Part shown: piece after piece, positions 1-64,000 of the stretch
How positions within the stretch are numbered: position 1 is the stretch's first letter
Layout of the letters: each line of letters begins with the position of its first letter
NCBI GenBank assembly: GCA_017464285.1
Contig: JAFUDT010000013.1
Coordinates: 379,175 to 443,174, forward strand
Direction: 5' to 3'
DNA length: 64,000 nucleotides
Source: Bacteroidales bacterium
Lineage (GTDB): Bacteria; Bacteroidota; Bacteroidia; Bacteroidales; UBA1402
Position numbers and translations under genes: made by a program
The notes under the pieces: generated by a model
Databases searched by the model: none
Told to the model about the DNA's origin: nothing
The model's input: the letters and a program-made list of their open reading frames with translations, nothing else

Positions 1-170
1 AAATGTAATTCATTTCACCCAACTGACAAAGTGTCCGCCTATTCTTACGATAAGAATTGTTAATTTGACGGAGTACTTTAAAATGACCTGACAATTATGT
101 AACATTTTTCCTTTGGAATCGTTTTTGTAGTGTATTTGACAAACAAAATAACAGACTAAAACCACAGATC

Positions 171-1706
171 ATGAAAAAATTTTTGAAAGGCTTGTCCATT
201 GTGCTGGCCATCCTGCTGTGCAGCACGGCCATTTCCTATTTCATCGTATCCAGACTCTCGGACAGGATCCTTGACACCGCTTCTCAGGAGACGACCTCCT
301 GGTCGCAGCGCCCCGAAGCTGAGCCGCAGCTGGTCAAGGCGGAGACCCTTCCCGCAGTCGCCACCGATTTTACCGTGGCCGCCGAGAATTCCGTCCATGC
401 CGTCGTACATATCATGTCCAAGACCAATGTCCGCAGTTCGGTCCAGAGCCAGAGCCCGATCGACCTGTTCGAGTATTTCTTCGGCTATCGCGACTATAAC
501 CAGCCCCGTCAGGTCGAGCCTCAGGTGGGCTACGGCTCGGGAGTCATCATTTCCCGTGACGGCTACATCGTCACCAACAACCACGTGGTGGAAGGTGCCG
601 ATGAGATAGAGGTGACCACCAACGACCAGCGCAGCTACGCGGCCAAGGTCATCGGCACCGATCCGACCACCGACATCGCCCTGATCAAAATCGAAGAAAA
701 AGACCTGCCGACCATCCCCTTCGGCAATTCCGACGAACTGAAGGTGGGCGAGTGGGTCCTGGCCGTGGGCAACCCCCTGAACCTGACATCGACCGTGACG
801 GCCGGCATCGTCAGCGCCAAGGCCCGTAACCTGGGCATCATCGGCGGCAACAACGGCAGCCTGCGCGGCGGCAACACCAGCCTGAGCATCGAATCCTTCA
901 TACAGACCGATGCGGCCGTCAATCCCGGCAACAGCGGCGGAGCCCTGGTCAACACCAAGGGTGAGCTGGTCGGCATCAACACGGCCATCGTCTCCAAATC
1001 GGGAGCCTTCTCGGGCTATTCGTTCGCCATCCCCGTGAGCATCGTCAGCAAGGTGGTGACCGACCTCAAGCAGTACGGTTCGGTCCAGCGTGCCATGCTG
1101 GGTGTCACTATCCAGACCATGAACTCCGAACTGGCCAAGGAAAAGAAAATCGACATGGTCGAGGGTGTCTATGTGGCCGGAGTCGGCGATCACAGCGGTG
1201 CCAAGGAGGCCGGCATCCAGGAAGGTGACATCATCCTGAAGGTCCAGAACAAGAAAGTCTCGACCAACGCCCAGCTGCAGGAACGCATCAGCCAGTACCG
1301 TCCCGGCGACGTGGTCAAGGTCGAGATCCTGCGCGGCAAGAAGCATGAAACCATGGAGGTGACCCTGCGCAACCTGCAGGGCAACACGGAAATTGTCAAA
1401 AACAACGGCATAGAAGTGCTGGGCGCTGCCTTCAACGACCTGTCCGACACGCTGAAAAAGCAGCTCAACATCAGCTACGGCATACAGGTCTCCGGCCTGA
1501 CCGAGGGCAAGCTCAAGGCTGCCGGCGTGCGCAAGGGCTTCATCATCATGAAGGTGAACGACCAGCGCATCCAGTCGGTCAGCCAGTTCGAATCACTGGT
1601 CAAGGACATCCAGCGAGGGGGCGGATTCGGTGAAACGGCCCTGTTCATCGTAGGTATGTATCCCACCGGCAAGGTCACCTATTACGCTGTGGATCTGAAC
1701 GAATAA
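171..1706 (+). CDS. htrA: HtrA/DegP/DegQ (Do) family periplasmic serine endoprotease with PDZ domains
   Basis: 511-aa ORF with N-terminal anchor/signal (LSIVLAILLCSTAI); trypsin-fold triad contexts TNNHVV, DIALIKI, GNSGGALVN; two PDZ-like C-terminal segments. Confidence 0.9.
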   Translation: MKKFLKGLSIVLAILLCSTAISYFIVSRLSDRILDTASQETTSWSQRPEAEPQLVKAETLPAVATDFTVAAENSVHAVVHIMSKTNVRSSVQSQSPIDLFEYFFGYRDYNQPRQVEPQVGYGSGVIISRDGYIVTNNHVVEGADEIEVTTNDQRSYAAKVIGTDPTTDIALIKIEEKDLPTIPFGNSDELKVGEWVLAVGNPLNLTSTVTAGIVSAKARNLGIIGGNNGSLRGGNTSLSIESFIQTDAAVNPGNSGGALVNTKGELVGINTAIVSKSGAFSGYSFAIPVSIVSKVVTDLKQYGSVQRAMLGVTIQTMNSELAKEKKIDMVEGVYVAGVGDHSGAKEAGIQEGDIILKVQNKKVSTNAQLQERISQYRPGDVVKVEILRGKKHETMEVTLRNLQGNTEIVKNNGIEVLGAAFNDLSDTLKKQLNISYGIQVSGLTEGKLKAAGVRKGFIIMKVNDQRIQSVSQFESLVKDIQRGGGFGETALFIVGMYPTGKVTYYAVDLNE

Positions 1707-1734
1707 CACCGGTTTCCGGCCTGCGAAATTTATT

Positions 1735-1786
1735 TTTGGGCACAAAGGGGAAAAGAGCATCTTTTTTATTACCTTTGTGCCCCAAA
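1735..1786 (+). terminator. Inverted repeat between htrA and rpoD (possible htrA terminator or rpoD leader structure)
   Basis: TTTGGGCACAAAGG (1735-1748) pairs with CCTTTGTGCCCCAAA (1772-1786), ~23-nt loop, followed by TTTTCTTT. Confidence 0.35.
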
Positions 1787-1799
1787 TTTTCTTTAAAGC

Positions 1800-2660
1800 A
1801 TGAGACAGCTTAAAATCACCAAGTCTATCACTAACCGTGAAAGCGCTTCTTTGGACAAATACCTGCAGGAAATCGGCCGCGAAGAGCTGATCAAGGTCGA
1901 AGAAGAAGTAGAACTGGCTCAGCGCATCCGTCAAGGGGATCGTGCCGCTTTGGAAAAACTGACCCGCGCCAATCTGCGCTTTGTCGTCTCCGTCGCCAAA
2001 CAGTATCAGAATCAGGGATTGAGTTTGCCCGACCTTATCAACGAGGGCAACCTGGGCCTTATCAAGGCCGCCGAAAAGTTTGACGAGACCAGAGGCTTCA
2101 AATTCATCTCCTATGCAGTGTGGTGGATACGTCAGTCTATCCTGCAAGCTCTGGCCGAGCAGTCCCGCATCGTCCGTCTTCCACTAAACCAGGTCGGCTC
2201 GCTGAACAAGATCACCAAAGCCTATTCCAAGTTCGAACAGGAACACGAGCGCAAGCCATCACCCGAAGAGCTGGCCGAGGAGCTGAACATCCCGGTCGAC
2301 AAGATCGCCGATACGCTGAAAGTCTCGGGACGTCATGTTTCGGTGGACGCCCCCTTTGTCGAAGGCGAGGACAACAACCTGCTGGACGTGCTGGTCAACG
2401 ACGATGCACCCATAGCCGACCGCTCGCTCATCAACGAGTCGCTGAGCAAGGAAATCGACCGGGCTCTTTCGACCCTGACCGAGCGCGAGAGCGACATCAT
2501 CAAGATGTTCTTCGGCCTGGGCTGCCAGGAAATGACCCTTGAGGAGATAGGCGACAAGTTCGGCCTTACCCGTGAACGTGTCAGACAGATTAAGGAAAAG
2601 GCTATACGCCGGCTGCGTCAGAATTCCCGCAGCAAACTGCTGAAAAGCTATCTGGGATAG
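1800..2660 (+). CDS. rpoD: Primary RNA polymerase sigma-70 factor (short Bacteroidota type)
   Basis: 286 aa; region 2 [18 protein letters not shown] and [10 protein letters not shown]; region 4 [31 protein letters not shown]. Confidence 0.93.
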
Positions 2661-2684
2661 CGCGTCCCGTCTTTTCAAACTGCA

Positions 2685-2716
2685 ACGGCCTGTGCATTCG
2701 CACGGGCCGTTTTTTA
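2685..2716 (+). terminator. Rho-independent terminator after rpoD
   Basis: ACGGCCTGTGC / GCACGGGCCGT stem with ATTC loop followed by TTTTTT. Confidence 0.6.
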
Positions 2717-2780
2717 TTGCGGAACTCCGCCCAAGGCGGCTTCCCTCGGACCGGCAATGCAGCCCGGGCCGTCCCCGGCT

Positions 2781-3443
2781 TTATTTCAGGCGGTAGAGCA
2801 GCAGCAGCCGGGCTGAGATCTGCTGCAGGTTGGACGAGACAAAGGGGTCGGTCACTGCGTTGGAGAAAATGTCTGACAGGCCGTAGTAGTAGCCGCCTTC
2901 CAGCCCCAGTACCACACGCCCCAGGTGGAATTCAAAGCCGGCCTTGCCCTGGAGGCCCCACTGGAAATAAGTCTCCGTGGCCTTGTTGTAATAGGGCCAG
3001 GTGGTGCCCGAAATGTTCTGGATGTTTTCCTCTTCGCTGATGAACCAACCGATTTTCGGGCCGGCATCCAGGAAGAAGCGGGCCCGGCCGCTGGGCAGCC
3101 AGGCATGCATCAGAAAGGGCAGCTCCACAAAACTCAGGCAGCGTTCGTAGGCATCGGCGGCCATATAGCCGTAATCGTCTTTCCAGCCGCTCTGAGAATA
3201 GCTGAGCCCCGTCTCGATGCCGAAATACTTTTCCGTGATATATCGGAGCATCAGCCCCCCTTCCAGACCTTGCCGATAGGTCTTGTCCACGTAGAGCGGC
3301 ACCATGGAGGCCGTCGAGAAGGTCGGCCCGGCCGCCATCCCGACATAAAGTTCGGAGCGGGAGAGAAGGTTGTACTGGCCATGGACGGCTTGGACAGCCC
3401 CGGCCAGGCAAAGCCATAGGAACAGACAGAACTTGCGCGTCAT
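2781..3443 (-). CDS. Outer-membrane beta-barrel protein (PorT/OMP_b-brl-like)
   Basis: 220 aa; signal peptide (LWLCLAGAVQAVHGQ); alternating aromatic/Gly beta-strand pattern; start overlaps the stop of the upstream gene by 4 nt. Confidence 0.65.
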   Translation of the reverse strand: MTRKFCLFLWLCLAGAVQAVHGQYNLLSRSELYVGMAAGPTFSTASMVPLYVDKTYRQGLEGGLMLRYITEKYFGIETGLSYSQSGWKDDYGYMAADAYERCLSFVELPFLMHAWLPSGRARFFLDAGPKIGWFISEEENIQNISGTTWPYYNKATETYFQWGLQGKAGFEFHLGRVVLGLEGGYYYGLSDIFSNAVTDPFVSSNLQQISARLLLLYRLK

Positions 3444-5179
3444 GGGAGCAGGGAAGCAGTGATTTTCCTATCGGAGGAATAGCGGATGATATAGACATTG
3501 CGGTTGTACCAGCCGCCCGCCGGATCGGGCTGGACAAAGTCCAGGCTGTGCTGCAGGGGCCGGATGCCGTATTGCTGCCCGCAGAAAAGGTCGGCCAGCT
3601 GGGTGGTGATGTCATAGCCCATCATGGCGTAGCGCGGGAAGGTGTTCAGTATGTCCTTGCCGAAGGTGAGCGCAAAGCGCAGCTGGAAGCGGCGCACCTC
3701 CTCCCGGCTGAAATCGGCGTAGAAATTGCCGTAGATGACAGCGTTCAGGGAGTAGAGCAGCGGCAGGTTGTTTTTACTCAGGGCTATCCAGTCGGGGTAG
3801 CCCAGTATGCTGGTCCGGCCCGAGAGACGGGGGTTATAGGCGGCCGCGATGGTCGATATGAGCCGGTTGGTAGCAGACATGGAGGTCGGCACGGGAATAA
3901 TCAGGTTCTCGCGCTGGGAGCTCAGGTGAGCGTTGAGCGAATCGGGGAAGGAGGCCATGCCCTCGCGCTCGTAGATTTCCCGGACAGGCAGGCCCCGGGC
4001 GGCCAAATAGCCTTTCAGGCCCTGATAGAGGGTGTAGCGTTCGTCCTTCTCTTCCTGCCAAGTACGGACAAAGACGATGTTTTTGTCCTGAAAGAAGGCC
4101 GCATCGCCCGAGAGCAGGCGCTCCTGTGTGAGCTGCTGCGGCGGATTGACCTGGTAGAGATAGGGATTGCCGGCCGTCTCCTGGATCCTGGAGCTGAAGG
4201 GCAGCACCAGACGGACCTGCTGCTCGCGGGCCCACTGCGAAAGCAGGGGAATCTGGTCGGCGTTGCCGGCCGCAATGACATAGTCGGTGCCGCTAAAGTC
4301 GTTGTTACGGAGCGTCTGCTGCAGCCGGAAAGCCGTCTGTCCGATGTCATAGACGGCCAGATCGGTCGAGAATCCGAGGTTCTTGAGCGTATCCACGGCC
4401 AGGAGCACCCCTTCGTAAAACTCGATGTAGCGCTCGGTGGGCTGGCTGCTGGTACTGTCGGAGAGCTGCAGGGGGAGCAGCAGGACGGCCCGCACGTGGT
4501 CTTTGCCGACGACCGGGGGCAAAACCTGCTGTTCGTCAGGCAGGAAAAGCGTCTCTTCGCCCGTCTGGGGCAGGGAAGGCAGATAGGATGCAACATTCTG
4601 AGGCTGCTGCGCCTGAGGCTGAACCTCGTCGGCGGGGGAGGTGGCGGTGATGGCGGTGCGCCGGTCGTCCACATCGGGCAGGATCAGCTGCGAACCGCGT
4701 ACCAGAACATCGGGCACCCCCGGATTCATACGTTTGATATCCTCGATGCTGACCTTCTCCCAGGAGGCGATGTCCTTGATTTTCTCCTTGCGGCGGGTCA
4801 CCAGATAGACCCTGGCCACGCCGGCCTGATATTCCTGGCCCTCTTCCTCGGCGACCGCCTTGGGGGCGGCCTGCGTCTGAGGCCGGTCAGCCGTCCCCGG
4901 CTGCTGCACAGGAGCCGGACTGAGCCCCTGAACGACGGGGATGGTCAGGATCTGCCCGGTCTGCATGCCGGCCGCCAGGAAGGGATTCAGCTCGATGAGC
5001 TGCTCCTGGCTGATGCCGAAGCGTCTGGACAGGCCGTAGACGGTCTCTTTGGGCTGGACCTGATACTGGTAATACTGCTTGCCGTTGATGACGGTCAGGG
5101 GAATGGACGCCTGCTGGGCCAGGAGGGCTGACATTCCTGTCAGCAGGGCGGCTATGGTCAGAATAAAAGCTTTTTTCAT
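3440..5179 (-). CDS. LysM-domain protein fused to a periplasmic-binding-protein-like domain
   Basis: I place the start at MKKAFILTIAALL (ATG at 5179) rather than the ORF-track start at 5245. Two LysM-like repeats (YQVQPKETVYGLSRRFGISQEQLIELNP..., YLVTRRKEKIKDIASWEKVSIEDIKRMNP...) followed by a ~350-aa alpha/beta region. Confidence 0.7.
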   Translation of the reverse strand: MKKAFILTIAALLTGMSALLAQQASIPLTVINGKQYYQYQVQPKETVYGLSRRFGISQEQLIELNPFLAAGMQTGQILTIPVVQGLSPAPVQQPGTADRPQTQAAPKAVAEEEGQEYQAGVARVYLVTRRKEKIKDIASWEKVSIEDIKRMNPGVPDVLVRGSQLILPDVDDRRTAITATSPADEVQPQAQQPQNVASYLPSLPQTGEETLFLPDEQQVLPPVVGKDHVRAVLLLPLQLSDSTSSQPTERYIEFYEGVLLAVDTLKNLGFSTDLAVYDIGQTAFRLQQTLRNNDFSGTDYVIAAGNADQIPLLSQWAREQQVRLVLPFSSRIQETAGNPYLYQVNPPQQLTQERLLSGDAAFFQDKNIVFVRTWQEEKDERYTLYQGLKGYLAARGLPVREIYEREGMASFPDSLNAHLSSQRENLIIPVPTSMSATNRLISTIAAAYNPRLSGRTSILGYPDWIALSKNNLPLLYSLNAVIYGNFYADFSREEVRRFQLRFALTFGKDILNTFPRYAMMGYDITTQLADLFCGQQYGIRPLQHSLDFVQPDPAGGWYNRNVYIIRYSSDRKITASLLP

Positions 5180-5312
5180 CGGTCGCTTGATATACGTGTG
5201 CAAAGATAATACAATAATAGATGTGTGAAGCCGATGCAGACTCAATTTATTTTGCTACCTTCGCAGTGCCGCAAGCTATTGCTGGAATGCCGATTTAAAT
5301 GCTTGTAAGACA

Positions 5313-6599
5313 ATGAGAAAAATCCTGCCCTGGATCCTTGTTCCGCTGTTCACGCCGACGCTTGCCGCCATGACGGCAGTCGGCTCCGCCCCTTATGCGG
5401 CCCAGCCCGCCGCTGCCTCGGGACTTGAGCAGGTCTTCGTCTTCAACGGCCTGGACGGGGCCGGCCTGTCCCATGCCAGTGAGCAGCCCGACAGCTGCCG
5501 CTGGTACCGTTACACCAACTCCTTCGAAGATGCCGTCGAACTGCCCGCCGCCGACATCACCCGGACAGCCGCGGCCACGACCCTGGGCAACCTGAGCGCC
5601 GACTGCGGCTATTACGTCGAAGAGGCGGGACAGCGGCATGCCGTCTATGTCATCGACTACCGGCTCCATCCCTGCCAGTATGCCGGCCTGGTACCCGTCA
5701 CCGAGGCGGAGGACATCACCGAGAGCCTGCAGATCATCGTCAGCGGCTGTGCCGACGACCTCTCCTACCGTGGCCTGGACGGACGCCGCTACTACCTGAG
5801 CCGCCGGCACCGCCTGCGCTATACCGACGTGCAGTGGGACGCCTCCTCGCTCAGCTACCGGCCGACAGAAATAATCCTGGAGCGAGAAGGCTATCTGTCC
5901 GGCATCAGCGTGGACGCTCCGCTCGACAACACGGTCTTTGAGCTCTCCGGCGATCAGTTTGCCGACTATTTTTCCCTGACCGGAGCCTCCGTGACGGCCT
6001 CCTATACGGCTGTCAAGGTGGTGACCCATGCCCAGGCGACCGTCGTCGAGGGCGAGAGAGGTGAGAACGAAGTGGGCGGAGGAGTCAGCGGCCTGAGCGG
6101 TCCGGCCCCCCTGGAAGTCAATTTCATGAGTCTGGCCAGTCCTGCCGCCACCCATACCGTCTGGTACATATATACCACCCCCGGATCGACCGACGACTAC
6201 CTCTACCGCAACGAGACGGACATCAGCTACACCTTCAGCCGGGCCGGCACCTTCACCGTCAAGCTGAAAGCCTCGAACGACGTCTCGTCCGACTCGGCCA
6301 GCTTCTCGGTCACCGTGACCGAATCTTTCCTGGACTGTCCCAATTTCTTCACTCCCCGTTCCACGCCCGGCGAAAACGACGAGTTCAGGGTGGCCTACCG
6401 CTCCCTGGTCAAGTTTCACGGCCGGATCATGAACCGCTGGGGCAATGTCCTGTTCGAGTGGCGCGACCCCTCGCAGGGCTGGGACGGCACCTGGCACGGC
6501 CGGCCGGTCAGCCCTGGAGTCTATTTCTATGTCATCACGGCCACCGGTTCCGACGGGGTGGAATATGCCCGGAAAGGTGATATCAATTTGCTGGAGTAG
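5313..6599 (+). CDS. Secreted protein with PKD-like region and T9SS type B (gliding-motility C-terminal) sorting domain
   Basis: Signal peptide; C-terminal FFTPRSTPGENDEFRV...WDGTWHGRPVSPGVYFYVITATGSDG...GDINLLE matches the CHU_C/type B sorting domain pattern. Confidence 0.75.
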   Translation: MRKILPWILVPLFTPTLAAMTAVGSAPYAAQPAAASGLEQVFVFNGLDGAGLSHASEQPDSCRWYRYTNSFEDAVELPAADITRTAAATTLGNLSADCGYYVEEAGQRHAVYVIDYRLHPCQYAGLVPVTEAEDITESLQIIVSGCADDLSYRGLDGRRYYLSRRHRLRYTDVQWDASSLSYRPTEIILEREGYLSGISVDAPLDNTVFELSGDQFADYFSLTGASVTASYTAVKVVTHAQATVVEGERGENEVGGGVSGLSGPAPLEVNFMSLASPAATHTVWYIYTTPGSTDDYLYRNETDISYTFSRAGTFTVKLKASNDVSSDSASFSVTVTESFLDCPNFFTPRSTPGENDEFRVAYRSLVKFHGRIMNRWGNVLFEWRDPSQGWDGTWHGRPVSPGVYFYVITATGSDGVEYARKGDINLLE

Positions 6600-6602
6600 A
6601 AG

Positions 6603-7533
6603 ATGAGACACTGTATGATGATGAGCCTGCTGTGCTGTCTGCTGTCGGTGACGACGCTGCGGGCACAGGACAAACCCCTGAATCCGACAACGACCTATGC
6701 CATTCCCCTTCCCCGGAAGGCCAGCTTCTGCGGGCAGGAGGTCGATCTGCTGCGGTGGGACCTGCGCGAGCGCCTCGACCGGGAAATTCTCGCCATGAAC
6801 TATATGCATTCCTCGACCCTGCAGATCATCAAGCGGGCCAACCGCTATTTCCCCGTCATCGAGCCCATCCTGAAAAGAAACGGCATCCCCGACGACATGA
6901 AATACCTCTGCTGCATCGAGAGCTCGCTCAATCCCAAGGCCCTTTCCCCGACGGGAGCCGCCGGCCTGTGGCAGTTCATGCCCGCCACCGCCCGGGAAAA
7001 CGGCCTGCAGGTGACAGATCAGATCGACGAGCGTTACCACGTCGAAAAGGAGACCCAGGCCGCCTGCCGTTTCCTGAAGGAATGCTATGAGCTCTACGGA
7101 GACTGGTATCTGGCAGCCGCCGCCTACAACGCCGGCAAGCGACGCATCTCTGCCGAAGTGGAGCGGCAGCAGACCGGCAGCTTCTTCGACCTTTGGCTTT
7201 CGGAGGAGACCAGCCGCTACATCTTCCGCCTGATCAGCATGAAAATTGTCCTGGAACAGCCCGGTCGCTACGGCTTCCGGCTCAAGGCCGAAGACCTCTA
7301 TCAGCCCGTGAAAAGCCGTCAGGTGAGCGTGTCGGGCAGTGTGGCCGACTGGGTGGTCTTCGCCCGGGAGCACGGCATCACCTACCTCCAGCTGAAAGAA
7401 GCCAACCTATGGCTGCGCGACAGCCGCCTGGACAATACCCAGCACCGCGTCTATCACGTGGATATCCCCCTCAAGGAGCACCTGATGTTTCACAAGGACA
7501 GACTCTATGTCCATAATCCGGCCTGGCTGAGCG

Positions 7534-7553
<20 letters not shown>
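6603..7553 (+). CDS. Lytic murein transglycosylase (SLT domain)
   Basis: Signal peptide; catalytic block CCIESSLNPKALSPTGAAGLWQFMPATAR and AAAYNAG. Confidence 0.8.
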
Positions 7554-10389
<2,836 letters not shown>

Positions 10390-10395
10390 CGTAGC

Positions 10396-12375
<1,980 letters not shown>

Positions 12376-12456
12376 TTCTTTTGTGCTTATTTTCAGATTG
12401 TTCTGTTGCCGGGTCTTTCCCCGTTTTTTTTTCTGAAATAAATTTTGCGCCGATTG

Positions 12457-12487
12457 TTTGCAGTTTTGCAGAAAAGCAGTACTTTTG
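12457..12487 (+). promoter_or_regulatory. Bacteroidota-type promoter for tRNA-Lys (-33 TTTG / -7 TAnnTTTG)
   Basis: TTTG at 12457-12460 and TACTTTTG at 12480-12487 (19-nt spacer), 25 nt upstream of the tRNA 5' end. Confidence 0.45.
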
Positions 12488-12511
12488 CGCCCGTTATCGG
12501 AAACGATTTTT

Positions 12512-12587
12512 GACTCCGTAGCTCAGTTGGTAGAGCAATTGACTCTTAATCAATGGGTCGTGGGTTCGAGCCCCACCGGGGTCACCA
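12512..12587 (+). tRNA. tRNA-Lys (anticodon CTT), CCA encoded
   Basis: Hand-folded cloverleaf: acceptor GACTCCG/CGGGGTC, D arm GCTC-AGTTGGTA-GAGC, anticodon arm ATTGA-CTCTTAA-TCAAT, T arm GTGGG-TTCGAGC-CCCAC, discriminator A at 12584, CCA at 12585-12587. Confidence 0.93.
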
Positions 12588-12728
12588 TATCGGGCATAAC
12601 AGGAACGTTCAGACACTGGACGTTCTTTTTTTATCTCCTCCAATCGGGAATAAAAACATCCGCTCACCTGGGACGAACCCAAATGAGCGGAATGCCGCAG
12701 GGTATGATATTCGTACGGACAGCCCTGT

Positions 12729-13808
12729 CTATTTCATCATCTGACCTTTTACGTTGTAGGTCCTGCCATTCTTCTCAAGAAGCAGCATACCGTCGCGGTA
12801 CACCTTGACCGGCCTGACAGACTTGCCGTCGGCAGGGATGTTGTCGAGCGCCGAGACCACGCGGTCCTTCACAGAAACGAAGATAGCATTGGATATTTGC
12901 GGGTAGCCCTTGTATTCGCCGTAGATGGCCTTGATGGTCAGGGTGTCACCTTCCTCTACGCCAAGAGTCTCAAATTTCTTGCTCTCGCCAGCCGGAGTGA
13001 GCACACCATAGACATAGACAGTGTCGGTCTCGTCGACGAGATAGTGGTTGCCGTAAGTGGTGCTGGTAATCGAAGTAACGACACCGGTCAGCACGCATGT
13101 ATCTACGGTATTCTTGAGATCGAGGAACTCGGCGATGGTCTTCTCTCCGAGATTCTTCGGACCTTCTGCTTTTGCAGGAACGAAGGTGACGAAATAAATA
13201 ATGATGGCAGACGAACCGGTAATGGTAACATCTCCGGCAGGAACTTCAATAGCGTCCGAAGTCACATTGAGTTTACCCTCGTACGAATCCTCGCCATTGT
13301 TGGGACGAGAGGTCCAATATTCGGTCTGCTCACCATTTACAACGAGATAGCGTTTTACTGCACTTGCACTTGCGGACGAACCGGTATCGGAGAACTTGAC
13401 TACGATAGTTCCGGGAACTTCTGCCTTGAAATGAAGCGTACCAGCCTGACAGTACTGATTCTTGCGGATAGGAAACTCTCCTTTGAATGCCATGGTAGTA
13501 GCATCAAAGCCATCGCCAAAAGTCATATAATCGGCTGAATAATTAGCATAGACAACTTCTTCATCCTTATTCGGCGTTGATTCTGCCGTCAGTTTGATGC
13601 CGTCGCTGCTATAGAAGGCGCTTTCCGTATTGGCTGCAATCCTGGAGAAATCCCAGGTGGTGGAATCACTGACTGCCTGCAGTTCAGCAGTCTCAGCAAC
13701 GTACTTGCCATGAATAAGAGAGGAAAGAGCTTTGGCTCCAGTGTTGACCGTAGCCGTCATGCTGCCGACGAAAAGTACGGCAGCCAAAAGAGTAAAGATT
13801 TTCTTCAT
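12729..13808 (-). CDS. Secreted protein of unknown function, OB-fold-like region and probable C-terminal sorting domain
   Basis: 359 aa; signal peptide MKKIFTLLAAVLFVGSMTA; the segment ...GNHYLVDETDTVYVYGV...TLTIKAIYGEYKGYPQI resembles OB-fold modules of extracellular nucleases; the tail ...KVYRDGMLLLEKNGRTYNVKGQ resembles Bacteroidales secretion tails. GC is ~50%, below the backbone. Confidence 0.55.
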   Translation of the reverse strand: MKKIFTLLAAVLFVGSMTATVNTGAKALSSLIHGKYVAETAELQAVSDSTTWDFSRIAANTESAFYSSDGIKLTAESTPNKDEEVVYANYSADYMTFGDGFDATTMAFKGEFPIRKNQYCQAGTLHFKAEVPGTIVVKFSDTGSSASASAVKRYLVVNGEQTEYWTSRPNNGEDSYEGKLNVTSDAIEVPAGDVTITGSSAIIIYFVTFVPAKAEGPKNLGEKTIAEFLDLKNTVDTCVLTGVVTSITSTTYGNHYLVDETDTVYVYGVLTPAGESKKFETLGVEEGDTLTIKAIYGEYKGYPQISNAIFVSVKDRVVSALDNIPADGKSVRPVKVYRDGMLLLEKNGRTYNVKGQMMK

Positions 13809-13940
13809 AATCGGTTGTTTTATAGTTGTAGTGATTGGTCGCTCATTGTGCCCGTCTTACATCCGGTTTCCTTGCCTTTTCAAGGGGGCTTGGAAACGGA
13901 CGCCAAAAGTACTTCGATTTTTGCAGGTGCACAAGAGAAT

Positions 13941-14606
13941 TCAGCGTATTTCGACCAATCCGGCGGCGACGGCCGAGGCCACGCATTCAATGATGGTGTC
14001 GAAACCGAACTTGTCCTTGATACGCTCCTTGTAGGTATCGACCGTGGTGGTGGCTATCTGCATGGCCGAAGCAATCTGCCGGTTGCTGTAGCCGCAGGTG
14101 ATCAGCTGCAGACACTCCTTTTCCTTGGGGCTCAGGCGGCAGCCGGCTGCAGGACCGGCCGCCTCCCTGCCTTGGAGAATCTCCTGTCGCAGCGCATCGG
14201 GAATGGTCTCCCCGAACAGGAAACTCCTCCCCGAGCAGACTTCCCGGACCGCCCGCAGAATCTCTTCCGGCGCCGAGTCCTTGGCCAGATAGGCCTCGGC
14301 ACCCAGTTCGAGCGCCTGTCTGATATAGTCGGGGTTCTTGTAGTGCGACAGGATCATGCAACGCATCGACGGCCAGTTTTCCTTGATGCCCGACAGCAGC
14401 GTCAGCCCGTCATGCTCCCGGGTCAGGCTGATGTCGATGATGACCACTTGAGTCTGGGGGTGCTCGCGCAGGAAGGTCATGGCCCTCAGGGGGTCGGCCG
14501 CCAGGCCGATGCTTCCCCAGTTCTGTCCGGAGGACAGTATCAGGTTGAGCCCCATGGCAAAGACCTTGGAGTCTTCGACAATCAGGATGTCGCTTTTCTC
14601 ATTCAT
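13941..14606 (-). CDS. Two-component response regulator, NarL/FixJ (LuxR HTH) family
   Basis: Receiver domain (ILIVEDS..., VVIIDISL) plus LuxR HTH LSPKEKECLQLITCGYSNRQIASAMQIATTTVDTYKERI. Confidence 0.9.
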   Translation of the reverse strand: MNEKSDILIVEDSKVFAMGLNLILSSGQNWGSIGLAADPLRAMTFLREHPQTQVVIIDISLTREHDGLTLLSGIKENWPSMRCMILSHYKNPDYIRQALELGAEAYLAKDSAPEEILRAVREVCSGRSFLFGETIPDALRQEILQGREAAGPAAGCRLSPKEKECLQLITCGYSNRQIASAMQIATTTVDTYKERIKDKFGFDTIIECVASAVAAGLVEIR

Positions 14607-17600
14607 ATAGTTTGTTGATTGTTATGGTGATTTCCAGACCTTTGGCGGGAAGATTGCGGGCACTCAGGCGGCCATGGAGACGCCTGAGCAGCTCCTGGGT
14701 GATGACCAGCCCCAAACGGCCGGGCCGGGTAAGGTGCTTCAGTATTTCCGCCTCCATGCCCGGGCCCTGGTCTGAGACCGAGATGCGGACTGCTCCTTTT
14801 TCTTCCCGGGCCGAGACAAGGATATTTCCCTCGCGGGGAGAGAACTTGACGGCGTTTTCTGTCAGGTTTCTCAGACAGCAGAGCAGCATGTTGCGGTCGG
14901 TCAGCACCTGCAGTTCCGGAAGGATATCCACTTCGAGCCCCAGCTCTTTGGCCGCAGCGGATTCCTGGCTGCTTCTGAGGGCTTCCAGGGCAATGTCACG
15001 GAGACTTTCCCGCCTCATGACCGGTTCGAGCATCCCTTTCTGACTCACCGACCACATGAGCAGATTCTCCAGCAACGACTGCGTGTCGGTGGCCGTCTCA
15101 CGGAGCTGGCCCAGCCCCCGGGAAAGCATTTCGCGGGGCAGATCCGCCTGCCGGCGTTCCAGCTCGGCCGCCAGCTGCTGTATTCCGTGGACCGGATTTC
15201 TCAGGTCGTGCGAGACAATCGAGAAGAAATGGTTGCGGGTATCGAGCTCTTCCCGGATGCGGAGCGTCTTCTCCTTGACGGCTTCCTCTAAGCGGCGACG
15301 GTCGGCTTTCAGTTTCTTTTCACGCAGGAAGACAAACAGCCACAGGAGCAGGAACAGCACCAGCCCGTAGAGCAGCACCATGGGCCAGCGTCGCCACCAA
15401 GGTACGGGTATGACAAAATCATGCCGGTATTCTTCCCCTTCCAGCCAGCGGCCGAACAAATCGGTGTGCTGGATACGCAGGCGATAACGGCCGGGCGGAA
15501 GTCCGCTGTAGCGTCCCGAGAGGGTGGGAGGGACCGCCTCCACCCAATCCCGGTCCACGCCCTCGAGCCGGTAGCGGTATTGCCGCCGGGCAGCCAGGGC
15601 CAGGTCGGAAGAAGAGAAAGAGAAGTGCAGGTCCCGCTCGCCCGACGGCCGCTCTGTCAGCAAAAGCCTGGAAGGCGGAATATCCAGCAGACTGTCAGGA
15701 TCGAACAGCACCACACCCGAAGGGCCGCCGAAGGCCAGCCGGCCGTCCTGCAGGCGGCAGGAGACATGCTCCCCGTAGGAATCGCTCAGAAACCCGGCCG
15801 CAGGATGGGCTATGCCGATGCTGCTGTCCCTGTCGATAAAAAACAGCCCGTTTTCCGTGCCGGCCCACAGCCGTCCGCTGCCGTCGGCCTCTACCGACTG
15901 GACGCAGAGCCCCTCCAGCAGCCTCCGTCCGGAGGGCGTCCACAGTCCTCCGCGCGTAGCGACCCACAGGCTGCTGTCGGCGGCCAGACAAAGGTCGGTG
16001 ACATAATCGTCGGGCAGGGCGGCAGGCCCTCCCGGACGGGCCAGATATTTCCTCACGTGGCCGCTTTCGGGATCGATGATGTTCAGGCCGGCTTCGGTGG
16101 TGCCATAGACCAGACGGCCCTGAGCATCCTCCAGCAGCCGGCTGGCCAGTCGGCTGCTCAGATAGATGCAGCTGTCCACTCCCGGCCGGGGATATTTGAA
16201 AGGACTGAGCCAGCGTGGCTCCATGGTCTTGCCCGTAGCGCGGTCCCACTCGTTCAGGCCGACCCCTTCCCAGGTGGCCACATAGAAACGTCCCCGGCTG
16301 TCCTCCAGAAAATCGGCAATCCAGTTGGAGGTGATGCGGTCTTCTTCGGCCACGACATGCTGCCGCCGTGGAATCGGCCCGCTCACAGCGCTTCGGCTCA
16401 GCTGTCCCTGCCGCCAGACATTGAAGCCGCAGCCTGCCCAGAGACCTATATATACAGCTCCTTGCCGGTCTTCGTAGAGGCAGGAGACATATCCCTCGTT
16501 CTGACGGCCCGCCACCCGGTAGTCGACCGGCTGTATCTCCCCGCTTTCGAGGTCCACCCTCATGGCCCCCTTGTCGGCCGTACCTATCCACAGACGGCCG
16601 TCACGACTCTGCATCAGGGCGGTGACCTGCTGCGAGGGCAGACCCTTGCGCCGGGTCAGACAAACTGTCTGCTGCAGGAAAGGTGACAGTACCGACAGGC
16701 CGTTGTTGCCTCCCACCCAGAGATTGCCTTGCCGGTCTTCGTACAGGCAGAACAGCTCGGTCGAGCCTATGGAAGTCTCGTCGTCGGGATCGTGGCGGAA
16801 CACCGGGCTGCGTGCCGGGTCATCGGTATCGACCCGCGCCAGTCCGTAGGAGCCGGCTGCCCAGATGCGGCCCCGAGAGTCGCGCAGCAGACTGCCGTGG
16901 GCCAGAGGCATACGGCCCAGACTGTGGTAGCCGCGGCCGTCCTCATCGAGCTCCAGTAGGCGGTTGCGGTAGTCGTCAAAAGCCAGCAGCCTGCCCCCGA
17001 GGCCCGTGACATAGCTGCCGGTGTTCTCCCCGCCACTTGCCGGCACCGACACGATGCTGACAGAGTCTTTGTTGCTGATCACCTGGCTGTTCACCATGCG
17101 TCCGCCCAACCACAGCCGGCCAAGGCTGTCTTCAAAAATCTGCTGATAGGGATAGTCGCCCTCGAAATCGCCGATCAGGTAGCGGGCGGAGTCCAGCTTG
17201 ACGATGCCCCGGCCCTCGCGGTAGCAGAGCCGGTAGAGCAGGCTGTCCTTGGTGGCCGCCCAGGTGTCGCCCCGCGAATCGGTCAGCAGGGCGCGGATAT
17301 GTCGCCCGGGCAGGGCAGTGAAACGACGGCCGTCGCGCACGCAGAGTCCGCCGCCGGTACCGATCCACAGGCGGCCGCCGGCATCGGTGCATAGCGCATT
17401 GATGCGGTGGTCGGGCAGGCCGTCGCTCTTGTCCCACTTGCGGAAGGCAATCCCGTCGAAACAGTTCAGGCCGTTGCGGGTCCCGACCCACAGCCGTCCC
17501 TCGGCATCCTGTACAATGGCCTGCACGATGTTGGAGCTCAGCCCCTCGGCCACCGTGTAGTTGACAAAGCGGCAGCCGGGCTGCCGCAGGGACGGCCCAC

Positions 17601-17682
17601 GGGGCGGGTCAGGAGCCGGGGCGGCGGAGAACAGCGCGTTCCAAGCCAGTGTCAGTATCAGCGTCAGGAGAGTCTTGCGCAT
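14599..17682 (-). CDS. Sensor histidine kinase with periplasmic beta-propeller / Y_Y_Y sensor region
   Basis: 1027 aa; signal peptide; many ...W(V/I)GT.(N/G)GL... propeller repeats; single TM (WPMVLLYGLVLFLLLWLFVFL); H-box FFSIVSHDLRNPV, N-box NLTENAVKFSP, G-box DQGPGM; overlaps the regulator gene by 8 nt. Confidence 0.88.
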   Translation of the reverse strand: MRKTLLTLILTLAWNALFSAAPAPDPPRGPSLRQPGCRFVNYTVAEGLSSNIVQAIVQDAEGRLWVGTRNGLNCFDGIAFRKWDKSDGLPDHRINALCTDAGGRLWIGTGGGLCVRDGRRFTALPGRHIRALLTDSRGDTWAATKDSLLYRLCYREGRGIVKLDSARYLIGDFEGDYPYQQIFEDSLGRLWLGGRMVNSQVISNKDSVSIVSVPASGGENTGSYVTGLGGRLLAFDDYRNRLLELDEDGRGYHSLGRMPLAHGSLLRDSRGRIWAAGSYGLARVDTDDPARSPVFRHDPDDETSIGSTELFCLYEDRQGNLWVGGNNGLSVLSPFLQQTVCLTRRKGLPSQQVTALMQSRDGRLWIGTADKGAMRVDLESGEIQPVDYRVAGRQNEGYVSCLYEDRQGAVYIGLWAGCGFNVWRQGQLSRSAVSGPIPRRQHVVAEEDRITSNWIADFLEDSRGRFYVATWEGVGLNEWDRATGKTMEPRWLSPFKYPRPGVDSCIYLSSRLASRLLEDAQGRLVYGTTEAGLNIIDPESGHVRKYLARPGGPAALPDDYVTDLCLAADSSLWVATRGGLWTPSGRRLLEGLCVQSVEADGSGRLWAGTENGLFFIDRDSSIGIAHPAAGFLSDSYGEHVSCRLQDGRLAFGGPSGVVLFDPDSLLDIPPSRLLLTERPSGERDLHFSFSSSDLALAARRQYRYRLEGVDRDWVEAVPPTLSGRYSGLPPGRYRLRIQHTDLFGRWLEGEEYRHDFVIPVPWWRRWPMVLLYGLVLFLLLWLFVFLREKKLKADRRRLEEAVKEKTLRIREELDTRNHFFSIVSHDLRNPVHGIQQLAAELERRQADLPREMLSRGLGQLRETATDTQSLLENLLMWSVSQKGMLEPVMRRESLRDIALEALRSSQESAAAKELGLEVDILPELQVLTDRNMLLCCLRNLTENAVKFSPREGNILVSAREEKGAVRISVSDQGPGMEAEILKHLTRPGRLGLVITQELLRRLHGRLSARNLPAKGLEITITINKLYE

Positions 17683-17852
17683 CGCCGGGAGGATTTCTGC
17701 CGCAAAGCTATCATTCTTTGCCGGATTATCATAGTTAATGCTGTCTTTTATCGGCAGTTGTGGTGATTTTCACCACAGAAGAAATCCGTCAAAGAAATAT
17801 TTTTGCCGCAGTCAACTTTCATACATCTCAACCAATTAAACAAACAGTCGTT

Positions 17853-19487
17853 ATGAAACAGCTTATCAGATTATTATCGGCCCTGGCAGTATTCCTGCCC
17901 CTGGTCTCCTGCGAGGAAACGGGTGAAGGCCCCTCAAAGGACGACCTGGTCGGCACCTGGCGTTCGGAGAAAGTCCTGATTGACGGTGAAAGACAAGATG
18001 TCACCATGTATATTACGATCGACAAGGACGGCAGCGGTTACCTGGACGACCCCGACGACCGTTTCCGCTACGAGCTCGACGGCAGCAAGCTGACCGTCCG
18101 TCCGCCCAGGGGCGACGAGGAATATGTCTTCACTGTGGAGATGAAGAATTCCGACGAGATGATCCTCAAGGGCAACGTGGTTCCCGGCTCCGATGCCAAA
18201 GTCAGTTTCGAGGGATATTTCAAGCGCGTCAGCGGCAGCGGTGGCAGTGGTGACAACAACGGCGACAACGGCAATAACGGCGGCAACGACAGCGGCGACG
18301 GCAGCTACAGCGACGATCTTATCAGCTTCAGCGCCGTGGGCGAGCCTGTCTGGGAACGTGAGGGCAATTTCTATTTCGCCGTTTACTACTGGTCTTTCCG
18401 CATCAAGGACGAACAGCTCTCCCTGAATATCTACAGCGAAGAGGGTAGGGACTATACCTACGGCATCGGCTATTATCCGGTGGGCAGGGAGAACACGCCC
18501 CCGCGCTATTTCAACGGCAACGATCAGGGACGGGACAGCCATGAGCAGGCCGGCATCAGTGACGACGGACGGGAAATCTTCGTCCGTTCGCGCATCAAGG
18601 CCGACAACGACAAGACGGCCCGCTGCTATGTGTATCTGTCCAAAAAGGGATCCGACGGCAGTCTGTCGGGCGGCAGTTTCTTCTACGGATCGACATTCAC
18701 CGTCGTGTTCGATCCCGATGCCGCCAACGACGTCAGCCAGGATATAGGCGTGGCCATGCCCGAGCAGGAAAGCCATACGGCGACCTCCATTACGCTGCGC
18801 TCTTCGTTTACCGGCACCTACACCAGCAGCGAACCCTTCCGCGAGGCGGCCTGCGGCTTCCTGCTCTGTCCGGCCTCCCAGGGCGCGCCCCAGTGGGGTG
18901 AGGCCAGTACGATCGACTGCACCCAGTCTGCCTGGGACAACAATGGAGAAAAGTTCGTTGGCACTTTCGACAATCTGGAGCCGGGGCAACAATATAATGT
19001 CTGTGCCTGGCTCGTAATGAAGCCCGGCAGTGACCCCATTCTGAGCGACTGGCGTTCGGTGGGAACCCAGAAGGGCAATGACAATCCCGACAACGAGGTG
19101 AACTGGGTCAAGATTGAGAATGTCGCTTCCAGCCAGGACGGCAGTTCCCTCAATGTCAGCGTCTCAGCCTATTTCGACAGCGGCACCCCGGTCGGCATCG
19201 GCGTATGCTACAACACCACGGGCAGCCCCACGGTGGCCGACGCCCTGTACAACGCCTTCGAGCACATCGATTTTGAGAAAGGAGAATACGACGATACCAT
19301 TATCTCCATGATCGACAACAAAGACGGATCCAAGACAGTGACCGCGGTCATCAGCGGACTGCGGCCCGGGACAACCTACTATCTACGCAGCTACATGCAG
19401 TGGGCCTCTGACGAGATTCATCCGATCATCTACGATGAAGCGGTCTCAGTCACCACCTTGGTACCGGATGCCCCCGATTCCAAGTAG
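17853..19487 (+). CDS. Lipoprotein of unknown function (lipocalin-like N-terminal part, Gly/Asn/Asp-rich linker)
   Basis: I place the start at MKQLIRLLSALAVFLPLVSCEE (lipobox; ATG at 17853) rather than the ORF-track start at 17760. Low-complexity SGSGGSGDNNGDNGNNGGNDSGDGS linker. Confidence 0.65.
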   Translation: MKQLIRLLSALAVFLPLVSCEETGEGPSKDDLVGTWRSEKVLIDGERQDVTMYITIDKDGSGYLDDPDDRFRYELDGSKLTVRPPRGDEEYVFTVEMKNSDEMILKGNVVPGSDAKVSFEGYFKRVSGSGGSGDNNGDNGNNGGNDSGDGSYSDDLISFSAVGEPVWEREGNFYFAVYYWSFRIKDEQLSLNIYSEEGRDYTYGIGYYPVGRENTPPRYFNGNDQGRDSHEQAGISDDGREIFVRSRIKADNDKTARCYVYLSKKGSDGSLSGGSFFYGSTFTVVFDPDAANDVSQDIGVAMPEQESHTATSITLRSSFTGTYTSSEPFREAACGFLLCPASQGAPQWGEASTIDCTQSAWDNNGEKFVGTFDNLEPGQQYNVCAWLVMKPGSDPILSDWRSVGTQKGNDNPDNEVNWVKIENVASSQDGSSLNVSVSAYFDSGTPVGIGVCYNTTGSPTVADALYNAFEHIDFEKGEYDDTIISMIDNKDGSKTVTAVISGLRPGTTYYLRSYMQWASDEIHPIIYDEAVSVTTLVPDAPDSK

Positions 19488-19518
19488 ACAACGATATCCG
19501 CAAGACCGGGACCGCTTA

Positions 19519-19547
19519 AGCCGCGACAAATGTCGCGGCTTTTTTTC
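19519..19547 (+). terminator. Rho-independent terminator
   Basis: AGCCGCGACA-AAT-GTCGCGGCT stem-loop followed by TTTTTTT. Confidence 0.65.
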
Positions 19548-19648
19548 TTTGTCCAAGGGTTAAATAATTCAAATAGCAGATTGTATCGCTTGCGATATAA
19601 AATAATTGCCGTACATTTGTGTCGCAAACGATATAAATAAAACAAGCT

Positions 19649-20125
19649 ATGGAAAAGATTTACGACTTCAAGGCGCTGACAAGCAAAGGTAAGGAACTGG
19701 ATTTCTCCCAGTTCGAAGGCAAAGTGTTGCTCATCGTGAATACGGCCAGCAAATGCGGTCTGACACCGCAATTCGCCGGCCTGGAAGAGCTCAACCAAAA
19801 GTACAAAGACCGCGGACTGGTCGTCATCGGCTTCCCCTCGGGCGATTTTGCCAACCAGGAACTCTCCGACGGCTCCAAGGCCGAAGAGTTCTGCCAGCTC
19901 AACTACGGCGTCAGCTTCCAGATCATGAAGAAGATCCACGTGAACGGCCAGGAGGCCGATCCGATCTTCAAATATCTGAAAAGCCGCACCAAGGGCCTTT
20001 TCAGTTCGGCCATCAAGTGGAACTTCACCAAATTCCTGATCTCCAGGGACGGCACGGTTGTCAAGAGATACGCGCCGACCGTCAAGCCCGAAAAACTCAC
20101 CAAGGACATCGAAGCGATGCTCTAA
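19649..20125 (+). CDS. Glutathione peroxidase family protein
   Basis: 158 aa; NTASKCGLTPQF active-site Cys context, GFPSGDFANQE, WNFTKFLI. Confidence 0.92.
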   Translation: MEKIYDFKALTSKGKELDFSQFEGKVLLIVNTASKCGLTPQFAGLEELNQKYKDRGLVVIGFPSGDFANQELSDGSKAEEFCQLNYGVSFQIMKKIHVNGQEADPIFKYLKSRTKGLFSSAIKWNFTKFLISRDGTVVKRYAPTVKPEKLTKDIEAML

Positions 20126-20148
20126 GGCATCCCACCTACCCGAAGCCC

Positions 20149-20592
20149 ATGTATCCCGAACTACAGATAGACAGACAGCTCTGCTTCAGACTCTATACGG
20201 CCTCCCGTCTGGTGACGGGGGCCTACACCCCGATGCTGACCGCTCTGGGCATCACCTATCCCCAGTACCTGGTGCTGCTGGTGCTCTGGGAAAAAGACCG
20301 GCAGCCGGTAGGCGAGATTGCCCGGCGGCTGCTGCTGGAGACCAACACGATCACACCGCTGCTGCAACGCATGGAAAAGCAGGGCCTGCTCTCCCGCACC
20401 CGCGGGGAGAGCGACCGCCGGCAGCAGATCGTCGCCCTGACAGACAAGGGCAGGGCCCTGCAGGAGCAGGCCCTGACAACCGTGCCCCGGGGACTGGGCC
20501 TCAAGCTGTCGGCCTGTCCTCTCGGTGCGGAAGACTACCGGCAGCTGGCCGAGGGCCTGGACCAGATCATCGCCACCCTGTCTCAGCAGTAG
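20149..20592 (+). CDS. MarR family transcriptional regulator (OhrR-like)
   Basis: I place the start at MYPELQIDRQLCFRLY (ATG at 20149) within the longer ORF-track frame 19753..20592. Winged-helix core ITYPQYLVLLVLWE...VGEIARRL...ITPLLQRMEKQGLLSR...DRRQ; sits next to the peroxidase gene. Confidence 0.85.
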   Translation: MYPELQIDRQLCFRLYTASRLVTGAYTPMLTALGITYPQYLVLLVLWEKDRQPVGEIARRLLLETNTITPLLQRMEKQGLLSRTRGESDRRQQIVALTDKGRALQEQALTTVPRGLGLKLSACPLGAEDYRQLAEGLDQIIATLSQQ

Positions 20593-20626
20593 GCCTCCCC
20601 CAGTATTTCCCTGCCGGGAAAGTCTG

Positions 20627-20670
20627 CTTGCCCGTCCGATACACGGAAGGGCAAGTCTGTTTTATTATTT
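20627..20670 (+). terminator. Rho-independent terminator after marR
   Basis: CTTGCCC ... GGGCAAG stem followed by TCTGTTTTATTATTT. Confidence 0.5.
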
Positions 20671-20737
20671 CAAGCCCTTGTTTTATAAAATCATATTTTA
20701 TACTTTTGCCTCGAAATATAAAATATCATTTTAATAT

Positions 20738-22015
20738 ATGGTCAACAAGGCATTACTCAAACAGATACTTATTGACAACCGACAAGAGATCGAGGCCTAT
20801 AACATTGTACACAGAGACATTGTTACAGAGGGATTTGACTGTTATGTCTTCGTCGGAGTACGCAGAGCCGGCAAGTCTTTTGTCCTGTACGAGAAGATGC
20901 AGCAGTTATTACATGATGGGCATAGCTGGGATGAAATGCTCTATCTGAGCTTTGAAGATGAACGCCTCGTCGGTTTTACTCACGAGGACTTCAACACCAT
21001 ACTGGAATGTCATATCGAGATGACCGGCAAGGAAAACCCTATGCTGTTCCTTGATGAAATCCAAAATATTGACGGATGGGAGAAGTTTGCCCGCCGCATG
21101 GCGGACAGCAAACACACTGTGTGGATTACCGGTTCGAATGCAAAAATGCTTTCAAAAGAGATTATGACAACCCTTGGCGGACGATATATTCCCATAGAAG
21201 TATATCCGTACAGTTTCGGAGAATATCTTCGTTCAAAAGACTTTCCTGTCGTTGACAATCCCCTGATGAGTACCAGCAGCAAGGCTTTGTTCCTGCGTGA
21301 ATATGCCGAATATATAAATTGGGGAGGCTTACCGGAAAGTGTGCATCTTCCAGTAAAGAGAAATTACCTGAGTTCCGTCTATCAGAAGATATACCTGGGC
21401 GATATATGTGCAAGAAACAAGATAAGCAATTCCAATCTTTTGCGCCTGATGATAAAAAAGATGGCAGATAGTGTGAAGCAACCATTGTCCTACTCCAGAA
21501 TCACTAATATTCTGTCGAGTGTCGGTGGCAAGATTACCATCCCTACCGTCAGCAAGTACATAGAATATTGTGAAGATGCCTGGCTGTTGCTTAGATTACA
21601 TAATATAAATGCCGCATTCGCAGAGCGTGAGACAAACTGCAAGTATTATTTCATTGATAACGGATTGCTCAGCCTGCTTCTCGCAGATCCTTCCGCCACA
21701 TTGCTGGAAAACCTTGTTGCCGTGACCCTTTTCCGCAAATATGGAAATGACAGGGACAATGAACGCATTTTTTTCTATCATCAAACTGTCGAGGTGGATT
21801 TCTACCTTCCCGACGAAGAGCTGGCAATACAGGTGTCCTATTCCCTGGAAAATGCTGACAATGCTGAGAAGCGGGAAGTAGAGGCTCTTCGGAGATTGCC
21901 CCAAAGATTACCCTGTAGGCGAAGAATGATTATCACCTACGATGAAGAAAGAATAATTGAAGATGATTTCGGATTCATCGAAGTAATTCCACTCTGGAAG
22001 TGGCTTATGGGTTAA
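20738..22015 (+). CDS. AAA+ ATPase with C-terminal DUF4143 domain (COG1373 family)
   Basis: 425 aa; Walker A GVRRAGKS, Walker B MLFLDEIQ; family-typical length and C-terminal ...EVDFYLPDE...; GC ~43% inside a ~60% GC backbone. Confidence 0.85.
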   Translation: MVNKALLKQILIDNRQEIEAYNIVHRDIVTEGFDCYVFVGVRRAGKSFVLYEKMQQLLHDGHSWDEMLYLSFEDERLVGFTHEDFNTILECHIEMTGKENPMLFLDEIQNIDGWEKFARRMADSKHTVWITGSNAKMLSKEIMTTLGGRYIPIEVYPYSFGEYLRSKDFPVVDNPLMSTSSKALFLREYAEYINWGGLPESVHLPVKRNYLSSVYQKIYLGDICARNKISNSNLLRLMIKKMADSVKQPLSYSRITNILSSVGGKITIPTVSKYIEYCEDAWLLLRLHNINAAFAERETNCKYYFIDNGLLSLLLADPSATLLENLVAVTLFRKYGNDRDNERIFFYHQTVEVDFYLPDEELAIQVSYSLENADNAEKREVEALRRLPQRLPCRRRMIITYDEERIIEDDFGFIEVIPLWKWLMG

Positions 22016-22051
22016 GGCCGGATTTATCCGATTTCTTCGTACCTTTGCAGC

Positions 22052-22918
22052 ATGGCAATGGAGAGAGCTATTTTCCGTCGGACAGAACTCCTGCTGGGCA
22101 GTGCCGCCATGGCGCGGCTCAACGCCCTGCGCGTGATCATTTTCGGTGTCGGCGGCGTGGGCTCCTGGTGCGCCGAGAGCCTGATACGCTCCGGCATTGA
22201 GGATCTCTGCCTGGTCGATTCCGACCGCATCTGCATCACCAACATCAACCGCCAGCTGATGGCCACCACCCGGACCGTGGGGCAGGTCAAGGTCGAGGCG
22301 CTGCGCGAGCGCCTGCTGAGCATCAACCCCCAGGCCCGCATTACGGCCCTGCAGAAAGTCTACAGCGAGCAGACGGCCGACGAGTTCCAGCTGGACAGCT
22401 ACGACTTTGTCATCGATGCCATCGATTCGCTCAAGGACAAGGCCCTGCTCATCGAACGGGCCTGCCGGTCCCGCGCGGTATTGTTTTCCTCCATGGGCGC
22501 CGCCCTGAAAATGGATCCCACCCGCATCCGGGTGGCCGAATTCTGGAAAGTGCAGGGCGATGCGCTGGCCCGTGCCCTGAGGCACCGCTTCAAGCGTGAG
22601 AAACGCTATCCGCAGCGCAAATTCCTTTGCGTCTATTCCGACGAGGTCCTGCCCAACCTGGGACACAACAGCACCTGCGGCACGGAAAAGTGCCTGTGCC
22701 CCAAGGCGCAGAAGGGCCCCGGAGACCCCGGTCTGCTCAACCACGAATGGTGCAGCTCCAAGGCGCAGATCAACGGCACCACGGCCCATATCACGGCCAT
22801 TTTCGGACTGACCCTGGCCGGACTGGTGCTCCAGACCGCCGTCCGCGATGTCCGGCAGGATGTCCGTACTGCTCCCGGCGATGCCCGTCCTGCCGCCCCG
22901 ACTGCACAAGACTCCTGA
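22052..22918 (+). CDS. tcdA: tRNA threonylcarbamoyladenosine dehydratase (ThiF/E1-like)
   Basis: Rossmann motif VIIFGVGGVGSW, ...DSDRICITNINRQ..., ...DFVIDAIDS... Confidence 0.85.
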   Translation: MAMERAIFRRTELLLGSAAMARLNALRVIIFGVGGVGSWCAESLIRSGIEDLCLVDSDRICITNINRQLMATTRTVGQVKVEALRERLLSINPQARITALQKVYSEQTADEFQLDSYDFVIDAIDSLKDKALLIERACRSRAVLFSSMGAALKMDPTRIRVAEFWKVQGDALARALRHRFKREKRYPQRKFLCVYSDEVLPNLGHNSTCGTEKCLCPKAQKGPGDPGLLNHEWCSSKAQINGTTAHITAIFGLTLAGLVLQTAVRDVRQDVRTAPGDARPAAPTAQDS

Positions 22919-22938
22919 TTTTTTATATCTTCATCACT

Positions 22939-25008
22939 ATGCATCAGACATTTTTCATGCGTCGGGCGCTGCGTTTCCGGAGGTTCATCCGTCGGAAATA
23001 CGCCGCCTTCCTCTCTCTTGGCAGAGAGGTCAGCATCGGCCATCTGTCTGGACATGTTGCAGATTGCCAGTTGCTGAAGAGTGGAGCAGGCAAGACCCTG
23101 GCCTTCCTGTTCCTGAGTATTTTCCTGATTCCCGAAATGGCGGCACAAGATGATGAGGATCCCGAGATTCGCCTGGCGGAAGCCGTGGTCTCTGCACAGA
23201 ACGTCGAGGTTGCCTCCTCGTCGCTCTACACCGTGCAGGTGCTGACGGCCGGGGAAATCGCCAGGATGCCGGTTTCCTCCGTCCAGGACCTGCTCGGGCT
23301 GCTGCCCGGACTGGATGTCCGAACCCGCGGCGGCCATGCCATGCAGGCCGACCTGTCCATGCGCGGCGGCACTTTCGACCAGGTGACCGTCCTGTTGAAC
23401 GGCATCAACATCACCGATGCCCAGACCGGCCATTTCAACCTGGACCTGCCCCTCGACCTGTTGGTGGTCGAACGCATCGAGGTGCTGCAGGGCACGGCCC
23501 TCAGCCTGACGGGGCAGCCCTCCTTCTGCGGGGCGGTCAATATCGTGACCGGCCAGCAGGCGGGCAACCGCATCCGCCTCGGCGCCCAGGCCGGACAGTA
23601 CGGCCTGTGGTCGGGCAATGCCGCCCTGAGCCGCCGTCTGGGAGCCTGGCAATGGACGGCCTCCCTGAGCGCGGGCGGCAGCGAGGGCTATACGGACAAC
23701 ACCGATTTCCGTTCGCAGAGCCTGTTCAGCCAGTGGCGGCGGCCGCTCAGGGGACAGGGCTCGCTGAACCTGCAGGTGGGGCTGCAGGGCAAGGGTTTCG
23801 GGGCCAATTCGTTCTACTCGCTGCGTTATCCCGACCAGTACGAGGACAGCAAGACCCTCCTGCTCTCGGCCGCTCTCAGGCAGGACTTGGGGCGGATGCT
23901 CTGGCAGACCCAGGCTTGGACCAGGTGGCACAACGACCGCTTCGAGCTGTTCCGCGAGGGGCGGGCAGCGGCTCCGGCCTGGTACACGGCCCACAACTAC
24001 CACCTGACCGCCTCCTCGGGTATCAGAAGCTCGCTGAGCCTGCCCGAAAGCTTCGGTCGCACCAGCCTGGGCCTGGACTGTCACAACGACCGCATCTACA
24101 GCAGCGTGCTGGGCGAGCCCCTGAGCCACAGCCTGCGGGCCCCCTTCGCCCCCGACAGCATCCGTCTGGACAAGGGCAGGCAACGCCCTCAGGCGGGGCT
24201 GTTTGCCGAGCAGTTCGTTGCCCTGGGGCAGTGGTCGCTCTCGGCCGGGCTGTCGCTCTTCTACAATAGTCTGTCCGGCCTGGGCTACGGCTATTCGGCT
24301 GCAATAGCCTACCAGACCCCCGGCGGGGGCTCCCTGAGCCTGAACCTGGGCCGCAGCCTGCGCCTGCCGACCTTCACCGACCTCTATTACCAGAGCGCCA
24401 CCCAGACGGCCAACCCCCGTCTGAAGCCCGAAGAGAGCCGTCAGGCAGGGCTGGGCTACGAATACGCAGGCGGTCCCTGGCAAGCCTCACTGACCCTCTT
24501 CGCACGGCAGGGCTCGCAGCTGATCGACTGGGTCAGGCTGCCCTCCGAAGAGAAATGGCGCAGCGTCAATCATACCCGGGTGAGAGCCCTCGGACTGGAA
24601 AGCCGCCTGGCCTGCCGTCCTGCCGGGCTGCCGGTGCTCGAGAAGCTGGAGGCCGCCTACGCCTGGTGCTCGCTCGACAAGGAGGCCGGCGAGCTGCTGT
24701 CGATGTATGCCCTGGAATATCTGCGGCACAAGCTCACGATAGGAGCCTCACTGCGGCTCTATAGGCAGCTGGGACTGGAGACCGTGCTCAGCTTCAGGCA
24801 AAGGGAAGGGCAGTATGCCGACCTGGCCGGCGACCTGCACCGCTACGGGAGCGTCTGGCTGCTGGATACCCGCCTGCACTGGACGGAAAAAGCCTGGAGT
24901 GTCAGCCTGAGCGCCGACAACCTGCTCGACCGCCGCTACTGCGACTACGGAGGCGTGCGGCAGCCCGGCCGCTGGCTCAAGGCCGGTGTCTCCTACGTTT
25001 TTGAATAA
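22939..25008 (+). CDS. TonB-dependent outer-membrane receptor
   Basis: Plug-domain motifs (VQDLLGLLPGLDVRTRGG, DQVTVLLNGINITD), long beta-barrel, C-terminal ...AGVSYVF. The start is uncertain: I took ATG 22939 inside the ORF-track frame 22627..25008. Confidence 0.85.
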   Translation: MHQTFFMRRALRFRRFIRRKYAAFLSLGREVSIGHLSGHVADCQLLKSGAGKTLAFLFLSIFLIPEMAAQDDEDPEIRLAEAVVSAQNVEVASSSLYTVQVLTAGEIARMPVSSVQDLLGLLPGLDVRTRGGHAMQADLSMRGGTFDQVTVLLNGINITDAQTGHFNLDLPLDLLVVERIEVLQGTALSLTGQPSFCGAVNIVTGQQAGNRIRLGAQAGQYGLWSGNAALSRRLGAWQWTASLSAGGSEGYTDNTDFRSQSLFSQWRRPLRGQGSLNLQVGLQGKGFGANSFYSLRYPDQYEDSKTLLLSAALRQDLGRMLWQTQAWTRWHNDRFELFREGRAAAPAWYTAHNYHLTASSGIRSSLSLPESFGRTSLGLDCHNDRIYSSVLGEPLSHSLRAPFAPDSIRLDKGRQRPQAGLFAEQFVALGQWSLSAGLSLFYNSLSGLGYGYSAAIAYQTPGGGSLSLNLGRSLRLPTFTDLYYQSATQTANPRLKPEESRQAGLGYEYAGGPWQASLTLFARQGSQLIDWVRLPSEEKWRSVNHTRVRALGLESRLACRPAGLPVLEKLEAAYAWCSLDKEAGELLSMYALEYLRHKLTIGASLRLYRQLGLETVLSFRQREGQYADLAGDLHRYGSVWLLDTRLHWTEKAWSVSLSADNLLDRRYCDYGGVRQPGRWLKAGVSYVFE

Positions 25009-25100
25009 GCCATCGCCGGCCATGACCAAGACCCCGAAAGTCTCTTCCACAGCCGGCATGACAGAGTTCCACAAGCTCCGGTCCGTACCGGATAACAACA

Positions 25101-25136
25101 GACACCCCCCGAAAGCAGCTGCCTTCGGGGGGTGTC
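25101..25136. terminator. Strong hairpin between convergent genes (probable bidirectional terminator)
   Basis: GACACCCCCCGAA (25101-25113) pairs with TTCGGGGGGTGTC (25124-25136), 10-nt loop. Confidence 0.5.
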
Positions 25137-25161
25137 GTTGTCGTCGCAAAAAACGGTCGGA

Positions 25162-26826
25162 CTATTTCATCAGCCGGCCTTTTTTCTTGGCCAGGGTGTC
25201 GTGGTTGTTCTTGAGGTTGGTCCAATCGACTTTCTTCTTGGGATTGATGCCGTTGATGTACTTCTCGATGTTGGTGTAGCCGTCACCGTTGCAGTCCTTG
25301 ACAGCATCGCTCGGATCGTTGGGATTCAGGCCGTACTTGATTTCCCAGGCATCGGGCATGCCGTCCTTGTCGGTATCGACATAGGGAGTGCCCTTGTACT
25401 CGGGATAGCCGCCCACCTGCGAAACGTCGGTGATGATGCCCTTCTTGTAGGAATCCTGCGGCAGGCGGCGATACTGGAACTGATAGTAGTCGATCTCGTC
25501 GGCCTTGGGATCGTAATAGACCTCGTCGGTCTTGATCTGGTGGATGATACGCTCATCGACGATGTCGCGCTTGGGATAGAGGGCGCCGGCATTGGCCAGG
25601 ACAAACTTATAGGCCTGCTTGGCCGTCATGATGGTCACCGGAGCCATCTCCTTCATCTTGTCCGAACGGATAAAGGCCAGGTCTTCGGCCGAGTGGCCGT
25701 CCTGCACACCGCCGTTCCAGTTGTTCTTGGTCACCGTGTCGTTGCCTTCGACGATGTTACCCTCGACATAGGCCCAATGGGGCGTGCGGCCGCGGCCGTT
25801 GGCACGGAACACACGATAGGCGATCGGCTCGTCCTTGGGGGTGACAGGACCCGGCTTGAAGTAGTTGTTGAACACATTGTAGGAGTGTCCGGCTCCGTCG
25901 CCCGTGCGGTGGTACCAGTTGTAGATGATGTTGTTCAGGTAGTTGAACTCGCTGCTCGACATCGAAGGGTTACGACCGGTGTTGTTGGCCCAGATATTGC
26001 GGGCGAAGGTATTGTTGATACCGCCGATGGTGCTGCCGAAGGAATGGTTGTAGGTGTCCAGCCCCTGGGCCGAGATGGAGTTCTGGATGGTCACGTTGAC
26101 GGTCATCAGCTTCTGGGCAGGGCCGCCCGTTTCAGGCTGGTACATGTAGCGGTAGAAGGAGATGTTCTCGTCCAGACCCCAGCTGCACGACAGGTGGTCG
26201 AGCATGATGTTGCCGATGGGGTTGCCGCCGATGCAGTCGTCGCGACGGCCCACGTTGGTCTCGCCGCGGCGGAAGCGCATGTGACGGATCACCACATCGT
26301 GGGTGTCGATCCAGACAGATTCACCGGCCACGCAGACACCGTCGCCGGGAGCCGTCTGACCGGCAATGGTGATGTACGGCGACTTGACGATGAGCGGGGT
26401 CTTCAGGCGGATGATGCCGGCCACGTTGAAGACCACGATACGGGCACCGCCCTGTTCGCAGGCCCAACGGAACGAACCTTCGCCGTCGTCATTGAGGTTG
26501 GTCACGGTCAGCACCTTGCCGCCGCGGCCGCCGGGAGTCCACATGGCACCGCCTTCGGCACCGGGAAACGCGGGAATGTCACACTTGACCAGGTCCGACG
26601 GCTTGCGGGCGCAGGGCACATAGGGACGGCCCATGGCAGCCTCCTTGTCGCGGATGGCCTTGAAGGAGTTGAAAATGGAGTCGGAGCGCTCTTTGGCCTT
26701 GGCGATCATGGCCTCGGAAGCGGCGGCTATTTCGGGCGGCACGCTCGGGTACTGTGCCCGGGCCTCAGGAGCCTGCATCAACATCATGGCGCCCAGGAGG
26801 GCGCACGTCATCGCTGTTTTTTTCAT
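25162..26826 (-). CDS. Pectate lyase (PL1-like right-handed beta-helix) with C-terminal Ca-binding-type repeats
   Basis: I place the start at MKKTAMTCALLGAMM (ATG at 26826). Core ...FPGAEGGAMWTPGGRGGKVLTVTNLNDDGEGSFRWA...ITIAGQTAPGDG...IRHMRFRRG...DHLSCSWGLDEN...; tail DTDKDGMPDAWE...DCNGDGYTNIEKY. Confidence 0.8.
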   Translation of the reverse strand: MKKTAMTCALLGAMMLMQAPEARAQYPSVPPEIAAASEAMIAKAKERSDSIFNSFKAIRDKEAAMGRPYVPCARKPSDLVKCDIPAFPGAEGGAMWTPGGRGGKVLTVTNLNDDGEGSFRWACEQGGARIVVFNVAGIIRLKTPLIVKSPYITIAGQTAPGDGVCVAGESVWIDTHDVVIRHMRFRRGETNVGRRDDCIGGNPIGNIMLDHLSCSWGLDENISFYRYMYQPETGGPAQKLMTVNVTIQNSISAQGLDTYNHSFGSTIGGINNTFARNIWANNTGRNPSMSSSEFNYLNNIIYNWYHRTGDGAGHSYNVFNNYFKPGPVTPKDEPIAYRVFRANGRGRTPHWAYVEGNIVEGNDTVTKNNWNGGVQDGHSAEDLAFIRSDKMKEMAPVTIMTAKQAYKFVLANAGALYPKRDIVDERIIHQIKTDEVYYDPKADEIDYYQFQYRRLPQDSYKKGIITDVSQVGGYPEYKGTPYVDTDKDGMPDAWEIKYGLNPNDPSDAVKDCNGDGYTNIEKYINGINPKKKVDWTNLKNNHDTLAKKKGRLMK

Positions 26827-27092
26827 AATTGTATTGTTTATAGGTTGGTTATCGTTCTGTCTGTGGCAGACTTGCGGACAAATGTAGAGACAGCATAACA
26901 CAATATCAAGCCAATAATATTTAAATGACATAAACTGCCTTAACGCGCCTGCCCCCGGCCCGTCCCATGCCGGAAAGACAAGGGAGGGGCCGGGGGCAGG
27001 GAAGGGTAGCGGGCCGAAAGCGAAAGGCTGGGTATAGAACCCGTCCTTCCGGAATTATACTGCTTTGATCTCCATAACGGTCGTCTCGCGGT

Positions 27093-27491
27093 TTAGAATG
27101 CAATGGTTTCGACGAGTTCCATCATCTTGAAGAAATCGGCCTTGGCGTCCTTCAGATAGTACATCACGCCATTCTCGCCGTTTTCGCCGAGGGCTGGTTT
27201 CAGTACGGGCATCTTGTCGACCAGTGCCCTGCCCACCTCGGGACGGTTGTCCTCGACGAGCTTGCACTCGATGCGCAGCGTCTGTCCCTTGAAGGCGCAA
27301 ATCTCCACCTTCCGGTTTGCGGCAATCTGTCGTGTGGCATTTGTATGGCCGAATGCCATGATGTAGATTTTCTCCTCGAAGAAGAGCATGGCACCGTAGG
27401 GACGTACGCGCGGCTGGTCGCCTTCTGCCGTAGCGAGATAGAACGTTCCGGCTTTCTCCAGGAAATCGTAGACTTTCTTTGCTGCTTCCAT
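27093..27491 (-). CDS. Pyridoxamine 5'-phosphate oxidase-like (flavin-binding split-barrel) protein
   Basis: 132 aa; ...FYLATAEGDQPRVRPYG... pattern typical of the PNPOx-like family. Confidence 0.7.
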   Translation of the reverse strand: MEAAKKVYDFLEKAGTFYLATAEGDQPRVRPYGAMLFFEEKIYIMAFGHTNATRQIAANRKVEICAFKGQTLRIECKLVEDNRPEVGRALVDKMPVLKPALGENGENGVMYYLKDAKADFFKMMELVETIAF

Positions 27492-27596
27492 TGTAATAAA
27501 GCCCCCCTTTTATCCCCCGAAGAGGAAGACCGTAGCAGGGGCGCGGGTCAGTCGGTTAATAAAAAATGCATCCCCTCAGGGAAATATGGAGAGGGG

Positions 27597-28058
27597 CTAC
27601 ATCATGGCCGTGAGGAAATTCTCGTAGCCCAGCTTGTCGATATAGTGCAGATACTGGGCCTCCCAGGCCATGTGGTCCTTCTCGCCGTCGATCCACTTGT
27701 AGATGAGTTTCTGCGTGGGGTAGTCGTCCTTGAAGGCTTCGGCCAGCTCGCTGAGCTCCCTGACGGCCTCGGGCTGATAGTCGGATTCGATCTGCTGTCT
27801 GGGATCGTCGTAGAAGGGAAACTCGACCGTCTTCATGGCCTCCTGCAGCTGGGCAGGCTTGCAGCCGAGCTCGACCAGGCGCTGCAGCACCTCTTCGGCC
27901 TCGTCCCATTCTTCCTCGGCCTCTTCCTTCCATTTGTCGGCCAGCTTGCTCCAGCCCTGCAGGCGGCAGTAGGCCGAGAAGGCGAAATGCTGTTTACTGT
28001 TTCCAAACCATACGGCGCCGAGTTCGGCGAACTTTTTCAATGCTTCTTGTTTAGTCAT
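27597..28058 (-). CDS. Ferritin-like four-helix-bundle protein (tentative)
   Basis: 153 aa, helical and acidic; spacing of E/H residues (EEAEEEWDEAEEVLQRL..., ...GEKDHMAWEAQYL) is reminiscent of ferritin-like proteins. Confidence 0.45.
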   Translation of the reverse strand: MTKQEALKKFAELGAVWFGNSKQHFAFSAYCRLQGWSKLADKWKEEAEEEWDEAEEVLQRLVELGCKPAQLQEAMKTVEFPFYDDPRQQIESDYQPEAVRELSELAEAFKDDYPTQKLIYKWIDGEKDHMAWEAQYLHYIDKLGYENFLTAMM

Positions 28059-28198
28059 AGTCGTTTTGTTTTTATATATAATGTGGCGCTAAGATAGCCT
28101 TGTTGCCTGACACGGCCGCTGTCCGAAACAATACAATATTTGTCCGGAACGATACAGTTCCGCCATCTTTTCTTATCTTTGCCGATCCGATTCCTGCT

Positions 28199-29101
28199 AT
28201 GTACACACTCAAGGAAAGCTGGCATGCGATGTTCGGCGCGATGCCGATGGACAACTGGGACGGCAAGATGTACTGCATCGAGACCGATGCGGCCAAGACT
28301 TTCCGCTCGAACGAGACGCAAGGCTTCCTCTCGGCCTACACCTTCACGCTGGTCACGCAAGGCTGGCTGACATTCATCTACAACGGCAAAGTCCTGACAC
28401 TCAATGCCGACGACCTCTATTTCTACTCGCCGGGGCTTTCGGTCACCATCGTCTCGGCCTCGGAAAACTACCGCGCCATCTGTCTTTTGGCCGACGAGCA
28501 CACGACCATCGACATGCCCACCGTGCGCGACCTGGTGGGCATTGCCTGCCTGCCCGTCGTGCAGCTGCACGAACCGAAGCTCACGCTGCCCCATGCCACG
28601 GCCCTGCACCTGGCCTCGCGGATGCGCGAGATCATCGCCTACCTGCACTCCGACCATCTCTACAGGCAGGAGACCCTGCGCATGCTCTACGCCCTCTTCC
28701 TGCTCGATGTGCAGAACGCCCAGCAGCGGGTCATCGTCCAACGGCCGATGACCAGGCGCGTGGAAGATATCTTCATCGGTTTCATCCGCCTGCTGCCCGC
28801 CCACTTTGCCCGGCACCGCGACATCGCCTTCTATGCCGGCCGGCTCAATATCTCGCCCGTCTATCTCTCGCGCGTGGTCCGTCAGGTGTCGGGACGCACC
28901 GTGGTCGACTATGTCAACCAGATGCTGCTCATGGAAGCCTCCTTCCTGCTGCGCACCTCGTCCTTGAGTGTCGCCCAGATAGCCGACCGACTCAACTTTG
29001 CCGACGCCTCCTCGTTCAGCAAGTTCTTCTCACGCCAGAAAGGAATGTCGCCCCGGCAGTTCAGGGCCGGGGCTGACACATTCGGATCTCGCTGTCAATA
29101 G
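28199..29101 (+). CDS. AraC family transcriptional regulator
   Basis: I place the start at MYTLKESW (ATG at 28199). C-terminal dual HTH ...YAGRLNISPVYLSRVVRQVSGRTVVDYVNQ...IADRLNFADASSFSKFFSRQKGMSPRQFR. Confidence 0.85.
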   Translation: MYTLKESWHAMFGAMPMDNWDGKMYCIETDAAKTFRSNETQGFLSAYTFTLVTQGWLTFIYNGKVLTLNADDLYFYSPGLSVTIVSASENYRAICLLADEHTTIDMPTVRDLVGIACLPVVQLHEPKLTLPHATALHLASRMREIIAYLHSDHLYRQETLRMLYALFLLDVQNAQQRVIVQRPMTRRVEDIFIGFIRLLPAHFARHRDIAFYAGRLNISPVYLSRVVRQVSGRTVVDYVNQMLLMEASFLLRTSSLSVAQIADRLNFADASSFSKFFSRQKGMSPRQFRAGADTFGSRCQ

Positions 29102-30831
29102 CCGGGATTCTGTGCGACCTTGGTTTGGTTCTTGTCGAGAGCATCCTGTGGAATCGGACGCAGTATCTTGTACTTGCCGTCGTCGCCCTTCATCTGTGCC
29201 TCCGTGACGCCGTCCTCATTGTAGGCGGTCACATACTCAACCAGCTTATGGGTACGTTTCAGATCAGTATAACGGACATATTCGCCGGCCATTTCACGGG
29301 CACGTTCGTCCAGGATGAAGTCGATGGTGATATCGCCGGCAGTCACATTCATGGCAGCTTCGAATCCGGTCTTGACAGTGCCCGGACGCCGGCGCAGTTT
29401 ATTGATCATGTCGGCGGCCTTGAGCTTGTCGTTGCACTGAAGGTATGCTTCTGCAGCAATCAGGTATGCTTCGCCAAGACGGGAAAGAACTACATCGTGG
29501 GTGCTACACGACGAAGAACGGTTGGCGATGGAAGCGGCCGTATAGTCGTCGAACTTCTTGATACAGGGAACGCCCAGGTCCATCGAACGCCGCTCTTTCC
29601 AGGTGGCGTTCACCTGAGTGGAGGGCCCGATACCGACATTGTCCAGCGTGGTCTTCGTAATAATGGTGTTGGCTTTCTGTCCGTAGGGGTCGTCGGCCCG
29701 CCAGGCGGCAATATCGGCATCTGTCGCCCAGGCGGGAGCGTAATAGGCGATAATGGGACTGGTCGGGTTGTTGTAGTAGTCGAAGTATTGAACCTGGCCT
29801 GCCCCCGTACCTGTGCCATGCAGCTCAAGCATGAATGTCTGCTCCAGACGGCCGTCTCCGCGGGTGTACAAATTCATCAGGCGGAAGAATGGCGATTCAT
29901 TGCCGTCGATAGCCTTGGCATTGGGCATTTCGGCACCGCCGAGATAGGCACCGAACTGGGCCTGCTGGTAGCTGCCGTCCGAACCGGGATTCTCAAGTGT
30001 GGCGGAATTGAACTGCACCGCCCAGAAAATTTCGGCATTGGATTCGTTATTGACATCAAAAGCATCTTCGATAGAGAGTGCGGGCAACTCGTCGTTAATG
30101 GTCTCCAGAGCATACTGGACCGCCTTCTGGAAGTCGGTACTCTGGGCAATGTTCTCTTCCTGTGCCTCGTAACCTTCTCCATTCAGCCAGCCGCGGGTCA
30201 GATAGGCCTTGGCCAGGAAAAAACTGGCGGCACGCTTGTTGGCGCGTCCCACGGCAGATTTTTCGACAAGAGAGGAATTGTGGGCCAGCTCGTCGAATTC
30301 GCTGATGATGAAATCATAGACCGTCTTCAGACTGGTACGTTCAAAATTCATTTCGGCCGAAGCATACATCTTTGTGTTGAGCGCTACGGGACCGAAATGC
30401 TGGACCAGCATGAAATAGGTCCAAGCCCGTATAAAGCGGGCTTCGTCAATGTATTGGCTGCGAACATTGCTCTCCTCTGTGGTCTCACCATAGGCAATGA
30501 CGCTGTTGGCTAATTGCACGGTCTTGAAAAGGTTGGTATAAAGAGTCAGCACATTGCCTTCGGTGGCTGTATGCTGGTAGTAGTTCATCGACACGCCGGA
30601 GGATTTGCCGTCTCCGAAAAGATCCGTACCGGCCGTGAGCGTGAGCGGAGACACACTGTAGATGGAACGCAGCGAACCATACATACTGTTGGTCAGGCTT
30701 TCAAAACCGTTTTTAGTCTTGTAGAAATCCGATGCTGCGACATTCGATTTGTTGTCTTGGTCCAGGAAACCGGAGCAGCTCGTGGCCAGGATGACAGCCA
30801 GGGCTGCAGCAATAATATGTCTTAGTTTCAT
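29095..30831 (-). CDS. SusD/RagB family nutrient-binding outer-membrane lipoprotein
   Basis: 578 aa; lipobox ILATSCSG; TPR-like SusD signatures (...RAWTYFMLVQHFG..., ...LSRLGEAYLIAAEA..., ends ...NPGY); directly downstream of a SusC gene. Confidence 0.9.
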   Translation of the reverse strand: MKLRHIIAAALAVILATSCSGFLDQDNKSNVAASDFYKTKNGFESLTNSMYGSLRSIYSVSPLTLTAGTDLFGDGKSSGVSMNYYQHTATEGNVLTLYTNLFKTVQLANSVIAYGETTEESNVRSQYIDEARFIRAWTYFMLVQHFGPVALNTKMYASAEMNFERTSLKTVYDFIISEFDELAHNSSLVEKSAVGRANKRAASFFLAKAYLTRGWLNGEGYEAQEENIAQSTDFQKAVQYALETINDELPALSIEDAFDVNNESNAEIFWAVQFNSATLENPGSDGSYQQAQFGAYLGGAEMPNAKAIDGNESPFFRLMNLYTRGDGRLEQTFMLELHGTGTGAGQVQYFDYYNNPTSPIIAYYAPAWATDADIAAWRADDPYGQKANTIITKTTLDNVGIGPSTQVNATWKERRSMDLGVPCIKKFDDYTAASIANRSSSCSTHDVVLSRLGEAYLIAAEAYLQCNDKLKAADMINKLRRRPGTVKTGFEAAMNVTAGDITIDFILDERAREMAGEYVRYTDLKRTHKLVEYVTAYNEDGVTEAQMKGDDGKYKILRPIPQDALDKNQTKVAQNPGY

Positions 30832-30843
30832 AGCTTCTTTTTT

Positions 30844-33800
30844 TTAGAATTTGAGATTAGCGCCGATTTGACAACTTCTTGATGCAGGACCGCCCTGACC
30901 GTTGTTGATACGGGAGGCAGCCCATTCAGGATCGAATCCTCTATAGGAGGTGAAGGTGAAAGGATTGACAATGTTTATGTACAGACGTGCATGGGAGATG
31001 CCTGTTTTTTCAATCCATTTTCCGGGGCAGGAATAGCCCAAAACGATGTTCTTGACTTTGGTGAAGGAATTATCGACAAACCATTGCGAGCCATTGCTGC
31101 CAGTAACCCAAAACGGACCGCAGCCCTTGTTGTTGCCCGAGTTGGTCGGGAATGGGTAGCTGCCGTAATGGGTTTCGGTTGTCGTGTGGAGTTCGCCGTC
31201 GTCGCCCAGGGCCGGAACGCCTGCGGGTACATACAGATCCATCGACAGACGCTGCATGCCACGCTGGCTGTAATCGGTGAATTCTTGCATGAATGGACTG
31301 AAAACAGTGCTGCCCTGACTGGTATAGATGTTGAATGAGAAGTCGATATTCTTCCATGTCAAGTAGGAATTGATGCTGCCCGTCCATGTCGGTTCGACAT
31401 GTCCCTGCACACGGCGGTCATTCGGATCGATCACTCCGTCGTGGTTCATGTCCTTGACAAGATACTCACCCTCATGGAATTTGGTGATTTTCGAAGCGTC
31501 GGCAGCATAGGCGCGAGCCTGCTCGGCTGTACAGATGCCGTCGGGCACATAGCCATAGACAACATCAATGGGCTGGCCGATAAACCATCCGTTGCCGGTC
31601 ATATCCATGTCCTTGCGGCCGTTCAGCTCGAGAATCTCGTTCTTGTTGTGAGCGAAAGTGAAGCTGGTTGTCCATTGCCAGTCCCTGTGCTGGATGTTGA
31701 CAGTGTTCAACTGGATTTCAACGCCTTGGTTACGCACCTTGCCCACATTGCCCCAGATAGCACCGGTGTTCGAGCCCATTTCGAGCGGAGTCTCCATTTC
31801 CATCAGCAGGTCGCTGGAGGTCCGGGAATAGACATCGATGGAGCCCGTAATCCGGTTCCTGAAGCAGCCGAAGTCCAGGCCGGCATCATATTCGCGGGTC
31901 TTTTCCCATGTCAAATCGCTGTTGGCCAACTCGTAGCCATAACCATTGGCAACGGATCCGCCGAAATTGTAATAATATTTGGAATTGGCCAGCAACTGGG
32001 TCTGGTAGGCACCTACAGCACCGTTGTTACCAGTGATGCCGAAACTGAGACGCAGCTTGAGGTTGCTCAGCCAGTCATCGCTGCCTTCCATAAAAGATTC
32101 TTCAGAAAGACGCCATGCTGCTGCGGCCGAGGGGAACATGCCCCAGCGCCTGCCTGCCTGGAACTTGGAGCTGCCGTCCCAGCGTGAAGACATTGTCAGA
32201 TAGTAACGGTTCATGTAGTCGTAGTTCAGCCGAAGGACATAGGACAACATCGAAATCTTCTCATAGTTACTGCCGATCCTTTCGACCGTCGAAGCAGAGC
32301 CGAGATTGTACCAGTCGACATCGAAAGGCATGTCCGTGGCGGCCAGTTCTTTCGACTCAAAACGCTGGTGATAGACACTGACCAGCCCCAGCGCATTGAG
32401 CGTGTGGCCGGCAAAGGACTTGATGTAGTTTGCCTGAGAATCCCAGGTATAGGAGAAGTACTCATGGTCGTCGGTGACAACCCGGTTGGTCTTGTTGTAG
32501 CGGGCCTGCGATTTACTGCCTTGAAACTGCCCGCGGCTGCGTGAGCTGTACATCGGTGCCAGCGTGCTTTTCAGGATGACTTCCCTGACAGGGGAGAACT
32601 GGAGGTAGATGTTGGACATGACATCGTAACGACGGGAGTTGTCCTTGGTGTTCTCCCTGTCAAGGATAGGATTGACGGTCGATGTCGGACCGCCGCCGTC
32701 GGGATAGATGGCGGCATCCTTGCCAGGCTGCTCAATGGGCAGGCCGATGTTGTCGCCCTCCCAATAGCGGGCAGGGAAAACAGGGGACATGCGGAAACCG
32801 TTCATAATGGCGTTGGCGCTGCCGCTTTCCTTCAAGGAAGTCGCCAGATTGACAAAAGCACCTGTTGACCAGTGTCCGTCGATCAGATGATCGACGGCTG
32901 CCTTCATGTTCCAACGCTCGTAGTCGTCGTAGAGCACACCTTTTTCCTGCTGGTAGCCCAGTCCGACCCGATAGCTGAAATCTTTGCTGCTGCCGGTGAT
33001 GTTGACGAAGTGGTTTTGTTCAAGTCCTCTGCGTGTCACTTCACCGACCCAGTCGGTGTAGTCGTTATTGATGAACTGGTCCTTCCATTTCGGACTGAAG
33101 TTGCACCAGACAAGTTTCCAGTTGGCATCCGTCAGTTCCCAGTGAGAATCGCCGTCGGCATCGAAAGTGGTATTGGCGAAGTAACGGAAAGTACGCCATT
33201 TCATCCATTCATTACCATCCATGAAATCAGGCATGTTGGCAGTATTCCTGACTCCGTAGTAGCCGTCGTAGCTGACAATGGCCTTGGCCGCACTGCCCAT
33301 GGCGGTACCTTTCTTGGTCGTAATCATCAGCACGCCGTTGGTGGCACGAGAACCGTAAATGGCCGTTGAGGAGGCATCCTTCAGGACGTCGACTTTGTCA
33401 ATGTCCATAGGATTGAGGAAATCAATATTGTCGCAGACGATTCCATCGACGACATAAAGAGGATCGCCTCCCTGCAGAGAGCTTTTGCCCCGGATCTGCA
33501 TGCTGAAGCCATCGCCTGCACGGCTTGATGTCTGGCTTATATTGACGCCGGCTATTGTCCCCTGCAGTCCTCCGGCCAGATTGGTCACCCCCTTGGCTAC
33601 AATCTTTTCGGCATGGATGCTGCCCACGGCGCCGGTCAAGTCGCTTTTCCTGACAACGCCATAGCCGACCAGAATCAGCTCGTCGAGCTGCTTGCTGTCT
33701 TCCTGCATGACAACATTGATCACATTTTGATTCCCTACAGCCACATTCTGCTGAATATACCCGATATAGGTAAACTTCAACACAGCGTTGTCCGGAACTT

Positions 33801-33987
33801 CCCGAATGGAATAACGGCCATTCGCATCAGTAGTGGTTCCCCTTGATGTGCCGTCGATTACAACGCTCACACCAATCATCGACTCGCCGCTTGCATTCCT
33901 GACTGTACCGGTGACAGTCCTTTGGGCGAAGCCAGTCAGTCCTAATGCGCATAGCATTACGACCAAGAGAAATCTTCTTTTCTGCAT
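30844..33987 (-). CDS. SusC/RagA family TonB-linked outer-membrane transporter
   Basis: 1047 aa; carboxypeptidase-regulatory-like N-domain (GTVRNASGESMIGVSVVIDGTSRGTTTDANGRYSI), plug (AGVNISQTSSRAGDG...IRG), C-terminal ...IGANLKF. Confidence 0.93.
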   Translation of the reverse strand: MQKRRFLLVVMLCALGLTGFAQRTVTGTVRNASGESMIGVSVVIDGTSRGTTTDANGRYSIREVPDNAVLKFTYIGYIQQNVAVGNQNVINVVMQEDSKQLDELILVGYGVVRKSDLTGAVGSIHAEKIVAKGVTNLAGGLQGTIAGVNISQTSSRAGDGFSMQIRGKSSLQGGDPLYVVDGIVCDNIDFLNPMDIDKVDVLKDASSTAIYGSRATNGVLMITTKKGTAMGSAAKAIVSYDGYYGVRNTANMPDFMDGNEWMKWRTFRYFANTTFDADGDSHWELTDANWKLVWCNFSPKWKDQFINNDYTDWVGEVTRRGLEQNHFVNITGSSKDFSYRVGLGYQQEKGVLYDDYERWNMKAAVDHLIDGHWSTGAFVNLATSLKESGSANAIMNGFRMSPVFPARYWEGDNIGLPIEQPGKDAAIYPDGGGPTSTVNPILDRENTKDNSRRYDVMSNIYLQFSPVREVILKSTLAPMYSSRSRGQFQGSKSQARYNKTNRVVTDDHEYFSYTWDSQANYIKSFAGHTLNALGLVSVYHQRFESKELAATDMPFDVDWYNLGSASTVERIGSNYEKISMLSYVLRLNYDYMNRYYLTMSSRWDGSSKFQAGRRWGMFPSAAAAWRLSEESFMEGSDDWLSNLKLRLSFGITGNNGAVGAYQTQLLANSKYYYNFGGSVANGYGYELANSDLTWEKTREYDAGLDFGCFRNRITGSIDVYSRTSSDLLMEMETPLEMGSNTGAIWGNVGKVRNQGVEIQLNTVNIQHRDWQWTTSFTFAHNKNEILELNGRKDMDMTGNGWFIGQPIDVVYGYVPDGICTAEQARAYAADASKITKFHEGEYLVKDMNHDGVIDPNDRRVQGHVEPTWTGSINSYLTWKNIDFSFNIYTSQGSTVFSPFMQEFTDYSQRGMQRLSMDLYVPAGVPALGDDGELHTTTETHYGSYPFPTNSGNNKGCGPFWVTGSNGSQWFVDNSFTKVKNIVLGYSCPGKWIEKTGISHARLYINIVNPFTFTSYRGFDPEWAASRINNGQGGPASRSCQIGANLKF

Positions 33988-34000
33988 GTCGGTTTTAATT

Positions 34001-34050
34001 GAAGGTTGTTAGTTAGGTTTTGGATGAAGGTTGTTAGTTAGGTTTTGGAT
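34001..34050. repeat. Perfect 2 x 25-bp tandem duplication just upstream of the susC-like start codon
   Basis: GAAGGTTGTTAGTTAGGTTTTGGAT at 34001-34025 and again at 34026-34050. Confidence 0.97.
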
Positions 34051-34177
34051 AGATAATTGGATTTCTGATAGATAGATACTTGGCGTTGGAATATGAAGTC
34101 ATCAAATGTGCTTTTCATGTGGTGCAATTTTAATAATAATATCTGAGAATGCAAAATTTTGGCAATAAAAAAATTAC

Positions 34178-34208
34178 GGAGCCGATTTCAGCGGCCGTCC
34201 GGCATGCC
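34178..34208 (+). repeat. Partial copy (F) of the hairpin-repeat family (3' arm plus start of tail)
   Basis: GGAGCCGATTTCAGCGGCCGTCCGGCATGCC aligns with copy B GAGCCCCGATTTCAGCAGCCGG(GATGGTT)CCCGGCATGCC. Confidence 0.7.
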
Positions 34209-34705
34209 TCAGACATTGCTGTTCCGCCCCCAGACCCCCAACCGCCGGCGCATCCGGGTGGAGTGGGGGGCTTTCGAAAGTACTTCTGAAAGTAGCGCCA
34301 CCGGTGGCAATCGGGGTTTCGGACAGCCGTGGCAGGAAGAAACCCTTCTCGATAGTGTACCCGTCCGATGAACTGTAGAGCGCAGGCCTGGCCTGTTTTA
34401 ATGGCTGATGTCAGCTAAGTGACGGATGGTTCTACGGCACACGCTTACGGAGCAGGCACCGAACCCTTAAATAATTCCCGCAAGAATGTTATTCCTGCTT
34501 GAATAATTGTCGGAATTCACTTATTTTTGTGTCGATTCATGCAGTGAAGATAAACGGCGAAAAAGCGTGTATTTATAATTGCACGTCTCAAGTATTGTTA
34601 CGAGTTGATTTTTTTTATTTGTGAAAGACAATGGAATGCTTTCGATGTAATCTTTCAGCAGATCGGTTTACAGCTACCCACTCTCGTTAAGTAATTTTAA
34701 GAAGG

Positions 34706-36790
34706 ATGAATCAATCTCAATACAACCAACTCTTCTCTTTTATCTGGAATATTGCAACAGATGTGCTAGTTTATGCCTTTGAGAAAGGTGAGTATAAGAA
34801 AATCATCATGCCGATGATGGTCTTGCGTCGTATCGACGTTCTTCTGGAACCAACAAAGGAACACTTGCTGGCTCAGAAGAAGATGTTGGATGATAACAAC
34901 ATCAATAACCAGGATCCTATTCTTTTTACGGTGACTGGTTATCCGTTCTACAACACTTCGCTTTTCACAATGAAGACGCTGAAAAGCGAAACTGACCCAT
35001 TACGCCTGAAGATGAACTTCACGGATTATCTCAATGGCTTTAGTAAGGATGTCCAGGATATTCTTGATAAGTTCCATCTAAGGCAGATGGTGGATAACCT
35101 TACTGAAGCAGAGCGTTTGGGTAGCATCATTGAGAAATTTACCGATGACAAAATAAACCTCTCGAACAAACCCGTGCTTAACGATGACGGAAACGTAAAA
35201 TTACCGGCCCTCGATAACCATACGATGGGCACGATGTTTGAGGAGTTGCTTCGTAAGTTCAATGAGGAGAACAACGTAACTGAAGCTGGTGAGCACTTCA
35301 CACCCCGTGATTATGTGAAACTACTTGCCGACCTCGCCGTGCTTCCTGTTGCTGACAAGATTACAGACAATACTTACAACATCTATGATGGCGCTTGTGG
35401 AACTGGAGGTATTCTCACGATTGCACAAGACAGTATTCAGGAGATTGCTGAAAAGCTTGATAAACGTGTTATTGTGAATATCTATGGGCAGGAGTTGCAA
35501 CCGGAAACGTATGCTACATGTAAGGCCGATTTGATGATATCTGGAAATATCAAGTCTTTCCAATATGCTTTTGGCACTCAACAGCGTGAATATATTGCTT
35601 TCGATAGCACCATTTCACGCGACGGCCACGCTGGAGAGAATTTTGATTTCTGCATCTCCAATCCACCATTCGGCACTCCATGGAAAGAGGATTTGAAGAA
35701 ACGGGGATTGGGTGAGAATGAAAAAAAGAAATTCACGGATAGTCGTTTCCAGCTGTTAGATAAAGATGGCAATGAAATTTCTTTCATCCCGGACATCGGT
35801 GACTGCCAGATGATGTTCCTTGCCAACAATCTGTCACGTATGCGTGACGATACGCCACTTGGCACTCGCATCGTTGAGGTACACAACGGCTCCAGCTTGT
35901 TTACGGGCGATGCCGGCAGCGGTGCCAGCAACTTACGCCAATACATCATTGAGAACGACTTGCTCGAAGCCATCGTTGCCATGCCAGAGAAAGACTTTTA
36001 CAACACAGGTATTGGCACTTTCGTATGGGTCATAACCAACCGCAAAGAAGACAGGCGAAAGGGCTTCGTGCAGCTCATAGATGCTACAGAGATAAAGACT
36101 CCGCTTCGCAAGAATCTTGGCGAGAAGAACTGTGAAACGGCAGAGGAAGACCGCAAAGCCATCCTTAAACTGCTGATGGACTTTGAGGAAACACCGCAAA
36201 GCAAGATATTTCCTAACAACGAGTTTGGCTATTGGAGCGTGAAGGTGTGTCGTCCGCTGCGACTGAAATCGCAGATTACGAACAATGGCATAGCCCTTTG
36301 CATCCAGGATAAAAAGTTCAAGGACATGCAAGACTGGCTTTCACGTCTATTTGAGGAAACCCAAGGCAAGGTATATCTTGACTTTAATTTGTTCATTAAA
36401 GAAGCTAAGGCTGCAACAAAGAAGCACGGCTTCAAATGGAAGAAATCTAATCGAGATGCCCTGCAGCGCTATTTCAGTGAGGTCTGCCCTGATGCCGAAA
36501 TTGTCGTCGATGATAACGGATGCCACGTACCCGACAAAGATCTAGAAGATTCTGAGATTATCCCGTTCCGTTATGAGAATGGCATCGAAGCCTTCCTTCA
36601 GAACGAGATACTTCCTTATACGCCTGATGCGTGGATTGACAAAGAAAGTATTCAGACGGGCTACGAACTTTCGTTCACCAAATACTTCTATAAGCCAAAG
36701 CAGCTGCGTACTATTGAAGAAATCAGCAAAGATATTCGTGGTATAGAGGAACGCACAGACGGATTGTTGAACGAAATCTTAGGAAAGTAA
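34706..36790 (+). CDS. hsdM: Type I restriction-modification system methyltransferase subunit
   Basis: 694 aa; AdoMet motif I YDGACGTGGIL, catalytic motif IV ISNPPFG; HsdM_N-like N-terminus; 1-nt gap to hsdS. Confidence 0.93.
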   Translation: MNQSQYNQLFSFIWNIATDVLVYAFEKGEYKKIIMPMMVLRRIDVLLEPTKEHLLAQKKMLDDNNINNQDPILFTVTGYPFYNTSLFTMKTLKSETDPLRLKMNFTDYLNGFSKDVQDILDKFHLRQMVDNLTEAERLGSIIEKFTDDKINLSNKPVLNDDGNVKLPALDNHTMGTMFEELLRKFNEENNVTEAGEHFTPRDYVKLLADLAVLPVADKITDNTYNIYDGACGTGGILTIAQDSIQEIAEKLDKRVIVNIYGQELQPETYATCKADLMISGNIKSFQYAFGTQQREYIAFDSTISRDGHAGENFDFCISNPPFGTPWKEDLKKRGLGENEKKKFTDSRFQLLDKDGNEISFIPDIGDCQMMFLANNLSRMRDDTPLGTRIVEVHNGSSLFTGDAGSGASNLRQYIIENDLLEAIVAMPEKDFYNTGIGTFVWVITNRKEDRRKGFVQLIDATEIKTPLRKNLGEKNCETAEEDRKAILKLLMDFEETPQSKIFPNNEFGYWSVKVCRPLRLKSQITNNGIALCIQDKKFKDMQDWLSRLFEETQGKVYLDFNLFIKEAKAATKKHGFKWKKSNRDALQRYFSEVCPDAEIVVDDNGCHVPDKDLEDSEIIPFRYENGIEAFLQNEILPYTPDAWIDKESIQTGYELSFTKYFYKPKQLRTIEEISKDIRGIEERTDGLLNEILGK

Positions 36791-36791
36791 T

Positions 36792-38054
36792 ATGGAGAGG
36801 TATAGTTCATATAAAGATAGTGGCATCTCGTGGATTGGTAAAATACCAGAGCATTGGGAGGTATGCAGAATGAAACGTGTTTTTTCGGAAGCAAAAGAAA
36901 AAACCACAACAGAAAGTGAAACACTTTTAAGTTTATCTCAATATACAGGAATCACGTTGAAAGATGATGCGAAAAAAGTTGGTATGTTTGAAGCCGAATC
37001 AACTATTGGGTATAATGTTGTTCATCCAGGTCAGTTTGTAATGAATATTATGTTGGCTTGGAATGGCAGCTATGCTGTATCTGATTATGAGGGTATTATT
37101 TCCCCATCTTATTGTGTCTTTAATTTCAATGAAGATTGCGAAAAGAAATACTTCCACTATCTTTTAAGGCTGCCAGCTTATGCGGGAGCTTTCAAAACTA
37201 TGTCAAAAGGCATAATTGAAAGCAGGCTTCGACTTTACCCAGTCTACTTTCTTGCTTTCAAAACCATAATTCCACCTCTCAACGAGCAACAATCCATTGT
37301 TGCCTACATCGAAGAAAAAACTTCCAAGATAGATGCTTATGTAGTAGACAAGGAGAAAGAGTTACGGCTGCTTAACGAGTTAAAAGAAACCGAAATTGCA
37401 AACGTCGTCACGCAAGGGCTTAACCATAATGTGAAGATGAAAGACTCCGGCATCCCTTGGATTGGGATGATACCTGAGCATTGGGAAATGGTTAAACTGA
37501 AAGTGTATTGTAAAGAGAATAAGGAAAAGAATAGGAATAATCAAGAGTCCACAGTTTTATCTTTAAGTTACGGTAATGTAATAGTTAAACAAGACTTGAA
37601 TGCAGGGCTTTTGCCAGAAAACTATGACTCCTATCAAATTGTCAACCCTGGGTATATAATACTTCGGCTCACTGATTTGCAAAACGATCACAAAAGTCTT
37701 AGGACTGGGTTAGTGAAAAATAGAGGAATAATAACCAATGCGTATGTAGGATTGATAGTAGAGAAAATAAATCCTGCTTATACAAGATTCCTTCTCCATT
37801 CTTATGACTTGAAAAAATTGTTTTACAGTATGGGCGGAGGATTACGTCAATCCATGAGTTACAAGGATGTAGCTAATCTTATGATTTGCGTTCCTCCTCT
37901 TAGCGAACAGCGTGCCATTGTTGAACATATCGAAAACAAGTGCAACAAAGTAAATTCTCTCATTTCCGAATTGGAAGCTGAAATAGAATATCTCAAAGAG
38001 TATAAACAACGTTTGATCGCTGACTGCGTGACAGGGCAAATCAACGTACAATAA
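36792..38054 (+). CDS. hsdS: Type I restriction-modification system specificity subunit
   Basis: 420 aa with two half-repeats (SGISWIGKIPEHWEVCRMKRVF / SGIPWIGMIPEHWEMVKLKVYC; ...PPLNEQQSIVAYIE / ...PPLSEQRAIVEHIE), as expected for two TRDs plus conserved spacers. Confidence 0.92.
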   Translation: MERYSSYKDSGISWIGKIPEHWEVCRMKRVFSEAKEKTTTESETLLSLSQYTGITLKDDAKKVGMFEAESTIGYNVVHPGQFVMNIMLAWNGSYAVSDYEGIISPSYCVFNFNEDCEKKYFHYLLRLPAYAGAFKTMSKGIIESRLRLYPVYFLAFKTIIPPLNEQQSIVAYIEEKTSKIDAYVVDKEKELRLLNELKETEIANVVTQGLNHNVKMKDSGIPWIGMIPEHWEMVKLKVYCKENKEKNRNNQESTVLSLSYGNVIVKQDLNAGLLPENYDSYQIVNPGYIILRLTDLQNDHKSLRTGLVKNRGIITNAYVGLIVEKINPAYTRFLLHSYDLKKLFYSMGGGLRQSMSYKDVANLMICVPPLSEQRAIVEHIENKCNKVNSLISELEAEIEYLKEYKQRLIADCVTGQINVQ

Positions 38055-38065
38055 AAGATTTTAAT

Positions 38066-38503
38066 ATGGACAAGAATTTTTGGAATACAGTTTTATCAAA
38101 CCTATCTTCGCCAGACAAAGTATCTGTGAGAAGGTATGAGGGTGATTATTATGGCATTTTCTCATCTGAAAATAGCAATGACACATACGACTGGTTCCAT
38201 GTGAATAGTCGTCAATTAGAATTAAATCTACAAGATAAAGGTTTTTCATGGTGTTATGTGATTGAAACTGCTCCTTCAGCAACACCTTTTATATATCTTT
38301 TTACGAGTCCCAATATGTCTAAGGACTTCATAAAGGACGAACTTAACTCATATATAGAAGAAATGCCAAAAGGTCGGCATGTCTATTTCGAGGATTGTTC
38401 TTTTTCTAATATAGACATTGACAAATACGATAACAGCATATCTGCATTGGAGAAGGAGCTATATCGCAAAGCAAGTGATGTCTTTAGAGTTTACAAAGTG
38501 TAG
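38066..38503 (+). CDS. Hypothetical 145-aa protein embedded between hsdS and hsdR
   Basis: ORF with 11-nt and 26-nt gaps to its neighbours and the same strand; no signal peptide or TM; no recognisable motif. Confidence 0.55.
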   Translation: MDKNFWNTVLSNLSSPDKVSVRRYEGDYYGIFSSENSNDTYDWFHVNSRQLELNLQDKGFSWCYVIETAPSATPFIYLFTSPNMSKDFIKDELNSYIEEMPKGRHVYFEDCSFSNIDIDKYDNSISALEKELYRKASDVFRVYKV

Positions 38504-38529
38504 AATCATATATAATATTAGAAATTTTT

Positions 38530-41493
38530 ATGCCTACAGATACCAGCGAAAAGAATCTTGAAACTATCCTTGTCAGTTATTTGTGCAACCAACACAAATA
38601 CGAGCAGGGCGTAAGTGAGAACTATAATAAAGACTACGCGCTCGACACTGAGCGTGTGAAGCGTTTCCTTCTCTCCACACAAAAGCTAAAGGTGGAGAAC
38701 ACCGCTTGTTTTGCAAGCGAGGTGTCTGAGCGCAAATTTTTCACTGAGCTAAATAAGCAACTGGCAACCAACGGTATAACACATATACTACGTAAAGGGT
38801 TCCGCTACATATCAGAGATATTCGATATGTATTATCCGCTTCCATCTGAGCTGAATCCTACTGCTAAGGAGCTGTATGGCAAAAATATATTCTGCGTCAC
38901 CCGGCAGCTATTCTACAGCAAAGAAAATAGCAACAGCATTGATGTGATGATTTCGCTAAATGGCTTGCCCGTCATGACATTGGAACTGAAAAACCACTAT
39001 ACCAATCAGACGATTGAGAATGCTGTTACCCAGTACCAAAACGACCGCGACCCGAAAGACCCCTTGCTGGCTCCCAAAAGGTGCGCCGTACATTTTGCCG
39101 TTGATGATGACGACATCAAAATGTGTACTTGGCTTTCAGGCAAATCATCGTGGTTCCTACCATTCAACAAAGGTGTAAATGGAGGAGCCGGAAATCCAAT
39201 CAATCCCAATGGGATGAGAACTGCCTATCTTTGGGAAGAAATCCTAAAGAAAGAATCTCTCTCTGACATTCTTGAAAACTACGCACAGGTAGTTGTCAAG
39301 AAAGTACGGGAGCGTGATAAGAACACGGGCAAATATAAGGAAGTTACAAAGACTTCTGTCGTATGGCCCCGCTATCACCAGTTAGATGCAGTTCGTAGTT
39401 TGCTGAAGGCAACGCGAGAAGGAGGCATCGGCCAGCGGTTCTTAATTCAACACTCAGCTGGCAGTGGTAAGTCTAATTCAATCACTTGGCTAGCCTATCA
39501 GCTTGTAGGGCTGCTGGATGGAACACAACCGCTGCTTGACAGCGTTATCGTAGTAACTGACCGTGTGAACCTTGACAATCAAATCAGGGACAACATTGCT
39601 GCATTTAAACGTCTGCAAAACCTTGTTGCTTGGGCGGACAGCGCAGACAGAAAAGATAGCAATACTTCATTGAAGAGCCTGCTGGAATCGGGGAAGAAAA
39701 TCATCATTACAATCGTACATAAATTCCCATATATTCTGGATGCAATCGGAAATGAACTAAAGAACAAACGCTTCGGCATTATCATAGATGAAGCGCATAG
39801 CAGCCAAAATGGTTCCTTGTCTGCTAAGATGAATATAGCCCTAAGTGGCAATGCTGGAGGCGACGAGATGGACTTGGAGGACCGGCTGAATCAAATTCTC
39901 GAGGGACGGAAGATGGTGAAGAATGCTAATTACTATGCATTTACTGCTACACCTAAAAATAAAACGCTGCAAATGTTCGGTCAGCCGTTTGATGCTCCAG
40001 AGGGTGAAATAGGTCACCGCCCATTCCATGAATACACCATGAAGCAAGCTATTGAAGAGGGCTTTATAATGGACGTATTGGAGAATTATACCACCTACAA
40101 TAGTTATTACAAGATAGTGAAAGCTATTGAGGAAGACCCGGAATTTGAAAAGAAACAGGCACAAAAGAAACTCCGTGCTTTTGTGGAAAGTCAGCCCGAG
40201 ACAATTCAGCAGAAAGCTTCTGTCATTGTTGAGCATTTCCATACTCAGGTTATTGGTAAAGGCAAGGTTGGAGGACAAGCTCGCGCTATGGTGGTGACAA
40301 GCAGCATCCTCCGCGCCATCGAGTTTTATTATGAGATAAAACGTCAACTGGAAGAACGCAAAAGTCCTTATAAGGCTATCGTCGCCTTCTCGGGTACTAA
40401 AGAGTATGGTGGGAAGCAGGTGTCTGAATCTGATGTAAACGGTTTCCCCTCTAAGGATATTGAGGATAATATGGAAATTGACCCATACCGCATTCTCGTT
40501 GTGGCCGATAAGTTCCAGACGGGTTATGACCAACCACTTCTTCATACTATGTACGTGGATAAGGTGCTTTCTGATGTCAAGGCTGTTCAGACGCTTTCGC
40601 GTCTTAATCGTTGCCATCCTAAGAAACGCGATACTTTTGTCCTGGACTTTGCAAATGATGCAGATGACATACAGAAAGCATTTCAGCGTTATTATAAGAC
40701 AACAATTCTTTCTAAGGAAACTGACCCGAATAAACTCAATGACCTTATTACGGAAATTGAACAGGCTAACATCTACACCGAAGACGATGTGCGTAATCTC
40801 AATGAAAAGTATTGGAGCGGCGCAGAGCGCAATGAGTTGGATCCAATAATCAATACTTCCGTTGACCGCTTCAAGACTTTGGATGAAAACGCTCAGATAC
40901 GCTGTAAGAGTAGCATCAAGTCTTTCCTGCGCATCTATCCGTTTATCGCTGCTGTTATGCCGTTCAAGAGTCAGGAGTGGGAAATGCTAAATACCTTCTT
41001 CATGTTACTTGTTCACAAGTTGCCTAAACTGAAAGGTGAAGATTTCACAGAAGGCTTGCTGGACGCAATAGACTTTGACCAATATCGGCTTGTTAAGGGT
41101 GAGGAACTGAAGATTGAATTAGAAAACAGAGATGAATCCATTGAGCCTATCCCTGTAGGACAACCTAAAGGAAAAGCTGAGCCGGAGATACAGAAGCTCA
41201 GTGACATCCTCGATGAGTTCAACGGCATCAATTGGCTGAACAAGGACAAAGCTAAACAGCAGTTAGAGGAACTGCCGACACGCCTTCAAGCGGATGAAGC
41301 ATTTGTCAATGCGGTGCGTAACAGCAACCGCCAGACGGCTATGCAACAATTCAGCCAATCTATGATGGCGATAGCTATTCAAATGCTGAATGAAAATACA
41401 GAGTTTACACGCAATTACCTTGACAATCCTGATTTTCAGAATTTCATTAACCAGCGCGTCTTCCAGAGCGCATATAATAGTGTAAGGAGATAA
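38530..41493 (+). CDS. hsdR: Type I restriction endonuclease subunit R (SF2 helicase/translocase)
   Basis: 987 aa; motif I HSAGSGKSNS, motif II IIIDEAHSSQ, motif III FTATP, motif VI QTLSRLNR; HsdR_N-type N-terminus. Confidence 0.94.
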   Translation: MPTDTSEKNLETILVSYLCNQHKYEQGVSENYNKDYALDTERVKRFLLSTQKLKVENTACFASEVSERKFFTELNKQLATNGITHILRKGFRYISEIFDMYYPLPSELNPTAKELYGKNIFCVTRQLFYSKENSNSIDVMISLNGLPVMTLELKNHYTNQTIENAVTQYQNDRDPKDPLLAPKRCAVHFAVDDDDIKMCTWLSGKSSWFLPFNKGVNGGAGNPINPNGMRTAYLWEEILKKESLSDILENYAQVVVKKVRERDKNTGKYKEVTKTSVVWPRYHQLDAVRSLLKATREGGIGQRFLIQHSAGSGKSNSITWLAYQLVGLLDGTQPLLDSVIVVTDRVNLDNQIRDNIAAFKRLQNLVAWADSADRKDSNTSLKSLLESGKKIIITIVHKFPYILDAIGNELKNKRFGIIIDEAHSSQNGSLSAKMNIALSGNAGGDEMDLEDRLNQILEGRKMVKNANYYAFTATPKNKTLQMFGQPFDAPEGEIGHRPFHEYTMKQAIEEGFIMDVLENYTTYNSYYKIVKAIEEDPEFEKKQAQKKLRAFVESQPETIQQKASVIVEHFHTQVIGKGKVGGQARAMVVTSSILRAIEFYYEIKRQLEERKSPYKAIVAFSGTKEYGGKQVSESDVNGFPSKDIEDNMEIDPYRILVVADKFQTGYDQPLLHTMYVDKVLSDVKAVQTLSRLNRCHPKKRDTFVLDFANDADDIQKAFQRYYKTTILSKETDPNKLNDLITEIEQANIYTEDDVRNLNEKYWSGAERNELDPIINTSVDRFKTLDENAQIRCKSSIKSFLRIYPFIAAVMPFKSQEWEMLNTFFMLLVHKLPKLKGEDFTEGLLDAIDFDQYRLVKGEELKIELENRDESIEPIPVGQPKGKAEPEIQKLSDILDEFNGINWLNKDKAKQQLEELPTRLQADEAFVNAVRNSNRQTAMQQFSQSMMAIAIQMLNENTEFTRNYLDNPDFQNFINQRVFQSAYNSVRR

Positions 41494-41494
41494 T

Positions 41495-43339
41495 ATGATA
41501 ACATCAAATAACGAATCTATATCTGACATCCTGAAGTCTATCGATGAGGGGAAAACGCAACTTCCCGACTTCCAGCGTGGCTGGGTGTGGGAAGATGGGC
41601 GTATTCGTGCGCTCATTGCAAGTATCAGTAATGGCTATCCTATCGGTGCTGCCATGTTCCTTCAGACTGGTGGTGAGGATATTCATTTCAAATACCGCCT
41701 CTTTGAGGGTGTGGATAAATCAAAAGAAAACGTGGAGCCTGAGCGTCTTGTCTTAGACGGACAGCAGCGCAATACTTCCATCTACCGCTCAATGTACTCC
41801 AAGAAGCCTGTTGAAACGGTGGATAGTAAGAAAAAGCCTATCAAGCGTTTCTATTATCTCAATATTCCGCTTTGTCTTGACACACTGATCGACCGCATAG
41901 ATGCGGTGGACTCTGTGCCGGAAGACAAAATCGTTCGAGAAAACATCGGCCGTGACATCAAACTCGATCTCTCGACACGCGAGAAGGAGTTTGAGGCACA
42001 TCGTTTTCCTTTGAACATCGTATTTGATTCACAGGAGATGATGAGATGGCAGCGGCAGTACACGCGTTATCACAATTCTGATGAGGTGGATGAAAACTGG
42101 GATAAATTCTACGACAATGTAATTGTCCCTATGGCCACTTATCAAATACCCGTTATTCAGGTTGGCAACGACGTTCCAAAAGAGGCCGTGTGCCAGGTAT
42201 TTGAGAATGTGAACCAAGGTGGGGTATCGCTGACTGTATTTGAACTTGTGACGGCTACTTTTGCTGCTGATAATTTTGAGCTTCGCAAAGATTGGGAACA
42301 GATATGGAAGGACTTACAACGACATCGCCAACTTTATCACAAAAAGTATCAGTCCTTCACTGGTACTGATTTCCTCACTGCGCTAACTTTGCTGGCTAGT
42401 TATGACAAGTTCAATTCTTCCAACGACAACAAGCCGAAGGCTGTATCGTGTAAGAAGAAGGATGTACTCCGTCTTACCTTCACCGACTATCAAACATATA
42501 GGGACAGGCTTTTATCTGGTTTGAATGAAGCGGTGAAGTTCTTGGAAGAGCAACGGGTATTTACCGCTATCGACATGCCTTATACAAGTCAGCTGATACC
42601 TCTTTCGGTTGCATTTGCCATCGACAAAAATCTTTGGTTTAACGCGGCCAACAGCCGGAAATTGGAACAGTGGTATTGGTGTGGCGTATTTGGTGAATTG
42701 TATGGCGGTGCCAATGAAACCCGCTATGTTACGGACATCACCGGCTTGATGGAATGGGCAAAGGATGATAATGCCGCGCCTGACACCGTGCGTCGTTCTA
42801 ACTTCCACGCTTCCCGTTTGGGTCAGTTATACACACGTAATAGTGCTGCATACAAGGGTATCATGGCACTTATCATGAAAGCGCAGGCCCGCGATTTCAT
42901 CAAAGGGTCGCAGATGGACTTCGCTTCATATGTTGGTGAAGCAACCGACATTCACCACATATTCCCTCAGCATTATTGCGAAGGACAGCACATTGATCGT
43001 GCTTTATGGAATTCTGTCATCAATAAGACACCCATCTATGCCAGGACGAACCGCATTATCGGTGGCAACGCTCCCAGTAAATACCTTTCAAGCATTGAGC
43101 GAAATCACGGTGTAGAGCCTGAAAAGCTTGATGAATATCTTGCTTCTCATATGATTGATGTGGAAGCCATTCGTACCGATGACTTCGATACCTATTTTGA
43201 CAAGCGTAAAAATGCACTTCTTGACCTCGTCGAACAGGCTACAGGCAAACCAGTAGCCGGACGCGACGAACAAGAAGCAGAAGAGCCTTCTTCTTATGAT
43301 TTGGCAGAAATGAATGAAATCGAGTGGGACGTGGAATAA
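41495..43339 (+). CDS. DUF262 (ParB-like NTPase) + C-terminal His-Me/DUF1524-like nuclease protein, GmrSD/SspE/BrxU-type
   Basis: 614 aa; LPDFQRGWVW and LDGQQR DUF262 signatures; C-terminal DIHHIFPQHY...NSVINKTP...RTN; starts 1 nt after the hsdR stop. Confidence 0.85.
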   Translation: MITSNNESISDILKSIDEGKTQLPDFQRGWVWEDGRIRALIASISNGYPIGAAMFLQTGGEDIHFKYRLFEGVDKSKENVEPERLVLDGQQRNTSIYRSMYSKKPVETVDSKKKPIKRFYYLNIPLCLDTLIDRIDAVDSVPEDKIVRENIGRDIKLDLSTREKEFEAHRFPLNIVFDSQEMMRWQRQYTRYHNSDEVDENWDKFYDNVIVPMATYQIPVIQVGNDVPKEAVCQVFENVNQGGVSLTVFELVTATFAADNFELRKDWEQIWKDLQRHRQLYHKKYQSFTGTDFLTALTLLASYDKFNSSNDNKPKAVSCKKKDVLRLTFTDYQTYRDRLLSGLNEAVKFLEEQRVFTAIDMPYTSQLIPLSVAFAIDKNLWFNAANSRKLEQWYWCGVFGELYGGANETRYVTDITGLMEWAKDDNAAPDTVRRSNFHASRLGQLYTRNSAAYKGIMALIMKAQARDFIKGSQMDFASYVGEATDIHHIFPQHYCEGQHIDRALWNSVINKTPIYARTNRIIGGNAPSKYLSSIERNHGVEPEKLDEYLASHMIDVEAIRTDDFDTYFDKRKNALLDLVEQATGKPVAGRDEQEAEEPSSYDLAEMNEIEWDVE

Positions 43340-43438
43340 AAGATCCTTAATTATTGCGCTAAACTGGTACTGTCACTCACCGTTTCCGATCACAGTGACA
43401 TTGCTTGGTGCCGTAAGTGCGTGATAATTATCGAAAAA

Positions 43439-44560
43439 CTATCTTCGTGTTAGTTGACCGATTAATTTTTCGGCATATTCTTTGCTTAAATGATGATTGA
43501 CTAAAAACTTGAGAATTAGTTTTTGGTCTTCAACCGCTTCGGCGGTCCTGATAAATGTCGGCTGGTTAATGCTGATAAAGGAAGAGAGCCTACCGTCTGT
43601 CATCTTTTGAATAGCTCGTTTGATTTCTCTCATGGACTCGGTGTCTCGAGTAAAGATTGTGATATCCTTTTTCTCTGTGTTAACGTAATCTGACTGTTTC
43701 AAGAAGAACGGCGCAAAATATTGACGGTCGTTCTCGCCAAGAGAGTGACCAAAGATCACAACTTCATCGGCCTCTCTGAGCTTTGTGACGATATCTGATG
43801 GGTTAAACGAATCGTCCATCGCCTTCTGAAGAAAGTCATAGCTCTCAGCTATTGTTTGGTCATCTCGTGTTCCAATAATTATTTTGCCGTCCTCACAAGA
43901 ACCATGTACGTATTTGATGTGAATGTCGTCAAGATTGTGATTGGGCCACCAGGGATGAGTGTAATTGAAGGTGAAGGCGTCAACAAAGGCGCCAGCTTCT
44001 TGTGTCTTTATAATCGCATGGAGTATCTGATAAGATACTTTTTTCTCGGAAATTGGCATTTTGATGGATCCCAAATAACTACAGAGTTTATCTTTGATAA
44101 GGTCTAGCGCTTTCTTGTCGCGCCAGATGGGAGATTGAAGTGCGTCGTCTTTATAGTGCTCATGGACCTCTCTATATATTCCATAATCGGTTGCGGAAAG
44201 GACCCCTTTATTGATGAGAGATTCTATCAGATTCCATTGGTTGTCATACCAACCATTTATGTATCCATAAGATGTGAATTTTTCAAGAAAGTGTCTCTCT
44301 TCTTCTGTGATAATATCCTTGGCTTTCGTTGGGTCCTTAACGATCTCATAATAATAATCTAGTAGTCCGTTTTCCAGGTCATACCATCTTACACTCTCAA
44401 GGTTGTTTGGCCAATGCTGATTCAAGTAATGGATGAGTGGAGCTGGATAATCCTTAGGGCAATAGTCTGACTCCCAAAAGTCTTTGTAGGACGTTTTGAA
44501 GCCAAGGTCAAGGTCGAATCCGTTACCTAGGATAAGCACTATTTTGCGCGGCTCAGTCAT
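43439..44560 (-). CDS. AbiH-family abortive-infection protein
   Basis: 373 aa; N-terminal IVLILGNGFDLDLGFKTSYKDFW matches the AbiH hallmark (GNGFDL..G.KTSY.DF). Confidence 0.7.
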   Translation of the reverse strand: MTEPRKIVLILGNGFDLDLGFKTSYKDFWESDYCPKDYPAPLIHYLNQHWPNNLESVRWYDLENGLLDYYYEIVKDPTKAKDIITEEERHFLEKFTSYGYINGWYDNQWNLIESLINKGVLSATDYGIYREVHEHYKDDALQSPIWRDKKALDLIKDKLCSYLGSIKMPISEKKVSYQILHAIIKTQEAGAFVDAFTFNYTHPWWPNHNLDDIHIKYVHGSCEDGKIIIGTRDDQTIAESYDFLQKAMDDSFNPSDIVTKLREADEVVIFGHSLGENDRQYFAPFFLKQSDYVNTEKKDITIFTRDTESMREIKRAIQKMTDGRLSSFISINQPTFIRTAEAVEDQKLILKFLVNHHLSKEYAEKLIGQLTRR

Positions 44561-44735
44561 GCATCTAATTATTTTCGATTACGAATCAACACTCTATTCT
44601 GATTAATGAGGTCCTTGGCCTCAAATGTACTAACATTGATTTATCCCTGCAAAGAAATAACGCGACTTTCTGCTGGTTTGTTTGCGAAAGTTCTTCCTGG
44701 CTATTATTTTTGTCCGTTGACAAAGTCTAAGAACG

Positions 44736-45173
44736 ATGAAGAAGTTATTCTACCTATTGCTGCTTCCTTTGCTATGTGTTTCATGTGAGGAACTTGAAGA
44801 GCCCGAACCAGATCCTGCCGATGCGTTTGTGGGGCGGTATGAATACTTTACTACGATGTTCGCCACATATGGAAGCGCATCCCAAACGGGAATGTTAGAA
44901 GGCGAATTCTCTATTGTTAAGTTATCCAGAGATCGTGTGAGAATGACTGGCGATTGGTCTTCGATTGGAGAAGTGTATGGTAATACTGTTAGCTTTTCCG
45001 ATGATTATCAGTCGGATGCCAGTGGCTATTTGACTTTTAAATTTGGAGCGGCTTCTTTTAGCGGCGGTCTGCTTTACTTTAACTATACAGCTTCGGGACG
45101 CTTAAAATACACCGATGGCGTGGCATACCCATTCACTTGCAATGGCAGCGTAACTGCACATAGAATTGATTGA
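44736..45173 (+). CDS. Small lipoprotein of unknown function
   Basis: 145 aa; lipobox LLLPLLCVSCEE; beta-rich; stop lies 6 nt before the next ORF. Confidence 0.6.
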   Translation: MKKLFYLLLLPLLCVSCEELEEPEPDPADAFVGRYEYFTTMFATYGSASQTGMLEGEFSIVKLSRDRVRMTGDWSSIGEVYGNTVSFSDDYQSDASGYLTFKFGAASFSGGLLYFNYTASGRLKYTDGVAYPFTCNGSVTAHRID

Positions 45174-45179
45174 ACTGTT

Positions 45180-48100
45180 ATGAGCACTAGTGAAACAGGA
45201 TTGTATAATAAAATAATGACATCAACTGTATCGACATACTACACGAATAAGATCCTGAGTATCATTGATGAGTACTCAAGTAGAAATGATTTTACGATAT
45301 TTGTTTTTCTTGGTGTTACAGAATGTATAGATACTCGGGCGATTATAGGAAACATTCTTGACCAAAAAACTTTTTATCTGGATGGAGGTGAACAGATATT
45401 TGATAAAGCCTGGAGGAGAGATGCGGTTAAACAAATCATAAACAGCGATAAACCTTTTGTCATACTTTCATACCAACAGTTTTGCTACTTGGAACAAAAC
45501 TTGGGTAAAGACTTTTTGGAAAACGTGGTCATTATTCAGGATAACCTCCGATCATTGTATCAAATCTCACCGCATCTTTATATTCGTCCCAATATACACG
45601 AAAAAGAGGCTGATCTTGAAGAGAGACCTGATAAACTCCCTGTATATCAAGCAGAGCAGTTCGTGTTTGACAACAAGTATTTCTATAGCGTCGATATACC
45701 AAGTGATCCTAATTACATAATAGTCCCCCTTTTTACTGAAAGAAAGCAGATTAACGTGGATCTGAAACACCCCTCTAATCGGGTTAAATTAATTGATCTC
45801 AAGGGTGATAGTTATGCACTAGATATTATTCTGAATGAATGTGTCAGAGGAGATTTCCTATATGAACAGATTGTAATCAAAACATATAAAAAAAATCCTC
45901 TCACAGGTCTATATAGACAACGCATCGAATGTATTAATGCTTTCCTAAATAGACTTGGGCATTCAATATCTGAATACCAAGAAACGCTTGATAAAGAGGA
46001 ATGTCACATTAGTAAAGAAACTATCTCATTGTTGCACGAATATTGGGGCAATGACGCTTCATTCAGAGATATTGAAGTTTATTCTAATCCTGATGAGGGC
46101 AAGACTCTTGTGAAAATATCTCAGGGGCAGATAGTTCAGACAATCATTAAAGAGTATAAGAATAGTCGTTCTGGAACAGAAGTTCGAGATTTATTACTTA
46201 CTGCACCCACGGGAGCTGGTAAATCACTGATTTTTCAGTTGCCAGCATTTCACATCGCAAAAAAAGGAGATGTCACTATTATCGTTTCTCCTCTTATAGC
46301 TTTGATGAAGGATCAAGTAGATGCAATAAAGGCACGTGGATTTGCCCGTGTCGAATATATAAATAGTCTATTAAACTATATAGATAGAGATCGCATTATA
46401 AAAGAATGTCAGGCGGGTCATGTCGATATTCTGTACATGTCACCGGAATTGCTTCTGTCATACCACATTTCTCATTTTATAGGTGATCGTTCAATAGGGT
46501 TAATGGTTATTGATGAGGCTCATCTGATTACAACATGGGGACGCGATTTTAGGGTAGATTATTGGTATATGGGCGAGCATCTGAGAAAGATAAGAAAAAA
46601 CTTACCCTATTCATTTCCCATAATTGCAGTTACTGCTACTGCAATATATGGCGGTGATAATGATATGGTTTTTGACACGATAGATAGTCTTCACATGCAA
46701 AGGCCTCACCTGTTCATAGGAAAAATTAGGCGAGAAGACATTCTATTTGCTATTAACAACTATGATTCACCAAAGTCTCAGTATTACTCGTTCAAATTAG
46801 CTCAGACAGCTGCTTTTATTTCAAAAATGGTTGAATTGGGGGCTAAAACAATTGTTTATACCCCATACAAAAGACACATTGGAGATATATTGTCAAAAAT
46901 TTGTACCCCTGAAGAAAAAGAGAAAATAGCCATTTACAAAAGTGACCTGGACTCGTATATCAAGGAAGAGTCAATGAATTTGTATAAATCGGGAGAGAAA
47001 ACGATTATGCTTTGTACCAAAGCATTTGGGATGGGTGTTGACATTCCTGATATCCAAGTTGTCTATCATCATGCGCCCTCAGGTCTTTTACCCGACTACA
47101 TCCAGGAAATAGGAAGGGTGGCCAGAGATCCCAAGGTGATAGGTATCGCAGCAATTGAGTACTCAGAAAAAGATCAAATATATAGCAAAGCGCTCCATGG
47201 CTTATCTTCTATCAAACCTTTTCAAATTCAGTATATTTTGAAAAAGCTGTATTCTCTCTATTTGAAGAATGAGAAAAAAAGGAATATGGTTGTCTCAACA
47301 GACGATTTTCAATATATTTTCCCAAAATCCAACGCGGAAGAGGTGAGCCAAAAAGTTCAAACCGGCTTGATGATGATTGAAAAAGACTACTTGGCGAAGT
47401 ATCGTTTCAATGTCGTCATTGCAAGACCAAAGCAATTATTTGTCAAAGCATATGCGAGAACTAATGAATTTGGCTACAACTTTTTGATGATGAATTACAA
47501 AAACTGTATTGATAGTGTTGTGAAAGAAGAAAATGGGCATTACTGGATGTTATTAGACTTGGATAAGGTGTGGAAGAAGAACTTCGTTGATATTACATTT
47601 CCACTACTAAAAAAACGTTTTTATGACCAAGAACTTTTTTCTGATAAAAATCTTCTGTTGGTGCCAGAAGTAAGATTTGATTTTGAATTTACTTCTGATT
47701 TCACAAAGAGCTATGCATATATCAGTGATATATTAGAGGCTACTTCAGGATACTTTAGCATTTCTCTCACCTCTTTCAAAGAAGTCGATCTTGAAAATCA
47801 ACTAGTTAAATCTATACCTGATGGTCGAAAAAGAGAGCAGTATGTAAGATTCATTTTGACCACATACTCTGATATTGGTAATAAAGAAACCGATTCATTT
47901 CTTCAGGCTAGAAGGAATGGACATGGTCAGTTCTTCTTTGTGAAGAATAACAATTATGAAAAGAAGTTCTCGAATCTCAAGAGACTCTTTTATGAGTTGT
48001 TTGGTAATGGGCAACAAAAGGTTACACGTTACCGACAATACGGGGGGACGAGGGCCTTGGATTTGTATAGACTTGGAGGACTGTTTGATTTGTTTGACCT

Positions 48101-48908
48101 TGGTACTTTCGGATGCAGAGGAGGAGAGAATCCTATGATATTTGTCCGTATAAATGATCCCGAAAAAGTAAGACGAGACTCCGAAAATATGAAATACGAG
48201 AATTTAATCCTCAAAAGGACTTTAAACAAGAACAAGATCAGTTCGGAGCTCTTTGATTATTTTTTTATGAATGACTTTGATGATAAAAAACGTTGGTCAT
48301 TTATCGAGGATTTTTTTCTGGGAATGGATAACGACGATCTGTTTACTAGATATCCTGCAACATCACTGTGTCACACGAACATAATTCAATACATTGAAGA
48401 TCATATACAATCAACAGAAACCCTGTCTGTTGCGCCAAAGAAAACGACGTCAGAGGGACAATCAGTATCCTTTGCTCCTATCGCTGGCACTTTTTATTCA
48501 GATGATAGACAACTCACAATAAACGGAGTGACCAAAACTATAAGTAGGTGGATAATAGACAGCCCGGTAGAACTAAATAAAACGATAACCAACTATTCGA
48601 TAAAGATTGGTAAAAACAGTCGATCAGTACTAATTTCCAAGTTGATGAATAATCACAAGGAATACTATCGAGAATTCATTGGATTAAATGCTCTAATAGA
48701 TTTTCCGGGGTACGAAGGGCCTGTGAAGGCAAGCATTCCATTTCAATATGAGCCGTTACAGTTTTATCGCTGGTGGCAGAAGAATGAAGATGTAGTTTAC
48801 CTAAGTAAGTCAAATCAAATAAAGTTATTCCTCACAGTCGTAGACCAAGGAGAAACATTATTAAAAAGGCATAGTCAAGTCCTTTTGATGAGTAAAAAGA
48901 GATTATAA
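45180..48908 (+). CDS. 1242-aa protein with a central RecQ-like SF2 helicase core and unassigned N- and C-terminal regions
   Basis: Motifs TAPTGAGKS (I, ~46206), IVSPLIALMKDQ (Ia), VIDEAHLITTWGRDFR (II), IAVTATA (III), LCTKAFGMGVDIPD (V), QEIGRVARD (VI). The ~290 aa upstream and ~580 aa downstream have no motif I recognise. Confidence 0.8.
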   Translation: MSTSETGLYNKIMTSTVSTYYTNKILSIIDEYSSRNDFTIFVFLGVTECIDTRAIIGNILDQKTFYLDGGEQIFDKAWRRDAVKQIINSDKPFVILSYQQFCYLEQNLGKDFLENVVIIQDNLRSLYQISPHLYIRPNIHEKEADLEERPDKLPVYQAEQFVFDNKYFYSVDIPSDPNYIIVPLFTERKQINVDLKHPSNRVKLIDLKGDSYALDIILNECVRGDFLYEQIVIKTYKKNPLTGLYRQRIECINAFLNRLGHSISEYQETLDKEECHISKETISLLHEYWGNDASFRDIEVYSNPDEGKTLVKISQGQIVQTIIKEYKNSRSGTEVRDLLLTAPTGAGKSLIFQLPAFHIAKKGDVTIIVSPLIALMKDQVDAIKARGFARVEYINSLLNYIDRDRIIKECQAGHVDILYMSPELLLSYHISHFIGDRSIGLMVIDEAHLITTWGRDFRVDYWYMGEHLRKIRKNLPYSFPIIAVTATAIYGGDNDMVFDTIDSLHMQRPHLFIGKIRREDILFAINNYDSPKSQYYSFKLAQTAAFISKMVELGAKTIVYTPYKRHIGDILSKICTPEEKEKIAIYKSDLDSYIKEESMNLYKSGEKTIMLCTKAFGMGVDIPDIQVVYHHAPSGLLPDYIQEIGRVARDPKVIGIAAIEYSEKDQIYSKALHGLSSIKPFQIQYILKKLYSLYLKNEKKRNMVVSTDDFQYIFPKSNAEEVSQKVQTGLMMIEKDYLAKYRFNVVIARPKQLFVKAYARTNEFGYNFLMMNYKNCIDSVVKEENGHYWMLLDLDKVWKKNFVDITFPLLKKRFYDQELFSDKNLLLVPEVRFDFEFTSDFTKSYAYISDILEATSGYFSISLTSFKEVDLENQLVKSIPDGRKREQYVRFILTTYSDIGNKETDSFLQARRNGHGQFFFVKNNNYEKKFSNLKRLFYELFGNGQQKVTRYRQYGGTRALDLYRLGGLFDLFDLGTFGCRGGENPMIFVRINDPEKVRRDSENMKYENLILKRTLNKNKISSELFDYFFMNDFDDKKRWSFIEDFFLGMDNDDLFTRYPATSLCHTNIIQYIEDHIQSTETLSVAPKKTTSEGQSVSFAPIAGTFYSDDRQLTINGVTKTISRWIIDSPVELNKTITNYSIKIGKNSRSVLISKLMNNHKEYYREFIGLNALIDFPGYEGPVKASIPFQYEPLQFYRWWQKNEDVVYLSKSNQIKLFLTVVDQGETLLKRHSQVLLMSKKRL

Positions 48909-49357
48909 TGTGACAATGTGTGAGTATAGCGTTAATAAGATACCGAGTGTAGCGCACTAGATGGTACTGCCATGACGCGCAAATGGGTACCGACTTGGAT
49001 GCTTGATGGCTTGCAGGATTTCAAAGAGTCTTATATCTTTGACCTAAAATATTTGGTCAAGAGTAGAAATATTTTCGGTGTCTGCCGGCTGTTGTTCTTC
49101 AACAGGACTGATTGTGGTACTACCGTCCACAGACCATTTATTTTATGGTACTACCAATCGAGTTGTTGGATGTGGGAGTAAAGTCAGCACTTGTTGTATG
49201 CGTTGCTCCACTCAAACCCTCCAGCAGCTCGATTTCTATTACTCCGTAGCTATTTGCTTTTGATTCTGCATTCGTGAATTCTAATTAGAAGTGCAACACA
49301 CTTCAAAAGTCAAAGTTGAACGGAGATTTGTGTTTCAGAGTAGAAATCAGCACGAGG

Positions 49358-49503
49358 GCTTCGCCGCGGTATAGATTGGGGGTTTGGTGGCGAGGCACTG
49401 TTTTGTCCTGTGCCGAGCGGCAAACCACAAATCTCAGCGGCAAGCCCGAACCAATCGGAAGGCCCAATCCCGGCGTTGCGTTGCAGTTGTTGCAGTTGTT
49501 TCC
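49358..49503 (+). repeat. Hairpin-repeat family, full copy A (hairpin 49358-49445 + tail)
   Basis: Contains TGGTGGCGAGGCACTGTTTTGTCCTGTGCCGAGCG and tail GTTGCGTTGCAGTTGTTGCAGTTG; abuts the umuC stop codon. Confidence 0.9.
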
Positions 49504-49508
49504 CCCTC

Positions 49509-50804
49509 CTATCGCAATCTGATGATGTCGGACCAGCGAGTGGTGGGATTCTTGCTGCGGAAATCGTGCTTGATGGCATTGGCAAAGACTTCGGCCTTGC
49601 CCCGCCCGTCTTTTAAGGTATATTGCTGAGCCCCGACGACCACCGTCTCCGAACCATGCAGGCGGTTGATACGGTCGACCACCTCGTCGAGCCGCCGCAT
49701 CTTCTGAATCTGCTCGGCACTCAAGTCGAACAAATCTGTCTGCACAGGACTGTCGGGATCGATGTTCATGACAATGACACCGGCCTTCTTGTAGCGATAG
49801 CCCTCGACAAAAATACGGTCGAGCACTTCGAGCGCCGCCCGCACCACCAGCGTGGTCGAAGATGTTGGAGTGAGAAGGCTCGTCTCCTGGAAATTCCAGT
49901 ATTGCGCCAAATCTTCGCGAAAAGCATTGGTATGGACAAATACCCCCACCGTCGAGGCCACACTCTGCTGCATGCGCAGCTTCTCGGCACAACGAGCCGC
50001 ATAGTTGGCCACATGAGTGCGAAGGGCCTCCTTGTCGGCTATCATGCCCTGAAACGAACGGCTGGTGCAGATGCTTTTCTTGCGGGCCAGCTCCTCGTTG
50101 GGCACCACATCCTCGCCGTTGAGCTCCTGCCAAGTACGCAGCATGTTGATGTTGTTAAAGGTAAGCTGCACCCAGTCACGGTGGTGGCTGGCCAGATCGA
50201 GCGCCGAGTGGCAGCCCAGCGCCTTGAGCTTGGCCGCATAGCGCCGACCGATGCCCCAGACATCTTCGATGGGACACCACGCAAGGGCCCTCTGGCGCTT
50301 GTAGTCGTTGTCGATGATGCAGCAATGCTTGTAGGCGGCATATTTCTTGGCCAGCTTGGAGGCGATCTTGGCCAGCGTCTTGTTGGGCGCCAGGCCGATG
50401 CTGATGGGCAGGCCCACCTCGCGCCTGACCCGCCGGTGGAGATGCTCGCCCCACTGCTGGAGCCTGTCGGGAGCTATGCCATCGAGATACATGAAGCACT
50501 CGTCGATCGAGTAGCGGAAATAGGCGGGCGCCTCCTGGCGGATGATACTCACCACACGCCCCGTGAGCTCGCCGTAGAGCTCGTAGTTGGAAGAGAAGAC
50601 GGCGATCTTCTGCCCGGGAAACTGCTGCGCCAGCCGGAAATAGGGCGTGCCCTCCTGGATGCCCATCTTCTTGGCCTCGTTGCTGCGGGCCACCACGCAG
50701 CCGTCGTTGTTGGACAGCACGACTATGGGTCTTCCCTCCAGATCGGGGCGGAACACCTTCTCTCACGAGCAGTAGCAATTGTCAAGGTCGGCGATGCCGT
50801 ACAT
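49509..50804 (-). pseudogene. umuC: Y-family DNA polymerase V subunit UmuC, interrupted by an in-frame TGA at codon 14
   Basis: Minus strand reads ATG TAC GGC ATC GCC GAC CTT GAC AAT TGC TAC TGC TCG TGA GAG AAG GTG TTC CGC = [21 protein letters not shown]..., then 415 uninterrupted codons ([14 protein letters not shown]...[11 protein letters not shown]). TGA at 50765-50763. Confidence 0.8.
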
Positions 50805-50806
50805 GG

Positions 50807-51244
50807 TCAGAACTTCTCGAAGGTGCGGATGAGGTGGATGACGGTGCCCCAGATCTGGAAATTCTCGGGGTCCTTGATCTTGAAGACCGGGTAGTCGGGA
50901 TTGGCCGGGCGTAGCTCGATGTAGCCTTCCTTGCGATGGGTCAGGTCGAGATACTTCATGGTGAAGCCGCCGTCCCACCAGGCCACTACGATCGAGCCGT
51001 CGTGGGGCTCCACGGCTCTGTCGATGATGACGCGGTCGCCGTCGAACAGGCCGGCATCTTTCATGGAGTCGCCTTCGACATAGCCGTAGAACGAGGCTTC
51101 GGGATGCCGGATAAAGTCGCGGTTGAAGTCGAGCGTGTCGTGTATGTAGTCGTCGGCCGGGCTGGGAAATCCGGCGGTCACCCCGGCATTGACCAACTCA
51201 AGCCGGGTGTCGAACTCTCCTCTCACTATCTTGATATTGCTCAT
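50807..51244 (-). CDS. umuD: SOS-response translesion subunit UmuD (LexA-like S24 peptidase)
   Basis: 145 aa; cleavage-site-like AG, Ser GDSM, Lys ...FTMKYL...; its stop lies 2 nt before the umuC ATG. Confidence 0.88.
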   Translation of the reverse strand: MSNIKIVRGEFDTRLELVNAGVTAGFPSPADDYIHDTLDFNRDFIRHPEASFYGYVEGDSMKDAGLFDGDRVIIDRAVEPHDGSIVVAWWDGGFTMKYLDLTHRKEGYIELRPANPDYPVFKIKDPENFQIWGTVIHLIRTFEKF

Positions 51245-51316
51245 AACTCGAATCTGCTGATACTAATCTTCCTTAAGAACGAAGGTAAGCGAATTTTATG
51301 AAACGGCAAAAAAATC

Positions 51317-51462
51317 GGCAGTCTTCCGGCTGCGGTACAAATCGGGCGCTCTGGTGGCGAGGCACTGTTTTGTCCTGTGCCGGGCGCCAGAGCCCCGATT
51401 TCAGCAGCCGGGATGGTTCCCGGCATGCCGGTGTTGCGTTGCAGTTGTTGCAGTTGGTTTGG
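51317..51462 (+). repeat. Hairpin-repeat family, full copy B (hairpin 51326-51411 + tail)
   Basis: CCGGCTGCGGTACAAATCGGGCGCTCTGGTGGCGAGGCAC-TGTTTTGTCCT-GTGCCGGGCGCCAGAGCCCCGATTTCAGCAGCCGG, then ...GTTGCGTTGCAGTTGTTGCAGTTGG. Confidence 0.92.
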
Positions 51463-51524
51463 AGTAGGATTTTGTGTTGCTAAGTCGAAGGGGTTTTCGT
51501 AGTTTTGCAGAAAGCTCATGAAAA

Positions 51525-52514
51525 ATGGAAGAGAACAAGATTATCATATACCAGACAGAGGATGGACAGACGCAGATTGATGTTCGTCTGGAGAACGAGA
51601 CAGTGTGGCTGACACAGGCTCAGATGGCAGAACTGTTCGAAAAGACGCCTCAGAATATTACCATGCATATTGGTAATGCGTATAAGGAGGGCGAGCTGGA
51701 AAGAGACTCAACATGTAAGGAATACTTACAAGTTCAACAAGAGGGAAAGAGGAAAGTTTCTCGTATCGTGAAATACTACGACCTCGATGTCATCATCTCT
51801 GTGGGTTACCGCGTCAAAAGTAAGCGCGGTACCGCTTTCCGCATTTGGGCTCGTAAGGTCTTGAAAGACTATCTCGTCAAAGGTTATGCCGTCAACGAAC
51901 GCCTTCGCAAGGAACAGATTGGAGAGTTGCGCCAATTGGTTGGTATGATTGGTAGAACTATTCAGAATCAGCCGCTAGCATCGAATGATGAAACGAATGC
52001 TCTCTTCGAGGTGGTGACGAATTACACCTATGCGCTCGATACGCTCGACAACTATGACTATGAACGGCTGACCATCGATAAGACCACGAAGGAAGAACCT
52101 TTCCATGCCACCTACGAGAATGCAATGGAAGCCATCAATGGCTTGCGTAAAAAGTTTGGTGGTTCGGCTCTGTTTGGCAATGAGAAGGACGAGTCGTTCA
52201 AAAGCAGCATCGGACAGATTTACCAGACTTTTGGGGGTGAGGAGCTTTATCCCAGTGTAGAGGAGAAAGCCGCCATGCTGCTCTATCTTGTCACCAAGAA
52301 CCATTCCTTCAGTGATGGCAACAAGCGCATAGCAGCTACACTTTTCCTGTGGTTCCTCAACAACAACGGCATCCTTTATCGCGAAGATGGCTCCAAGCGT
52401 TTGGCAGACAACACCCTGGTTGCTCTGACGCTGATGATAGCAGAGAGCAGGACGGAGGAGAAGGATGTAATGGTGAAAGTGGTGGTAAACCTGATAAACC
52501 AAAGAAACAACTGA
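51525..52514 (+). CDS. RhuM-family N-terminal domain fused to a Fic/Doc domain
   Basis: 329 aa; N-terminal ...IIIYQTEDGQTQIDVRLENETVWLTQAQMAELF...VISVGYRVKS.RGT.FR.WA is RhuM-like; C-terminal HSFSDGNKRIAA matches the Fic/Doc core HxFx(D/E)GN(G/K)R; a TAGTTTTG -7-like box at 51500-51507. Confidence 0.8.
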   Translation: MEENKIIIYQTEDGQTQIDVRLENETVWLTQAQMAELFEKTPQNITMHIGNAYKEGELERDSTCKEYLQVQQEGKRKVSRIVKYYDLDVIISVGYRVKSKRGTAFRIWARKVLKDYLVKGYAVNERLRKEQIGELRQLVGMIGRTIQNQPLASNDETNALFEVVTNYTYALDTLDNYDYERLTIDKTTKEEPFHATYENAMEAINGLRKKFGGSALFGNEKDESFKSSIGQIYQTFGGEELYPSVEEKAAMLLYLVTKNHSFSDGNKRIAATLFLWFLNNNGILYREDGSKRLADNTLVALTLMIAESRTEEKDVMVKVVVNLINQRNN

Positions 52515-52540
52515 AATAAACGTTTGTGGATTGCCTGGCT

Positions 52541-52600
52541 CCCGGAGCGTTGCGACGGTAGTTGTTGCAGTTGGTTTGGGGATTTCGGCAGCCGCAGTGG
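52541..52600 (+). repeat. Hairpin-repeat family, partial copy C (tail-like segment + 3'-arm end)
   Basis: CCCGGAGCGTTGCGACGGTAGTTGTTGCAGTTGGTTTGG followed by GATTTCGGCAGCCGCAGTG. Confidence 0.75.
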
Positions 52601-52836
52601 TTATCAGTTAACAATTGCTCAGTGCATACAGAGGGACGATGTCCACGTGTCTTTGCTCGAAATTGTCCTTGGGGTCGTAGTGGTCAAACTGACCGATTGC
52701 CTTGCGGGTGCGAAGTTATAAATAGTTTCCAAAAGTCGGGGCAAAAAACATGGGAAATTATCCAAAATACAGCCCAAAACCAAAAGTCGGGGCAAAAAAG
52801 GAGTCCGTTTATCTAAAAGGAAGGGCGAAAACAGAC

Positions 52837-52887
52837 CTTTTTGTCCTGTGCCGAGTGCCGGAGCTCCGATTTCGGCAGCCGCAGTGC
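52837..52887 (+). repeat. Hairpin-repeat family, partial copy D (loop + 3' arm)
   Basis: CTTTTTGTCCTGTGCCGAGTGCCGGAGCTCCGATTTCGGCAGCCGCAGTGC. Confidence 0.8.
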
Positions 52888-52983
52888 TTCTTCGATGCCG
52901 TTCGACGTTTTTCGGGGTAAGAAGCCAAAATGTTTGTTATACTAAACATTTATGCTTATATTTGCGCCCAATAAGATACAATT

Positions 52984-53283
52984 ATGGGTAAGAATACATT
53001 TGGTAAAACGATGCCAAGGGCACTGAGCCAGAACCTGAAGATTATGGGCGAGCAAATCATGTTGGCCCGCAAGCGCAGACATTTGTCTATGCAGGACATT
53101 GCAGACAGGGCTACTGTGACACGCCTCACTGTCTCGAAGGTGGAACATGGCGACCCGACGGTTTCCATGGGTATCTATGCGCGTGTACTCTTCGCACTTA
53201 ATTTGGAAAAGGATATTACCCTGCTGGCGGCCGACGACGCTCTTGGCAGACAGCTTCAGGATGCAGAATTACTAAGACGATGA
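52984..53283 (+). CDS. XRE-family HTH protein (HipB-like antitoxin)
   Basis: 99 aa; HTH ...LARKRRHLSMQDIADRATVTRLTVSKVEHG...; its stop overlaps the hipA ATG (ATGA). Confidence 0.85.
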   Translation: MGKNTFGKTMPRALSQNLKIMGEQIMLARKRRHLSMQDIADRATVTRLTVSKVEHGDPTVSMGIYARVLFALNLEKDITLLAADDALGRQLQDAELLRR

Positions 53284-54530
53284 AGAGAATTATAGTTTAC
53301 GCAGATTTTGACTTCCTGACCTCCCCCGAAGAGATAGGATCATTGGACTACGAACATGTTCGTGGCAAAGACCATTTTGCCTTTGAGTATTCGCGCCAGT
53401 GGCTGAAACAACATGGCGGCATTCTGCTGAGCGGTGACCTGCTGAATGTCCCTTCATTGCAGCATCCTCGTAGCAATGATAATGTGTTCGGCTTTGTCAA
53501 GGATTCCTTTCCCGATCGCTGGGGACAGCTGTTACTCGACCGCAGAGAGCGACTGGCTGCTCAACAGGAAGGCAGGCCGAAACGCATGCTTACCAATTAC
53601 GACTACCTCGTAGGGATTGAAGACTTCACCCGTATGGGGGGCATACGTTACAAAGAGGAAAAAGGTAGTGACTTTATTAATGCGAATGCAAAATACCATG
53701 TTCCTCCGATTGAGAGTCTTCGTGCCCTATGCGATGCATGCCATGAAATAGAGTTGGCTGAGGAGCGCAATGAATTGCCGGAACAACGCTGGCTCGATCA
53801 GTTGATCGACCCGGGAACCTCGCTCGGTGGCGCCCGTCCTAAGGCCAATGTGGTTGATGCGGACGGTAAACTGTATGTGGCCAAGTTCCCATCTAAGAAG
53901 GATCTGGAGAATACAGAGTTTATAGAACACTTCTCACATCAACTGGCGGCCAAAGCTGGTATCAACGTGGCAAAGACACGCACCATCAAGATTTCAAAAG
54001 ACCGTGATCTGCTTCTTTCTGAACGTTTCGATAGAACAGCGGAAGGCCGTCGCATTCATTTTGCTTCTGCTATGTCGTTGCTTGGTTTGGACGACGGTGC
54101 TGGCGGCAGCACAGGTAACGGCTATCTTGACATTGTTGATTTCATCCTTCGTGGGTGTACCGATGTGCGCCGGAATCTCAAGGAGCTATATCGCAGAGTG
54201 GCATTCAACATCATGTTTGGCAACACAGACGACCACTTCCGTAATCACGGTTTTCTGCTTACCCCGAAAGGCTGGACGCTCTCTCCTGCATACGATATCA
54301 ATCCGGGAGCAGAGTCACATCAGAGCTTGCTCATAGACTCATACACAGAAGAATCGAACATCAATGTCTTGCTCTCTGCAAGCGAGAGCTACATGCTTGA
54401 CAGGCAAGAGGCAAAAGATATTATTGAGGAGGTTCGTGCCACGATCAAAGACTGGCGTAAAATCGCAACTGAACTGCAAATACCCCTAAAGTTGTTGGAG
54501 TCATATTCTATTCGTTGGGATGAACTATAA
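53280..54530 (+). CDS. hipA: HipA-family serine/threonine kinase toxin
   Basis: 416 aa; HipA_N coupling region, GTSLGGARPKANV, catalytic NTDDHFRNHGFLL. Confidence 0.9.
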   Translation: MKRIIVYADFDFLTSPEEIGSLDYEHVRGKDHFAFEYSRQWLKQHGGILLSGDLLNVPSLQHPRSNDNVFGFVKDSFPDRWGQLLLDRRERLAAQQEGRPKRMLTNYDYLVGIEDFTRMGGIRYKEEKGSDFINANAKYHVPPIESLRALCDACHEIELAEERNELPEQRWLDQLIDPGTSLGGARPKANVVDADGKLYVAKFPSKKDLENTEFIEHFSHQLAAKAGINVAKTRTIKISKDRDLLLSERFDRTAEGRRIHFASAMSLLGLDDGAGGSTGNGYLDIVDFILRGCTDVRRNLKELYRRVAFNIMFGNTDDHFRNHGFLLTPKGWTLSPAYDINPGAESHQSLLIDSYTEESNINVLLSASESYMLDRQEAKDIIEEVRATIKDWRKIATELQIPLKLLESYSIRWDEL

Positions 54531-54568
54531 AACAGAAGCACATTCTGCATATTTTTCGTGAAAAAGTA

Positions 54569-54660
54569 GTCTTCCGGCTGCGGTACAAATCGGGCACTCT
54601 GGTGGCGAGGCACTGTCGTGTCCTGTGCCGAGCGCCAGAGCCACGATTTTCGGCAGACGG
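54569..54660 (+). repeat. Hairpin-repeat family, full hairpin copy E (no tail)
   Basis: GTCTTCCGGCTGCGGTACAAATCGGGCACTCTGGTGGCGAGGCACTGTCGTGTCCTGTGCCGAGCGCCAGAGCCACGATTTTCGGCAGACGG. Confidence 0.92.
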
Positions 54661-54789
54661 AAATATGAAATATATGAGACTTTTTTGGCAGTGAATGCTG
54701 TTTATTGCCGAAAATGTCTTATTTTTGCACCTTGAAGGTGGTAAGCTACCACTTTTGGGTGTTTTTTTTGATATTGAACTAAAGCTTTC

Positions 54790-54991
54790 TTTTCGTTCTC
54801 CAAACGCATCAAGACTCCTTCATCTACTTCAAGACAATCCGTATGTTACATACGCAAAGTTATCGGAAGAATTAGGCATCAATATTTCGGCGATACAAAA
54901 ACTAATAGACGGAATGGCGGACAAGGGCTATATTCAACGCCGCGACACGGATAAGTCTTGGCTTGTGCTGGCCTCGTCAGTCATAAAGTAG
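54790..54991 (+). pseudogene. Stranded C-terminal winged-helix fragment (as found at the end of AlbA_2/Schlafen-type ATP-binding regulators)
   Basis: ...ASRLLHLLQDNPYVTYAKLSEELGINISAIQKLIDGMADKGYIQRRDTDKSWLVL; no matching upstream domains on this strand. Confidence 0.4.
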
Positions 54992-55002
54992 TTACCTCTG
55001 TT

Positions 55003-55185
55003 TTAGCCGGTAAAAACCGACTGATTTCGTGCAGCACTACTGATGGTTTCACATACATGCTGCACATCATCAAGTCCTTTGACGATGCCATCATTATCTA
55101 TGCCGAAGAAAAGGGAACCACCCAAGCCATTGGCAAAAACGCTAACGCTCTTTAACCAACTCTTAGGTTTCTTCTCTTCAAGCAT
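55003..55185 (-). pseudogene. N-terminal AlbA_2 (Schlafen-like) domain fragment
   Basis: 60-aa ORF ...KSWLKSVSVFANGLGGSLFFGIDNDGIVKGLDD... resembles the start of AlbA_2 proteins and is truncated after ~60 codons. Confidence 0.45.
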
Positions 55186-55250
55186 TACCTTGAAGTTTTA
55201 GTCTAAAACAAGGCTGTTATATAACAAAAAGAAACGATTTGTGCTGAAAA

Positions 55251-55604
55251 ATGACTACCTTTTTACCCACGAATCAGAAAATGGCGAATATGGCAACGAA
55301 CAATCATTTCAATGCCGCCCACGAACTGAAGACGCCCGCCATGAGCATCCACGGCTATCTGGAGAGCATCCTCGACAATCCCGACATGCCTGAGGATAAG
55401 CGGAAACATTTCCTGGAGCGCTGCTATGCCCAGAGCGAGCGCATGAACAAACTGCTGCTCGACATGAGTGCGCTAACCAAGCTCGACGAGATGGACGCCA
55501 ACCATTTCCGCAATAGTGAGGAATACCAGCAAATAATGGATAAAGAAAAACAGAAAGTATGGAATCAAAATCACCAAAAGAAATACAAGTCGAAGAGAAA
55601 ATAA
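55251..55604 (+). pseudogene. Truncated sensor histidine kinase (HisKA dimerisation/H-box only; PhoR-like by context)
   Basis: 117 aa; H-box AAHELKTPAMSIHGYLESIL...; no TM/sensor and no HATPase domain; its 3' end overlaps the next ORF by 46 nt. Confidence 0.55.
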
Positions 55605-56401
55605 CCGATTTGGTCACAAAGATTGTGAAAGATCAGACATCTGGCGATGACTTACCTGTAAGACTGTGGAACAATCTTCGGAATAATCCGGAAATAGCCG
55701 CTATACAAGAGTATGCCAACATGGTGTCAATCGTACGTCTGGGGTTGAATGACCACGGGCCTGTTCACATGAAGACTGTATGCCGCAATGCCCTGAAGAT
55801 GCTGAGTATATTACATACTGCAGGAATGCAGACAAGTTTGGAAAAGGAAAACATCGGGACATTTGCCGACAGTGTAGCGGCGGTGATGCTTGCTTCACTT
55901 CTTCATGACAGCGGAATGACAATAGGAAGGAAAGGGCACGAACTGTATTCTGGCATCATATCCTATCCTATTATTGAAAAGGTTTTGTCGCAACTCCTTC
56001 CTGAAGACTGTAATATCCTGAGGCGGACTATCATCCGTTCCATCGCAATAGAAGGCATCATCGGACACATGGCTACATATCCTATTCATTCCGTTGAAGC
56101 TGGTATCATTCTTATTGCAGACGGTTGTGACATGACAAAAGGACGTGCCCGCATTCTTTTGGAAATACCATCAAAACCGACTGAAGGCGATATCCACAAG
56201 TATTCTGCAAACTCTATCGAAAAGGTTAAAATAGGGCGGGGGAATGAACGTCCCTTGAAGATTGAGATACACATGAGGGCAGAGGTAGGCTTCTTCCAAG
56301 TCGAGGAAGTCCTGATTCCCAAGATTCAGTCGAGTCCTGCCAAGAGCATGTTAGAGTTGTATGCAGGAGTTGAGGGTGAAGAAATGAAACGATATTTGTA
56401 A
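55559..56401 (+). CDS. HD-domain phosphohydrolase
   Basis: 280 aa; NDHGPVH ... LLHDSGM ... IGH ... IADGCDM metal-ligand spacing of the HD superfamily. Confidence 0.7.
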   Translation: MESKSPKEIQVEEKITDLVTKIVKDQTSGDDLPVRLWNNLRNNPEIAAIQEYANMVSIVRLGLNDHGPVHMKTVCRNALKMLSILHTAGMQTSLEKENIGTFADSVAAVMLASLLHDSGMTIGRKGHELYSGIISYPIIEKVLSQLLPEDCNILRRTIIRSIAIEGIIGHMATYPIHSVEAGIILIADGCDMTKGRARILLEIPSKPTEGDIHKYSANSIEKVKIGRGNERPLKIEIHMRAEVGFFQVEEVLIPKIQSSPAKSMLELYAGVEGEEMKRYL

Positions 56402-56558
56402 TATTAAATCTATAATGACGTTTCACGGTTATTGCAATCTCATGACATTGTGAGGTTGCAATAATTCTTTATTACCCTTGCAACACGTCTGTAACGTCCT
56501 GGCTGTACTTTTGCAGCGTCAACGGAGGGCAAACCATATTCCTCGTTGACACAGAAGT

Positions 56559-57605
56559 ATGGATAAAGAAAAAGCAGAAAGAATCATCAAAATTGTCAAT
56601 TGGGTGAGATTCATCATCCTCGTAGTGTTCCTGACATTTGTATTTGTTGGGCTGTCTAAGGCGCAAACTATCACTGCGCAAGCGCAGGATACCAAAACAA
56701 AGGAGCCGAAAGGCAAAGCGATTGTGCAAGCGTTTGGAAACTTCCACACAGGTTTTGGAGCTGAGAATGACAATCGGGGCTTTGAATTAGACAGAAGCTA
56801 CTTGGGGTATGAATATAAACTCGGTAGCGGGTTGTCTGTCAAGGGTGTATTGGACATCGGCAAGTCGTCAGATATAAGCGATTACCAACGCATTGCTTAT
56901 ATTAAACATGCAATGGTATCGTGGGAAACCGGTCGTCTTGTTTTAAACGGCGGACTTATTTCGACAACACAATTCAAGTTTCAAGAAAAGTTCTGGGGCT
57001 ATCGCTACATCATGAAGTCTTTCCAAGACGAATACAAGTTTGGTAGCAGTGCCGATTTGGGTGTCTCTGTAGCCTGTAAGTTTGCTGACTGGATTTCGGC
57101 TGATGCAATTATCGCGAACGGCGAAGGATATAAGAAGATTCAGATAAAAGATGGTCTGAACTATGGCTTAGGTGTGACACTCACTCCGGTAAAGGGTTTC
57201 CAGATACGTCTGTATGGCGGTCTTAATGAAAGCGGAGAAAAGGGTGGCAAAGCTATCAAGAACATGGCTGCATTTATGGGCTATAAGCATGAGAAGTTCA
57301 CCATCGGAGCAGAGTACAACTACATGATGAACGCATCACATAAAGAAAATGCCGACCAAAATGGCTATTCAGTCTTTGCCTCTGTAAATCTTCCCAAGAA
57401 AGTCTCGTTATATGCACGATTCGATGATTTGTACTCAAAGAATCATTGGAACATTGCTAAAGATGAATCTACAGTAATACTTGGTGCACAGTTCAAACTC
57501 GGCAAGTATGTAAAGATTGCTCCTAATTTCAGAACGGCAATGCCTAAAGCCGATGGCGTAAAGAGCAAATACTCGGCATACGTAAATTGTTACTTTGGTA
57601 TCTGA
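56559..57605 (+). CDS. Outer-membrane porin (phosphate-selective type suggested by context)
   Basis: 348 aa; signal-like segment FIILVVFLTFVFVGLSKAQ (the true start may lie downstream of 56559); beta-strand pattern; terminal ...VNCYFGI; immediately upstream of pstS. Confidence 0.7.
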   Translation: MDKEKAERIIKIVNWVRFIILVVFLTFVFVGLSKAQTITAQAQDTKTKEPKGKAIVQAFGNFHTGFGAENDNRGFELDRSYLGYEYKLGSGLSVKGVLDIGKSSDISDYQRIAYIKHAMVSWETGRLVLNGGLISTTQFKFQEKFWGYRYIMKSFQDEYKFGSSADLGVSVACKFADWISADAIIANGEGYKKIQIKDGLNYGLGVTLTPVKGFQIRLYGGLNESGEKGGKAIKNMAAFMGYKHEKFTIGAEYNYMMNASHKENADQNGYSVFASVNLPKKVSLYARFDDLYSKNHWNIAKDESTVILGAQFKLGKYVKIAPNFRTAMPKADGVKSKYSAYVNCYFGI

Positions 57606-57631
57606 CAAACATTTAAATAATTAGTATCATT

Positions 57632-58693
57632 ATGAAAAAGATTTTCTCGTCTATTATGACATTGATAATTGCCATAACAATGGTATCGTGTGGCGGTAAC
57701 GCTAAAAATGGTGTTCGTAAGGCTCAAGAACTTTCGGGAGCAGGTGCAACATTCCCTCTTCCTTTTTACAATGTGGTTTTTGAGAACTTTGCTCAGGTAA
57801 ATGGTGATATAGTTGCGTACGGTGGTGTCGGATCGGGCGGTGGCGTTCGCAACTTGCGCGACAAGGTTGTGGATTTTGCTGGCAGTGATGCTTTCCTCAC
57901 CGATAAAGAGATGGCAGAAATGGCGCCTGTAGTTCACGTCCCAACTTGTATGGGTGCCGTTGTTGTAGCCTATAATTTGGACGGCGTAAAGGAATTGAAA
58001 CTTACAGGTGAGGTCGTTGCAGACATCTTCGCCGGCGAGATTAAGATGTGGAACGATGAGCGTCTGACCGCTCTTAATCCTGATGTGACGCTCCCAGCCG
58101 AGGCCATCATTCCCGTATTCCGTTCCGATGGTTCAGGTACGACATTCATCTTCACCGACTATCTTACAAAAGTCAGTCCTATGTGGAAAGAAAAGTTCGG
58201 TGCCGGCAAGTCGGTGAACTTTCCTTCGGGACAGGCCGCTAAGGGTAATCCCGGTGTTGCAGGCGTCATCTCACAAACCAAAAACTCTATCGGTTATGTA
58301 GGTTCAGAGTACGCATTTGCACAGAAGATTCCCTATGCCAACATTCAGAACGCAAGAGGTGAATTCATTTTGCCGTCATCTGAATCTATTTCAGCAGCCG
58401 CAGCGGGCACAATTCCAGCCGACACCCGAACGTCAATCACCAATGCAGATGCTGCCGGTGCTTATCCTATCTCAACATTCACTTGGATGATTATATACAA
58501 GGAGCAGAACTACTCTGGCCGTAGTAAGGAGCAGGCCGAGGCTACACTCGATTTATTGCAGTATATTCTCTCTGATGAGGCACAGAACATCACAACGGAA
58601 GTTCACTACGCTCCACTTCCAGCGAAGGCAAAAGAATTAAGTATGAAAAACTTGAAGACCGTAACATACGACGGAGTTACGATACTACAGTAA
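57632..58693 (+). CDS. pstS: Phosphate ABC transporter substrate-binding lipoprotein
   Basis: Lipobox AITMVSCGG; GAGATFP, SDGSGTT and GYVG motifs of PstS. Confidence 0.92.
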   Translation: MKKIFSSIMTLIIAITMVSCGGNAKNGVRKAQELSGAGATFPLPFYNVVFENFAQVNGDIVAYGGVGSGGGVRNLRDKVVDFAGSDAFLTDKEMAEMAPVVHVPTCMGAVVVAYNLDGVKELKLTGEVVADIFAGEIKMWNDERLTALNPDVTLPAEAIIPVFRSDGSGTTFIFTDYLTKVSPMWKEKFGAGKSVNFPSGQAAKGNPGVAGVISQTKNSIGYVGSEYAFAQKIPYANIQNARGEFILPSSESISAAAAGTIPADTRTSITNADAAGAYPISTFTWMIIYKEQNYSGRSKEQAEATLDLLQYILSDEAQNITTEVHYAPLPAKAKELSMKNLKTVTYDGVTILQ

Positions 58694-58720
58694 AAAAGTG
58701 GATAGGTTTTAGATTAGTCT

Positions 58721-59578
58721 ATGAATGATAAAATTTACAGAATAATATTGTTTGTAGCAGCATTGATTATGCCGATAGTGTGCGGGGGCGTTGTTTACGC
58801 TCTCGTCACTGACGCATACGATGCTTTTGAACATTTCGGATTTCTGAACTTCCTTACCTCTTCGCAGTGGAGTTACACCGCAGGTAATGAACAATACGGA
58901 GCGTTGCCATTCATTACAGGCACACTGATGACTGCCTTGCTGGCTCTTGTCTTTTGCATTCCCTTTTCACTGCCCGTTGCACTTTTCGTGGGCGAGTATT
59001 TCAAGGAGACAAAGGTTGCATCGGTGTTAAGTACCGTAACCGACTTGTTGGCGGGTATTCCGTCAATCATATATGGACTGTGGGGCTTCTTCACTCTACG
59101 GCCCATCCTTATGACACTTAATATCTCGCCACATGGTTCAGGCGTACTGACCGCATCTCTTGTTTTGGCGATAATGATTATTCCTTACGTGGCGTCGCTT
59201 AGCGCCGAATTTATCAAGATGGTGCCAAACGACTTGAAAGAAGGAGCATATAGTCTGGGAGCGACCCGAGCCGAGGTTATAAGAAAAATCATTTTCCCTG
59301 TAGCCGGTTCGGGCATGTTCTCTTCGTATGTATTGGCTATAGGTCGAGCATTAGGTGAAACAATGACCGTTACAATGCTTATTGGAAATACCAATAATAT
59401 TCCCACTTCCATACAATCTACGGGAAATTCCATGGCTTCAATCATTGCCAATCAGTTTGGTGAGGCAGACGATTTGCGCCTGTCATCTTTGATTGCCATA
59501 GGTTTGGTATTGTTTCTGATTACCGCTCTTATCAATATGATAGGTAAGATGATGATTAAACGCGCAAGGATAGTTTGA
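58721..59578 (+). CDS. pstC: Phosphate ABC transporter permease PstC
   Basis: 285 aa, 6 TM; EAA-type loop ...EGAYSLGATRAEVIRKIIFP...; operon position. Confidence 0.92.
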   Translation: MNDKIYRIILFVAALIMPIVCGGVVYALVTDAYDAFEHFGFLNFLTSSQWSYTAGNEQYGALPFITGTLMTALLALVFCIPFSLPVALFVGEYFKETKVASVLSTVTDLLAGIPSIIYGLWGFFTLRPILMTLNISPHGSGVLTASLVLAIMIIPYVASLSAEFIKMVPNDLKEGAYSLGATRAEVIRKIIFPVAGSGMFSSYVLAIGRALGETMTVTMLIGNTNNIPTSIQSTGNSMASIIANQFGEADDLRLSSLIAIGLVLFLITALINMIGKMMIKRARIV

Positions 59579-60447
59579 TTATGGATAAATTGAAAACAAA
59601 ACATCGTTTGGAAAAAGACAAGTTGATGCTTTGGGGCATTTGCCTGTTGGCGGCACTTACTGCCGTTCCGTTGTTTGCCATTTTGGGAGAAGTATTGTTG
59701 CGTGGCTACAATCAACTCTCTTGGGCGTTCTTTACAGAGCCGACACCAACAGCGTACAAGGCAATGAAGGCTATCGAAGCGGGCGAACCCATACCCGGAG
59801 GCATAGCAAATGGTATAGTCGGGACAATGATTATGCTTGGCATGGCTGTAATTGTTGCCGTTCCGTTGGGTATTCTTTGTGGAGCATTTTTGGCAGAGAA
59901 TAGTAAGAATCGATTTGCTCAATTTGTCAGTTATCTGACTGACCTTCTGCAAGGTACGCCATCGGTCATTATCGGTATCATAACCTATATATGGGTGGTT
60001 GTTCCGATGAAAGGCTATTCGGCAATCGCAGGCAGCGTGGCACTCTGTATCATGATGGTTCCGCTTATCGTTCGTTCAACAGAAGAGACCCTGAAGATTC
60101 TTCCAGCATCACTCAAGGAGGCGGGATTGGCTCTCGGAGGCAACAAGGCACGAGTGATGATGCGAGTGCAGCTGCCTGCTGCGTTCGGTGGTATCTTCAC
60201 AGGCATACTACTTGCCGTTTCGCGAGTAATTGGAGAGACTGCACCGCTAATGTTCACAGCTCTTGGTTGTTCGCTTATCCGTTTCTCTGTTGATAAGCCC
60301 ATCTCGGCAGTACCTCTGCTTATTTGGGAATTTTTCAACGACCCTAACTTGCAAGAGTTGATTTGGGGTGCATCGCTCTTCCTCTTGCTATTTGTACTTG
60401 CATTAAATCTTACCGCTAAATATCTTGCAAAGAAATGGAATCAGTAA
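59575..60447 (+). CDS. pstA: Phosphate ABC transporter permease PstA
   Basis: 290 aa; ...EAGLALGGNKARVMMRVQLP...; 4-nt overlap with pstC. Confidence 0.92.
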   Translation: MIMDKLKTKHRLEKDKLMLWGICLLAALTAVPLFAILGEVLLRGYNQLSWAFFTEPTPTAYKAMKAIEAGEPIPGGIANGIVGTMIMLGMAVIVAVPLGILCGAFLAENSKNRFAQFVSYLTDLLQGTPSVIIGIITYIWVVVPMKGYSAIAGSVALCIMMVPLIVRSTEETLKILPASLKEAGLALGGNKARVMMRVQLPAAFGGIFTGILLAVSRVIGETAPLMFTALGCSLIRFSVDKPISAVPLLIWEFFNDPNLQELIWGASLFLLLFVLALNLTAKYLAKKWNQ

Positions 60448-61202
60448 TACCCATACTTGAATTTAAGAAGACTTGCGTATCATATACCAAGCAAACAATG
60501 GCTGTGAAGTATGTATCGGCAGCCATCGAACGAAATACCATTACTGCTATTATGGGACCTTCCGGATGTGGAAAGTCCACCCTCCTACGTGCTGTGAACC
60601 TTATGCACAATCTCTATCAGAACATCCGTGTTGATGGCAAGATTTTGATGAATGGCGAAAATATTCTTTTGATGGAACCAATCGATGTGCGCCGTCGTGT
60701 GGGTATGGTCTTTCAGCGTCCTGCACCATTCCCCATGATGAGCATCTATGATAATGTTTTGTCGGGATTTTCCTTGAATGGTATTAAACTTTCAAAGGCA
60801 GAAAAAGACACAACAGTTGAACGCTGTTTAAAAAGCGTAGCCCTCTGGGATGAAGTGAAGGACGTACTGAATAAGAAGGGTACATTCCTTTCTGGCGGTC
60901 AGCAGCAACGCTTATGCATTGCCCGTGCTTTGGCAATGAAGCCCGATGTGCTATTGATGGACGAACCCACATCGGCTCTTGACCCTATCGCAACGAAACA
61001 TATCGAGGAACTTTTGCTCGATCTTCAAAAGGAGGTTACCATCTTGATAGTAACCCACAATATGGGGCAGGCAAAGCGCATATCGTCAAGATCGATGTTT
61101 ATGTATTTGGGGGAACTTGTTGAGTACGGAGATACTGAAACAATGTTTACAAACCCTATTGACGAACGAACAAAGGCTTATCTGACGGGAAAGATGGGAT
61201 AA
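60435..61202 (+). CDS. pstB: Phosphate ABC transporter ATP-binding protein
   Basis: Walker A GPSGCGKST, signature LSGGQQQRLCIARA, Walker B LLMDEPTSALD. Confidence 0.95.
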   Translation: MESVIPILEFKKTCVSYTKQTMAVKYVSAAIERNTITAIMGPSGCGKSTLLRAVNLMHNLYQNIRVDGKILMNGENILLMEPIDVRRRVGMVFQRPAPFPMMSIYDNVLSGFSLNGIKLSKAEKDTTVERCLKSVALWDEVKDVLNKKGTFLSGGQQQRLCIARALAMKPDVLLMDEPTSALDPIATKHIEELLLDLQKEVTILIVTHNMGQAKRISSRSMFMYLGELVEYGDTETMFTNPIDERTKAYLTGKMG

Positions 61203-61232
61203 AAAAGTATATTTAATCAAATAATTGGAAAG

Positions 61233-63512
61233 ATGAATACTTTATTTCTTGGAATAGTTATATTCCTGATTGTACTTGCAGTGTTCGATCTCGTGGTCGG
61301 GGTGAGCAATGATGCAGTAAACTTTCTGAACTCTGCCATCGGTGCCAAGGTGGCGAGGTACCGGACGGTGGTGACGGTGGCGGCCGTCGGTGTGTTTGCC
61401 GGAGCGGCCTTGAGCAACGGAATGATGGACGTGGCGCGACACGGCATCATGACACCGGCCTACTTCTCGTTCTATGACGTGATGTGTGTCTTCTTGGCGG
61501 TGATGGTGACAGACGTGGTGCTGCTCGATGTATTCAACACATTAGGTATGCCGACATCCACCACCGTCAGTCTGGTTTTTGAATTGCTCGGCGGTGCCTT
61601 TGCCATCGCCTTAATACAGATATCGGGTGGTGCTACGACAGAAAGCGGCGTCCTGCTCACATTAGGTGATTTGCTCAATACGGAGAAGGCCATCTCGGTC
61701 ATCCTCGGCATATTCCTGTCTGTAGCTATCGCATTCGTGCTCGGAACCATCGTACAATGGATAGCACGTGTCGTTTTCACCTTTACTTTTCGTGTAAACG
61801 GAAGGACAACGGACCAGTCTGGTAAGATGGGCGGCAGGCTCTCCTCGTCGTTGAAGATTGGCATCTTCGGTGGACTGTCGGTGACGGCCATCGTCTGGTT
61901 CCTGCTTATCAAAGGACTGAAGGGAAGTACACTGATAACTCCCGAGGTGAATGAGATGATTAGTCAGAACACATGGTTGATTATCGGTGGTAGCATGGCA
62001 GTGTTCTCAGTGCTGATGACGCTGCTGAGTGCCATGAAACTACCCGTACTGAAGTTCGTGGTGCTGCTGGGTACCTTTGCCCTAGCGATGGCGTTTGCTG
62101 GTAACGACCTCGTGAACTTCGTGGGTGTGCCGCTGACGGGGCTTGAGGCCTATCAGGACTACATAGATAATGGCAATGGCGACGCGCAGGGCTTTATGAT
62201 GCGGTCGCTGATGGAGAGTGCCCATACGCCCGTGCCCTATCTCATTGCGGCAGGCGTAGTGATGGTGCTTGCCCTCATTTTCTCTAAGAAGGCACAGAAC
62301 GTAGTGAAAACGTCGGTAGATCTCTCCCGTCAGGACGGTGGTGACGAGATGTTTGGTTCAAGCGGTGTGGCACGGACATTGGTGCGCACATCGAGAAGCA
62401 TGGCAAGCAGTCTAGCGATGGCTGTGCCTCCTTGTGTGTCGCGCTGGGTTGACTCGCGTTTCAATGCCGATGCAGCGGTGTTGAAGCCGGGAGCCGCTTT
62501 CGATGAAATTCGCGCCGCTGTCAATCTGGTACTTGCCGGTGCATTGGTGGCATTGGGTACATCGCTCAAACTGCCGCTGTCCACCACCTACGTCACCTTC
62601 ATGGTGGCTATGGGAACATCGCTTGCCGACCGTGCATGGGGGCGCGAGAATGCCGTGTTCCGCATTACGGGTGTGCTGTCTGTCATCGGTGGCTGGTTCA
62701 TCACGGCCGGCGTGGCCTTCATCTTGTGTTTCCTTGTAACTGTCGCCCTATTCTTCGGGTCATTTGTGGCAATGGCGGTTGCCATCGCATTGGCCATCTT
62801 CCTGCTCGTTCGCAGTAACATGAAATACCGAAAGCATACGAAGGAGGGTGAGACCGACATATTATTCACAAGAATCGTGCATTGCGGCGACAAGGAAGAA
62901 TGCTGGACATTGCTCCGAGAATATGTGAACCAGACTATCAAGGACCATGTCCGTATGGTAACAGATGATTACGAGACACTGACTACGGCTTTCTTCTGCG
63001 AGGATTACCGCCACCTGAAACATGTTACTATAAATGTGGAACAACAACGCAAGGAGCTGAAACGCCAGCGCCGCAAGCAGATTATAGCCTTGCGCCGTTT
63101 AGACCCGATAGTGAGTGTGGAAAAAAGCACATGGTATTTCCTTATAGTCAACTCCTTATCTCAGATGTACTATTGTCTGAAGCGCATGGGTGAGTCGTGC
63201 AGGGAGCATGTCGGCAACAATTTCAGTCCCGCTCCAAGCGAATACGCCAATGAGTTTCTTGTTTTGCGAAATGAGATTATGCGTTTGTACCTTCGGTCTC
63301 TCGAGAGTGAGGGGGCATCCCAAATACGTAATGATGCAGCCGTACTTCAATCATCACTTTCAGATTATCGCAAACGCATCATTCATGACATCCAGACCAG
63401 ACAACTCAACATCGAAGCCATGACCGTTTTCCTGAGTGTTGTCCAAGAGTCTCAAGAACTCCTCAGCGCCCTTCGCCATCTGATGAGGGGGGAGGGCAAG
63501 ATTGGAGAATGA
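61233..63512 (+). CDS. PiT (PHO4) family inorganic phosphate transporter with long cytoplasmic C-terminal helical domain
   Basis: 759 aa; duplicated PHO4 signatures GVSNDAVNFLNSAIGA and AGNDLVNFVGVPL; ~10 TM; ~230-aa soluble helical tail (PhoU-like by architecture). Confidence 0.85.
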   Translation: MNTLFLGIVIFLIVLAVFDLVVGVSNDAVNFLNSAIGAKVARYRTVVTVAAVGVFAGAALSNGMMDVARHGIMTPAYFSFYDVMCVFLAVMVTDVVLLDVFNTLGMPTSTTVSLVFELLGGAFAIALIQISGGATTESGVLLTLGDLLNTEKAISVILGIFLSVAIAFVLGTIVQWIARVVFTFTFRVNGRTTDQSGKMGGRLSSSLKIGIFGGLSVTAIVWFLLIKGLKGSTLITPEVNEMISQNTWLIIGGSMAVFSVLMTLLSAMKLPVLKFVVLLGTFALAMAFAGNDLVNFVGVPLTGLEAYQDYIDNGNGDAQGFMMRSLMESAHTPVPYLIAAGVVMVLALIFSKKAQNVVKTSVDLSRQDGGDEMFGSSGVARTLVRTSRSMASSLAMAVPPCVSRWVDSRFNADAAVLKPGAAFDEIRAAVNLVLAGALVALGTSLKLPLSTTYVTFMVAMGTSLADRAWGRENAVFRITGVLSVIGGWFITAGVAFILCFLVTVALFFGSFVAMAVAIALAIFLLVRSNMKYRKHTKEGETDILFTRIVHCGDKEECWTLLREYVNQTIKDHVRMVTDDYETLTTAFFCEDYRHLKHVTINVEQQRKELKRQRRKQIIALRRLDPIVSVEKSTWYFLIVNSLSQMYYCLKRMGESCREHVGNNFSPAPSEYANEFLVLRNEIMRLYLRSLESEGASQIRNDAAVLQSSLSDYRKRIIHDIQTRQLNIEAMTVFLSVVQESQELLSALRHLMRGEGKIGE

Positions 63513-64000
63513 TCGGTATAATATCAATCAAAAAAGGCAACGACATCGCCCTCTTTGGCTGCGAGTCGTTGTCTTTTCCGTTTAGCTCGTTCTGAAATTT
63601 TCGACAGCAGGCTTGCCTTGAAGTGGCAAACTCCAATCAAACGAAGTGGAGATAGGGTATTAGACTGTTATCTTGTTTACTTTTTTAACATACTGCAATA
63701 TAGCAATATATAGTGATTTTATATAGATTAAGTAACAAATAAGTAACATTCTTAGGAAAGGTTTATAACTGCGTTACATACCTTTTTCAGTTGAGGTCAG
63801 TCACACATTGATGGAGGAAAAGCATATTCCGTTAATCTGGCGAATTTGATTGTTACATATTGAGATTTTCGGCATATATAAGACGTGTTTCTTTGAGAAT
63901 CTGGGCGTTTTTCTATGAAAAATCTTTGAGGATTTCGGCATTTTTTATTGTTTCGCGCGTAATTTAAGCAAATTTAGTCTAAAGAAATGCTGTGATATAA

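Follow-up and report, generated by a model that had tools for sequence, protein, structure and literature searches.

Imported defence, toxin-antitoxin and repair modules in a 64-kb stretch of a Bacteroidales genome (the window, in the following) are joined by copies of a GC-rich hairpin repeat. Its position exactly at the joints between these modules gives the element the appearance of a seam in a cassette array without a nearby recombinase gene. The repeat family is real, rare and undescribed, and is restricted to a few ruminant-gut Bacteroidales: it occurs in two of 185,579 species genomes and in a few contigs of two metagenome samples. We read it, with a probability of roughly 40%, as an element that is resident in one ruminant-gut Bacteroidales lineage, is constrained in its structure and makes up the junctions of cassette-like accessory arrays. 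The general claim of a resident junction or recombination element is rather probable; the more specific one, that an enzyme directed by the hairpin acts on single-stranded DNA (ssDNA), is put forward only tentatively.

The window contains three full copies (A, B and E) and three partial ones (F, C and D), all on the plus strand and all within 34-55 kb. In unit A (49353-49503), an A-type hairpin spanning 49353-49455 is connected by a long linker to a tail at 49473-49501; in unit B (51319-51465), a linker connects the B-type hairpin (51319-51422) to the tail (51433-51459), and E (54567-54671) is a full hairpin without linker or tail, the conserved 5' end of which, AGTCTTCC, begins at 54568. These three copies and their common orientation had been recognized in the preliminary description, and only their borders were shifted to those given here. 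The partial copies listed there were also found again. F (34178-34208), at the susC edge of the array, comprises the distal 3' arm with the exact 3'-arm 16-mer CCGATTTCAGCGGCCG and the start of the linker, CCGGCATGCC, as in the linker of B; a Logan contig obtained from a different sample terminates within F, at 34182. C (52538-52602) is a 5'-truncated unit with the end of an A-type linker, a tail and then GGGGATTTCGGCAGCCGCAGTGG, which resembles the 3' arm. It is 96.6% identical to positions 2146-2203 of the related contig L012, where this sequence is located 3' of a hybrid hairpin. D (52836-52926) corresponds to the 3' half of the hairpin (52836-52888) from the apical loop on (TTTTGTCC...), to which a linker and a shortened tail are attached. 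The 16-mer motif has six matches in the window at up to two mismatches (0.2 expected), and the pattern of the apex, which had been described as nearly invariant, occurs three times (0.02 expected). All five sites lie within 32% of the window (P ~0.003), and orientation is uniform within arrays (combined P ~5e-4).

The core of the element is a hairpin of approximately 100 nt. Its apex of ~36 nt is invariant and contains a 5-bp stem, an 11-nt loop, a tandem G.A/A.G mismatch and a bulged G; equally invariant is an asymmetric internal loop, in which GGTAY of the 5' arm lies opposite CA of the 3' arm. The helices between apex and internal loop drift in sequence yet remain paired. The copies form much more stable folds than shuffled sequence, with z values of -3.3 to -7.5 with RNA or DNA parameters. 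In a set of 16 copies, consisting of the three full copies of the window and 13 from related contigs, 83.8% of the cells were paired, compared to 26-42% when the partners were slid. Changes on both sides were found in 10 pairs, and RNAalifold detected seven compensated pairs, including a change from G-C to A-U in the apical stem of six copies; these covariation events are not all independent, since the copies derive from few, related sources. The covariation score was 0.168 vs. 0.093 in shuffles, and none of 500 shuffles reached 0.168. The compensatory differences noticed earlier between the arms of A and B recur in further arm types. Pairing is not always kept, since two related copies, L012a and L006a, are arm hybrids which do not fold (z +0.5 to +0.8); the earlier statement that pairing is maintained gained the covariation across 16 copies and lost its generality. 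Further, T.G wobbles stabilize the plus strand, which folds better than the minus strand. Wobbles and covariation together support the suggestion, made in the preliminary description, that selection acts on the structure of a single strand.

The hairpin is combined with optional modules. On its 3' side there can be a linker of ~25 nt and a tail with two TTGCAGTTG, and on its 5' side a tail with spacer or an AT-rich module X. A tail common to A, B and C had been proposed: GTTGCAGTTGTTGCAGTTG is exact in A and B (0 expected), whereas C has a variant. In the window, X (49260-49352, plus strand) is the 5' extension of hairpin A and harbours the 12-nt palindrome TTCTAATTAGAA. X-homologous segments are located 5' of hairpins in L006, L008 and L013, and L006 has an additional one in inverted orientation beside a truncated hairpin. 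Tails with direct repeats occur on either side of the hairpin. Downstream of B, a post-tail motif is followed by a Bacteroidetes-type -7 box for rhuM-fic (TAGTTTTG, 51501-51508). Thus the units are modular mosaics of hairpin, linker, tail, X and post-tail.

The elements have a GC content of 59-62%, close to the 58% of the core genome, while that of the cargo is 41-48%. The gene annotation of the modules in the preliminary description was correct according to Pfam. Cargo 1 (34706-48908, plus strand; described from Pfam, GC content and covariance-model search) is a defence island with 41% GC. It contains hsdM, hsdS and hsdR (type I restriction-modification), GmrSD, AbiH (on the minus strand), an ORF of 145 aa and a helicase of 1242 aa. 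The covariance-model search revealed no hairpin copies inside this 14-kb block, and the claim that the repeat delimits every module was overstated. Cargo 2 (49509-51244, minus strand) contains umuC-umuD (Pfam; 59% GC), and the umuC stop codon is 5 nt away from the end of the tail of A. Cargo 3 (51525-52514, plus strand) is rhuM-fic (Pfam; 47% GC), which has 81% nucleotide identity to the contig L038, where its orientation relative to hipBA is opposite. C and D had been taken as a single border, but they enclose cargo 4 (52614-52835, minus strand), a decayed AAA_14/DUF4143 cassette comprising a gene 3' end and the upstream region with an internal deletion; it matches L038 at 8979-9061 and 7570-7708 in reverse orientation. 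Cargo 5 (52927-54565, plus strand) is the hipB-hipA module, the limits of which were set by homology. The variable region does not end on its right side at E but near 55207. Also the pst block is a doubtful neighbour of the array: the window corresponds to an ENA contig up to 55876 and thereafter to the sequence of another strain, and therefore this block is probably an assembly chimera or recombinant. In strains that share this pst block (99.7% identity), the cargo is different and hairpins are absent within 6-10 kb.

Homologues of hipBA with 87-92% nucleotide identity are present in nine genomes with a lower GC content (41-47%), and the hairpin is absent from all nine hipBA loci. The homology begins in nine of nine genomes at 52926/52927, just past the tail of D, and reaches 54565 in five full-length loci and two with partial hipA (54539 in L038); it ends 2 nt before E. 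This comparison indicates that the repeats belong to the host lineage and not to the cargo. The units have host-like GC, imported modules of lower GC lie between consecutive units, and the cargo junctions are a few nucleotides from the unit ends. In addition, the cargo between a given pair of units can vary. L006 and L013 have two hairpin modules in common, between which there are 624 nt in L006 and a defence island of 14.1 kb in L013. Homology between these loci breaks off precisely where the tail and X' have their 5' ends, and on the outer side it begins at the apex. Exchange can fall within the invariant apex and give hybrid, non-folding copies. In L038, rhuM-fic, hipBA and AAA_14 are adjacent without hairpins. 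In the window the order of these three modules is changed, inversions have occurred and every joint contains pieces of the hairpin. The abutment of hipBA on E and the alternative cargo in L006 and L013 support the proposed cassette-array-like hotspot. Truncation breakpoints are scattered; they are found in the apical loop (D), 2 nt before the loop (L006e), in the 3' arm (L001b), in the linker (L013a) and at the stem base (E). Such scatter is more suggestive of decay, homologous recombination or breakage of the hairpin than of a fixed crossover point. The resident, lineage-specific nature of the repeats had been missed in the preliminary description.

The Rfam scan proposed there gave no match to the hairpin, even at E up to 5, and plasmids, phages and viral contigs contained no match to the repeat. 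The search for a linked recombinase, relaxase or transposase revealed no recombinase, integrase, transposase or HUH gene beside any array; the window and the related contexts (roughly 150-200 kb, partly annotated) harbour a single resolvase gene, inside the restriction-modification island of L013.

Of the roles suggested previously, an attC-like site fits by analogy. Like attC sites and CALIN arrays, the element forms imperfect hairpins (60-140 nt) in one orientation between tightly packed, promoter-poor cassettes of unrelated function, including toxin-antitoxin and defence genes; the structure is conserved via compensatory change, there are extrahelical or asymmetric bases and one active strand, and CALIN arrays without adjacent integrase are known. 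Membership fails, however, as canonical attC features are absent: there are no R''/R' boxes (RYYYAAC...GTTRRRY) at the stem base and no IntI gene is found nearby, the apex is conserved and the stem base variable while attC shows the reverse, and extra tail and X modules are present. Further, the hairpin does not accompany its cargo (hipBA occurs elsewhere without it), and the cargo ranges from 0.2 to 14 kb and is oriented in both directions. A REP/BIME-like hotspot also fits descriptively, and REPIN-RAYT systems are similar: they too are GC-rich extragenic palindromes of one host lineage, form mosaics with other short motifs and are rearrangement hotspots, and for REPIN-RAYT an ssDNA substrate and an enzyme encoded elsewhere in single copy were proposed. 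Nevertheless the element is not a REP. REPs are 20-40 nt long, have a 5' GTAG or CGTC tag and are present in tens to hundreds of copies, whereas the element described here has ~100 nt, a low copy number, a conserved apex and no such tag. In REPINs the flanking 25-mers are conserved and the loop is variable, and no RAYT was seen in the window and related contexts.

In Neisseria, NIME/dRS3, Correia and minimal mobile elements are conserved non-coding modules shuffled beside variable genes, and conserved flanks exchange cassettes by homologous recombination with no dedicated recombinase in the cassette. The shuffled modules and the cassette exchange resemble our observations, but these elements belong to another phylum and differ in sequence. 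The dRS3 repeat has a length of 20 bp, and Correia elements are characterized by conserved terminal inverted repeats with a TA duplication; neither is known to have a 100-nt hairpin with covarying stem and invariant apex. The pdif sites are XerC/D sites flanking toxin-antitoxin and resistance modules on Acinetobacter plasmids, with a host-encoded recombinase located elsewhere. Small, often toxin-antitoxin modules bounded by short recombination sites are common to both systems, but pdif sites are 28-bp duplexes in alternating orientation without hairpin covariation, and a dif-like 11-6-11 site is not evident in the apex. The recombinase-associated arrays rAID-1 also belong to the order Bacteroidales; they are headed by a conserved XerD-family recombinase, contain small co-oriented immunity genes and occur in more than half of the Bacteroidales sequenced (Ross et al. 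2019, bioRxiv 10.1101/471110). By this description they differ from the array analyzed here, which has no recombinase, other cargo and mixed gene orientation, and whose repeat family is very rare.

The strongest competing explanation, which we nevertheless consider unlikely, is a REP/BIME/NIME-like host repeat with a housekeeping hairpin in transcripts, acting as bidirectional terminator, 3'-end stabilizer or insulator between foreign and native transcription units, while cargo turnover is a passive by-product of homologous recombination between copies. The modular make-up, the lack of a recombinase nearby and the position of hybrid exchange inside the longest identical stretch, as predicted for homologous recombination, are in line with this. 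Also several copies lie just past stop codons (E 38 nt after hipA, L006c 30 nt after a phosphatase gene, the tail of A close to umuC), and L012a overlaps the stop of an HNH gene. Low copy number and narrow host range do not fit, and homologous recombination does not account for how foreign DNA was initially captured at a distance of 2 nt from the foot of the hairpin. A role as terminator or sRNA, which was among the earlier suggestions, may apply, but approximately half of the copies (B, F, L006f, L012b and L013b) are between divergent gene starts with nothing to terminate, none has a U-tract, the hairpins were not flagged by a terminator scan, and termination does not need the invariant 36-nt apex and the internal loop. 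The other RNA-level explanation, a structured sRNA or cis-regulatory UTR element whose apical loop binds a protein or pairs with targets, is improbable. Covarying stems with an invariant apical loop and tandem G.A are typical of functional RNAs, G.U pairs are specific for the plus strand, and tail ends ~35 nt upstream of some hairpins weakly match the Bacteroidetes -7 box (TTGTTTTG or TTGGTTTG). Against this stand the negative Rfam scan and the lack of a conserved promoter or terminator around the hairpin; orientation is shared with a neighbouring gene in ~11 of 16 cases vs. ~75% by chance, half-copies and hybrids persist at junctions, and the tight link to cargo junctions is unexpected for an sRNA gene.

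Slightly less probable still are double-stranded att-type sites with the apex as core site and the tails as arm-type binding sites, used by a tyrosine or serine recombinase encoded elsewhere, by which small islands accreted in tandem (CIME-like). Hybrids exchanged at the apex (one of them at a core-gene border beside dapB), the direct-repeat tails and the direct orientation of copies within an array agree with this. However, compensatory arm changes and strand asymmetry point to a folded single strand rather than to a dimer-bound duplex, and most copies have matched arms of several types, which repeated apex crossover between unlike sites would destroy; moreover, none of the contexts examined contains an integrase, and the truncation points are scattered. 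A function as ssDNA promoter or as single-strand initiation site (of the Frpo, ssi or sso type) in the leading region of a conjugative or mobilizable element is very unlikely, although long, imperfect, orientation-specific hairpins with a conserved loop, in one orientation in the window and near umuDC, defence and toxin-antitoxin genes, recall such sites. Relaxase, T4SS, oriT and ssb genes are absent from the window and related loci, flanking genes run in both directions, the stem has no -33/-7 or -35/-10 boxes, copies also adjoin core genes (dapB, his operon), and plasmids, phages and viral contigs lack the repeat; this previously suggested role is disfavoured. Remnants of duplicated coding sequence, finally, are refuted for practical purposes. 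Five of six frames are open across the hairpin, and a 92-aa minus-strand ORF over B starts with ATG and has a 4-nt overlap with the umuD start, as in coupled genes. Yet this ORF has no homologue but itself among 5.8 billion proteins and no Pfam family, and therefore the element is considered non-coding; further, a search of all open frames gave only two spurious ORFs, and the differences between copies track base-pairing, not codons.

If the element is indeed a resident junction element of cassette-like arrays, its plus strand would fold when single-stranded, more likely as ssDNA (for example in the lagging-strand template) than as a transcript. A factor encoded elsewhere in the genome could recognize apex and internal loop of the folded strand. 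Hairpin foot and tail may then break or exchange strands, so that foreign DNA would enter between units, and subsequent homologous recombination between units would swap, invert and delete the cassettes.

The repeat family announced in the preliminary description was borne out by repeat detection, an nhmmer profile, a covariance model and motif counts. The full copies A (49353-49503), B (51319-51465) and E (54567-54671) and the partial copy D (52836-52888) were recovered by the first three procedures alike. Two further partial copies, F (34178-34208) and C (52538-52602), are shorter than what nhmmer or covariance models can detect and were assigned by a 16-mer of the 3' arm, which is exact in F and carries two mismatches in C, where a variant of the tail (a module 3' of the hairpin) is also present. 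All copies in the window are on the plus strand. The 16-mer has six matches in the window where 0.2 are expected, a 21-nt apex pattern occurs three times (expected, 0.02), and a 19-nt stretch of the tail is exact in A and B, with 0 expected in the window. All five window sites fall within 32% of the window length (P ~0.003), and the covariance model finds no copy in the remaining 44 kb. Inside arrays, here and in related loci, the orientation is uniform (6/6, 6/7 and 4/4; combined P ~5e-4); where cargo lies between an inverted pair of hairpins, as in the related contigs L006 and L013 and in the species-representative MAG L001, the 5' sides are turned toward the cargo. The genes called in the preliminary description (type I restriction-modification (RM), GmrSD, AbiH and a helicase; umuDC; rhuM-fic; hipBA) were also correct.

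Each full copy folds as a single long imperfect hairpin (z of -3.3 to -7.5 against shuffled sequences, with RNA or DNA parameters). Covariation was measured on 16 distinct copies, with the fold of B as reference structure. In these copies 83.8% of the cells are paired, versus 26-42% after a shift of the 3' partners by 1-3 columns. Both members have changed in ten pairs, and RNAalifold independently gave seven compensated pairs, but since the copies come from few, related sources, the covariation counts overstate the number of independent events. The covariation score was 0.168 versus 0.093 in shuffles and was reached by 0 of 500 shuffles. At least four arm types exist, each with two complementary arms: AAATCGGGCGCTCTGG/CCAGAGCCCCGATTT, AGATTGGGGGTTTGG/CAAACCACAAATCT, AAATCCGGCCCTCTGG/CCAGAGGCCGGATTT and AAATCCGGCGGACTGG/CCAGTCCCCGGATTT. 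The outer helices vary, whereas the 35 invariant columns are grouped in the apex, with its 5-bp stem, 11-nt loop, tandem G.A/A.G mismatch and bulged G, and in an asymmetric internal loop (5 nt by 2 nt) in which GCGGTA(C/T) of the 5' arm stands opposite CA of the 3' arm. T.G wobble pairs are found on the plus strand, which folds 2-7 kcal/mol better than the minus strand in all copies tested. Covariation, the complementarity of the arm types and this strand asymmetry together bear out the central proposal of the preliminary description, namely that selection acts on a folded single strand. That the apex and internal loop do not vary implies a specific partner. Two copies in related contigs, L012a and L006a, are arm hybrids with a 5' arm of the B type and a 3' arm of the A type; they do not fold (z of +0.5 to +0.8).

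The element as a whole is a mosaic of the ~100-nt hairpin and other, optional modules. On the 3' side a linker of ~25 nt is followed by the tail (GCGTTGCG..GCAGTTGTTGCAGTTG..TTTGGG), after which there is sometimes a second GATTTCGGCAGCC motif (C, L012a) or a post-tail motif. The 5' side carries either a tail and a spacer of 20-26 nt (the copies L006a, L013a and L005b) or an AT-rich module of ~90 nt, X (window 49260-49352, L006b, L013b). Copies of a second subfamily consist of the hairpin alone and end exactly at the stem base. X also contains a perfect palindrome of 12 nt (TTCTAATTAGAA, 49279-49290), close to the 5' side of hairpin A. An imperfect version of it persists in X', the homologous module of L006 and L013, and it may bind a protein. 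In both species-representative MAGs (L001, 7262-7310; L002, 329-390) another conserved stretch of non-coding DNA with short repeats (GATATGGCAGGGATATGCCAGCGATATGCCTGCGGTTTGAGCG) precedes the hairpin on its 5' side; in L001 the two are directly adjacent.

The relation between the element and its cargo is clearest for hipBA. The exact HipB of the window (99 aa) is listed in 844 blocks of the collection. We compared hipBA with nine other genomic loci of 41-47% GC, in six of which hipA is full-length and in three partial; the nine hipB loci share 87-92% nucleotide identity with the window. In all nine the homology starts at window position 52926/52927, directly after the linker and shortened tail of D. 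It reaches 54565 in five loci and in two of those with partial hipA, and 54539 in L038. It ends in the window with ...CGTGAAAAA (54565), and the conserved 5' end of E, AGTCTTCC, begins at 54568. The hairpin is absent from all nine loci. In one of them, the hairpin-free L038, rhuM-fic, hipBA and AAA_14 are neighbours. These three modules recur in the window, rearranged in order and orientation and with part of a hairpin-family copy at each joint, AAA_14 being represented by the decayed AAA_14/DUF4143 cassette between C and D. The elements have a GC content of 59-62%, close to the 58% of the core genome, versus 41-48% for the cargo except umuDC (59%). By these alignments and GC values, the repeats evidently belong to the host and the cargo was inserted between the elements, which is the main new result.

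AAA_14/DUF4143 ATPase genes are divergent to and ~110-120 nt from hairpins in L006, in the related contig L012 and, in decayed form, in the window. Because such genes also stand beside hipBA in genomes that have no hairpins, we did not count this proximity as evidence, nor the ATPases as partners of the element. The AAA_14 upstream remnant between C and D contains a 20-nt direct repeat (CCAAAAGTCGGGGCAAAAAA, at 52729-52748 and 52780-52799). In the hipBA loci L036-L043 the region homologous to window 52927-54565 lies at ~5530-7550. It is preceded in most of them by a conserved gene for a 66-aa HTH_3 (CI-like) protein, beyond which the defence system differs from genome to genome (type I RM; GmrSD with UvrD; an Eco57I-type enzyme with an SNF2-PLD helicase; WYL with a methylase). 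These loci look like defence hotspots of a second and widespread type, with hipBA as the anchor.

Alternative cargo between the same units was found in L006 and L013. The two contigs have in common a left module, made up of hairpin a (minus strand) with its spacer and tail, and a right module of X', hairpin b (plus strand) and a conserved gene for a 67-aa membrane protein. Between these modules L006 holds 624 nt, versus a 14.1-kb defence island in L013 with WYL, a MmeI/Eco57I-type RM system, an SNF2-PLD helicase and a resolvase. The two contigs cease to be homologous precisely where the tail and X' have their 5' ends. Toward the outside, homology starts at the apex of hairpin a, and the 3' arm of this hairpin in L006, facing dapB, is of another type, which makes this copy an arm hybrid. 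Hairpin b stays beside the same 67-aa gene in three genomes while its opposite side varies. This gene (L006, 1851-2054; L013, from ~14840; L001, ~4900-5100, minus strand) lies ~120 nt downstream of hairpin b in the three genomes, and its product (MKLKKRKIKHAAIFLVCWF...) has two predicted membrane helices. A 201-aa ORF considered as a partner beside hairpin b is not a real gene; the conserved 67-aa gene lies there in another frame. The 7.3 kb of L006 that separate dapB from a Big_5 gene carry seven copies or fragments, and cysS comes directly after the Big_5 gene.

The repeat is rare. Of 185,579 species-representative genomes only two contain the exact apex, each in a single stretch; these are MAGs of ruminant Bacteroidales, one from yak rumen and one from goat reticulum, and the source of the window is a ruminant-gut Bacteroidales MAG as well. 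Another six loci with the exact apex come from metagenomes, spread over four contigs from one sample and a single contig from a second. The other eight metagenome hits to the apex were rejected, having matched the 19 specified bases by chance. Searching the related contigs with profiles revealed many further, divergent copies, including the second subfamily, which has the apical stem AGCAC/GTGCT instead of GGCAC/GTGCC. Plasmid, phage and viral collections gave no match to the repeat, and an origin from any of these was rejected on this ground. A scan against Rfam 15, suggested in the preliminary description, matched no known RNA family in the window and seven related loci: nothing reached the gathering threshold, and hits with E up to 5 were all at chance level. 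Literature searches did not reveal a named palindromic repeat of Bacteroidales.

Among known elements, the repeat would work most like integron attC sites or CALIN arrays, by analogy. The proposed likeness to attC holds for the imperfect hairpin (~100 nt; attC, 57-141), the extrahelical bases, the preference for one strand and the single orientation per array. It does not extend to the recombination boxes: R'' (RYYYAAC) and R' (GTTRRRY) are absent at both stem feet, the stem base being CCGGCTGC...GCAGCCGG in B and E, GGGCTTCGCCGC...GCGGCAAGCCC in A and CTGCGGCCGG...CCGGCCGCAG in subfamily 2, and GTTGCGT and GTTGCAG of the tail violate the RRR rule of the R' box. Conserved and variable parts are reversed, since attC has a variable apex and conservation confined to the R and L boxes, while here the apex is most conserved and the outer helices vary. 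Further, attC either has IntI with attI at the head of the array or moves with its cassette, and neither applies to the repeat described here; Pfam detected no Phage_integrase-type protein in the window or related loci. The rAID-1 arrays of Bacteroidales (bioRxiv 10.1101/471110) differ from our array by a recombinase at the head, other cargo and a wide distribution, and the likeness to mosaic repeats of Neisseria is one of description. A MITE was rejected, as the termini (the stem base) are the variable part and no target-site duplication is supported; the sole candidate duplication, AATCAGT in L002, falls inside conserved element sequence. In addition, past E the sequence has no relation to what follows hipBA in other genomes, which makes E a junction and not an insertion. 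The suggestion of a leading-region ssDNA promoter or origin, which would correspond to Frpo or ssoA of transfer or RCR elements, is disfavoured: none of the contexts examined has transfer or rep genes, the stem has no promoter boxes, and the plasmid, phage and viral collections were without a match. A coding function was rejected too. A 92-aa ORF on the minus strand over B, overlapping the umuD start by 4 nt, found only itself among 5.8 billion proteins and has no Pfam match, and the joined open frames of both subfamilies found only two spurious ORFs. With attC and REP membership (see below) failing and rAID-1 being different, we file the element among structured intergenic recombination or boundary repeats.

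Our preferred reading, to which we give a probability of about 0.6, is that the seams of these cassette-like arrays of accessory genes carry a resident, lineage-specific element with a constrained structure. The cargo between the units comes from unrelated donors, and its junctions are a few nt away from where the units end; different cargo occurs between the same units, and exchange can fall in the apex. We propose that the plus-strand hairpin, probably as ssDNA, would be recognised by a factor encoded elsewhere, that foreign DNA would enter where the foot and tail of the hairpin break or exchange strands, and that homologous recombination between units would then reshuffle the array. An enzyme-directed ssDNA version of this mechanism is a tentative suggestion. 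It is rather unlikely that the repeats are the sites of a new, integron-analogous cassette-capture system of ruminant-gut Bacteroidales, in which a recombinase or nuclease encoded elsewhere would recognise the invariant apex and internal loop of the folded ssDNA hairpin and genes from unrelated donors, needing no site of their own, would be inserted at the foot and tail.

The main rival is a REP/BIME-like structural repeat on which homologous recombination acts passively, an explanation we consider somewhat doubtful. The resemblance to REP/BIME elements, already proposed in the preliminary description, stands as a description, but membership fails on size and tag: a REP is a 20-40 nt palindrome with a 5' GTAG or CGTC, while the hairpin measures ~100 nt and has an unpaired GCGGTA(C/T) inside its 5' arm. 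It apparently also fails on copy number, REPs and REPINs having tens to hundreds of dispersed copies and the exact apex having been found in two genomes and six metagenome loci, although MAG assemblies break at repeats. No RAYT (Y1 HUH transposase) was found in the window or related loci. Several observations speak against dedicated recombination. In the window and the related contexts examined, ~70 ORFs of which were scanned with Pfam, there is no integrase, transposase or HUH protein apart from one resolvase, which lies within the RM island of L013. The truncation points differ: D breaks in the loop, L006e 2 nt ahead of it, L001b in the 3' arm, L013a in the linker and E at the stem base. The hybrids exchange within the longest identical stretch, as homologous recombination would. 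In strains whose pst block is 99.7% identical, the cargo is different and hairpins are absent within 6-10 kb. An RNA role is conceivable on sequence grounds. Against it and against a terminator, the terminator scan flags none of the hairpins, the stem has no U-tract (no T-run within 2 nt), several copies, about half of all, lie between divergent gene starts, co-orientation with the neighbouring gene is not above chance, and there is no conserved promoter.

In its right part the window has to be read with care. It is identical to ENA contig k141_347201 of the same organism up to 55876, from where it follows the type of L020, a hairpin-free strain locus, with RR-HK, a 280-aa gene, a porin and pst; the ENA contig continues after 56405 with higB, an HTH gene (higBA) and yccF. 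The switch, in window 55822-56405, probably reflects either a chimeric assembly or recombination within the 280-aa gene. The adjacency of E to fragments and the pst block in the preliminary description is not reliable. Just past E, at 54682-54759, two terminator-like hairpins with T-runs overlap the start of a 98-aa MarR-like ORF (54695-54991), which is probably mis-started or a fragment. Segment 55207-55531 is a divergent (~90-93% identical), internally deleted copy of the two-component system's promoter and kinase gene. A 28-nt repeat at the right edge of the variable region (55197-55224) recurs at the end of the window (63973-64000), and the segment downstream of the PHO4 gene (63352-63779) has 90% identity to L020 2405-2834, inside the variable region of that other strain; together they may represent another boundary repeat. 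Elsewhere, a perfect 25-nt tandem duplication (TGAAGGTTGTTAGTTAGGTTTTGGA, twice) occupies 34000-34049, just upstream of the susC start codon. The specificity gene hsdS contains a 47-nt direct repeat with 79% identity (36813-36859 and 37440-37486), typical of two half-domains and a possible substrate for specificity switching, and its length differs between gene callers on identical DNA (337 versus 420 aa). A tRNA-Lys(CTT) followed by a segment of lower GC (49%) with a 359-aa ORF on the minus strand, which has no Pfam match (12512-13808), is possibly a small insertion at a tRNA, with no integrase detected.

The locus bears on the question of how defence islands and toxin-antitoxin arrays are assembled and reshuffled at chromosomal hotspots free of integrases and transposases, particularly in Bacteroidales. 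It offers a testable handle, namely a structured element of ~100 nt with an invariant recognition surface, no more than 2 nt away from the border of a module of which unrelated genomes of lower GC have a nearly identical version. If no hairpin-directed enzyme exists, the locus would still illustrate neatly how portable homology and fragile palindromes can organise a hotspot of defence genes, and the hairpin would be a candidate for a new structured RNA or DNA motif. If such an enzyme does exist, it would represent a second, independent solution to cassette capture besides integrons, with sites owned by the host and not by the cassette.

Follow-up and report, generated by a model that had tools for sequence, protein, structure and literature searches.

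An AT-rich, apparently mosaic defence island without mobility genes in the chromosome of an uncultured Bacteroidales bacterium

Stacked defence systems have been described at E. coli hotspot #37 and at the core defence hotspots of P. aeruginosa, which are without detectable mobile elements (PMC10121019, PMC10250203). In line with these, the locus analyzed here has stacked defence systems between chromosomal genes, no mobility gene and foreign-looking content. However, the E. coli and P. aeruginosa hotspots have conserved flanking core genes and many documented alternative cargos, whereas no second occupant was found here.

Type I restriction-modification (RM) loci are the commonest location of GmrSD homologues (PMC4619093), and a GmrSD-type system embedded in a type I RM cluster was experimentally protective against phages with modified DNA (PMC11411939). 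As in such type I RM + GmrSD loci (PMC11411939, PMC4619093), DUF262 and a putative His-Me nuclease appear to be co-transcribed with restriction genes, and the targeting of unmodified and modified DNA would likewise be complementary, here as read from the genes alone. In contrast to the embedded loci, one fused GmrSD-type gene follows hsdR instead of lying between hsdS and hsdR, and the latter slot is occupied by an unrelated 145-aa gene. Extra genes inside or directly after an hsd operon are also found in V. cholerae VPI-2 (hsd-tgvAB), in Campylobacter ('Rlo') and in the E. coli immigration control region.

The whole stretch of DNA analyzed, of 64,000 nucleotides, is referred to as the window. 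Its relevant features (coordinates, strand, description) are the following:

34178..34466, no strand: left-junction block, GC-rich and non-coding, which opens with ~30 nt that match the hairpin repeat in its 3' arm ('F')
34467..34705, +: AT-rich region upstream of hsdM, left edge of the low-GC DNA
34706..36790, +: hsdM, type I RM methyltransferase (Pfam N6_Mtase 3.5e-40, HsdM_N; PADLOC MTase_I 4e-223)
36792..38054, +: hsdS, specificity subunit (Pfam Methylase_S x2; PADLOC Specificity_I 1.6e-99)
38066..38503, +: orf145a, 145 aa, between hsdS and hsdR
38530..41493, +: hsdR, restriction subunit (Pfam HSDR_N, SWI2_SNF2, ResIII, T1R_D3-like; PADLOC REase_I 8e-39)
41495..43339, +: GmrSD-like type IV (modification-dependent) nuclease gene (Pfam GmrSD_N 2.5e-28; PADLOC HEC-05 2e-21)
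43439..44560, -: AbiH-family gene, convergent with the RM operon (Pfam AbiH PF14253)
44736..45173, +: orf145b, predicted to encode a small lipoprotein (MKKLFYLLLLPLLCVSC precedes an acidic stretch; the signal and lipobox were recognized by eye)
45180..48908, +: 1242-aa RecQ-like helicase gene (Pfam DEAD, Helicase_C; PADLOC C3a193 4e-159, DpdF, PsyrT)
49274..49352, +: non-coding motif of 79 nt that marks the right edge; sister species G007 has a site of 96% identity
49363..49501, +: hairpin repeat, copy A
49509..51244, -: umuC and umuD, right flank, a host-like islet of 57.7% GC (Pfam IMS, IMS_C, Peptidase_S24)
51319-51459, +: hairpin repeat B
51525-52514, +: RhuM-Fic (Pfam)
52839-52900, +: hairpin repeat C, partial
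52984-53283, +: HTH (Pfam)
53280-54530, +: HipA (Pfam)
54568-54660, +: hairpin repeat D

The GC content of 34467-49360 is 40.9%, compared to 53.8% (53.75%) for the genome (z = -4.3), and the island ranks second in AT-richness among 15-kb stretches in the assembly. As background, 2130 windows of 14.8 kb across the assembly were employed (mean 53.9%, SD 3.0); 0.28% of these were as low in GC as the island, all within one other region, on contig C7. By segment, GC was 57.6% in the left 34.4 kb, 40.9% in the island (34467-49300) and 57.7% in umuDC (49301-51500), with values of 33-48% in 500-nt windows of the island. The fall from ~60% to ~37-38% given in the original prediction is real, but its figures were rounded: GC goes from 57.6% to 40.9%, with ~37% confined to the lipoprotein/helicase segment and 44.6% in the hsdR-GmrSD segment.

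By Pfam, the left flank of the island encodes SusC/SusD and the right flank UmuC/UmuD. The gene content read beforehand from the sequence (hsdM-hsdS-orf145-hsdR-DUF262, a convergent AbiH gene, and a lipoprotein with a RecQ-like protein) was matched by Pfam, PADLOC and NCBIfam. In the PADLOC run that had been proposed as a check, the MTase_I, Specificity_I, REase_I, HEC-05 and C3a193 models matched, the AbiH model barely. The expected stack of immunity modules was also found: a candidate helicase gene shares the 15 kb with the RM, GmrSD-like and AbiH genes. Type I RM, GmrSD-like and AbiH make up three adjacent defence systems in a variable, atypical region, which is what a Makarova-type definition of a defence island asks for (at least three). 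By composition and gene content, the 15-kb AT-rich stretch is a real, fairly ordinary defence island that is compositionally foreign. As such it adds no new principle, since AT-rich regions that combine RM, type IV and Abi systems and lack mobility genes are well described.

Judged by its genes, hsdM-hsdS-orf145-hsdR is a complete type I RM operon with intact motifs. HsdM matched Pfam N6_Mtase and HsdM_N above cut-off and has a catalytic NPPF motif at residue 319. HsdS has two target-recognition domains (Methylase_S in two stretches, PADLOC Specificity_I over the full length), and its gene carries the internal repeat D1. In HsdR, which has an N-terminal nuclease domain, HSDR_N, SWI2_SNF2 and ResIII scored above cut-off and GSGKS and DEAH motifs are present; the NCBIfam hsdR model gave 200 bits, under its cut-off of 284.55. 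From these families, an HsdM2-HsdS-HsdR2 complex would methylate the host's own sites and cut incoming unmethylated DNA.

The operon has a relative in another organism (contigs L124-127) with 90% DNA identity over 34706-36803 and 37891-41494 (hsdM 90.1% and hsdR 90.3% to L124). This homology begins only at the hsdM ATG, 34706, hsdM/hsdR homology ends at the gene limits, and a gap at 36803-37891 corresponds to hsdS recognition domains unlike those of L124. L124-127 also have a 145-aa gene in the same slot between hsdS and hsdR, and no counterpart of orf145a was found in 43 other hsdMSR loci. The orf145a product had no match in Pfam, PADLOC, NCBIfam or PHROG and is a candidate new defence function within the RM operon.

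The GmrSD-like gene starts 1 nt past the hsdR stop and is probably translationally coupled to hsdR. Its product matched Pfam GmrSD_N, which corresponds to the ParB-like NTPase GmrS (DUF262), at the N-terminus (100 bits vs. a cut-off of 33.2), with DFQRG and DGQQR (residue 88) motifs. A DIHHIFPQ...N...N block was located by eye and by pattern at residues 485-535 of the C-terminus (HH..N..N at residue 487), where Pfam DUF1524, the model for the His-Me finger nuclease GmrD, gave no match at E <= 0.01; BrxU (PDB 7P9K) matched weakly and at the N-terminus only. An enzyme of these families would attack modified-base DNA that escapes ordinary restriction.

Positions 41490-43335 showed 98.3% DNA identity to L128-130, and the identity is confined to the GmrSD ORF. 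In L128-130 the gene is part of an element with a relaxase and is preceded by a type III-like restriction gene. Two further RM contexts contain the gene at ~82% DNA identity, with homology limited to the ORF +/- ~16 nt. In total, the gene (82-98% DNA identity) occurs in four unrelated RM contexts, with homology ending within ~16 nt of the start and stop codons, and one GmrSD-type gene moves with little change between different organisms and between their restriction loci of type I and type III. The ribosome-binding leader that accompanies the GmrSD gene contains the hsdR stop and the three codons before it, and the insertion here rewrote those three codons. That defence genes of gut Bacteroidales may move as single 'RBS + ORF' cassettes, via dedicated docking at the 3' ends of restriction genes, seems improbable; ordinary illegitimate recombination filtered by selection is more likely than such a mechanism.

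The AbiH protein scored 90.6 bits with PF14253 (cut-off 30.9) over residues 8-285 and matched phrog_26443 over its full length (5.6e-88); the PADLOC AbiH match was marginal (E = 7e-5 across 22 residues). Of its 844 homologues at E <= 1e-20, the closest has 66% amino acid identity. As a family member it may act as an abortive-infection backstop. The orf145b product had no family match in Pfam, PADLOC, NCBIfam or PHROG and no conserved neighbour role beside helicase homologues, and this predicted lipoprotein is probably unrelated cargo.

The RecQ-like SF2 core of the helicase comprises residues 334-692, and PDB matches cover the core only, ending at about residue 665. Membership of the RecQ family itself was rejected (TIGR00614, 170.8 vs. 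a cut-off of 219.8; recQ equivalog, 211 vs. 640). The C-terminal model gave no RQC or HRDC match, and the N- and C-terminal models gave no fold match and no effector domain. The core is shared with DpdF of Dpd and PsyrT/RqlH of PsyrTA (PADLOC DpdF 7e-68, PsyrT 4e-52, residues ~334-690). However, the match to these proteins is restricted to the core; at twice their length, the helicase analyzed here carries conserved N- and C-terminal regions of its own, and it lacks Dpd or PsyrA partner genes nearby. Full-length homologues (44-49% identity; closest 49% aa) lie in defence islands, beside Eco57I-like genes, DarT, McrBC, Schlafen/AlbA_2 genes and integrases, with no conserved neighbour at all. 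The gene is probably a single-gene, stand-alone defence module, and this family of 1220-1240-aa RecQ-like helicases, widespread in defence islands of several phyla, represents a candidate defence function.

The island was not found in 9 congeneric species and 31 further family/order genomes searched. Contigs with an identical SusC were all 100% identical clones, no island-free strain of the same species was found, and the case for accessory status is therefore made by other species and by composition. In the suggested comparison of the susC-to-umuC interval, same-species contigs are clonal, the adjacency is not conserved in relatives and the island is absent from the 9 + 31 genomes. No empty site was found among relatives, and none can be located because susCD synteny is broken even in the closest ones.

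The identities to the nearest relatives were 98.3% (DNA) for GmrSD, ~90% (DNA) for hsdM/hsdR, 66% (aa) for AbiH and 49% (aa) for the helicase; on these values, the last two have no close source. The hsdMSR operon has relatives in Prevotella, Alistipes, Coprobacter and Phocaeicola as well as in Clostridia, Anaerovoracaceae, Flexilinea and Fibrobacter MAGs, a distribution that spans phyla. A single low-GC Bacteroidales donor, as first supposed, does not agree with at least four separately sourced pieces and with hsdMSR relatives outside Bacteroidales as well. From these relationships, the island is foreign and mosaic, not derived from one donor.

No integrase, serine recombinase, rve or DDE_Tnp_1 gene (Pfam Phage_integrase, Resolvase, rve, DDE_Tnp_1) was detected on the 512-kb contig C10; the contig-wide search covered those four families, and other transposase families and relaxases were covered by Pfam tables for 20844-56402. 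The sole tRNA in the window is a tRNA-Lys at 12512, with none at the island edges. No flanking direct or terminal repeats were found around the island, nor any Rfam match between 33000 and 56500. The reported absence of integrase, transposase and edge tRNA is upheld for the four families contig-wide and by the tRNA search of the window. An integrative genomic island, ICE or IME was rejected, with no recombinase of the four families on C10, no att repeats and no edge tRNA.

Taken together, this is very likely a chromosomal defence island without self-mobility that arose stepwise, as individual defence genes were acquired horizontally from a gut/rumen pool. At the sequence level, entire genes or operons have been exchanged, and the break-points coincide with start and stop codons or lie no more than about 15 nt from them. 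The first entry into the chromosome most likely involved a mobile element or other foreign DNA and host recombination, followed by loss of any mobility genes. Read in this way, the locus is a base-pair-resolution record of an uncultured ruminant-gut Bacteroidales assembling layered immunity from circulating parts.

Alternatively, the island could be what is left, after decay, of a single larger integrative or mobilisable element, from ~34.4 to 56.4 kb or more, with integrase and transfer genes lost or elsewhere. We consider such an element, which would include umuDC, RhuM-Fic, HipBA and the hairpin repeats, unlikely. The ~90%-identical RM operon of L124-127 likewise adjoins a umuDC operon, but umuC (69.6%) is the only similarity of those contigs to this genome beyond the RM operon. 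Moreover, umuDC is host-like in GC here (57.7%), only 69.6% identical to that of L124 and flanks the RM operon on the other side, and UmuD is >90% identical elsewhere, among housekeeping genes. A larger element would fit the GmrSD relative of L128 within its relaxase-bearing element, the toxin-antitoxin-like cargo of 46-50% GC that extends right of umuDC, and the departure of another assembly of the same strain at 56402. However, terminal repeats and recombinases of the four families are absent from the island and from contig C10, respectively, and a single arrival is disfavoured because nearest-relative identities differ widely between the pieces (98%, 90%, 66%, 49%).

Still less probable is that cargo was swapped at a hotspot by homologous recombination between hairpin repeats or conserved flanking genes. 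Copies A-D, the sole copies in the assembly, all lie on the + strand and separate umuDC, RhuM-Fic and HipBA, and more accessory cargo, parted by repeats, lies right of umuDC (51319..54660); the left junction has a partial 3'-arm copy, and a copy on contig C62 of G007 lies at a low-GC to high-GC transition. Of the two copies originally proposed to mark the edges, A is real but F is only a ~30-nt 3'-arm match, and entry at a repeat-marked site is not supported: full copies lie on the right only and do not bracket the island. In sister species the repeat flanks genes with normal GC, for glutamate dehydrogenase (gdh), cation efflux, a permease and an esterase, and it is therefore a dispersed REP-like element. 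Further, no hotspot can be defined because the susC-umuC adjacency is conserved in no relative, nor is one demonstrated here, since neither a second occupant nor an empty site was found. An integron or CALIN array was also rejected: there is no intI, the repeat flanks housekeeping genes in the sister species and no copies lie inside the island.

That the locus is artefactual, through a chimeric MAG contig or through mis-binning of foreign DNA, is barely credible: the source genome is a MAG (83.5% complete) and the other assembly departs from the window sequence at 56402, but the left junction is 100% identical in independent assemblies (an ENA contig and three runs' Logan contigs), the 557-kb ENA contig has the right junction in identical form, and an assembly chimera is excluded because the junctions recur identically in independent assemblies.

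Finally, the GC-rich block at the left junction does not recur in full anywhere else in the genome, and none of the fetched loci showed homology to it. A partial copy of the 79-nt right-edge motif is present in the same genome (C13:342612-342651), and umuC has an in-frame stop at codon 14.

Relatives of separate parts of the island (window 34467-49360, between susC and umuC) were found at approximately 90% (type I RM operon), 98.3% (GmrSD-like gene), 66% (AbiH) and 49% (helicase) identity, which indicates that it is built from at least four pieces that differ in origin and age, assembled piecewise, and that the single low-GC Bacteroidales donor of the original prediction should give way to several origins. 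The original prediction also regarded the interval as accessory, as opposed to one found in the same form in all related genomes, and the island DNA was indeed missing from all nine congeneric species searched and from 31 other genomes of the family and order, where the sole matches were 66-68%-identical paralogues. No useful match was obtained in phage and plasmid collections; related contigs came from ruminant and other gut metagenomes. Apart from the island genes, the only further similarity between the donor contigs and this genome was a 69.6%-identical umuC, and they therefore belong to other organisms. At 90% protein identity, SusC, UmuC, HsdM, AbiH and the helicase were singletons, HsdR had 16 cluster-mates and the GmrSD-like protein 67.

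The source genome is a metagenome-assembled genome of 2.37 Mb (20 contigs, 83.5% complete) with a GC content of 53.75%. Within the window, GC content was 57.6% over 1-34466, 40.9% over 34467-49300 and 57.7% over 49301-51500, and dropped to approximately 46% from 51500 to the window end. Compared with 14.8-kb windows of the genome (n = 2130; mean 53.9%, SD 3.0), the island had a z of -4.3; only 0.28% of the windows had a GC content as low as this, and these came from a single further region, on contig C7. The 37-38% GC reported originally for the island held for the lipoprotein and helicase segment, but not for the remaining ones.

GC content of the island segments
hsdM to orf145: 40.4%
hsdR to GmrSD: 44.6%
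AbiH: 41.4%
lipoprotein and helicase: 37.0%

The region on C7 (~47000-62000; about 40% GC over 15 kb) was the sole one more AT-rich than the island, and since part of hsdS has a 76%-identical match there (61722-61850), the genome probably holds another RM or defence island at this place.

Both junctions were reproduced in other assemblies, the left one with 100% identity in an ENA contig and in Logan contigs of three runs and the right one identically in the ENA contig, and the island is therefore very unlikely to be an assembly chimera.

We infer gene functions across the island from family membership. Family searches and motifs indicated a complete type I RM operon, in which HsdM carries an NPPF motif, HsdS two recognition domains, and HsdR a nuclease domain together with GSGKS and DEAH motifs. 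The metagenomic contigs L124-127 contain hsdM-hsdS-orf145-hsdR with approximately 90% DNA identity to window 34706-36803 and 37891-41494, and this homology starts exactly at the hsdM ATG and stops at the hsdR stop codon. The recognition domains of hsdS differ between the window and these contigs, the usual situation in type I systems. The hsdMSR operon as a whole has relatives (74-88% amino acid identity) in Prevotella, Alistipes, Coprobacter, Phocaeicola and Bacteroidaceae MAGs, and also in MAGs of Clostridia, Anaerovoracaceae and Flexilinea; those in Fibrobacter are more distant (57-59%). None of the other island genes was found beside these operons. Phase variation of hsdS was also considered, as the lengths of hsdS and orf145 differ in the gene tables of another assembly, yet the DNA is identical and the difference is one of gene calling.

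The gene between hsdS and hsdR, orf145a (window 38066-38503; 145 aa), had no match in Pfam, PADLOC, NCBIfam or PHROGs. The same slot in L124-127 holds a 145-aa gene, with approximately 90% identity in the surrounding DNA. The window's orf145 was absent from 43 other hsdMSR loci, in which the hsdS-hsdR spacing differs by as much as about 2 kb.

The GmrSD-like gene, encoding 614 aa, begins 1 nt after hsdR. The DUF262/GmrS domain of its product bears DFQRG and DGQQR motifs, the C-terminus contains an HH..N..N block resembling the GmrD His-Me finger, with no Pfam DUF1524 match, and the protein matches PADLOC HEC-05, a BrxU-like group. In loci L128-130 the gene recurs with 98.3% DNA identity (window 41490-43335) downstream of a type III-like restriction gene in a relaxase-bearing element, and at about 82% identity it follows a different hsdR family in L184-188 and, in L189-192, lies within a type I locus that carries an inversion shufflon of hsdS. 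In every context, homology was confined to the ORF ± ~16 nt. The final three hsdR codons and stop in the window (GTA AGG AGA TAA; ATA ACT AGG TAA in L124) match the ribosome-binding leader found with the GmrSD gene in other contexts. The shufflon in L189-192 is typical, a small tyrosine recombinase separating hsdS genes that oppose each other, two in number, and is followed by NERD, large helicase and DarT genes.

Type I RM loci are the commonest setting of GmrSD homologues (PMC4619093), and in the VPI-2 island of V. cholerae a type I RM cluster harbours an embedded GmrSD-type system that confers protection against phages whose cytosines are hypermodified (PMC11411939). Both E. coli and P. aeruginosa have defence hotspots in which no mobile element is detectable (PMC10121019, PMC10250203). 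Given these published loci, the island is a further example of an already described kind of defence locus. Less ordinary is that the GmrSD gene has been exchanged with ORF precision between four restriction contexts, that the hsdS-hsdR slot holds an orf145 with no known family, and that the helicase family has no assignment.

The AbiH-family gene (Pfam 90.6 bits vs. a cut-off of 30.9) is convergent with the RM operon; it matched prophage family phrog_26443 over its full length, and its closest relative was 66% identical. Divergent from it are a lipoprotein-like gene (145 aa, with a lipoprotein-type signal read by eye) and, starting six nt after it, a gene for a 1242-aa helicase. The core of this protein, at residues 334-692, resembles RecQ, with a score under the RecQ family cut-off, and sequence matches in the PDB were limited to this core. 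AlphaFold models of residues 1-335 and 690-1242, of good (pLDDT 85) and fair (pLDDT 73.5) quality, respectively, retrieved no PDB fold with E < 0.05. Full-length homologues (44-49% identity, 1220-1240 aa; the closest at 49%) occur in Flavobacterium, Marinilabilia, Riemerella, Spirosomataceae and even Limnohabitans. As these homologues lie in defence islands, beside Eco57I-like enzymes, DarT, McrBC, Schlafen/AlbA_2 genes, ParDE and integrases, and a search for a conserved partner or neighbour found none, the helicase is a candidate stand-alone defence gene and the lipoprotein is read as unrelated cargo. The 365 nt 3′ of the helicase gene (window 48909-49273) are non-coding; they lack an ORF, match none of the fetched loci and contain TGGTACTRCC three times.

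With regard to the route of entry, the original observation of no integrase, transposase or tRNA at the edges was confirmed. The only tRNA in the window lies at 12512, no direct repeats flank the island, and precomputed Pfam tables for window 20844-56402 were free of recombinases, transposases and relaxases. When the entire genome was searched in six frames, tyrosine recombinases, rve and DDE_Tnp_1 were detected on other contigs only and serine recombinases nowhere; these four were the mobility families searched contig-wide. A minority alternative to piecewise assembly is a larger element, since decayed, that would have included umuDC and the toxin-antitoxin-like genes: L124-127 also have a umuDC operon beside their 90%-identical RM operon, but on its opposite side and with umuC genes only 69.6% identical.

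Entry of the island had originally been put down, as probable, to recombination at a hotspot marked by hairpin repeats, an idea that did not hold. The repeat, an imperfect hairpin of roughly 100-140 nt, has only four copies in this assembly, all to the right of the island.

Hairpin-repeat copies
A: + strand, before umuC
B: + strand, between umuD and RhuM-Fic
C (partial): + strand, before the HTH-HipA pair
D: + strand, after HipA

Of the copies originally reported at both edges, A on the right stood, but the left one, "F", was a mere ~30-nt match to the repeat's 3′ arm, opening a unique 289-nt GC-rich block. In the sister species G007 and G002, copies are scattered, flanking glutamate dehydrogenase, cation-efflux, permease, esterase and phosphoesterase genes at normal GC, and the repeat thus behaves like a REP-type element; a role as an attC-like or island-specific site was rejected. 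No Rfam family matched between 33 and 56.5 kb. Nor could an empty site or other occupant be defined by the proposed susC-to-umuC comparison: congeneric genomes have only a 52% (amino acid) SusC paralogue with no synteny, metagenomic SusCD orthologues (69-78%) are flanked by unrelated genes and lack umuDC within 10 kb, and every exact-SusC contig represents the same clone.

A 79-nt non-coding motif on the island's right edge (window 49274-49352) was 96% identical at L111 (G007:C62, 3315-3393), in a sister species whose genes are otherwise under 70% identical, and has a partial own-genome copy at C13:342612-342651. It was rejected as an element end because other copies adjoin AAA_14/DUF4143 ATPase genes in inconsistent orientation.

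In window 49363-54660, the clustered hairpin copies part umuDC, RhuM-Fic and HTH-HipA like cassette dividers. Conservation is uneven across the umuDC/RhuM-Fic stretch: UmuC is a singleton, whereas the 90%-identity clusters of the adjacent UmuD (50807-51244) and of RhuM-Fic (51525-52514) comprise 1320 and 622 sequences, respectively, with some in the latter bearing the name Prevotella sp. The idea that umuDC serves as a general defence anchor was rejected, because in a lineage with a >90%-identical UmuD it lies among housekeeping genes. The umuC gene has an in-frame stop at codon 14 (50754-50804, minus strand), MYGIADLDNCYCS*EKVF..., where homologues read on; neither the remaining 415 codons nor umuD show damage, the ENA contig has the same sequence at this stop, and umuC may be a pseudogene or carry a recent nonsense mutation.

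The ENA contig, from the same strain, matched the window at 100% up to 55876, showed 20 mismatches in 55877-56305 and diverged totally beyond 56402, where it runs into HigB/HTH, YccF and peptidase genes and the window has a porin-pst operon instead. Over 55877-56402, the two assemblies differ through a structural variant, or else one of them is mis-joined at a repeated gene.

Follow-up and report, generated by a model that had tools for sequence, protein, structure and literature searches.

RecQ helicases are motors that translocate 3'-5' on single-stranded DNA at the expense of ATP, and RecQ-like cores are found in a defence or toxin context in PsyrT/RqlH, of the PsyrTA/RqlHI toxin-antitoxin systems, and in a restriction-type system in DpdF, of the Dpd 7-deazaguanine cluster. 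DrmA (DISARM), ArmC (ARMADA), and DruE (Druantia) are other large SF2 helicases of defence systems. The closest described relative is C3a193, a cluster of three members given as 'poss. alt. Cas3' in a table by Shah et al. (2018), with Thebr_0949 as representative and PDLC01089 as its PADLOC profile. We describe here a 1242-residue helicase of the same superfamily, encoded in a 64,000-nucleotide stretch of Bacteroidales DNA (the window), which is probably a stand-alone, horizontally transferred member of a RecQ-lineage defence-island family and most likely provides DNA-targeting immunity or restriction as a single gene. The features of the locus are as follows.

34706..44560, strands mixed or unstated: upstream defence context (Type I R-M, GmrSD, AbiH)
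34706..36790: hsdM, Type I R-M (Pfam and ORF)
36792..38054: hsdS, Type I R-M (Pfam and ORF)
Between hsdS and hsdR: a 145-aa ORF
38530..41493: hsdR, Type I R-M (Pfam and ORF)
41495..43339: GmrSD-type Type IV enzyme, GmrSD_N (Pfam and ORF)
43439..44560, minus strand: AbiH (Pfam and ORF)
44705..44712, plus strand: promoter-like motif, Bacteroidetes-type -7, TAnnTTTG (TATTTTTG), from a motif search only
44736..45173, plus strand: lipoprotein gene, 145 aa, starting MKKLFYLLLLPLLCVSC, with predicted signal peptide and lipobox (LLCVS/C)
45180..48908, plus strand: helicase gene, 1242 aa
45180..46019, plus strand: helicase N-terminal region, aa 1-280, two alpha/beta subdomains in the AlphaFold model
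46020..47249, plus strand: pre-helicase linker (LLxxYWG..FR) and RecQ-type SF2 core, from Pfam, TIGR01389, and PDB profile matches
47250..48344, plus strand: C-terminal module 1 (C1), aa ~691-1055, common to the whole superfamily
48345..48908, plus strand: C-terminal module 2 (C2), aa ~1056-1242, after a disordered linker (aa ~1074-1095)
49509..54530: downstream context of umuC/umuD (minus strand), a RhuM/Fic protein, and a HipA-like toxin (Pfam)

Both open reading frames, the lipobox, and the 6-nt gap (ACTGTT, between the lipoprotein TGA at 45171-45173 and the helicase ATG) lie where the original prediction had placed them, and its island of ~38% GC is borne out by a content of 36-39% across 44-49 kb, compared with 55-62% over the window's first 30 kb. 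The Type I R-M, GmrSD-like, and AbiH neighbours are likewise present (HsdM/HsdS/HsdR, GmrSD_N, and AbiH), with the Pfam annotation taken from a precomputed set on an identical contig (L001). The helicase gene is not clearly the last of the island as had been proposed, since UmuDC, RhuM/Fic, HipA, and HigB/HTH genes come after it; umuC/umuD has 55% GC and is situated between imperfect direct repeats of ~125 and ~115 bp.

All six helicase motifs quoted previously are present in the translation, and the core contains Walker A (TAPTGAGKS), DEAH (VIDEAH), the aromatic-rich loop (TTWGRDFR), motif III (VTATA), and motif VI (QEIGRVARD), a complement that indicates an intact ATPase/helicase engine, including the RecQ aromatic-rich loop. 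Established RecQ biochemistry thus predicts ATP-driven 3'-5' translocation on single-stranded DNA. The only Pfam matches are DEAD (aa 334-488, 3e-23) and Helicase_C (aa 551-649, 7e-19), NCBIfam recQ TIGR01389 aligns with aa 335-691, and a PDB profile search matches RecQ, RECQ5, RECQ1, WRN, and BLM to aa ~316-690 only (E=1e-34 to 3e-47 for RecQ, RECQ5, WRN, and BLM), consistent with the earlier view of the core as the sole recognisable domain. Conservation within the family also peaks in the core, at column identities of 0.79-0.89. The likeness to RecQ (TIGR01389), RECQ1, RECQ5, WRN, and BLM extends over ~330 alignable residues (E=1e-34 to 1e-62) and encompasses the SF2 core with Walker A, DEAH, the loop WG(R/H)DFR, and motif VI, and possibly, if weakly, a winged helix after the core. 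However, the protein lacks the Cys4 Zn-binding subdomain and HRDC, has no Pfam match to an HRDC or RQC domain, and adds a 280-aa N-terminal and a ~550-aa C-terminal region. The absence of Cys after motif VI, noted previously, is confirmed: residues 612 to 776 contain none, and no Cys is invariant in this region among 30 homologues. The relationships to PsyrT and DpdF are similarly restricted to the core. The PADLOC PsyrT profile matches at E=4e-52, but only in positions 38-373 of 689, and our helicase is about twice the size, has other flanks, and has neither an adjacent PsyrA/RqlI-type antitoxin nor a conserved partner; PADLOC DpdF profiles match to 7e-68, but NCBIfam DpdF scores 120 bits against a cut-off of 550, and there are no Dpd companions among the top neighbour families listed.

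The regions at the two sides of the core were modelled with confidence, and neither has a significant structural match. The N-terminal region (pLDDT 86, pTM 0.80) has two subdomains joined by an acidic, low-confidence loop that is highly conserved (consensus ENIEERPExMPIYMAEQ), and ten of its polar residues are invariant (D121, R124, R149, Q160, D210, D215, N219, C221, K234, and K238). It has no Pfam match in 10 family members and no match in the PDB profile search, its best Foldseek match in the PDB is not significant (E=0.064, TM ~0.2), and matches in BFVD reach a TM of ~0.2 only. C1 opens with the strongly conserved aa 701-750 (...MMIEKDYLAKxRFNVxIARPK...), followed by alpha/beta repeat units, and has no Pfam or PDB profile match; Foldseek on the C-terminal model (pLDDT 81) gives weak local winged-helix matches (probability 0.6-0.85, E>0.3), as well as ferredoxin-like/ACT matches, and the start of C1 may be a Zn-less winged helix. 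C2 consists mostly of helices, and W1198, W1199, and H1231 are invariant in it. No nuclease or other effector domain was detected by Pfam, PADLOC, PDB sequence profiles, or Foldseek.

C1 is nonetheless covered by the C3a193 profile, which aligns with the linker, core, and C1 (aa 281-1050, E=4e-159). The first 221 positions of that profile do not align with the N-terminal 280 residues, nor these with the profile, hhalign of the N-terminal region against the short-form N-terminus gives a probability of 6%, and C3a193 is a short form without the terminal ~185-aa C2. Thus, of the proposal that both flanks are unassignable and match nothing known, the lack of any assignable domain by Pfam, PDB sequence, or Foldseek stands, whereas novelty is slightly overstated in that the core and C1, to aa ~1050, were already catalogued. 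C3a193 is the only earlier notice of this combination and is itself an uncharacterised computational listing of three genes. The PADLOC search assigns the helicase to no validated named system, as the original prediction had supposed. About 600 clusters (597 carrying C1) share aa 280-1055, with the short form P0162 having 39% identity over this segment. Long forms match the C-terminal profile over positions 1-546, forms of ~1030-1100 aa end at ~360, and C2 is optional, being present only in the ~1220-1250-aa architecture. The alignments therefore depict a conserved engine (aa 280-1055) with two variable modules at its sides (aa 1-280 and 1056-1242), of which the N-terminal region is an add-on that varies across the superfamily.

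More than 119 full-length homologues have 43-49% identity across 96-99% of the length, with a mean column identity of 61% and invariant residues in all regions. In a collection of 185,579 species genomes only 89 matches were confirmed, and these are scattered among Bacteroidota, Bacillota, Chlorobiota, and Limnohabitans. No neighbour family is shared by more than five of ~55 loci and gaps to neighbours are typically 100-1000 nt, showing that the helicase stands alone without a conserved partner gene. Across phyla the gene is repeatedly and tightly associated with genes for R-M, Abi, toxin-antitoxin systems, and integrases. Among 239 neighbour genes, the leading Pfam families are ResIII, AAA_21, N6_Mtase, Methylase_S, Phage_integrase, GmrSD_N, and Eco57I, together with transposases. 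Individual homologues lie near McrBC, SLFN, and type IIG genes, near AIPR, M78/DUF4411, and RhuM genes, or, in one of the Bacillota, beside Type III res/mod. The expected enrichment near defence genes is observed, with defence or mobile-element homologues making up 14 of the 239 genes within four positions on either side and two of 214 at a greater distance in these loci (odds ratio 6.6, p=0.004; from crude ORF calls and a 30-protein reference set, with those more distant genes as the sole control). Nine of the 46 sampled loci, only about a fifth, score in this test, and some neighbourhoods hold ordinary metabolic genes. As a single-gene resident of R-M and defence islands that is rare and moves horizontally, the helicase is a good anti-phage candidate, and a role in defence as a single gene is plausible; no report of experimental protection by it was found in the literature searched.

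The alternative that survives best, unlikely as we consider it, is that the helicase is non-defensive cargo of mobile elements, serving their replication, repair, transfer, or counter-defence and co-riding in islands. Such a maintenance role would also be compatible with the integrase, SprT-like, and UmuDC genes nearby: at P0026 loci integrases are directly upstream and SprT-like (ArdC-type) genes downstream, with AEP-TOTE also near integrases, a further SprT-like gene is present in a Bacillota locus (L010), UmuDC is adjacent in the window, Phage_integrase and transposases rank among the top neighbour families, and the GC content is low and the distribution patchy. However, the neighbours include no recurrent family of relaxases, conjugation proteins, or replication initiators, homologues are absent from 50,697 phage records, and a plasmid search gave only two matches, both distant and partial. 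Insertion within a Type I R-M operon and a DISARM/ARMADA-like operon is, moreover, typical of defence genes.

Those same two insertions bear on a rather improbable reading, that the protein is a subunit of larger helicase/methylase systems (DISARM/ARMADA-like, or an accessory of Type I R-M) whose stand-alone copies are orphans. At L010 the homologue lies between hsdS and hsdR, and in one lineage (L004/L007) it takes the place of DrmA, ArmC, or DruE, beside a DrmD/ArmA-like SNF2 protein, a giant adenine methyltransferase, and a UvrD-like helicase. There it begins 4 nt after the gene for the 1606-aa Eco57I-type methyltransferase, with UvrD and the DrmD-like SNF2 protein (PADLOC DrmD 5e-91) before, in an operon found on at least 24 contigs. 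This operon parallels ARMADA/DISARM, and in ARMADA II the same set of proteins occurs, except that a YprA helicase occupies this position. Most loci, though, have no shared neighbour and large gaps; our protein is of the RecQ and not the YprA lineage, lacks DUF1998, PLD, and Vsr nuclease, is usually stand-alone, and matches DrmA only weakly and in motif VI alone. At the window, the neighbours needed would be the Type I R-M/GmrSD cluster, from which the helicase is cut off by AbiH on the opposite strand.

A two-gene module, e.g. with the exported lipoprotein as an envelope sensor that signals to the cytoplasmic helicase, is very improbable. The 6-nt gap and common strand suggest co-transcription, the motif at 44705..44712, with TTTG elements ~20-30 nt upstream, could be a single promoter for two genes that may share a transcript here, and three independent assemblies of this organism all keep the pair. 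However, a second -7-like match lies within the lipoprotein gene at 45038, 142 nt before the helicase ATG (as consensus matches, neither proves function), a lipoprotein gene is not immediately upstream at any of 56 loci of full-length homologues, and tblastn of the lipoprotein against 78 helicase-family loci gave nothing below E=0.5. The lipoprotein falls in no family of Pfam, PADLOC, NCBIfam, or PHROG, and its homologues, only six clusters in 5.8 billion proteins, all follow HsdR-McrB-McrC, with no RecQ-like helicase beside them at those loci. The pairing is confined to one locus, and the lipoprotein is an independent defence-island passenger, an unrelated neighbour and not a partner. This lack of co-occurrence effectively refutes the module, and of the one- or two-gene system originally proposed, a single gene is left, if there is a system at all.

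It is exceedingly unlikely that the helicase is an alternative Cas3 or a Type III CRISPR accessory, as the C3a193 label and the location of its three members beside Type III-B/D cassettes might suggest, because that label derives from three genomes and no experiment, the clade of our helicase has no CRISPR association (no array in the window or 96 other loci, and no cas families among 239 neighbours), and it has no HD nuclease and only marginal Cas3 profile matches (E~3e-4, motif VI only). A divergent RecQ paralogue with a role in housekeeping or DNA repair, for which a true RecQ-type core with the aromatic-rich loop and the umuDC genes next door might speak, can scarcely be credited given a recQ score a third of the equivalog cut-off (211 against 640.2 bits), the missing Zn-Cys4 and HRDC, a foreign GC content of 37%, a variable genomic location, and a rare and patchy occurrence among species, all of which support an accessory, horizontally acquired, island-borne helicase.

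For the favoured single-gene immunity factor, the motor would load on single-stranded DNA-containing invader intermediates, such as free 3' ends or the intermediates of replication or recombination, and would disrupt or expose them, as proposed for DrmAB, DruE, and ArmC; action on such DNA is likely a logic shared with DrmA, ArmC, and DruE. The winged-helix-like start of C1 could provide duplex or branch recognition, and the lineage-variable N-terminal domain and C2 could serve in autoinhibition or in sensing the target. Another option is that the N-terminal domain, which has an invariant Asp/Lys cluster, carries a catalytic (nuclease-like) activity not recognised so far. We note that the detected domains do not account for the killing or exclusion of an invader by a helicase alone. 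We also note that in four loci C2 is encoded in another frame, behind a poly-A tract.

The 1242-residue RecQ-like protein characterized here carries an intact RecQ-type motor between large flanking regions, and we think it probably acts as a stand-alone defence helicase. The two open reading frames lie where the original prediction had placed them, with 6 nt between the stop codon of the first and the ATG of the second:

44736..45173, + strand, lipoprotein, 145 aa, with the predicted signal peptide and lipobox (LLCVS/C)
45180..48908, + strand, RecQ-like helicase, 1242 aa

All of the helicase motifs quoted in that prediction are present in the translation, and both these and alignment to RecQ, RECQ5 and WRN structures define a RecQ-type SF2 core with its aromatic-rich loop (TTWGRDFR). 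The only Pfam assignments are DEAD at aa 334-488 and Helicase_C at aa 551-649, NCBIfam recQ aligns to aa 335-691, and the PDB sequences matched by the family profile (RecQ, RECQ5, RECQ1, WRN and BLM) align over no more than aa ~316-690. The database entry for the identical protein reads [quoted passage not shown].

Full-length homologues form more than 119 clusters (1217-1289 aa, 43-49% identical across 96-99% of their length), and an alignment of 30 sequences has a mean column identity of 61% with invariant residues in each region, which argues that the flanks are real, selected domains. The top profile match is PADLOC PDLC01089 ("C3a193, poss. alt. Cas3"; E=4.3e-159), positions 222-982 of which (983 in all) align to aa 281-1050, leaving positions 1-221 unaligned. 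C3a193 was listed computationally by Shah et al. 2018 (PMC6546367), under a guessed label, as a cluster of three proteins represented by Thebr_0949 and found beside Type III-B/D cas cassettes. When the C-terminal profile was run by HMM search exhaustively against 1.84 billion representative proteins, 597 clusters matched (477 at E<=1e-10), among which are two main architectures, one of ~1215-1250 aa that matches the entire profile and one of ~1030-1100 aa that stops at profile position ~360. The short-form member P0162 is 39% identical to the helicase over aa 280-1055, and its N-terminus gives no credible alignment to the helicase N-terminal profile (hhalign probability 6%). The two architectures, the engine identity and the unalignable N-termini together indicate a modular organization with a conserved engine, a variable N-terminus and an optional second C-terminal module:

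aa 1-280, N-terminal region, varies by lineage
aa 280-1055, engine (linker, RecQ core and C-terminal module C1), conserved across the superfamily
aa 1056-1242, C-terminal module C2, optional

The helicase therefore matches the greater part of the C3a193 superfamily profile significantly, but differs in its N-terminal region and in overall length (~980-1100 aa in that superfamily), with C2 representing ~185 aa that are extra relative to the C3a193-type short forms. We note that one helicase subclade has an A9-A11 homopolymer at the C1/C2 linker (codon ~1054-1063); the reading frame continues through it in eight genomes (L018, L019, L021, L022, L025, L027, L042 and L062), and in four genomes of different phyla (L058, L059, L061 and L068) it stops at ~1060 aa with C2 in another frame. 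The tract could reflect homopolymer error in metagenome-assembled genomes, or slippage or phase variation that toggles C2; the window gene does not contain it.

The expectation that the flanks would match nothing known held for Pfam, PDB profiles and Foldseek, but not for the part of them within aa 281-1050, which the PADLOC profile covers. Pfam searches at permissive E-values with ten members of each flank, and PDB sequence-profile searches with each flank, returned nothing, and no flank was identified when the whole helicase was compared with Pfam, NCBIfam, PADLOC and PHROGs. AlphaFold2 models built with the family alignment have a pLDDT of 86 and pTM of 0.80 for the N-terminal 300 aa, and a pLDDT of 81 and pTM of 0.58 for the C-terminal 582 aa. 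Neither has a significant Foldseek match among 350,542 PDB chains (best E-values 0.064 and 0.081 for the N- and C-terminal models respectively, TM ~0.1-0.2), and the N-terminal model has no convincing match in BFVD. By these models, ~830 flanking residues are confidently folded with no structural match. The C-terminal model does show weak local matches to ferredoxin-like/ACT units and to ~95-aa winged-helix DNA-binding proteins (prob 0.6-0.85), the latter being consistent with, although not proof of, a Zn-less winged-helix directly after the core at aa 701-750, a very conserved stretch. The N-terminal region has an invariant Asp/Arg/Lys set, along with an acidic loop that is strongly conserved but modelled with low confidence. 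No nuclease signature could be recognized in the helicase, and atypically long superfamily members contain DEAD and Helicase_C only, with no fused effector domains.

The gene resides in defence islands and has spread horizontally; its neighbourhoods differ in layout, yet the kind of company it keeps is consistent.

Neighbourhoods of the helicase gene and its homologues
Window locus: upstream, Type I R-M, GmrSD, AbiH; downstream, UmuDC, RhuM/Fic, HipA, HigB/HTH
Marinilabilia: upstream, type IIG enzyme, McrBC, kinase-FHA, Schlafen/AlbA_2; downstream, ParDE, Upf1-like helicase
Groundwater bacterium: upstream, M78/DUF4411, AIPR; downstream, RhuM
Another lineage: upstream, two integrases, AEP-TOTE helicase; downstream, SprT-like genes
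Waltera (Bacillota): helicase gene between hsdS and hsdR, gaps of 25 and 13 nt
Homologue locus L047: Type III res/mod pair directly after the helicase gene
Prevotella lineage operon: UvrD, DrmD-like SNF2, 1606-aa Eco57I-type MTase, RecQ-like helicase, 244-aa unknown, S1/Upf1-like helicase, DarT-domain giant

The Type I R-M system, GmrSD-type enzyme and AbiH upstream in the window are those that the original prediction had named. Among 239 pooled neighbours at 48 loci, the top Pfam families include ResIII, AAA_21, N6_Mtase, Methylase_S, HsdM_N and Phage_integrase, together with GmrSD_N, Eco57I, NERD, Patatin, SocA_Panacea and transposases. Enrichment beside known defence genes, posed at the outset as a check, is observed: with 30 annotated defence or mobile-element proteins as the reference and the loci that supplied them excluded, homologues account for 14 of 239 genes within four positions on either side versus 2 of 214 farther off (odds ratio 6.6, Fisher p=0.004), the far genes of the same loci being a limited control. 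No neighbour family occurs at more than five of ~55 helicase loci and the intergenic gaps are usually 100-1000 nt; the unit is a single gene. The most recurrent nearby gene encodes a RhuM-family protein, found shortly downstream in at least three unrelated loci (window 51525-52514; L086, 13974-14963; and the next gene, +1, in L062); the window RhuM is fused to Fic and is not adjacent to the helicase.

RecQ enzymes couple ATP hydrolysis to 3'-5' translocation on ssDNA via the aromatic-rich loop. By analogy with what has been proposed for DrmAB, DruE and ArmC, the helicase may act on ssDNA-containing intermediates of invading DNA, with the winged-helix-like element recognizing duplexes or branches, and the variable N-terminal and C2 modules serving for sensing, for autoinhibition or for catalysis of an unrecognised kind. 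We have much less confidence in any specific mechanism than in the defence role itself. A more ambitious proposal is that the family represents an immune helicase of a new, single-protein kind, with flanks that adopt new folds and have new activities and with either a motor-only, nuclease-free abortive mechanism or a new N-terminal nuclease fold; its engine would then be able to change places with the YprA helicases of DISARM/ARMADA-like arrays. We regard this as speculative and on balance doubtful. In its nuclease-free version, the variable domains would sense a phage cue and the RecQ-type motor would dismantle phage replication or recombination intermediates, such that infection is aborted.

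Two other roles are the main rivals. The integrases and transposases among the neighbours are what might be expected if the helicase served in mobile-element maintenance or counter-defence, whereas searches for carriage of the family gave no matches in phages and two distant partial matches in plasmids; we consider such a role unlikely. No att-type boundary repeats were seen around the window gene. Decidedly unlikely is that the helicase is an obligatory member of larger R-M or DISARM-like systems, for which the Waltera locus and the Prevotella-lineage operon, the latter present on at least 24 contigs, provide the plausible examples, to be set beside the many loci with no recurrent neighbour. 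In two Prevotella sp. SIG146 loci (L004 and L007, 1-19705) this operon is long and tightly packed, with an S1+Upf1-like helicase of 1516 aa and a DarT-domain protein of more than 1700 aa. Its composition parallels that of ARMADA II, which comprises ArmD, ArmA, ArmB and ArmC (PMC13463889), with a RecQ-lineage helicase where ARMADA II has a YprA/DUF1998 helicase; a RecQ-lineage variant is absent from the ARMADA/YprA survey.

The helicase was also compared with the named systems. The DUF1998 domain of the YprA-family proteins DrmA and ArmC (DISARM/ARMADA) is absent by Pfam, and DrmA profiles match only aa ~594-654 (E~2e-4). The match to PsyrT is confined to the core, and 56 helicase loci have no conserved adjacent gene that could supply the antitoxin of PsyrTA/RqlHI. 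The DpdF equivalog scores 119.8 bits against a cut-off of 550, and no Dpd-specific families are among the top 25 pooled neighbour families. That the helicase is an alternative Cas3, as the PADLOC label implies, is very improbable, as it lacks the HD nuclease domain (Pfam), Cas3 profiles match only aa ~594-659 (E~3e-4), there are no CRISPR arrays in the window or 96 other loci examined (97 sequences), and no cas families are among the top families of the 239 neighbours; the Type III CRISPR-cas adjacency on which the C3a193 label is based is not seen at these loci.

The most eye-catching claim of the original prediction, that the lipoprotein and helicase form a two-gene defence module, fails. 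The lipoprotein is assigned to no family in Pfam, PADLOC, NCBIfam or PHROGs, and homologues fall in just six clusters among 5.8 billion proteins. No lipoprotein gene of any kind is directly upstream of the helicase homologue in the 56 full-length loci, tblastn of the lipoprotein against 78 loci gives nothing below E=0.5, and the lipoprotein homologues whose contexts were examined (two of the six clusters, in eight places) all end HsdS-HsdR-McrB-McrC clusters, none of which has a RecQ-like helicase close by. Because no co-occurrence is seen from either side, the gene contexts indicate that the pairing is a local accident of island assembly, and a shared module has little to recommend it; a gap of 6 nt within an island does not count as evidence for a functional pair. 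The two may nonetheless be co-transcribed in the window, where there are TAnnTTTG motifs at 44705, ahead of the lipoprotein gene, and within that gene, 142 nt upstream of the helicase start. On Bacteroidales contigs the lipoprotein relatives (L089-L096) recur straight after HsdS-HsdR-McrB-McrC, sometimes with a Sel1-like 146-aa ORF before and an 88-103-aa ORF and WYL protein after, such that an exported protein is repeatedly found at the 3' end of restriction clusters. A further ORF of 145 aa (38066-38503), between hsdS and hsdR of the window Type I R-M system, was considered as a lipoprotein paralogue and rejected, being of equal length without similarity, and may be another R-M-embedded accessory gene.

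That the protein is simply the housekeeping RecQ, a refutation anticipated in the original prediction, can be set aside with similar assurance because of its bit scores, missing domains, foreign composition and sparse distribution. It scores below the cut-offs for TIGR01389 (211 bits versus 640.2, equivalog), PRK11057 (162 versus 1015) and the recQ_fam subfamily (170.8 versus 219.8), and the RecQ alignments stop at model position ~358 of 591. It shares the SF2 core and aromatic-rich loop with canonical RecQ, but lacks the RQC Zn Cys4 subdomain and HRDC; neither RQC nor HRDC has a Pfam match, and the predicted loss of the Zn-binding module is confirmed by the absence of Cys from residues 612-776 and of any conserved Cys there among 30 homologues. 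The GC content of the gene is 36-39% versus 55-62% in the first 30 kb of the window, ~20 points under the flanking genome. The family-specific C-terminal profile has 89 confirmed matches in 185,579 species genomes (one per species), dispersed among Bacteroidota, a handful of Bacillota, Chlorobiota and a single Limnohabitans in differing neighbourhoods, quite different from a near-universal core-genome gene.

Many bacterial immune systems, including Cas3, DISARM, Druantia, ARMADA, Hachiman and Dpd, are driven by large helicases, and a large SF2 helicase in a defence island is of a well-known kind. The superfamily core, moreover, was catalogued once, in 2018, under a guessed label; literature searches on RecQ-like defence, CRISPR-linked RecQ, DpdF/RecQ and ARMADA variants met the family nowhere beyond that C3a193 table row, and they found no report of phage or plasmid protection. 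What is new is the extended architecture that includes the N-terminal region and C2, the lack of structural relatives for so much of the protein, the stand-alone nature of the gene, and its occurrence, in different phyla, within R-M and ARMADA-like operons. A usually stand-alone RecQ-lineage engine would add a distinct branch among immune helicases, because its flanks are confidently folded yet unmatched and because, across four phyla, it has been inserted into operons of the Type I R-M and DISARM/ARMADA-like kinds. A one-gene construct offers a tractable test of how a helicase with no recognisable nuclease restricts invaders, and the gene is frequent among Bacteroidales of the gut and rumen, in which defence repertoires restrict both phage therapy and genetic manipulation. 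As a candidate for experiment it is good and cheap, yet one of many.

Two further observations concern related loci and the island itself. A distant short-form relative of 1070 aa, annotated as a DEAD/DEAH box helicase, is encoded at 984-5162 of the mobilizable Exiguobacterium aurantiacum plasmid pCXA (L097), with an HNH endonuclease gene 133 nt downstream, which hints that some short forms may be paired with a separate nuclease. Within the low-GC island, the sole repeats bracket a umuC/umuD cassette of ~55% GC (49509..51244, minus strand); these are imperfect direct repeats of ~125 and 115 bp (49378-49501 and 51345-51459) that share 64 nt at 81% and 35 nt at 91% identity, and their placement suggests that umuC/umuD may be a separately inserted or duplicated-flank unit.
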